This document shows positions 1-20,000 of a stretch of 20,000 nt of DNA, piece after piece. How positions within the stretch are numbered: the first letter of the stretch is position 1; the number at the start of each line of letters is the position of its first letter. Location: IMG/VR virus record IMGVR_UViG_3300010342_000180; one strand, 5' to 3'. A program made the position numbers and the translations under genes. Below the pieces are notes generated by a model. The model did no database searches and was not told the origin of the DNA. It saw only the letters and a list, made by a program, of their open reading frames with translations. The DNA is from an uncultured virus (IMG/VR IMGVR_UViG_3300010342_000180) (Duplodnaviria; Heunggongvirae; Uroviricota; Caudoviricetes).

Positions 1-2
1 GC

Positions 3-77
3 AATCCAATAAATTATGATAATGCCGAACTAGATAATGATACATATATAAATTATAAAGATTACGAAAATTTATGA
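3..77 (+). CDS. 3' end of a hypothetical protein (partial, runs off window)
   Basis: Open frame from the window edge to TGA 75-77, which overlaps the next ATG at 74 (ATGA coupling). Confidence 0.55.
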   Translation, partial: NPINYDNAELDNDTYINYKDYENL

Positions 78-481
78 TAGATACCGACTTTTTAACGTAT
101 GTTAAAAATTATTTTAAACAGTCTCCAAGTATAATTAAATCTGAATTGTTTTCTGAAAAACTGATACAGTCACAAAAAATAATTGACACATTATTAGAAA
201 AAAAATTATCAGATGAAACAGAAAATGAAGCAATAGAATACATATTTTCTACAAATTTTATATCTGAAAAAAATTTTATCGAAACCATTAATTTAGTTGA
301 GAAATCCCAAAACTTTAAAGATGAATGTAATAAATGTAATGCCCCAAAAAATCGCCAATCTAATGAATATAAAACATTTCTTTGGCATTACCTTAATAAT
401 GAGGTGTTCCCATTTAGATATGATGATTTATATGATTTAGTTTACGTCTTATGGTATTTTTATCATAATAAAAGGAATTAA
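74..481 (+). CDS. hypothetical protein (135 aa)
   Basis: ORF with an ATGA-coupled start; 4-nt convergent overlap with the next gene; one CxxC. Confidence 0.7.
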   Translation: MIDTDFLTYVKNYFKQSPSIIKSELFSEKLIQSQKIIDTLLEKKLSDETENEAIEYIFSTNFISEKNFIETINLVEKSQNFKDECNKCNAPKNRQSNEYKTFLWHYLNNEVFPFRYDDLYDLVYVLWYFYHNKRN

Positions 482-1623
482 TCCGTTTCACCTTCACCAG
501 TTTCTGATGTTAAAAGATTAAATTGATCTTCAGATAATGGTTCACCCATATTCAAATATTGTTTAAGTAAATGGAATCCACCTGGGGTTTTTCTATGATC
601 CCATAAATATTTAAATTGTTCATAGGTTAATATATGACCTCGACCAATATATTTCGTTTTATCAACAAAACTTAAGTTTTTAAACCATATTAAATTACTA
701 TTTGGACTTCCTAATTTTTTAAACTCTTCCTCTTCACTTTGAGTTTTTGGCTTATTAATAAATATTTCTTCAGTCGGAACACCCCGTTTTTGAAGATATT
801 CAATATATTTTAAAATATCATCACCAAACTCAGCAATATTATTTGGATGATTATTTGCATCTACAATTTCATATCCATCATTAAAAGATGAATTTGTACG
901 ATTAACAACCATCAAATGTAATGGATCATCAAAATCTCTGGTTTTATCAAAAACAAAATAAAATGTGCTACCTTTCTCATCACGATATGTTTGCCAGTAG
1001 GTATTACGGGGTCTTGAAATACAAAATTTATAATGTTGACCAGTTATACCACCCATCCCATATTTAATACATTTCCCAACATCATTACCATCATAAATTA
1101 CAATACCAGTTTTTTCTTCTTCAGGTGTTCTTGGAAATATCTGCGTAGCATCGTTTTCTATATCAACATTACTTTTCCATTGACCATATCCTGTTGCTAA
1201 ATCTACCATATTATTAATATAATCGGAAAATGCCTCATATTCTTTAAATGTTTTATTTCCAATATGATATTCACCACTTATATATGGCTTATCAATTATT
1301 GGCATTGGAATCTTGTTTGCATTTATTAATTCTGATATTTTTTTAAATGTATTTAAAACGTGGGCTAAATTACCAGATCTAACATATGATATCGCCATTG
1401 GTAATGTTAAAACTTTATTTTTTGTTTGATCTGCTATTCTAAATCGTTCAATGAATTTTATTGCTCCTTCTTTATCTACTCCAGAATTTTTGAAAAAATT
1501 TATGGCTGCCATCTCTGTTTGTCTAGATTCAAATAAATTATCAACAGATTCTGCAATAACAGATAATGGCTTATCTGACTCAAAATACATTAAAAATAAT
1601 GATCTTTTTATATTATTATTCAT
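478..1623 (-). CDS. hypothetical phage protein (~381 aa)
   Basis: Long ORF in AT-rich DNA. The segment KCIKYG...FCISR..NTYWQTYR...TFYFVFD is loosely reminiscent of PcfJ-like domains in large phages (weak). ATG 1623 preferred over TTG 1626. Confidence 0.8.
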   Translation of the reverse strand: MNNNIKRSLFLMYFESDKPLSVIAESVDNLFESRQTEMAAINFFKNSGVDKEGAIKFIERFRIADQTKNKVLTLPMAISYVRSGNLAHVLNTFKKISELINANKIPMPIIDKPYISGEYHIGNKTFKEYEAFSDYINNMVDLATGYGQWKSNVDIENDATQIFPRTPEEEKTGIVIYDGNDVGKCIKYGMGGITGQHYKFCISRPRNTYWQTYRDEKGSTFYFVFDKTRDFDDPLHLMVVNRTNSSFNDGYEIVDANNHPNNIAEFGDDILKYIEYLQKRGVPTEEIFINKPKTQSEEEEFKKLGSPNSNLIWFKNLSFVDKTKYIGRGHILTYEQFKYLWDHRKTPGGFHLLKQYLNMGEPLSEDQFNLLTSETGEGETD

Positions 1624-1680
1624 CAAATTATAAATATATTATAATATAAACCCCATAATTTTTATTATACAAATAAATAT

Positions 1681-2790
1681 TTATAATTTTTTAATATGGG
1701 GCATTAATTTAGGACCTAATAATGGCTGTTTTCCTATCATATTATATAATGTTTTTAAAGTAAACTTATTAAATAGATTATCTCCTACCTTATCATATAT
1801 ATAATCAAATAATTCTGGATGGATTATTAATATGTCTTCTATGTCAAATGAATATAAATTAGAAAAATTATATTTTAAATCATAAATAATTTTAGGATGT
1901 TTAATAATTAATTCTTTAACTGCTTCAGTAAACATATTCGACGCGTCAATTTCTTTTGCTAATTCAGGTTGACTCATGAATAATCTATATTTAATTATGG
2001 AATGAAGATTATTTACTAAATCCTTATCAATATATTTCACTATATCAGGATGCTCTATAATTAAATTTCCAATCGTATAATCTGCAACTAATGATAATTT
2101 TGATTTTAATTTATTTCCGGGATTAGTTACAACGTAATATAATATCGATAAATCTGATAGCATAAATGCTATATCGTCATCAGGTATATGATCAAAATTA
2201 AGATAATTACTTAATTCAGGGTTTTGCTGCAATAATGTAAACATATCATACCAACGTAAATGAGTAAGATTTAACTTATTTGCTAATGAAGGTGATTTTA
2301 TTATTATTTGTTTTAGTATTTCAGGTTCATTAATTGATTTTAAATTAAAAAAATATCCTAGTTTCGGGTGATGTAATATGAGATTTTCAAGATCTGTACT
2401 TTTTTCAATATCTTTCTTTTTATCTTCTGGTATTATTTTAATCAATTCCGGCCGAAAATATAATGCATCGATAAATTCACTTGTATGAACATTTTCCAAA
2501 TTTAAGTAAGGTATTAATTTCGGAATATATTTTAGTATCTCTTCTTTATGTGATATAAGCCTATAATCATCTTTTTTAAAATTATAATTTTCTATGGATT
2601 CTGGATGTTTAATTATTTCATCTATTATAGAAGAATATGAAAAGCTCATATTTTCTATATTAAAAAATTCTGGGTGAGATGTTATAAAATCAAATTCTAA
2701 ACAAGACCATTTATTATATGGTTGTTTATTATTAATTATATCTCTTTTACGAAAATAAGTAGATATTAATTCTTTTTGATTTTTATCCAT
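1681..2790 (-). CDS. helical-repeat hypothetical protein (369 aa)
   Basis: About 11 degenerate ~23-25 aa repeats with core [IL][IL]xxP[EK][LI], e.g. IIKHPESI, ILHHPKLG, LQQNPELS, IIEHPDIV, LIIHPELF. Confidence 0.8.
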   Translation of the reverse strand: MDKNQKELISTYFRKRDIINNKQPYNKWSCLEFDFITSHPEFFNIENMSFSYSSIIDEIIKHPESIENYNFKKDDYRLISHKEEILKYIPKLIPYLNLENVHTSEFIDALYFRPELIKIIPEDKKKDIEKSTDLENLILHHPKLGYFFNLKSINEPEILKQIIIKSPSLANKLNLTHLRWYDMFTLLQQNPELSNYLNFDHIPDDDIAFMLSDLSILYYVVTNPGNKLKSKLSLVADYTIGNLIIEHPDIVKYIDKDLVNNLHSIIKYRLFMSQPELAKEIDASNMFTEAVKELIIKHPKIIYDLKYNFSNLYSFDIEDILIIHPELFDYIYDKVGDNLFNKFTLKTLYNMIGKQPLLGPKLMPHIKKL

Positions 2791-3051
2791 ATCTAATATA
2801 CATTTTAAATAAATATTTAATTATTATACATTTTATCATTTATTGTCCATGAATAATTTGTTATTATCGATGAATGTCGCATTTCTCCCACATCTGAATA
2901 TTTACTTCCTTCAATATCTAATGTTAATTCACTAACAAACATTTTTTCTGATATTTTTATTGTAAATACTTTTATTCTTGAGTTATAATTTTATATATTA
3001 AATAATAGTTATGGAAAATACTTATAATAATTTAAAAAATCTTTATTGATA

Positions 3052-3327
3052 ATGTCACAAGATAATATGAATGTAATTGAACAACTGAGAAAACAAATTG
3101 ATAAATGCGATGATGAAATTTTTACCGCACTTAGAAATAGATGCAATATATCTTATCTCATCGGTGTACATAAAAAAAATTATAATATGCCTGTTGTAGA
3201 TAATGACCGATTTATTAAAATGGTAAATGATAAAGTTGATGTATATAAAAGTAGATTTATGGATGAAGATTTTATAAAAGAAATATATAATGTTATTCAT
3301 AAACATTCTTGTAAATTACAGGCATAA
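3052..3327 (+). CDS. stand-alone chorismate mutase, type II (AroQ class)
   Basis: LRKQIDKCDDEIFTALRNR...IGVHKK..MPVVDNDR...FIKEIYNVIHKHSCKLQ matches the AroQ pattern, with candidate catalytic Arg, Arg, Lys, Asp, Arg, Ser and Gln. Start ATG 3052 or 3067. Confidence 0.85.
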   Translation: MSQDNMNVIEQLRKQIDKCDDEIFTALRNRCNISYLIGVHKKNYNMPVVDNDRFIKMVNDKVDVYKSRFMDEDFIKEIYNVIHKHSCKLQA

Positions 3328-3344
3328 TTAATAGGTTATAATTT

Positions 3345-3557
3345 CTAATTTTTTCCGGAAATTTTTTTTGATTTGGATGTTTCCTGATTTTATGAAATTT
3401 TTGGCAAAAATTTTTTTTGAAAAAGGGGGGTCTGAATTTTTACTAATTTTTTCCGGAAATTTTTTTTGATTTGGATGTTTCCTGATTTTATGAAATTTTT
3501 GGCAAAAATTTTTTTTGAAAAAGGGGGGTCTGAATTTTTACTAATTTTTTCCGGAAA
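3345..3557. repeat. 98-bp tandem repeat, 2 copies plus partial
   Basis: CTAATTTTTTCCGGAAA starts at 3345, 3443 and 3541; the two full copies read as identical. Confidence 0.95.
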
Positions 3558-3612
3558 AATTTTATACGGGCTATTGAGCCCACTTTTAAGTACCTAAAAA
3601 TGACTATATTAA

Positions 3613-3674
3613 GGGGGGATACGGAGAAGGGGGGGGGGAGGGGGGAGGGGGTATAGGACTAAATAGGAGGGGGG
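3613..3674 (+). other. G-run tract, putative G-quadruplex
   Basis: G6 (3613-18), G10 (3629-38), G6 (3640-45), G5 (3647-51), G6 (3669-74) in otherwise very AT-rich DNA. Confidence 0.8.
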
Positions 3675-3877
3675 TTGTTACTTGATTTTTTCTGCAACCC
3701 AACATTACGGTCGGATCTCGACGATCCACTGGTAATAAATCAAGGAGCAAAATCATCGTAATCAATTTTTATTTTTTAAAAAATGAAATTTGCTTCTTGA
3801 GTTTAAAACTGTACCAACCATCATCCGACTCAAGTTAATTTTTTAAATTTACTCCTTGATTTTTATTTTAACCTCAC

Positions 3878-3909
3878 AAAAAAAGGGGCTCGTATTTGAA
3901 CCCCTTTTT
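3878..3909 (-). terminator. intrinsic terminator (possibly bidirectional)
   Basis: AAAAAAAGGGG-CTCGTATTTGAA-CCCCTTTTT, just downstream of the minus-strand gene ending at 3927. Confidence 0.75.
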
Positions 3910-3926
3910 AGACATTTTAAGACACT

Positions 3927-4526
3927 TTATACATTTACCATATCCACACTTACATCTACACTACTTTCAACGGGAGAATTCTTAATAATATATTGATTAC
4001 CCATAAAATGTATTCTCTTAATATTATCTATCGCAATACTTGGATATATTACCTTTAATGGATTAGGATTACTCTTAATAAGATAAGATTCTAATAATTT
4101 TTTTTCGATAACGTTACCAAAATGACGGTATTTTATCTTTAATTTATCATTTTTGTATACTTCATATTGTAGGTAGTATTTTTTAGTATTATCATTATAT
4201 AACACACACTTTGATATGTGGTTACCAACTTTACAGACTTGAGGTTCAAATTCATCTAAATTATTCACCACCTTAACCCTGTCCGAATAATTATTACCCA
4301 TCAGATAATTACCTTCTGCAATTTTTATAATATCCACTTTTCTTGAAGTTGACATACGACCACTTTTAGTAACAGATATATCTTCACGTGTATATGGATT
4401 TTCCGTAACTCTCATTTTGGGACGAGTTTCGTATCTCATCCAAAAAAATGTGCCCCTTTCCTGTGTGGAGAGTAATTTTACTAATTCATCTGTCGTTATT
4501 TCGATAATTTTTCTTTCCTTTTTCAT
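3927..4526 (-). CDS. hypothetical phage protein (199 aa)
   Basis: Start revised to ATG 4526 (MKKERK) because the longer ORF start lies inside the promoter; ETRPKMRVTENPY motif. Confidence 0.8.
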   Translation of the reverse strand: MKKERKIIEITTDELVKLLSTQERGTFFWMRYETRPKMRVTENPYTREDISVTKSGRMSTSRKVDIIKIAEGNYLMGNNYSDRVKVVNNLDEFEPQVCKVGNHISKCVLYNDNTKKYYLQYEVYKNDKLKIKYRHFGNVIEKKLLESYLIKSNPNPLKVIYPSIAIDNIKRIHFMGNQYIIKNSPVESSVDVSVDMVNV

Positions 4527-4553
4527 TTTAATAATTCTAATGGTTACACTCCA

Positions 4554-4584
4554 CAAAGTAAAAAAAATAATTGACATTTACAAA
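4554..4584 (-). promoter_or_regulatory. Bacteroidota-type promoter (minus strand)
   Basis: TTTG-N19-TTACTTTG on the minus strand (one mismatch to TAnnTTTG); the spacer contains AAATGTCA as in the other promoters. Confidence 0.55.
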
Positions 4585-4618
4585 TTATTTTGTAACAAAA
4601 TTTAATCAATATAAAAAA

Positions 4619-4873
4619 TCAAGCAACAAAAAATTCAAGTACCAAAAACCGTATTATATTTTGTTTCTCCAGATCTTGAAATCTAGACCCTCATCTTGGA
4701 ATCTATGCTCTTAAAATTCAAGTAGCAAAAACCATAAACGTGTAGACTTGTCAAGTAACAAGTTTAATGTTATTTGCTACTTGATTATTTATTAACCAAG
4801 AAAACATATCCTGTTATGATGTCAAATACCGAGTTTAATATTATTTGCTACTTGATTATTTATTAACCAGGAA
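4619..4873. repeat. cluster of 12-mer motifs and two partial copies of the 59-bp unit
   Basis: Reverse-orientation motif at 4619, 4635, 4718, 4751; forward TTTGCTACTTGA at 4773, 4844; 4771-4873 is homologous to the 6527 array. Confidence 0.85.
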
Positions 4874-4963
4874 TTTCGGAAGGAGAAACTGTCATTTAAC
4901 AACCGAATAGTATAATTATTTATCCAATATATGGGATAATATTTAAGAAAATGATAATATTAT

Positions 4964-4994
4964 TTTGTAAATTCAAAAACTTTACATATTTTTG
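4964..4994 (+). promoter_or_regulatory. Bacteroidota-type promoter
   Basis: TTTG-N19-TATTTTTG about 30 nt upstream of ATG 5024. Confidence 0.75.
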
Positions 4995-5023
4995 ATTCAA
5001 TGTTTAACTTAATACTTTGAATT

Positions 5024-5308
5024 ATGGAAATGATTTGTGATTTTTCAATCGGAATTGACAATGGTATTGAAAAAAATGTTTTTTTATATGATAACAGATT
5101 TACTGAGGATGAAATTATGGAGTTTTTAGAAAACGTTATCCATGATAAGTTAATTACTATTGGTGAGTGGTGTGAAGGTACAATATCCGATAGTTCTGAT
5201 ACAATTATTATTCAATCCCGTTGGTGTTCAAACTATCAAAAGAGTTGGAGTGATAGTGTATGGACAAACGAGGAAATATCTATTCCGAGGAAAGTATATA
5301 ATATTTAA
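5024..5308 (+). CDS. acidic hypothetical protein (94 aa)
   Basis: ORF lying between a promoter and a terminator. Confidence 0.8.
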   Translation: MEMICDFSIGIDNGIEKNVFLYDNRFTEDEIMEFLENVIHDKLITIGEWCEGTISDSSDTIIIQSRWCSNYQKSWSDSVWTNEEISIPRKVYNI

Positions 5309-5329
5309 TTTACCATAAGTTTTGAGATT

Positions 5330-5357
5330 AAGGGTGGATAACGTCTACCCTTTTTTT
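5330..5357 (+). terminator. intrinsic terminator
   Basis: AAGGGTGGA-TAACG-TCTACCCTT followed by a T-run. Confidence 0.85.
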
Positions 5358-5444
5358 ATTTATAAAGGAGTAAACATGGTATCAACACCATAAGAAATGA
5401 TGTGGCGCATAAAAAATTAAGTAGCAAAAATAGTATTACACAAT

Positions 5445-5532
5445 GTTTATTTGCTCCATGACTTATTGTCAAAACCGTCGAAATCTAAGTTTATTTGCTC
5501 CATGACTTATTGTCAAAACCGTCGAAATCTAA
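5445..5532. repeat. 44-bp tandem repeat x2
   Basis: GTTTATTTGCTCCATGACTTATTGTCAAAACCGTCGAAATCTAA at 5445 and 5489. Confidence 0.95.
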
Positions 5533-5579
5533 CTCAAGAAAAAAAAAATAATTTTGTAGTAAAATAATTTAAAAAATCC

Positions 5580-5610
5580 ATTGTCATATCAAAAATTTTA
5601 CATATATTTG
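5580..5610 (+). promoter_or_regulatory. Bacteroidota-type promoter
   Basis: ATTG-N19-TATATTTG; identical to 8496-8526. Confidence 0.75.
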
Positions 5611-5640
5611 TATAGTATTAAATCAATAAAACATGACATT

Positions 5641-5940
5641 ATGGAAAGAATAACCGTTAAATTTCATAGAATCTATAGGTATTCTGACCCGACAAACAGG
5701 TTTAAATCTGAAATTAAATTTTATATAATAGATGATAAAATTATGGGAACAATGATTTTGATCGGTAGTAAATTAGTGTCAATGGAGGTAATAATTGGTC
5801 CATTTGATTTTGAAGTTATTCCATGTTTTGAAAATAATTTAAGAGAGTGTGAAAAAGATGGTATAATTTCAAATTTGAGTTTTGAGGATGAGATTGAGAT
5901 GATTAAAATTGAAATGCCAATAAGTCCGATGATGAATTGA
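5641..5940 (+). CDS. hypothetical protein (99 aa)
   Basis: Start revised to ATG 5641; the TTG at 5581 is the promoter -33 box. Confidence 0.75.
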   Translation: MERITVKFHRIYRYSDPTNRFKSEIKFYIIDDKIMGTMILIGSKLVSMEVIIGPFDFEVIPCFENNLRECEKDGIISNLSFEDEIEMIKIEMPISPMMN

Positions 5941-6089
5941 TTTTAATTAAACATTATGAAAAAAGGTTAATAATTTGTCCACATATTTATAATTTCGATG
6001 AAATGATCATTTTTTTGATGAATAATTTGGAAATATCAAAAATTGTTTTTAAAATTACATCATTAAATTAATTTATTTAATAATATGTT

Positions 6090-6380
6090 ATGGTAACCAA
6101 AAAACGTATGACAGGACAAGATTATCTTAAAAAATATAATGATTTGAAGTTAAGTTTATCGTCATTAGATTCACACATAACCGAGAGATTAATGTTCTTA
6201 TCAAAACAATTTCCTGAGGCGATTATAATTAATTATCGAGATGATCCAATTAAAGCGAAATGTCTTACAAAAGGATGGGTAGAAAGAGAATCAATTGAAA
6301 ATCGAATATTATATATTCAAAATATTGAAAAGTGGAATAGAGAACAAGAAAATATTATACAATTAAAAATAGTAGAATAG
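6090..6380 (+). CDS. hypothetical protein (96 aa)
   Basis: ORF preceded by a degenerate promoter (TTTGGAAATATCA at 6026) and followed by a terminator. Confidence 0.8.
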   Translation: MVTKKRMTGQDYLKKYNDLKLSLSSLDSHITERLMFLSKQFPEAIIINYRDDPIKAKCLTKGWVERESIENRILYIQNIEKWNREQENIIQLKIVE

Positions 6381-6427
6381 GTAGGTTGTCTGTTTAGTTT
6401 CATCACGTTGATTTTAAGTTGGCTAAG

Positions 6428-6460
6428 AAACCTTGTGAAGAAATTCACAAGGTTTTTTTT
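6428..6460 (+). terminator. intrinsic terminator
   Basis: AAACCTTGTGAA-GAAA-TTCACAAGGTTT plus T-run. Confidence 0.9.
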
Positions 6461-6526
6461 ATTATTAATATAGAATATTCGATCTAAGACAAGATTTATT
6501 AAAATATCAAGTACCAAGTTTAATAT

Positions 6527-6837
6527 TATTTGCTACTTGATTATTTATTAACCAGGAAGAGATGTCCTGTTATGATGTCAAATACTATTTGCTACTTGAT
6601 TATTTATTAACCAGGAAGAGATGTCCTGTTATGATGTCAAATACTATTTGCTACTTGATTATTTATTAACCAGGAAGAGATGCCCTGTTCTAATGTCAAA
6701 TACCATTTGCTACTTGATTATTTATTAACCAGGAAGAGATGCCCTGTTCTAATGTCAAATACCATTTGCTACTTGATTATTTATTAACCAGGAAGAGATG
6801 CCCTGTTATGATGTCAAATACTATTTGCTACTTGATT
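6527..6837. repeat. 59-bp tandem array, 5 copies plus partial
   Basis: TTTGCTACTTGA at 6529, 6588, 6647, 6706, 6765, 6824; few substitutions between units. Confidence 0.97.
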
Positions 6838-6947
6838 TCTTTTGCCCTGGCGCAGATATGTACCGGCAATAAAAAAGTGGTGTATTTTTAAAAATAACTA
6901 TTAAAAAATTTGGAAATTTGGGAATTATCATCTGAATAAATACAATT

Positions 6948-6976
6948 AGATGAATTTCGGTTCATCTTTTTATTTT
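6948..6976 (+). terminator. terminator-like hairpin with UUCG loop
   Basis: AGATGAAT-TTCG-GTTCATCT followed by TTTTATTTT; no gene immediately upstream. Confidence 0.55.
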
Positions 6977-7085
6977 AAAATAATTGCTGATTGATTTTCA
7001 ATTTTTTGACCACAATAAATTTTTGACAAATAATTTGGAAATCTCAAATATTTTACTTAATATTACGGTTTTATATTTTATAATT

Positions 7086-7541
7086 ATGTTAAATTTGGAA
7101 GAAGTTTCATATGATTTATCTAAAGAGGTTAATACCAATTTCTCTAGTTATTTAAATATGATGAAAATTAATAATAAAGATATATTGGTTTTGTCACCGA
7201 TTAATCATTATTATTATAACTTTAATGAATTAGGTAATGTGAAAATATTGGTCCAAACTAAGGAATTTAATAGAATACATAATATTAATAAATTTCTTTC
7301 CGATGTTTCAAAAGTATTATCAAACAAATCAACATTTATCGGTTGTTTTGAAGATAATAAGATTCGTAAAACCGTAACACATATTGATAAAATATTATTT
7401 TACTTATTAAACTTATCAGAAATAGGTGACAGAAAATATTTGTCAAGAAAATTTATGTTAAACTTATTTGTAAAATATGGATTTAAGGTTGTTGATATAA
7501 CAGAAATAGGTAGATATACATATTTTTGTATAAAAAAATAA
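7086..7541 (+). CDS. hypothetical protein resembling a Bacteroidales methyltransferase-like / sugar-transferase N-terminal domain (151 aa)
   Basis: KEFNRIHNINKFL..VSKVL....TFIGCFED...YGFKVVDITEI...TYF pattern recalled from Bacteroidales proteins. Start ATG 7086 downstream of TTTGGAAATCTCA (7034). Confidence 0.6.
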   Translation: MLNLEEVSYDLSKEVNTNFSSYLNMMKINNKDILVLSPINHYYYNFNELGNVKILVQTKEFNRIHNINKFLSDVSKVLSNKSTFIGCFEDNKIRKTVTHIDKILFYLLNLSEIGDRKYLSRKFMLNLFVKYGFKVVDITEIGRYTYFCIKK

Positions 7542-7549
7542 CAAAAAAA

Positions 7550-7581
7550 ATTGGAAATATCATATAAAGTTTTTATTTTTA
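7550..7581 (+). promoter_or_regulatory. Bacteroidota-type promoter (repeated phage version)
   Basis: ATTG-GAAATATCATATAAAGTTTT-TATTTTTA. Confidence 0.7.
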
Positions 7582-7627
7582 CATTGTAGGAGAAAATGAT
7601 TTATCGGTATAATTAAAATTTAAAACG

Positions 7628-7843
7628 ATGGAATATAAAATTCTTGCTTCAAAATATCATCATAGATTAGCAGAACTAGTTAACAATCATATTAAAGATG
7701 ATTGGATACCTCTTGGGAGTCATGTAATCACAGAAGTATGTAGACATAATCGTTATAATAATGATAGCCGACATATTGAAACAATAATTGATGTTGAATA
7801 TAGTCAAACGATGATTAAAAATGAAACCAAAAATCGACATTGA
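7628..7843 (+). CDS. DUF1737-like small protein
   Basis: MEYKIL..LAELVN..IKDDWIPLG...YSQTMIK pattern. Confidence 0.65.
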   Translation: MEYKILASKYHHRLAELVNNHIKDDWIPLGSHVITEVCRHNRYNNDSRHIETIIDVEYSQTMIKNETKNRH

Positions 7844-8024
7844 AAAATTAAGGGAAACTTATCTCGGTAAAAGGATTAAGTGTATTTGGATGAATAATCT
7901 ACATCCAATACTTCCACAAACGAAAGGTACGGTTGAACATATTGATGATATGGGTACATTACACATAAAATGGGATAATGGTAGAATACTTGGAATAAGA
8001 TATTTTCATTCTCTGTTAGGTTAG
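7821..8024 (+). CDS. DUF4314-family protein (C-terminus possibly altered)
   Basis: GKRI..IWM...PILPQTKGTVEHIDDMGTLHIKWDNGRILG signature. Confidence 0.85.
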   Translation: MKPKIDIEKLRETYLGKRIKCIWMNNLHPILPQTKGTVEHIDDMGTLHIKWDNGRILGIRYFHSLLG

Positions 8025-8041
8025 GTTGTTTTTCATATTTG

Positions 8042-8072
8042 ACCCCCGATGTCGTGACATTGGGGGTTTTTT
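8042..8072 (+). terminator. intrinsic terminator
   Basis: ACCCCCGATGTC-GT-GACATTGGGGGT plus T-run. Confidence 0.9.
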
Positions 8073-8188
8073 ATTTTTAAAAATATTGGGAATTTTATTG
8101 TTTCCTCAGATCAGATTTTATCAACACCATAAGAAATGATGTGGCGCATAAAAAATTAAGTAGCAAAAATAGTATTACACAATGTTTA

Positions 8189-8424
8189 TTTGCTCCATGA
8201 CTTATTTACCAGAACCGTCGTAGAGAGTGTCGAGTAAAGAATATAGAACTCTATCTTAACTTAACTTTTGCTCCATGACTTATTTACCAGAACCGTCGTA
8301 GAGAGTGTCGAGTAAAGAATATAGAACTCTATCTTAACTTAACTTTTGCTCCATGACTTATTTACCAGAACCGTCGTAGAGAGTGTCGAGTAAAGAATAT
8401 AGAACTCTATCTTAACTTAACTTT
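8189..8424. repeat. 78-bp tandem array x3
   Basis: TTTGCTCCATGACTTATTTACCAGAACCGTCG... at 8189, 8267, 8345. Confidence 0.97.
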
Positions 8425-8495
8425 CTATTACCAAAACCATCGAAATTTAACTCAAGAAAAAAAATAATTTTGTAGTAAAATAATTTAAAAAATCC

Positions 8496-8526
8496 ATTGT
8501 CATATCAAAAATTTTACATATATTTG
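8496..8526 (+). promoter_or_regulatory. Bacteroidota-type promoter
   Basis: ATTG-N19-TATATTTG; identical to 5580-5610. Confidence 0.75.
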
Positions 8527-8556
8527 TATAGTGTTAAATCAATAAAACTTAAAGTT

Positions 8557-8667
8557 ATGAAAACAAAGAAAATTGACGTACCAGAATGGAAATTATGGGT
8601 TATTTATTTCTTTCTTATGGGCACAATTATCTTAGTCAGGCATCTCATAATTTTTCATATCATTTAA
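8557..8667 (+). CDS. small single-pass membrane protein (36 aa), not in the ORF track
   Basis: MKTKKIDVPEWKLWVIYFFLMGTIILVRHLIIFHII; the ATG is at the same distance from its promoter as ATG 5641 is from the identical promoter. Confidence 0.65.
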   Translation: MKTKKIDVPEWKLWVIYFFLMGTIILVRHLIIFHII

Positions 8668-8677
8668 AATTAAAATA

Positions 8678-8709
8678 GTTGGAAATGTCATATAAAGTTT
8701 ATATCTTTA
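8678..8709 (+). promoter_or_regulatory. Bacteroidota-type promoter (repeated phage version)
   Basis: GTTG-GAAATGTCATATAAAGTTTA-TATCTTTA. Confidence 0.75.
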
Positions 8710-8733
8710 CACTATAAATCAAAATATGATATT

Positions 8734-9057
8734 ATGAAAACCCAAATCACCACAGTAACAAAGTATACGGTATTCAAATATCGTCCGAGTTCAACCCAAT
8801 CAACAAGAATTGTAAATTTTGTAACATCCAATGGTTCAAAAACAGTTGTTAAATTTTCATATGAAACGGGTAATTCATATGAACGATTTAGGGGTGATAT
8901 TTTTAACGGTGAACAACTCAATCTTGTTATGACATTTGATGATATTGATATACAAAGAAACGAATCTATGTATATGAATACAGAAACCGAAATAAAAGAA
9001 CGGGTTGGACTTTTAATGACAAAAGGAATCGAATTTGTTAAACACTTAATTCAATAA
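8734..9057 (+). CDS. hypothetical protein (107 aa)
   Basis: ORF directly after a promoter and 2 nt before the next gene. Confidence 0.8.
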   Translation: MKTQITTVTKYTVFKYRPSSTQSTRIVNFVTSNGSKTVVKFSYETGNSYERFRGDIFNGEQLNLVMTFDDIDIQRNESMYMNTETEIKERVGLLMTKGIEFVKHLIQ

Positions 9058-9059
9058 TT

Positions 9060-9674
9060 ATGGGATACACTACACAATTTGACGGAGTTTTTCACTTGAG
9101 TAGACGTCTTACTGAAGATGAAAAAAAATATATCAATTCATTTTCCAAAACAAGGAGAATGAAACGTGATGTTAAAAAACTTATGGAACTTCATCAGGGA
9201 AAATATGGATATCCGTTCCCTATGAATAACACCCCCGAAGCCATTTATGGTAAGGATGGTGAATATTTCGTAGGTATTGGTCAAGAAAAAGATGGTTCAA
9301 TCATTGATTACAATACCCCTCCCGGTCAGGTTGATTTCGCCGACAAAAATTTCGACTTTAACGAAAGATTGGAAGAAAATGAAAAACGAATCTCAAGAGG
9401 AGAATGTCAACCAGGTTTATGGTGTGACTGGATAGTAACATCTTATGAATATGAAAACGAAGATGTCGTGGAATGGGATGGTGGAGAAAAATTCTACCGT
9501 TATTGTGAGTGGATAAAATATCTTATTAATCACTTCTTCTCAAAATGGGGTGTATTACTCAATGGTAATGTTGTGTGGAGTGGTGAGGAAATAGATGATA
9601 GAGGAAGAATAACCATTGCCGACAATGTTGTTGATGTTCAGGATGCGGTAATAACATATGTTTCACGAAGTTAG
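9060..9674 (+). CDS. conserved phage hypothetical protein (204 aa)
   Basis: MGYTTxFxG...QPGLWCxW...WDGGEKFY..EWIKYLIxHFF..WG..LNG.V.WxGEE motif family recalled from phages. Confidence 0.85.
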   Translation: MGYTTQFDGVFHLSRRLTEDEKKYINSFSKTRRMKRDVKKLMELHQGKYGYPFPMNNTPEAIYGKDGEYFVGIGQEKDGSIIDYNTPPGQVDFADKNFDFNERLEENEKRISRGECQPGLWCDWIVTSYEYENEDVVEWDGGEKFYRYCEWIKYLINHFFSKWGVLLNGNVVWSGEEIDDRGRITIADNVVDVQDAVITYVSRS

Positions 9675-9693
9675 GTTTGTATTACAATTAATT

Positions 9694-9727
9694 AAAAAAG
9701 GGTACCAGATTCTGGTACCCCTTTTTT
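9694..9727 (+). terminator. intrinsic terminator
   Basis: GGGTACCAG-ATT-CTGGTACCC flanked by A- and T-runs. Confidence 0.9.
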
Positions 9728-9851
9728 ATTTATATTATTAAAAAACCTGAAATAATTACACTTCCTAAGAGGATAGATATTGAAAACTCAAGCAGCAGAA
9801 AAAAAATTATAAAAATTAACTTATTAATTAAAAATAAATAATAAAAATTGA

Positions 9852-10322
9852 CGTATTTTTGCTACTTGACTTTATTTAATCCAGAATAAGCCCTGGGCGC
9901 AGAAATGAATCTGGATCATCAATAAAAAACTGGCGTATTTTTGCTACTTGACTTTATTTAATCCAGAATAAGTCCTGGGTGCAGATCTGGATCGGCAATA
10001 AAAAAAAATTATATAATAATTAAAAATAACTGTTAAAAAATTTGGAAATCTCATATAAAATTTTTATTTTTACACCGATAATATAATATTAATAATAAAA
10101 AACTGGCGTATTTTTGCTACTTGACTTTATTTAATCCAGAATAAGCCCTGGGCGCAGAAATGAATCTGGATCATCAATAAAAAACTGGCGTATTTTTGCT
10201 ACTTGACTTTATTTAATCCAGAATAAGTCCTGGGTGCAGATCTGGATCGGCAATAAAAAAAAATTATATAATAATTAAAAATAACTGTTAAAAAATTTGG
10301 AAATCTCATATAAAATTTTTAT
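9852..10322. repeat. 255-bp-period duplication of a repeat-plus-promoter module (internal 82-bp units)
   Basis: Motifs at 9858/9940 recur at 10113/10195; the promoter at 10041 recurs at 10296; constant offset of 255. Confidence 0.95.
10041..10072 (+). promoter_or_regulatory. Bacteroidota-type promoter with no gene directly behind it
   Basis: TTTG-GAAATCTCATATAAAATTTT-TATTTTTA. Confidence 0.65.
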
Positions 10323-10327
10323 CTTTA
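10296..10327 (+). promoter_or_regulatory. Bacteroidota-type promoter
   Basis: TTTG-N20-TATCTTTA. Confidence 0.75.
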
Positions 10328-10358
10328 TATGATTAAATAGTACTTTAATATATAAACA

Positions 10359-10481
10359 ATGATTGAAACAATTTTAATATTAACATCAATTTGGGTCTCT
10401 TTTATTGTTATTAGTTCACGTATTGCAATATTAATTTATAAAATAAACAAAAATGAAAACATTAGTCATTCATCCAGATGA
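10359..10481 (+). CDS. small single-pass membrane protein (40 aa), not in the ORF track
   Basis: MIETILILTSIWVSFIVISSRIAILIYKINKNENISHSSR; first ATG at typical leader distance after the promoter; overlaps the next gene start. Confidence 0.6.
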   Translation: MIETILILTSIWVSFIVISSRIAILIYKINKNENISHSSR

Positions 10482-11184
10482 TAGAACAACAGATTTTTTA
10501 AAAACCATATATGAAGGTAAGGATTATACTGTTATAACTGATAGAAATATTCCAATTGTGTATGTTTTAAAGCAAATGAAACTACATGACAGAATGATTA
10601 TGATGGGACATGGTGGTCCAACTGGATTAATTGGATATTTCTATTTATTTAGAACCCCTGAATTTATTGGATTATTAAGAAAGATGTTATGTATTTGCAT
10701 ATGGTGCAATGCCGATCAATATGTTGAAAGATTTGGTATTACAGGATTTTACACGGGTATGTTTATAAGTGAAGTATCTGAAGCCGCATATCTTGGTATA
10801 AAAACAACACAAAAAGAAATAGATTATTCAAATATTCTTTTTGTTAATCATTTCCGTAATGTGATAGATTCTCCAACAATTTATTCTGATATTAAACGAT
10901 TATATATGGATGAAAACTCCGATATTGTTAAGTTTAATAATGAAAGATTGTTTTACACTGAAAAACCAGTCAATAAAAAATCAAGACATGATTTATCTAA
11001 ATTTCAATTCCATAAACTTATTGAAGATGTTGTTGCTCAAATTAAAGTAGATATTGAATTAAATAATACTGAAGCTCTTGAGGCTCTCTTAGAATCATGT
11101 GATGAAGATGTTCTTATATCATTCTTTCCATATCATCGTATGGAAAGATGGAAAAAAATACAAAGATCTAAAATCAAATATTGA
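10453..11184 (+). CDS. phage hypothetical protein, possible caspase/gingipain-fold (clan CD) peptidase
   Basis: Hydrophobic strand followed by GHG (MIMMGHGG), then hydrophobic strand followed by Cys (CICIWCNA) about 30 aa later. Confidence 0.7.
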   Translation: MKTLVIHPDDRTTDFLKTIYEGKDYTVITDRNIPIVYVLKQMKLHDRMIMMGHGGPTGLIGYFYLFRTPEFIGLLRKMLCICIWCNADQYVERFGITGFYTGMFISEVSEAAYLGIKTTQKEIDYSNILFVNHFRNVIDSPTIYSDIKRLYMDENSDIVKFNNERLFYTEKPVNKKSRHDLSKFQFHKLIEDVVAQIKVDIELNNTEALEALLESCDEDVLISFFPYHRMERWKKIQRSKIKY

Positions 11185-11246
11185 CATTATAAAAAAAATA
11201 TGTATAATTAATTAATGAAGTGTTCATAGTTTTTTGGTTAATGATT

Positions 11247-11275
11247 GGACAGTCAGAAATGGCAGTCCTTTTTTT
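11247..11275 (+). terminator. intrinsic terminator
   Basis: GGACAGTCA-GAAA-TGGCAGTCC (one mismatch, one G-U pair) plus T7. Confidence 0.75.
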
Positions 11276-11330
11276 ATTACAAATTCGTATTACATAACAA
11301 TTATTTTATATCAAAATAATATTAAAAATA

Positions 11331-11362
11331 TTTGGTAATTAAATAATTTTTACATATCTTTG
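11331..11362 (+). promoter_or_regulatory. Bacteroidota consensus promoter
   Basis: Perfect TTTG-N20-TATCTTTG. Confidence 0.85.
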
Positions 11363-11399
11363 TAGACTAGTATTAAAAAAACTATTAAATTTTAAACCA

Positions 11400-12242
11400 A
11401 TGACAAAAGAAGAAATTTTAAATCGAACGGGTCTTAATTGGAATGTAAAGACCGAAAATGTAATGACAGCATCTGGTATTGAAATTCCCAATCGTATTGC
11501 ATTAGTTCGTGAAGATATTCAGGAAGTTTTGGGCATACATACTAATGTATATGTACCATATCAAAATGATGAATTGATCGAACTTTTATTTAAGATTTCA
11601 AATCAATCGGGATTAAATATTCATACCGGTGGATTTTTTAAAAATGGTAAGAAAGTGTGGTTTCAGTTAAAATCTGATGATTACAGAATTGGAAATGATA
11701 TGATTAAAGGATATATATCTGGTTTCAATTCATTTGATGGTAGATCATCCCTTACTTTTAGTAATGCTACACTCACAGTCTCGTGCATGAATACTTTTTG
11801 GAATGGTTATGATCAAGTTGAAACTCGTCTGAGACATTCTGCTAAGATGAGACCACGTATTGATGAAATTTTGCGCAAAATTGATGTTCTTTTACAAAAA
11901 GAAAAAAAAGTATTTGAAACAATTCGTAGGATGAATGAAATTCCAATGACACCCGAAATTCGCGAACTCATAACAAAGATGATGTTTAGCCTTAATAACG
12001 AAGAAAAATTGGATTCAATGGATTTATCAACCAATAAACAAAATAAACTCATCAGATTTAATTCGGTTGTGGATATGGAACTCGCAGGCAAAGACCATTC
12101 TATATGGGGGTTATTTTCGGGTGTTACACGATATACCACGCACGAAATGAAAAGAGGGGATAATTCAGAATCAAAGATATTTGGCAGAACAGGAGCAATT
12201 GAAAGAAAAATTTATAATAATCTCGCTCTTATGACTGTTTGA
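11400..12242 (+). CDS. DUF932/DUF945 (TIGR03299-like) phage/plasmid protein
   Basis: GLNWNV...ALVRED..VLG...Y.PYQN...TGGFFKNGKKVW...NSFDG...VSCMNT...RHS...SIWGLFSGVT.YTTH signature. Confidence 0.9.
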   Translation: MTKEEILNRTGLNWNVKTENVMTASGIEIPNRIALVREDIQEVLGIHTNVYVPYQNDELIELLFKISNQSGLNIHTGGFFKNGKKVWFQLKSDDYRIGNDMIKGYISGFNSFDGRSSLTFSNATLTVSCMNTFWNGYDQVETRLRHSAKMRPRIDEILRKIDVLLQKEKKVFETIRRMNEIPMTPEIRELITKMMFSLNNEEKLDSMDLSTNKQNKLIRFNSVVDMELAGKDHSIWGLFSGVTRYTTHEMKRGDNSESKIFGRTGAIERKIYNNLALMTV

Positions 12243-12263
12243 TTTATTATTCATGTTTTTGAT

Positions 12264-12293
12264 GGGGCAGGAATATTCCTGCCCCTCCTTTTT
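12264..12293 (+). terminator. intrinsic terminator
   Basis: GGGGCAGGAATATTCCTGCCCC perfect palindrome followed by TCCTTTTT. Confidence 0.85.
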
Positions 12294-12382
12294 ATGCTGT
12301 AAATTCTAATAAATTTTTAGATCAATAAAATCAAGCAGCAAATATGACAAAATTAAACTGGGAATTATGTTTGCCACTTAAC

Positions 12383-12811
12383 TTTAATCCAGAATAAGCC
12401 CTGGGCCAGATCTGGATCGTCAATAAAAAACTGGCGTATTTTTGCTACTTGACTTTATAAGCCCTGGGCCCAGATCTGGATCGTCAATAAAAAACTGGCG
12501 TATTTTTGCTACTTGATTTTATTTAATCCAGAATAAGTCATGGGCCCAGATCTGGATCGTCAATAAAAAACTGGCGTATTTTTGCTACTTGATTTTATTT
12601 AATCCAGAATAAGTCATGGGTGCAGATCTGGATCGTCAATAAAAAACTGGCGTATTTTTGCTACTTGACTTTATTTAATCCAGAATAAGTCATGGGTGCA
12701 GATCTGGATCGTCAATAAAAAACTGGCGTATTTTTGCTACTTGACTTTATTTAATCCAGAATAAGTTATGGGTGCAGATCTGGATCGTCAATAAAAAACT
12801 GGCGTATTTTT
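12383..12811. repeat. 76-bp tandem array (~5.5 units, one shortened to 64 bp)
   Basis: CAATAAAAAACTGGCGTATTTTT at 12421, 12485, 12561, 12637, 12713, 12789. Confidence 0.97.
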
Positions 12812-12830
12812 AAAAATAACTGTTAAAAAA

Positions 12831-12862
12831 TTTGGAAATGTCATATAAAGTTTTTATCTTTA
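12831..12862 (+). promoter_or_regulatory. Bacteroidota-type promoter (repeated phage version)
   Basis: TTTG-GAAATGTCATATAAAGTTTT-TATCTTTA. Confidence 0.8.
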
Positions 12863-12905
12863 CATTGTGAAGACAAATCATGTTAAACAATCAAACAAAA
12901 AAACT

Positions 12906-13091
12906 ATGGAAATAGCGAATATTATTGAAGAAGATGTGGTATTTGTCGCCCAATCAATTGGTAAAGAATTAACGAGTGACGAAATTGAGTTAATTCTTAA
13001 AATTTACCCTGATGCTCAAATTGATGATCCAACAAGTACATGGGATCTGGTTATTGAAAATATTATTTATTCCATAACATCAAAGAAATGA
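12906..13091 (+). CDS. acidic hypothetical protein (61 aa)
   Basis: Start revised to ATG 12906 (GTG 12867 falls at the predicted transcription start); ATGA overlap with the next gene. Confidence 0.75.
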   Translation: MEIANIIEEDVVFVAQSIGKELTSDEIELILKIYPDAQIDDPTSTWDLVIENIIYSITSKK

Positions 13092-13321
13092 AAATTTACA
13101 GAGTTTGTGATTATAGTGGCGCCCATATTGGATTATTTGCTACATTAAGGGAAGATAATGATAAAGTTGTATCTGACATTAAAGAAAGTTATGAAATAGC
13201 TGTTAAAAATAATTACATAGATTCGACTTTAGATATTTATTCTGCCGCAGAATCCTATCTTGAAGATAAAGGTATATGGAGATTATATATTGATGAGGAG
13301 ATATTTGTAGATACATATTAA
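13088..13321 (+). CDS. hypothetical protein (77 aa)
   Basis: ATGA-coupled ORF. Confidence 0.75.
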   Translation: MKIYRVCDYSGAHIGLFATLREDNDKVVSDIKESYEIAVKNNYIDSTLDIYSAAESYLEDKGIWRLYIDEEIFVDTY

Positions 13322-13392
13322 ATTTAATAACATGGACAAAGAATATACAATATGGAAAGATAAAATATTATTAACCGAAAAAACTGTAAACG

Positions 13393-13851
13393 ATGAAAAC
13401 ATTTAAAGTTACAAAAAACATCACAATTGAATGCAATTGTAAAAAAACCTCTTATGGTTTTAAACATGAAGCCCAGTTACTAGTTAATGGTCGAGAGGTA
13501 GAAAAATCCAAAGTTTGTTATTATAACAGAACCTGGGAATCTTTTGAATACGAATCAGTAATTATGAAATTACTTAATAAAACTGATTTAATTTCAAAAA
13601 GACAAAAAACTATTTTTCTGAAAAAAGAAAGAGATGAATGTAAAAAGAGTATTCAGAAACATTTTGGATTAATATCCGGTATTGCTAAACTTGGTAATGT
13701 TTTGTATGACAATCAAAAAGATAGTAATACATGGAAAATCAGAATGTTAAAAGCCGGTCTTGGCAATGAATTGTCAATACCTGAAGATTGGAATGTATTA
13801 GATGAAAATGAAAAAGAACGTAGGCTCAATAACGTAATACAAGGTATGTGA
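13393..13851 (+). CDS. conserved phage hypothetical protein (152 aa)
   Basis: GFKHEA.L..NG....K.CYYNRTWESFEYESV motif family recalled from phages. Confidence 0.85.
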   Translation: MKTFKVTKNITIECNCKKTSYGFKHEAQLLVNGREVEKSKVCYYNRTWESFEYESVIMKLLNKTDLISKRQKTIFLKKERDECKKSIQKHFGLISGIAKLGNVLYDNQKDSNTWKIRMLKAGLGNELSIPEDWNVLDENEKERRLNNVIQGM

Positions 13852-13873
13852 AATATCTTAATTTCCTGATTAG

Positions 13874-13902
13874 AAAAAAGCACTATTTCAGTGCTTTTTT
13901 TT
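13874..13902 (+). terminator. intrinsic terminator
   Basis: AAAAAAGCACT-ATTTC-AGTGCTTTTTTT. Confidence 0.85.
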
Positions 13903-13916
13903 ATGCCATAAATTTA

Positions 13917-14069
13917 AATTTCGGATAGAGGATCTGAGATAGAAAATCAAGTAGCAAAATATTTTTTTTACGAATTTCGGATAGAGGATCTGAGATAGAA
14001 AATCAAGTAGCAAAATATTTTTTTACGAATTTCGGATAGAGGATCTGAGATAGAAATTAAGTAGCAAAA
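13917..14069. repeat. 55-56-bp tandem array (~2.7 copies), motif in reverse orientation
   Basis: GGATAGAGGATCTGAGATAGAAA at 13923, 13979, 14034, each followed by T[C/T]AAGTAGCAAA. Confidence 0.95.
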
Positions 14070-14127
14070 CATTAATATTAGCTGCTTGACTTTTATTAAT
14101 TCCTGAGAACTTCAATAATTAATATAA

Positions 14128-14300
14128 TTTTTGCTACTTGACTTTATAAGCCCTTGGCATAGATATGGATCTGGATCGGCAATAAAAAACTGGCGTATTT
14201 TTGCTACTTGACTTTATTTAATCCAGAAGAAGCCCTGGACGCAGAAATGAATCTGGGCCAGCAATAAAAAAATTATATAATAATTAAAAATAATTATTAA
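14128..14300. repeat. two units of the 76/82-bp repeat family
   Basis: Motif at 14130 and 14200; near-identical to segments in 16760-17010 and 9852-10010. Confidence 0.9.
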
Positions 14301-14304
14301 AAAA

Positions 14305-14336
14305 TTTGGAAATGTCATATAAAGTTTTTATCTTTA
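14305..14336 (+). promoter_or_regulatory. Bacteroidota-type promoter (repeated phage version)
   Basis: Identical to 12831-12862. Confidence 0.8.
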
Positions 14337-14375
14337 CACTGATAATTTAATATTAACTAATTAAAATTCGAAATT

Positions 14376-14906
14376 ATGGGATGGACAAGTTTACCAATGC
14401 ATAAACCAGTTAAAGAATGGTTTAAAAATAGCTGGGGTAACAATTATGAAGTGTTAGATTCTGCCCTCATCAAACGCAAAACTTTGTATGGCGCAATAAA
14501 AAATATTCAAACAGGAGATGTTTTTTGTGCCGTGTTTCTTATTCGTTGGAGTAGAGATTATTATAATTTTTCTTATAAGGATATGACCGAGTTTGTTGGA
14601 CCAATTGAAGTTAATTGTCCTAAAAGAATCATGAAATTACTTACACCTTTAAATAATGAAAATGATCCTAATAACTATGCGAGAGACTGGAGGAAACGTG
14701 TTAATGATTATTGGTCCATGCGTAAAAATCTTAAAAATAATGTAATCAAATTATCTGAACCCGCTCTTTTCAAAAGTGGTCATCGTTATCAATATTTTAA
14801 AAAAATAGGACGTATTACATATGCTGGCGAAATGGTAAAGGGTGAATTTCAGCCGATATGCAGAGTAAGAATAAATTTCTCTTATTATGCGTATGACATA
14901 ATTTAA
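14376..14906 (+). CDS. DUF6927-like protein (176 aa)
   Basis: MGW...YGAI....VFCAVFL....FSYKDMTE..GP..NCPKRIMKLLT....YARDWR signature. Confidence 0.75.
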   Translation: MGWTSLPMHKPVKEWFKNSWGNNYEVLDSALIKRKTLYGAIKNIQTGDVFCAVFLIRWSRDYYNFSYKDMTEFVGPIEVNCPKRIMKLLTPLNNENDPNNYARDWRKRVNDYWSMRKNLKNNVIKLSEPALFKSGHRYQYFKKIGRITYAGEMVKGEFQPICRVRINFSYYAYDII

Positions 14907-14977
14907 TTAATAAATTTTAAATTCCTAATAAGAAAAGTATAAAAAGAATAAAATTATACATTCGTATGACAAAACAT

Positions 14978-15005
14978 AAAGTTAGCTAATATGCTAACTT
15001 TTTTT
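14978..15005 (+). terminator. intrinsic terminator
   Basis: AAAGTTAGC-TAATAT-GCTAACTTT plus T-run. Confidence 0.85.
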
Positions 15006-15072
15006 ATATTCGTTTTATTGTTTCAGCCCCTTAATTCATCGGACAAGATTATAGACAGAAATCTGTAATTTT

Positions 15073-15390
15073 ATGATGATGAACAAGAGAACATTTACGC
15101 AGGAAGAGAAGCTTCGTATCATTAAAGAAGCCAGCGAACAGGGAGTAAAATTCATTCTTGAGAAGTATGCACTGTATCCCGCCACCTATTATTCCTGGAA
15201 AAGCAAGCTGGAAGAGATGGGCGAGTCTGGTCTTCAGCATGGGATGACACCAAGGCATTTGAAGAGGATCCGGGAACTGGAAAAAGAGAACTCGGTATTA
15301 AAGCAATTGCTGGCAGAAAAGGAGCTTGAAGGCAAGCTAAAGAGCGAGCTATTAAAAAAAAAGTATGCCCTGGAGAAAAAAAGGAGATAG
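15073..15390 (+). CDS. IS3-family transposase OrfA (HTH plus leucine zipper)
   Basis: KRTFTQEEKLRII...YYSWK HTH pattern and RIRELEKENSVLKQLLAEKELE zipper. Confidence 0.92.
   Translation: MMMNKRTFTQEEKLRIIKEASEQGVKFILEKYALYPATYYSWKSKLEEMGESGLQHGMTPRHLKRIRELEKENSVLKQLLAEKELEGKLKSELLKKKYALEKKRR
15357..15363 (+). other. programmed -1 frameshift site A AAA AAG
   Basis: In phase with OrfA codons; the -1 frame is open from 15330 into OrfB. Confidence 0.8.
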
Positions 15391-15413
15391 TTGGTTCCTT
15401 CATTTTCAGGGGT

Positions 15414-16466
15414 ATGAAAAGAGATACGGCACTTGCAATAGCTGGCATTACCAGGCATCAGTATTACTATAAGCCAAAGACCGGGAGGAGAGGCAAACTG
15501 CCCGGTCAGACGACCTTAAGAATCAATGGAGAGGATCTTGACAGGGTCGCCAATGAGGTTGTAATTGAGCAAATAAAAATAACAAAGTCTGATCCTGACA
15601 CTGATTATGGCTATCACAAAATGACCTATGTTCTTTTGATCCTGGGTTATCTGATTAATCACAAGAAGGTATATCGTTTAATGGATGAGAAAGGTCTTTT
15701 GAAGGACCGATCGCAAAAACCTTCACGGAGCTACGTAAAATATCGCAGAGTGATGCCTCTCTCACCTCTTGAGATATTGGAAATGGATATCAAGTTTGTC
15801 TGGGTTGAAGAACACCGCAGATTTGCATATGTTCTCACCGTCGTTGATACATTCACAAGGGTGGCTTTATACTGGCATGTCGGGTATCAGATCAGGCAGG
15901 CTCAGATTAAAAGCATCTGGGAATATATCATTGTGCGGTATCTTCAGCCTTATGACTGTCTGGGAAAGCAAATCCAGATAGAGATCCGCAATGATAATGA
16001 CAGCAGGTTTGTTGCCAGGGCAGTTCAGAAGTTCTTTCGCGAGAACCAGCTCACACAAGTCTTCACCCATCCTTACACTCCACAGGAGAATGGGCATATT
16101 GAAAGCTTTCATGCTATCCTGTCAGAAAAACTTTCCAGACAAACTTTCTGGTCATTGGCTGAGCTTGAACAATGTCTGACCTTGTTTTATGAAAAATACA
16201 ATAATCACCGTATCCACAGCTCCATTTGCTATTTACCACCGATGGTGTTCTGGAACCTATGGGAACAGGGACACATAAAAAGTTATCGGGATGAGAAGAA
16301 AAGAAAAATCACATTCCGTCTACTGATACCTTATCATAAACTATCGGGAAATATGAACCTGAGGGAAGTTCCTTGCTCACCGGCAACAACCCTCGATGGG
16401 TTGGAGCAGGTGTCTGAAGAAAAAGAAATGAACGGCGCCGTATCATTTCAACAACCATCGGTTTAA
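15414..16466 (+). CDS. IS3-family transposase OrfB (DDE/rve)
   Basis: YGYHKM, INHKKVYRLM, EMDIK, VVDTFTR, RNDND, PQENGHIESF, YNNHRIHSS; lies in the -1 frame relative to OrfA. Confidence 0.95.
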   Translation: MKRDTALAIAGITRHQYYYKPKTGRRGKLPGQTTLRINGEDLDRVANEVVIEQIKITKSDPDTDYGYHKMTYVLLILGYLINHKKVYRLMDEKGLLKDRSQKPSRSYVKYRRVMPLSPLEILEMDIKFVWVEEHRRFAYVLTVVDTFTRVALYWHVGYQIRQAQIKSIWEYIIVRYLQPYDCLGKQIQIEIRNDNDSRFVARAVQKFFRENQLTQVFTHPYTPQENGHIESFHAILSEKLSRQTFWSLAELEQCLTLFYEKYNNHRIHSSICYLPPMVFWNLWEQGHIKSYRDEKKRKITFRLLIPYHKLSGNMNLREVPCSPATTLDGLEQVSEEKEMNGAVSFQQPSV

Positions 16467-16588
16467 CAATCACCTTCGGTCGTTCCTTGCTATGACAAAT
16501 TTAAACCGAAATATTTATGTATGTTTAACCGTCTGTAAAAAAGTCCGATTAATAGGGGGCCAGACCATTATTGATCGACTTTTTGATG

Positions 16589-16694
16589 ATATAAAATAAC
16601 ATATAATAACATAAAATAATATAAAATTACATATAATAACATAAAATTATATATAATAACATAAAATAATATAAAATTACATATAATAATATAA
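16589..16694. repeat. AT-only low-complexity minisatellite
   Basis: Mosaic of ~10-12-nt units (ATAAAATAAC, ATATAATAAC, ATAAAATTAC). Confidence 0.85.
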
Positions 16695-16696
16695 TT

Positions 16697-17015
16697 TTTG
16701 ATACTTGACTTTATAAGCCCTTGGCATAGATCCTGGATCGGTAATAAAAAACTGGCGTATTTTTGCTACTTGACTTTATAAGCCCTTAGCGTAGATATGG
16801 ATCTGGATCGTCAATAAAAAACTGGCGTATTTTTGCTACTTGACTTTATTTAATCCAGAATAAGCCCTGGGCGCAGAAATGAATCTGGATCATCAATAAA
16901 AAACTGGCGTATTTTTGCTACTTGACTTTATTTAATCCAGAATAAGCCCTGGGCGCAGAAATGAATCTGGACCAGCAATAAAAAAAATTATATAATAATT
17001 AAAAATAATTATTAA
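16697..17015. repeat. array of the 65-82-bp repeat family (4 units)
   Basis: Motif at 16697 (variant), 16762, 16832, 16914. Confidence 0.93.
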
Positions 17016-17019
17016 AAAA

Positions 17020-17051
17020 TTTGGAAATGTCATATAAAATTTTTATTTTTA
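17020..17051 (+). promoter_or_regulatory. Bacteroidota-type promoter (repeated phage version)
   Basis: TTTG-GAAATGTCATATAAAATTTT-TATTTTTA. Confidence 0.75.
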
Positions 17052-17109
17052 CACCGATAATATAATATAATATTAATAATATAATATTAACCAGTTAAAA
17101 TTTGAAATT

Positions 17110-17268
17110 ATGGGTACGAGAAATTTAACTCAATTACCCTATACCGAAGGTTTCTTTTTTGGAAAATCTTACCCTGAAGATAAAATGAATGATATGGAAT
17201 TCATAACTAAAGCTCGCAAAGCTATCAATGAAGGATATGATATTTTTTTTTACACGTCATGGTGGTGA
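17110..17268 (+). CDS. 52-aa ORF, probable deletion-fusion remnant, not in the ORF track
   Basis: MGTRNLTQLPYTEGFFFGKSYPEDKMNDMEFITKARKAINEGYDIFFYTSWW lies between a promoter and a terminator. Confidence 0.75.
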   Translation: MGTRNLTQLPYTEGFFFGKSYPEDKMNDMEFITKARKAINEGYDIFFYTSWW

Positions 17269-17273
17269 AAATT

Positions 17274-17305
17274 GAGGGGGGTAAAAACCCCCCCCATTTT
17301 TTTTA
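17274..17305 (+). terminator. intrinsic terminator
   Basis: GGGGGGT-AAAA-ACCCCCC followed by a T-run. Confidence 0.8.
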
Positions 17306-17317
17306 TAATTCGTAGTT

Positions 17318-17812
17318 ATGTCAAAAAGTAATAATGTAATAAAAAGAGTCTTTGCCGAAGTAGCTGAAACAAGTCGACGGAAAGGAGCATATGAAAAATT
17401 TCTTGGAGTCGACAAAGAATTAGGTATTACTGAATCAGAGTTGTTAACCTTAATGAAAGAAAGATATATCAGTATTATTAAAAGTATTAAATATGATATC
17501 ATGATATTAGCTTCTTTAGAGGAAATAATTATGCAACTAAGAGCCATAGAAATGATAGATTCAGAATTAAGATTATCTTTGAATAAGAATTTCATCTATG
17601 CCCGCGCAACCTTCTATAGAAGTGAGAATAAAATTAATGATATCAGAGTTATCGCCGGGAAAATTGAAGATTATGGAGACAATATAGAATCACTTATCAA
17701 GGATCCTAGGTTTAGGTACATATGCATAGAAAAAATTAAAGAAGCTATGAATAATGAAATTGAAAAAAATATCTTTAATTTAAATTTAATATTTAATGAA
17801 AAATTTATCTAA
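17318..17812 (+). CDS. hypothetical protein (164 aa)
   Basis: ORF overlapping the start of the methyltransferase gene. Confidence 0.8.
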   Translation: MSKSNNVIKRVFAEVAETSRRKGAYEKFLGVDKELGITESELLTLMKERYISIIKSIKYDIMILASLEEIIMQLRAIEMIDSELRLSLNKNFIYARATFYRSENKINDIRVIAGKIEDYGDNIESLIKDPRFRYICIEKIKEAMNNEIEKNIFNLNLIFNEKFI

Positions 17813-18707
17813 TCCAGTTGTGTTTAGCGCATTCGATGGCATATCATGTGGGCGCGTTGCTCTTGAAAGAGCCGGCATAAATGTAAGCCTATATTTTGCA
17901 TCTGAATTAATAGTAATTGATGGCAGAATCAATCCCAGTGTACTTATTACACAATCTAATTATCCTGATACAGTACAACTTGGGGATATTTGCCAAATTG
18001 ATGGTAAACCTTTAAGAGGTAGGGTTGATATATTCTTTGGAGGATCACCATGTCAAAGTTTTTCAAATGCCGGACAACGTAATGGATTTGAAGGCAAATC
18101 AAAACTCTTTTATGAATTTGTAAGATTATTAGAAGAAATAAATCCCACATATTTTCTTCTTGAAAATGTGGTTATGAAAAAACAATGGGAACATATTATT
18201 TCTAATATCCTTGGCGTTGATCCTATTCATATTAATTCTTCACTCGTATCAGGACAAAACCGACCAAGAACGTATTGGACAAATATTCCATATACTCCTA
18301 TCAAAGATCATGAAATATTACTTTCAGACGTAATACAAGGTGCTGTTACTGGCGCTAGCAAACACGGTGCGAGAAATCCAAATTATGGTGTAATACCTGA
18401 CGAAACAAAATGGAAATCCAAAGACTGGAAATTCAATCCAAATAATAAATCACGGTGCCTGGTAAGATCTACGGGACATTATCTGAATATACAAGGTGAA
18501 ATAGTAAAACTTACTCCAGAAAACTGCGAAAAGCTACAAACATTACCTGTAGGGTATACTAAAGTACATGGTATATGTAATACAGATAGAATTAAAGCTC
18601 TTGGAGATGCATGGACGGTAGATGTTCTGGTTAAAGCTTTCTTTAAAAATCTACCATGGGCTTTAAATTATAAAGATAAGCCTATATACTTTTCTGAAAA
18701 AGTGTAA
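17796..18707 (+). CDS. DNA (cytosine-5)-methyltransferase, apparently orphan
   Basis: Motif I FDGISC, IV GGSPCQSFS, VI LLENV, VIII QNRPRTYW, IX LTPENCEKLQTLP, X ALGDAWTV. Confidence 0.93.
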   Translation: MKNLSNPVVFSAFDGISCGRVALERAGINVSLYFASELIVIDGRINPSVLITQSNYPDTVQLGDICQIDGKPLRGRVDIFFGGSPCQSFSNAGQRNGFEGKSKLFYEFVRLLEEINPTYFLLENVVMKKQWEHIISNILGVDPIHINSSLVSGQNRPRTYWTNIPYTPIKDHEILLSDVIQGAVTGASKHGARNPNYGVIPDETKWKSKDWKFNPNNKSRCLVRSTGHYLNIQGEIVKLTPENCEKLQTLPVGYTKVHGICNTDRIKALGDAWTVDVLVKAFFKNLPWALNYKDKPIYFSEKV

Positions 18708-18820
18708 GTAAATTGTCAAATTTAATTAATAATTTTAAATCTGAATGGGAGATTGTCTATGTTATACAAAAAAAAATAGATGATTTTAAACATTTTTAAT
18801 ACTAATAGGTATTTATAAGC

Positions 18821-19057
18821 ATGGAAACTAAAGAACTGGTATATCTTTTTCTTTATAATCCAATGGTTTATACATCGGGATGGACAACTATAAGTGTTCA
18901 TAAAAGTCGTAAAAAGCATTATGTGCCATGGAAAAACATAAACAAATCGTCCAAAAAATATGGTGTGATAACTTTAAATCAGATAAAGAAAAAAAAAGAA
19001 CATCCCTTCGGTAAATTTGAAGATTGGAGAGTAGTTCCAATGATATTAGAATCATAA
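18821..19057 (+). CDS. hypothetical phage protein, probably with two compensating frameshifts
   Basis: ORF is open, but between the A5 at 18911 and the A9 at 18989 the alternative frame (ALCAMEKHKQIVQKIW...) looks more protein-like. Confidence 0.65.
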   Translation: METKELVYLFLYNPMVYTSGWTTISVHKSRKKHYVPWKNINKSSKKYGVITLNQIKKKKEHPFGKFEDWRVVPMILES

Positions 19058-19136
19058 AAATATTTTTATTAAAATGCTTGATTTTATCGTTTAAATTATG
19101 TATTATTTAATATATGATAATTAAAATATTTAATTG

Positions 19137-19361
19137 ATGACAAAAAAAGTACCTAAAGATCCAAACCAGAGAAATATCTCTACATTATACTCTCGCAGAA
19201 GAGCATTAGTACCTACTTATATTCCTATCGCCCACCATGTGTATTACGACGGATCATCTTTCAGGGTAAGAGTCCGCATTAATGGAAAAACAAATTCATG
19301 GAACACATCTGATAAAAAGAAGGCGATAGAATACCGGGACTTTTTGATTTTGTCAAGGTGA
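19137..19361 (+). CDS. small basic protein, putative AP2-like DNA-binding domain
   Basis: HVYYDGSSFRVRVRINGKTNSWNTSDKKKAIEYRD fits a three-strand-plus-helix pattern; followed by a terminator. Confidence 0.65.
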   Translation: MTKKVPKDPNQRNISTLYSRRRALVPTYIPIAHHVYYDGSSFRVRVRINGKTNSWNTSDKKKAIEYRDFLILSR

Positions 19362-19390
19362 GTTGTATTACCTACGTCCCGGCCCTGATG

Positions 19391-19432
19391 AAACCCATCC
19401 AAATTTGATTATTATAGGATGGGTTTCTTTTT
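19391..19432 (+). terminator. intrinsic terminator
   Basis: AAACCCATCC...GGATGGGTTT followed by CTTTTT. Confidence 0.75.
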
Positions 19433-19560
19433 ATTCGTATGACATAATAGAAGGGCGTTTTGCTACTTGACTTTTTAAATTTAAATCTCAACATGATATA
19501 TTTGACATATTACCCCTAGCAAAATTTTCTAAATCCAGTTATTCGTATGACATAATATAA

Positions 19561-19775
19561 ATTTTATTTGCTACTTGACTTTTTAAAATACGTATGACAT
19601 ACTATTTCTTCTTTTAGACATTTTATAACATATTTTATTTGCTACTTGACTTTTTAAAATACGTATGACATACTATTTCTTCTTTTAGACATTTTATAAC
19701 ATATTTTATTTGCTACTTGACTTTTTAAAATACGTATGACATATTATAACATATTTTATTTGCTACTTGACTTTT
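19561..19775. repeat. 71-bp tandem array (plus one 50-bp unit)
   Basis: TTTGCTACTTGA at 19567, 19638, 19709, 19759; units also carry CGTATGACATA. Confidence 0.95.
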
Positions 19776-20000
19776 CCCGAAATTATTAAAAAATAATTAA
19801 CACCCCTGCGGGGTGTTTCTGGAACCCGAAATTATTAAAAAATAATTAACACCCCTGCGGGGTGTTTCTGGAACCCGAAATTATTAAAAAATAATTAACA
19901 CCCCTGCGGGGTGTTTCTGGAACCCGAAATTATTAAAAAATAATTAACACCCCTGCGGGGTGTTTCTGGAACCCGAAATTATTAAAAAATAATTAACACC
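19776..20000. repeat. 49-bp perfect tandem array with internal hairpins (runs off window)
   Basis: CCCGAAATTATTAAAAAATAATTAACACCCCTGCGGGGTGTTTCTGGAA at 19776, 19825, 19874, 19923, 19972. Confidence 0.97.

Follow-up and report, generated by a model that had tools for sequence, protein, structure and literature searches.

Repeated two-armed intergenic sites as candidate operators of first-wave genes in the probable terminal repeat of a Bacteroidota jumbo phage

Results

Organization of the locus

The window, that is, the whole stretch of 20,000 nucleotides that was analysed, belongs to an uncultured virus (IMG/VR IMGVR_UViG_3300010342_000180; Caudoviricetes). No virion gene was found among its ORFs, and its identity as a phage is based on its relatives. 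To the right of a boundary at 3345..3675 lies a zone of small ORFs, consensus promoters and repeat-rich gaps (Table 1). Pfam and PHROG searches with the first gene of the zone gave no match, and the IS3-type insertion carries no motif and lies outside the system.

Table 1. Features of the window; arms are copies of the repeated motif, with their strand where it matters.
Feature	Coordinates	Strand	Details
Left boundary of the zone	3345..3675		98-bp A-tract tandem 3345-3557 (TRF); hairpin 3568-3581; G-rich tract ~3610-3675
Degenerate inverted pair adjoining first gene	3740..3859		arms 3740 (-), 3789 (+), 3848 (+)
First gene of the zone	3927..4526	-	homologue in G001/G002 is first after the G-tract, on the + strand there
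Arm cluster	4619..4869		reverse arms 4619, 4635, 4718, 4751; pair 4751/4773, 12-nt spacer; 71-bp two-copy repeat 4761-4869; promoter-like site 4964-4994
Cassette	5330..5610	+	terminator 5330-5352; pair 5417/5450, 23-nt spacer; 44-bp x2 array, variant TTTGCTCCATGA; promoter-like site 5580
Cassette	6425..6837	+	terminator 6425-6458; pair 6507/6529, 12-nt spacer; 59-bp x5.4 array, 6 arms
Cassette	8041..8526	+	terminator 8041-8068; pair 8156/8189, 23-nt spacer; 78-bp x3 array; promoter-like site 8496; copy of the 5.4-kb cassette
Cassette	9700..10327	+	terminator 9700-9720; degenerate reverse arm 9788; 82-bp arm pairs inside a 255-bp duplication (single copy in L023, L036); promoter-like sites 10041, 10296
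DUF932 gene	11400..12242	+	common to related zones; own promoter (11331) without upstream arm
Cassette	12264..12862	+	terminator 12264-12285; pair 12331/12370, 29-nt spacer; 64-76-bp units, 5 exact arms; promoter-like site 12831
Cassette	13917..14336		56-bp x2.8 array of reverse arms; pair 14057/14078, 11-nt spacer; forward arms 14130, 14200; promoter-like site 14305
IS3-type insertion	15019..16567 (approximate ends)	+	two transposase ORFs; terminal inverted repeats; TTAT on both flanks
Cassette	16694..17051	+	70/82-bp array, 4 forward arms, no reverse arm; promoter-like site 17020
Conserved 164-aa gene	17318..17812	+	in all related zones
Gene for 74-aa protein, predicted AP2/integrase arm-binding-type fold	19137..19361	+	last gene before the final arrays
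Final arrays	19436..19775	+	71/50-bp units, 5 arms; CGTATGACA in each unit
49-bp hairpin array without motif	19776..20000		assemblies break inside; candidate far boundary of the repeat

The repeated motif is one arm of an inverted pair

A preliminary description of this DNA had reported about 30 exact copies of a 12-bp motif, all of them intergenic. Exactly 30 were counted (27 on the plus and three on the minus strand), with coordinates in agreement, and the window held 38 when up to one mismatch was allowed; dinucleotide shuffles (n = 200) gave a chance mean of 0.15 copies of the 12-mer and a maximum of 2. No copy with up to one mismatch was present in genes, in the IS or to the left of 3675, nor was the 12-mer found in an additional 5.2 kb of left flank taken from other assemblies. 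The 12-mer corresponds to one arm, 11 bp long, of an inverted pair with the structure TCAAGTAGCAA, 11-60 nt, TTGCTACTTGA. In 8 of the 10 motif-bearing gaps, the reverse copies, whose role had been overlooked, stand at the entry and form the left arm of this pair; the other two gaps lack them. Tandem amplification affects the forward arms, and the arm spacer is 12 nt in 2/8 window pairs.

The arrays had been described as almost unrelated units, amplified independently several times. Clustering by flanks reduced them to five families, so that distinct families and repeated amplification hold for these five and for no more. The largest comprises 15 arms in 64-82-bp units from four gaps, followed by eight arms in 59/71-bp units (two gaps) and five arms in 44/78-bp units (two gaps); the 56-bp and the 71/50-bp arrays make up the remaining two. 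The arrays were also found in other assemblies with varying copy numbers, and therefore they are not an artefact of one assembly. They differ from CRISPR arrays in that their spacers repeat, and no cas or Rfam match was found within the window. By eye, about 8/13 window arrays end near an arm, which is close to the expectation from unit length, and therefore a tendency of arrays to break at arms was not supported.

The comparison of the arm with its flanks, proposed in the preliminary description, favoured the arm. Between 18 flank clusters, arm identity was 0.86, against 0.28-0.43 for the flanks and a background of 0.31, and within four families 1/44 arm columns varied compared to 48/96 flank columns; both tests are partly circular because the copies were selected via the arm. 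GpC is cleared from genes only in the first 6 kb (13 observed versus 67 expected), and the GC core of the arm is retained in that stretch. The depletion is local in the window and genome-wide in the relatives G001 and G002, and therefore it is no general mark of the zone. Together with the zone-confined arms of relatives described below, the excess conservation and the GC core support the earlier proposal of a conserved element behaving like a protein-binding site over about 16 kb. Decoys for GATC/CCWGG were also considered and discarded; the enrichment in the window was modest, and G002 has no GATC.

The arms lie between terminators and promoters

Arms were present in 10/10 zone gaps of at least 251 bp, the motif-bearing gaps being 251-705 bp long, and in 0/8 gaps of 215 bp or less. 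In 10/18 gaps the inverted pair was located between a terminator and a Bacteroidota-type promoter, both recognized as consensus matches only; the promoter consensus TTTG/TANNTTTG was taken from PMC6847099. The arms stand 108-173 bp upstream of the TAnnTTT(G/A) boxes (-7 box) without overlapping the promoter, and several promoter-like sites, among them 7550 and 11331, have no arms. An arm acting itself as a -7 box was rejected, as this fits the 64-82-bp family only.

In G002, the distance from half-site to -7 box was 37, 46-47 or 57-58 in 16/16 measured cases (Rayleigh R 0.96 at 10.5 bp), with 6 further sites having no promoter within 120 bp. Helical phasing was not significant in the window (R 0.31-0.33) or over the pooled distinct values (p 0.12). 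Between assemblies, the 255-bp duplication is allelic and a 1.5-kb gene replacement occurs, the ends of which do not lie in arms. An RNA run (X15) yielded contigs in 19/30 bins and was uninformative on expression.

Related phages carry their own variants in a single block

A check for the motif among relatives had been suggested, and homologous arm variants were indeed found, each lineage having its own, to which both arms had been homogenized. In four near-complete genomes of 288-324 kb, the arms were confined to a single block of 11-29 kb each, which contained 7/7, 17/17, 29/29 and 7/7 of the matches, with 0-1 in controls. The homologous pair of G001, TTAATTGGCAA..TTGCCAATTAA, is identical at 8/11 positions (shuffle p 0.004) and has a 12-nt spacer in 7/10 pairs; 25/25 exact arm matches fell within 15.5 of 137 kb in G001, and 32/32 arm matches within the first 21.6 of 40 kb in G002.

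Gene synteny is also retained: both in the window and in 22/23 distinct related loci, the far end of the zone is occupied by the AP2-like gene. Over 19 related loci, 247/249 motif matches were located before the point 1.5 kb past this gene (256 kb) and two in the 111.5 kb beyond, and in 17/19 of them matches lay at most 700 bp from the gene. CGTATGACA also clusters after it in G001 and G002. One locus (L125) has the motif and no AP2 match in the flank examined, and two (L099, L123) have the gene without a clear arm motif.

Wider scans added little. A promoter-pattern scan returned 28 loci with L075 as the sole zone relative, a two-arm scan gave mostly single matches, with L190 informative, and a tandem-pattern scan of viral contigs gave two matches, both unrelated coding repeats. 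In a metagenome tandem scan (41 rows), the multi-copy rows without homology to the window were unrelated repeats, and single-protein locus searches gave no match. No cultured close relative was found, with DUF932 identities below 26% among the matches listed and no match to the first gene.

A probable long terminal repeat

In 3/3 DNA runs examined, contig depth, which differs from copy number, rose about twofold at 3.4-3.65 kb, the left border being the only one covered (36.2 versus 68.7-79.1 in X2, 5.2-7.0 versus 12.5-13.6 in X1 and 3.5-7.7 versus 8.4-12.6 in the noisy X5). Therefore, the zone probably corresponds to a long terminal repeat in the genome of a jumbo phage. G001 and G002 also have a G-rich tract in this position, and their contigs terminate at it; the segment 3345..3675 is the probable left physical end of the repeat.

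Candidate binders

The protein encoded at 19137-19361 was modelled with a pLDDT of 85.5 as a three-stranded antiparallel sheet packed on a helix. Its top Foldseek matches were the arm-type binding domains 3jtz and 3rmp, weak ones at E 0.09-0.12 with none at 0.001, and its top VIA matches were AP2 domains, all with Z below 8 (6sy0: Z 5.2, rmsd 3.0, 50 aligned; 2gcc: Z 4.2, rmsd 1.8, 45 aligned). A Pfam search with 33 members of the AP2-like family matched no AP2 or arm-binding family; an Atlas lead to PF02920 was obtained at 0.83 for 41% of the members, along with an E of 0.1 to T5 HNH endonuclease genes. This protein is the main candidate binder of the arms, at somewhat less than even odds. 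With relatedness at the 17318 gene held fixed, no correlation was detected between motif and AP2-protein divergence (partial rho -0.15, p 0.82; -0.11, p 0.74), 1/20 motifs being out of register in each run. The AP2/arm-binding fold also binds RNA.

The protein of 17318..17812 is a rival candidate, modelled as long helices around a three-stranded, Arg-bearing sheet. Fold searches with it gave no informative match, and its profile was not similar to that of the AP2 family; the sheet tracked the motif no better than the remainder of the protein.

Discussion

Comparison with known systems

Mycobacteriophage L5 stoperators and phage phi29 p4 sites provide precedents for many oriented intergenic sites served by one phage protein and for upstream inverted sites that switch early transcription. 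Both proteins and hosts are different there. AP2 domains are best known in plants and apicomplexans. They read GC-containing sites (2gcc title).

The AP2-like protein shares with AP2/ERF and integrase arm-type domains (6sy0, 2gcc, 3jtz, 3rmp, 1bb8) a predicted three- or four-stranded sheet with a helix and invariant Arg residues, but it is a standalone phage protein of 60-110 aa without an integrase or nuclease domain, and the matches are weak. In T5/BF23 (~9.7 kb) and in the SPO1 host-takeover module, long terminal repeats carry first-wave genes, and the T5 pre-early shut-off requires a phage protein (PMC10644984, PMC3896407 and 10.1101/866236, as far as their consulted sections go). The zone has in common with them an apparently doubled end region with small, putatively early genes and predicted host-type promoters, and a non-coding edge rich in repeats, whereas it belongs to an unrelated lineage with a host of another phylum, and a two-armed site per cassette is not described in those sections.

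ESAS of Cluster K mycobacteriophages are likewise intergenic imperfect inverted repeats with a variable spacer and a consensus that differs among related phages, and regulator binding has been proposed for them; according to the parts of PMC3203893 and PMC11373665 used here, their 15-17-bp arms overlap a SigA-like promoter and abut the start-associated sequence, whereas the present arms are 11 bp long, lie well upstream of the promoter, and are tandemly amplified in one block. PeSL, as portrayed in the portions of PMC2839356 and PMC4122927 consulted, are sigma-70-type cassettes of ~100 bp, located in the internal hyperplastic regions of T4-type genomes, which are circularly permuted. The zone resembles them in its repeated intergenic terminator and host-type promoter cassettes around small variable genes exchanged between strains. 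It departs from that account in its gap length, its TTTG/TAnnTTT(G/A) promoters with a hairpin hundreds of bases upstream, its two-armed candidate operator, tandem arm arrays and linked gene for a predicted DNA-binding protein, and no compact ~100-bp element with sigma-70 boxes, a hairpin within or next to the promoter and a Shine-Dalgarno sequence was seen. A search of mostly open literature, in main texts, found no description of the motif or the zone, and the sections of PMC12619734 and PMC7824862 consulted do not mention them.

Proposed function of the sites

The reading that we favour, with a probability of about 0.58 on the sequence evidence, is that the sites serve as operators for a phage protein that controls the first-wave genes, in the terminal repeat of a jumbo phage of Bacteroidota. 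The window would then span the junction between a unique region and a direct terminal repeat of at least 16 kb, made up of a series of first-wave cassettes with terminator, two-armed site, A-tract, host-type promoter and small genes. The 12-mer would be an operator half-site recognized in double-stranded form, which fits the weak folding of the arm pairs as single strands; the phage protein recognizing it would most likely be the standalone one with the AP2 fold from the far end of the zone. On entry, host RNA polymerase would fire the cassettes; as the AP2-fold protein built up, it would bind the arms that precede most cassettes, as well as those surrounding its own gene, and the first wave would be shut off via coating or looping of the upstream DNA. 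Arms would have multiplied by local slippage, the arm-bearing units being kept. As to the direction of control, repression is put forward tentatively, and activation appears unlikely. Observations that speak against the operator reading are the negative covariation result for motif and AP2-like protein, the weak fold matches, the non-significant phasing in the window, the distance between arms and promoters, and the promoter-like sites that have no arm, the two gaps that have no reverse arm and the three exceptional loci.

The nearest competitor, considerably less probable, takes the arms as structural signals of terminal-repeat biology, with a protein that organizes stepwise injection, end protection, end-to-end recombination or packaging duplication. 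An injection signal had been raised at the outset, and an injection or terminus role is conceivable because the zone appears to be a terminal repeat. Such signals would fit the strict confinement of arms to the doubled zone, the recombination arm-binding domains as best Foldseek matches, the GpC clearing of the first 6 kb only, as expected of first-exposed DNA, and the dense arrays at the far edge, a position at which T5 carries an injection stop region rich in repeats (in the sections of 10.1101/866236 and PMC10644984 consulted). The T5 signal, however, is one region and not one per gene, whereas here there is one arm cluster per transcription cassette, in fixed helical phase to the promoter in G002, and the window ORFs include no recombinase other than that of the IS. 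With the same placement of one cluster per cassette, between terminator and promoter, the centromere role suggested earlier was not supported.

Passive homology of the PeSL kind, in which terminator-promoter cassettes are copied and the arm is kept alike by recombination with no binder, is improbable. Whole cassettes have been duplicated (the 5.4- and 8.2-kb copies, and the 64-82-bp family common to four gaps), and assemblies differ in the genes behind the 10.3-kb promoter. Recombination of this kind does not account for flanks near background between families that retain their arms, for both orientations being retained with varied spacers, for the GC core surviving in the GpC-cleared stretch, or for each related lineage homogenizing its own variant on both arms. 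Slightly less probable still is a decoy or docking array for a host protein (a regulator, nucleoid or defence factor), although first-entering DNA meets host proteins first and the motif differs among lineages with possibly different hosts. Only 99/401 Bacteroidota genomes, a set that may not include the true host, hold any copy, with at most 5 per genome and no excess over the reversed control, and no over-representation of the Chi, KOPS or parS type was found among them; the host-decoy role of the preliminary description was not borne out in this set. A hairpin of the inverted pair in RNA or single-stranded DNA is very improbable. Two of the four pairs examined gave better folds than the majority of their shuffles (z -3.0, -1.9), but the energies are low (-2.8 to -4.6 kcal/mol) and the stem is interrupted by mismatches. 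In addition, most arms occur as direct repeats without a partner, the sites are located behind terminators, and no Rfam match was found.

What the operator reading adds to the repeated sites is their terminal-repeat context and a candidate reader. The jumbo phages concerned are uncultured, and their gene timing and DNA delivery are almost unstudied; the site, its candidate reader and the compartment of the genome lend themselves to in vitro tests that do not require the phage itself. In metagenomic assemblies of this lineage, the motif block also indicates where the physical ends probably lie. If the reading is true, a standalone regulator of AP2 fold whose operator is mapped would represent the prokaryotic-virus counterpart of the plant and apicomplexan domain.

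Motif copies and tandem arrays

The preliminary description had counted about 30 exact intergenic copies of the 12-mer TTTGCTACTTGA, and this was confirmed: 30 exact copies (27 forward, 3 reverse) and 38 with at most one mismatch were found against a shuffle expectation of 0.15, all copies lying within 3740-19770 and none inside genes or the IS. The motif or a variant was present in eight of the nine distinct tandem arrays with a period of at least 40 between 3675 and 19775, the exception being an AT-only array at 16591. The host repeat units had been described as several families with little else in common; grouping of the arms (the half-sites of the inverted pairs) by their flanks did yield five multi-copy families plus singles, but several unit sizes proved to be akin.

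DNA of the window was detected in 14 DNA runs from 12 studies (0.91-0.93 of sampled words), for the most part from digesters, sludge and wastewater. It was also carried by other assemblies; among these, L003 is almost the same as the window and is perhaps not an independent case. Array copy number varied among assemblies, which may reflect strain variation or assembly in repeats.

Organization of the large gaps

Large gaps showed a common order, in which a terminator hairpin is followed by a reverse arm (TCAAGYAGCAA), a spacer, a forward arm (TTGCTACTTGA) with its tandem copies, an A-tract and a promoter-like site, TTTG-19/21-TAnnTTT(G/A), in agreement with the Bacteroidetes housekeeping promoter as given in the accessible part of PMC6847099. 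Arms occurred in all ten gaps of at least 251 bp and in none of the eight shorter ones. An inverted pair opened 8 of the 10 motif-bearing gaps, with spacers of 12, 12, 11, 23, 23, 29, 39 and 60 nt, and the last arm stood 108-173 bp from the downstream -7 box in the eight cases with a matched box.

Conservation in related phages

The related phage genomes G001 and G002 shared with the window the order G-tract, first gene, DUF932, 17318 homologue, 19137 homologue and CGTATGACA repeats. Their arms were TTAATTGGCAA in G001 (8/11 identity to the window arm; 12-nt spacer in 7/10 pairs) and WTDGTTTGGC in G002, and exact matches were confined to the zone in both (25/25 and 32/32, respectively), as they were in four near-complete genomes (7/7, 17/17, 29/29 and 7/7). 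A profile of the 17318 protein recovered 40 loci, 23 of them distinct, most with their own clustered motif with the core YGG, equivalent to TAG in the window. The motif system is real and clade-wide. The distance from half-site to -7 box in G002 was 37, 46-47 or 57-58 bp in 16/16 measurable cases, a helical ladder; helical phase was not significant for the arm-promoter distances of the window itself.

Features of the window and of another assembly, L036
Feature	Sequence	Position
Chorismate mutase type II gene	window	3046-3327
Tandem and G-rich tract	window	3345-3675
First gene	window	3927-4526
DUF932 gene	window	11400-12242
Second word CGTATGACA	window	14890, 14963, 19436-19741
IS3-type element	window	15019-16567
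17318 gene (164 aa)	window	17318-17812
C5 DNA methyltransferase gene	window	17796-18707
AP2-like gene (74 aa)	window	19137-19361
49-bp array	window	19776-20000
Three extra genes	L036	3347-4843
Gene for 1073-aa protein	L036	14968-18189

In the window as well as in G001 and G002, the second word, CGTATGACA, formed a cluster behind the AP2-like gene. It was also the top clustered motif of the related locus L123, and its conservation between lineages exceeded that of the arm. The first gene, flanked on both sides by degenerate inverted arms, was oriented opposite to its G001 and G002 homologues. A C5 DNA methyltransferase gene adjoined the 17318 gene, and G001 carried a different methyltransferase-like gene at that position. 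Another assembly, L036, lacked the 255-bp duplication and held three extra genes in place of about 30 bp directly behind the 10.3-kb promoter; one of them was a DUF6794 gene, and another matched sigma-70 region 2 weakly, at a score below the cut-off. An exception among the related loci was L125, whose clustered motif (ACGTACTTGG-like) is particular to it and lies beyond the 17318 homologue; the flank examined yielded no AP2 match.

The zone as a probable terminal repeat

Four runs were compared over window positions 1-6500. In the three DNA runs, contig depth approximately doubled over the tandem and G-rich tract that mark the left border of the zone, from 36.2 (one 62-kb contig) to 77.5, 79.1 and 68.7 in run X2, from 5.2-7.0 to 12.5-13.6 in X1 and from 3.5-7.7 to 8.4-12.6 in X5, although contig-level depth of this sort does not equal copy number. 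In one other assembly, three contigs (3.7-6.3, 10.1-13.3 and 16.3-20 kb) had similar coverage in their names, 2.65-2.98. Because of this step, the simplest reading is that the zone is probably a long direct terminal repeat, like those of T5/BF23 and SPO1 as far as the available text of PMC10644984 and PMC3896407 describes them. The 49-bp array forms a strong double hairpin (z -4.8) where assemblies break, and is a candidate for the far end signal. The unique region carried a standalone chorismate mutase gene at its edge; further left, L036 encoded a protein with a Pel9A-like beta-helix. No virion genes were found in the window; zone-sharing G001 encoded a portal-like protein, and further relatives were 288-324 kb records, 92-100% complete.

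GpC was scarce in the genes of window 3927-9674 (13 observed, 67 expected), compared to an observed/expected ratio of 0.9-0.98 in the other window genes (normal before 3345 and beyond 10.4 kb). Arms within this stretch mostly retained their GC step. One possible cause of the scarcity is that first-entering DNA avoids a host enzyme directed at GpC. In G001 and G002, unlike the window, GpC depletion was genome-wide.

Candidate binders of the arms

The AP2-like ORF had 33 relatives at E 0.001 and was predicted to fold into a small sheet with a helix (pLDDT 85.5), with weak best likeness to integrase arm-binding and AP2 domains. It came after the 17318 gene in 22 of the 23 distinct loci. Motif positions were counted in 19 loci, excluding L099 and L123 for want of a clear motif, L103 because it nearly duplicates L104, and L125, which gave no AP2 hit: 247 of 249 matches lay before AP2+1.5 kb, and 17 loci had matches within 700 bp of the AP2-like gene. 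Its intact frame occurred in one of 401 Bacteroidota genomes, a bin in which a zone contig is found as well. This ORF is the candidate reader of the arms. Its adjacency to the motif may reflect a shared border only, and the rival binder is the 17318 protein, which carries an Arg-bearing sheet of its own. Motif distance against protein distance gave 0.34-0.45 for 17318 and only 0.15-0.20 for AP2, whose partial correlation was slightly negative, so co-variation lends the AP2 reader no support; the short AP2-like domain is a noisy marker for such comparisons.

Function of the arms and host

We favour the arms as operators at which a delayed phage protein would act to turn down first-wave transcription, because the promoters are already near consensus, because the candidate gene comes after all other zone genes and is surrounded by sites, and because T5 also requires a phage protein for pre-early shut-off (accessible part of PMC10644984). 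The main rival is a structural service of the arms in entry or end processing. Passive cassette homology is less likely. So is a hairpin role; the inverted pairs folded poorly as single strands and matched no RNA family. A decoy array titrating a host protein, one of the roles first suggested, fared no better, as the motif was not enriched among the 401 Bacteroidota genomes.

Literature searches returned no description of the motif or zone. In the portions available, PeSL, the T4-type promoter-terminator cassettes (PMC2839356, PMC4122927), resemble the zone cassettes in layout, but the latter depart from them in defining features. ESAS of Cluster K mycobacteriophages (PMC3203893, PMC11373665, likewise in part) are also unexplained lineage-specific inverted repeats, but the zone arms likewise differ in features that define ESAS.

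The promoters and, weakly, the IS protein cluster point to a host in the phylum Bacteroidota. The IS3-type element looks intact and lies within what is probably the terminal repeat. The cluster of its protein contains Bacteroidales members alongside other taxa and could be of use in finding the host.
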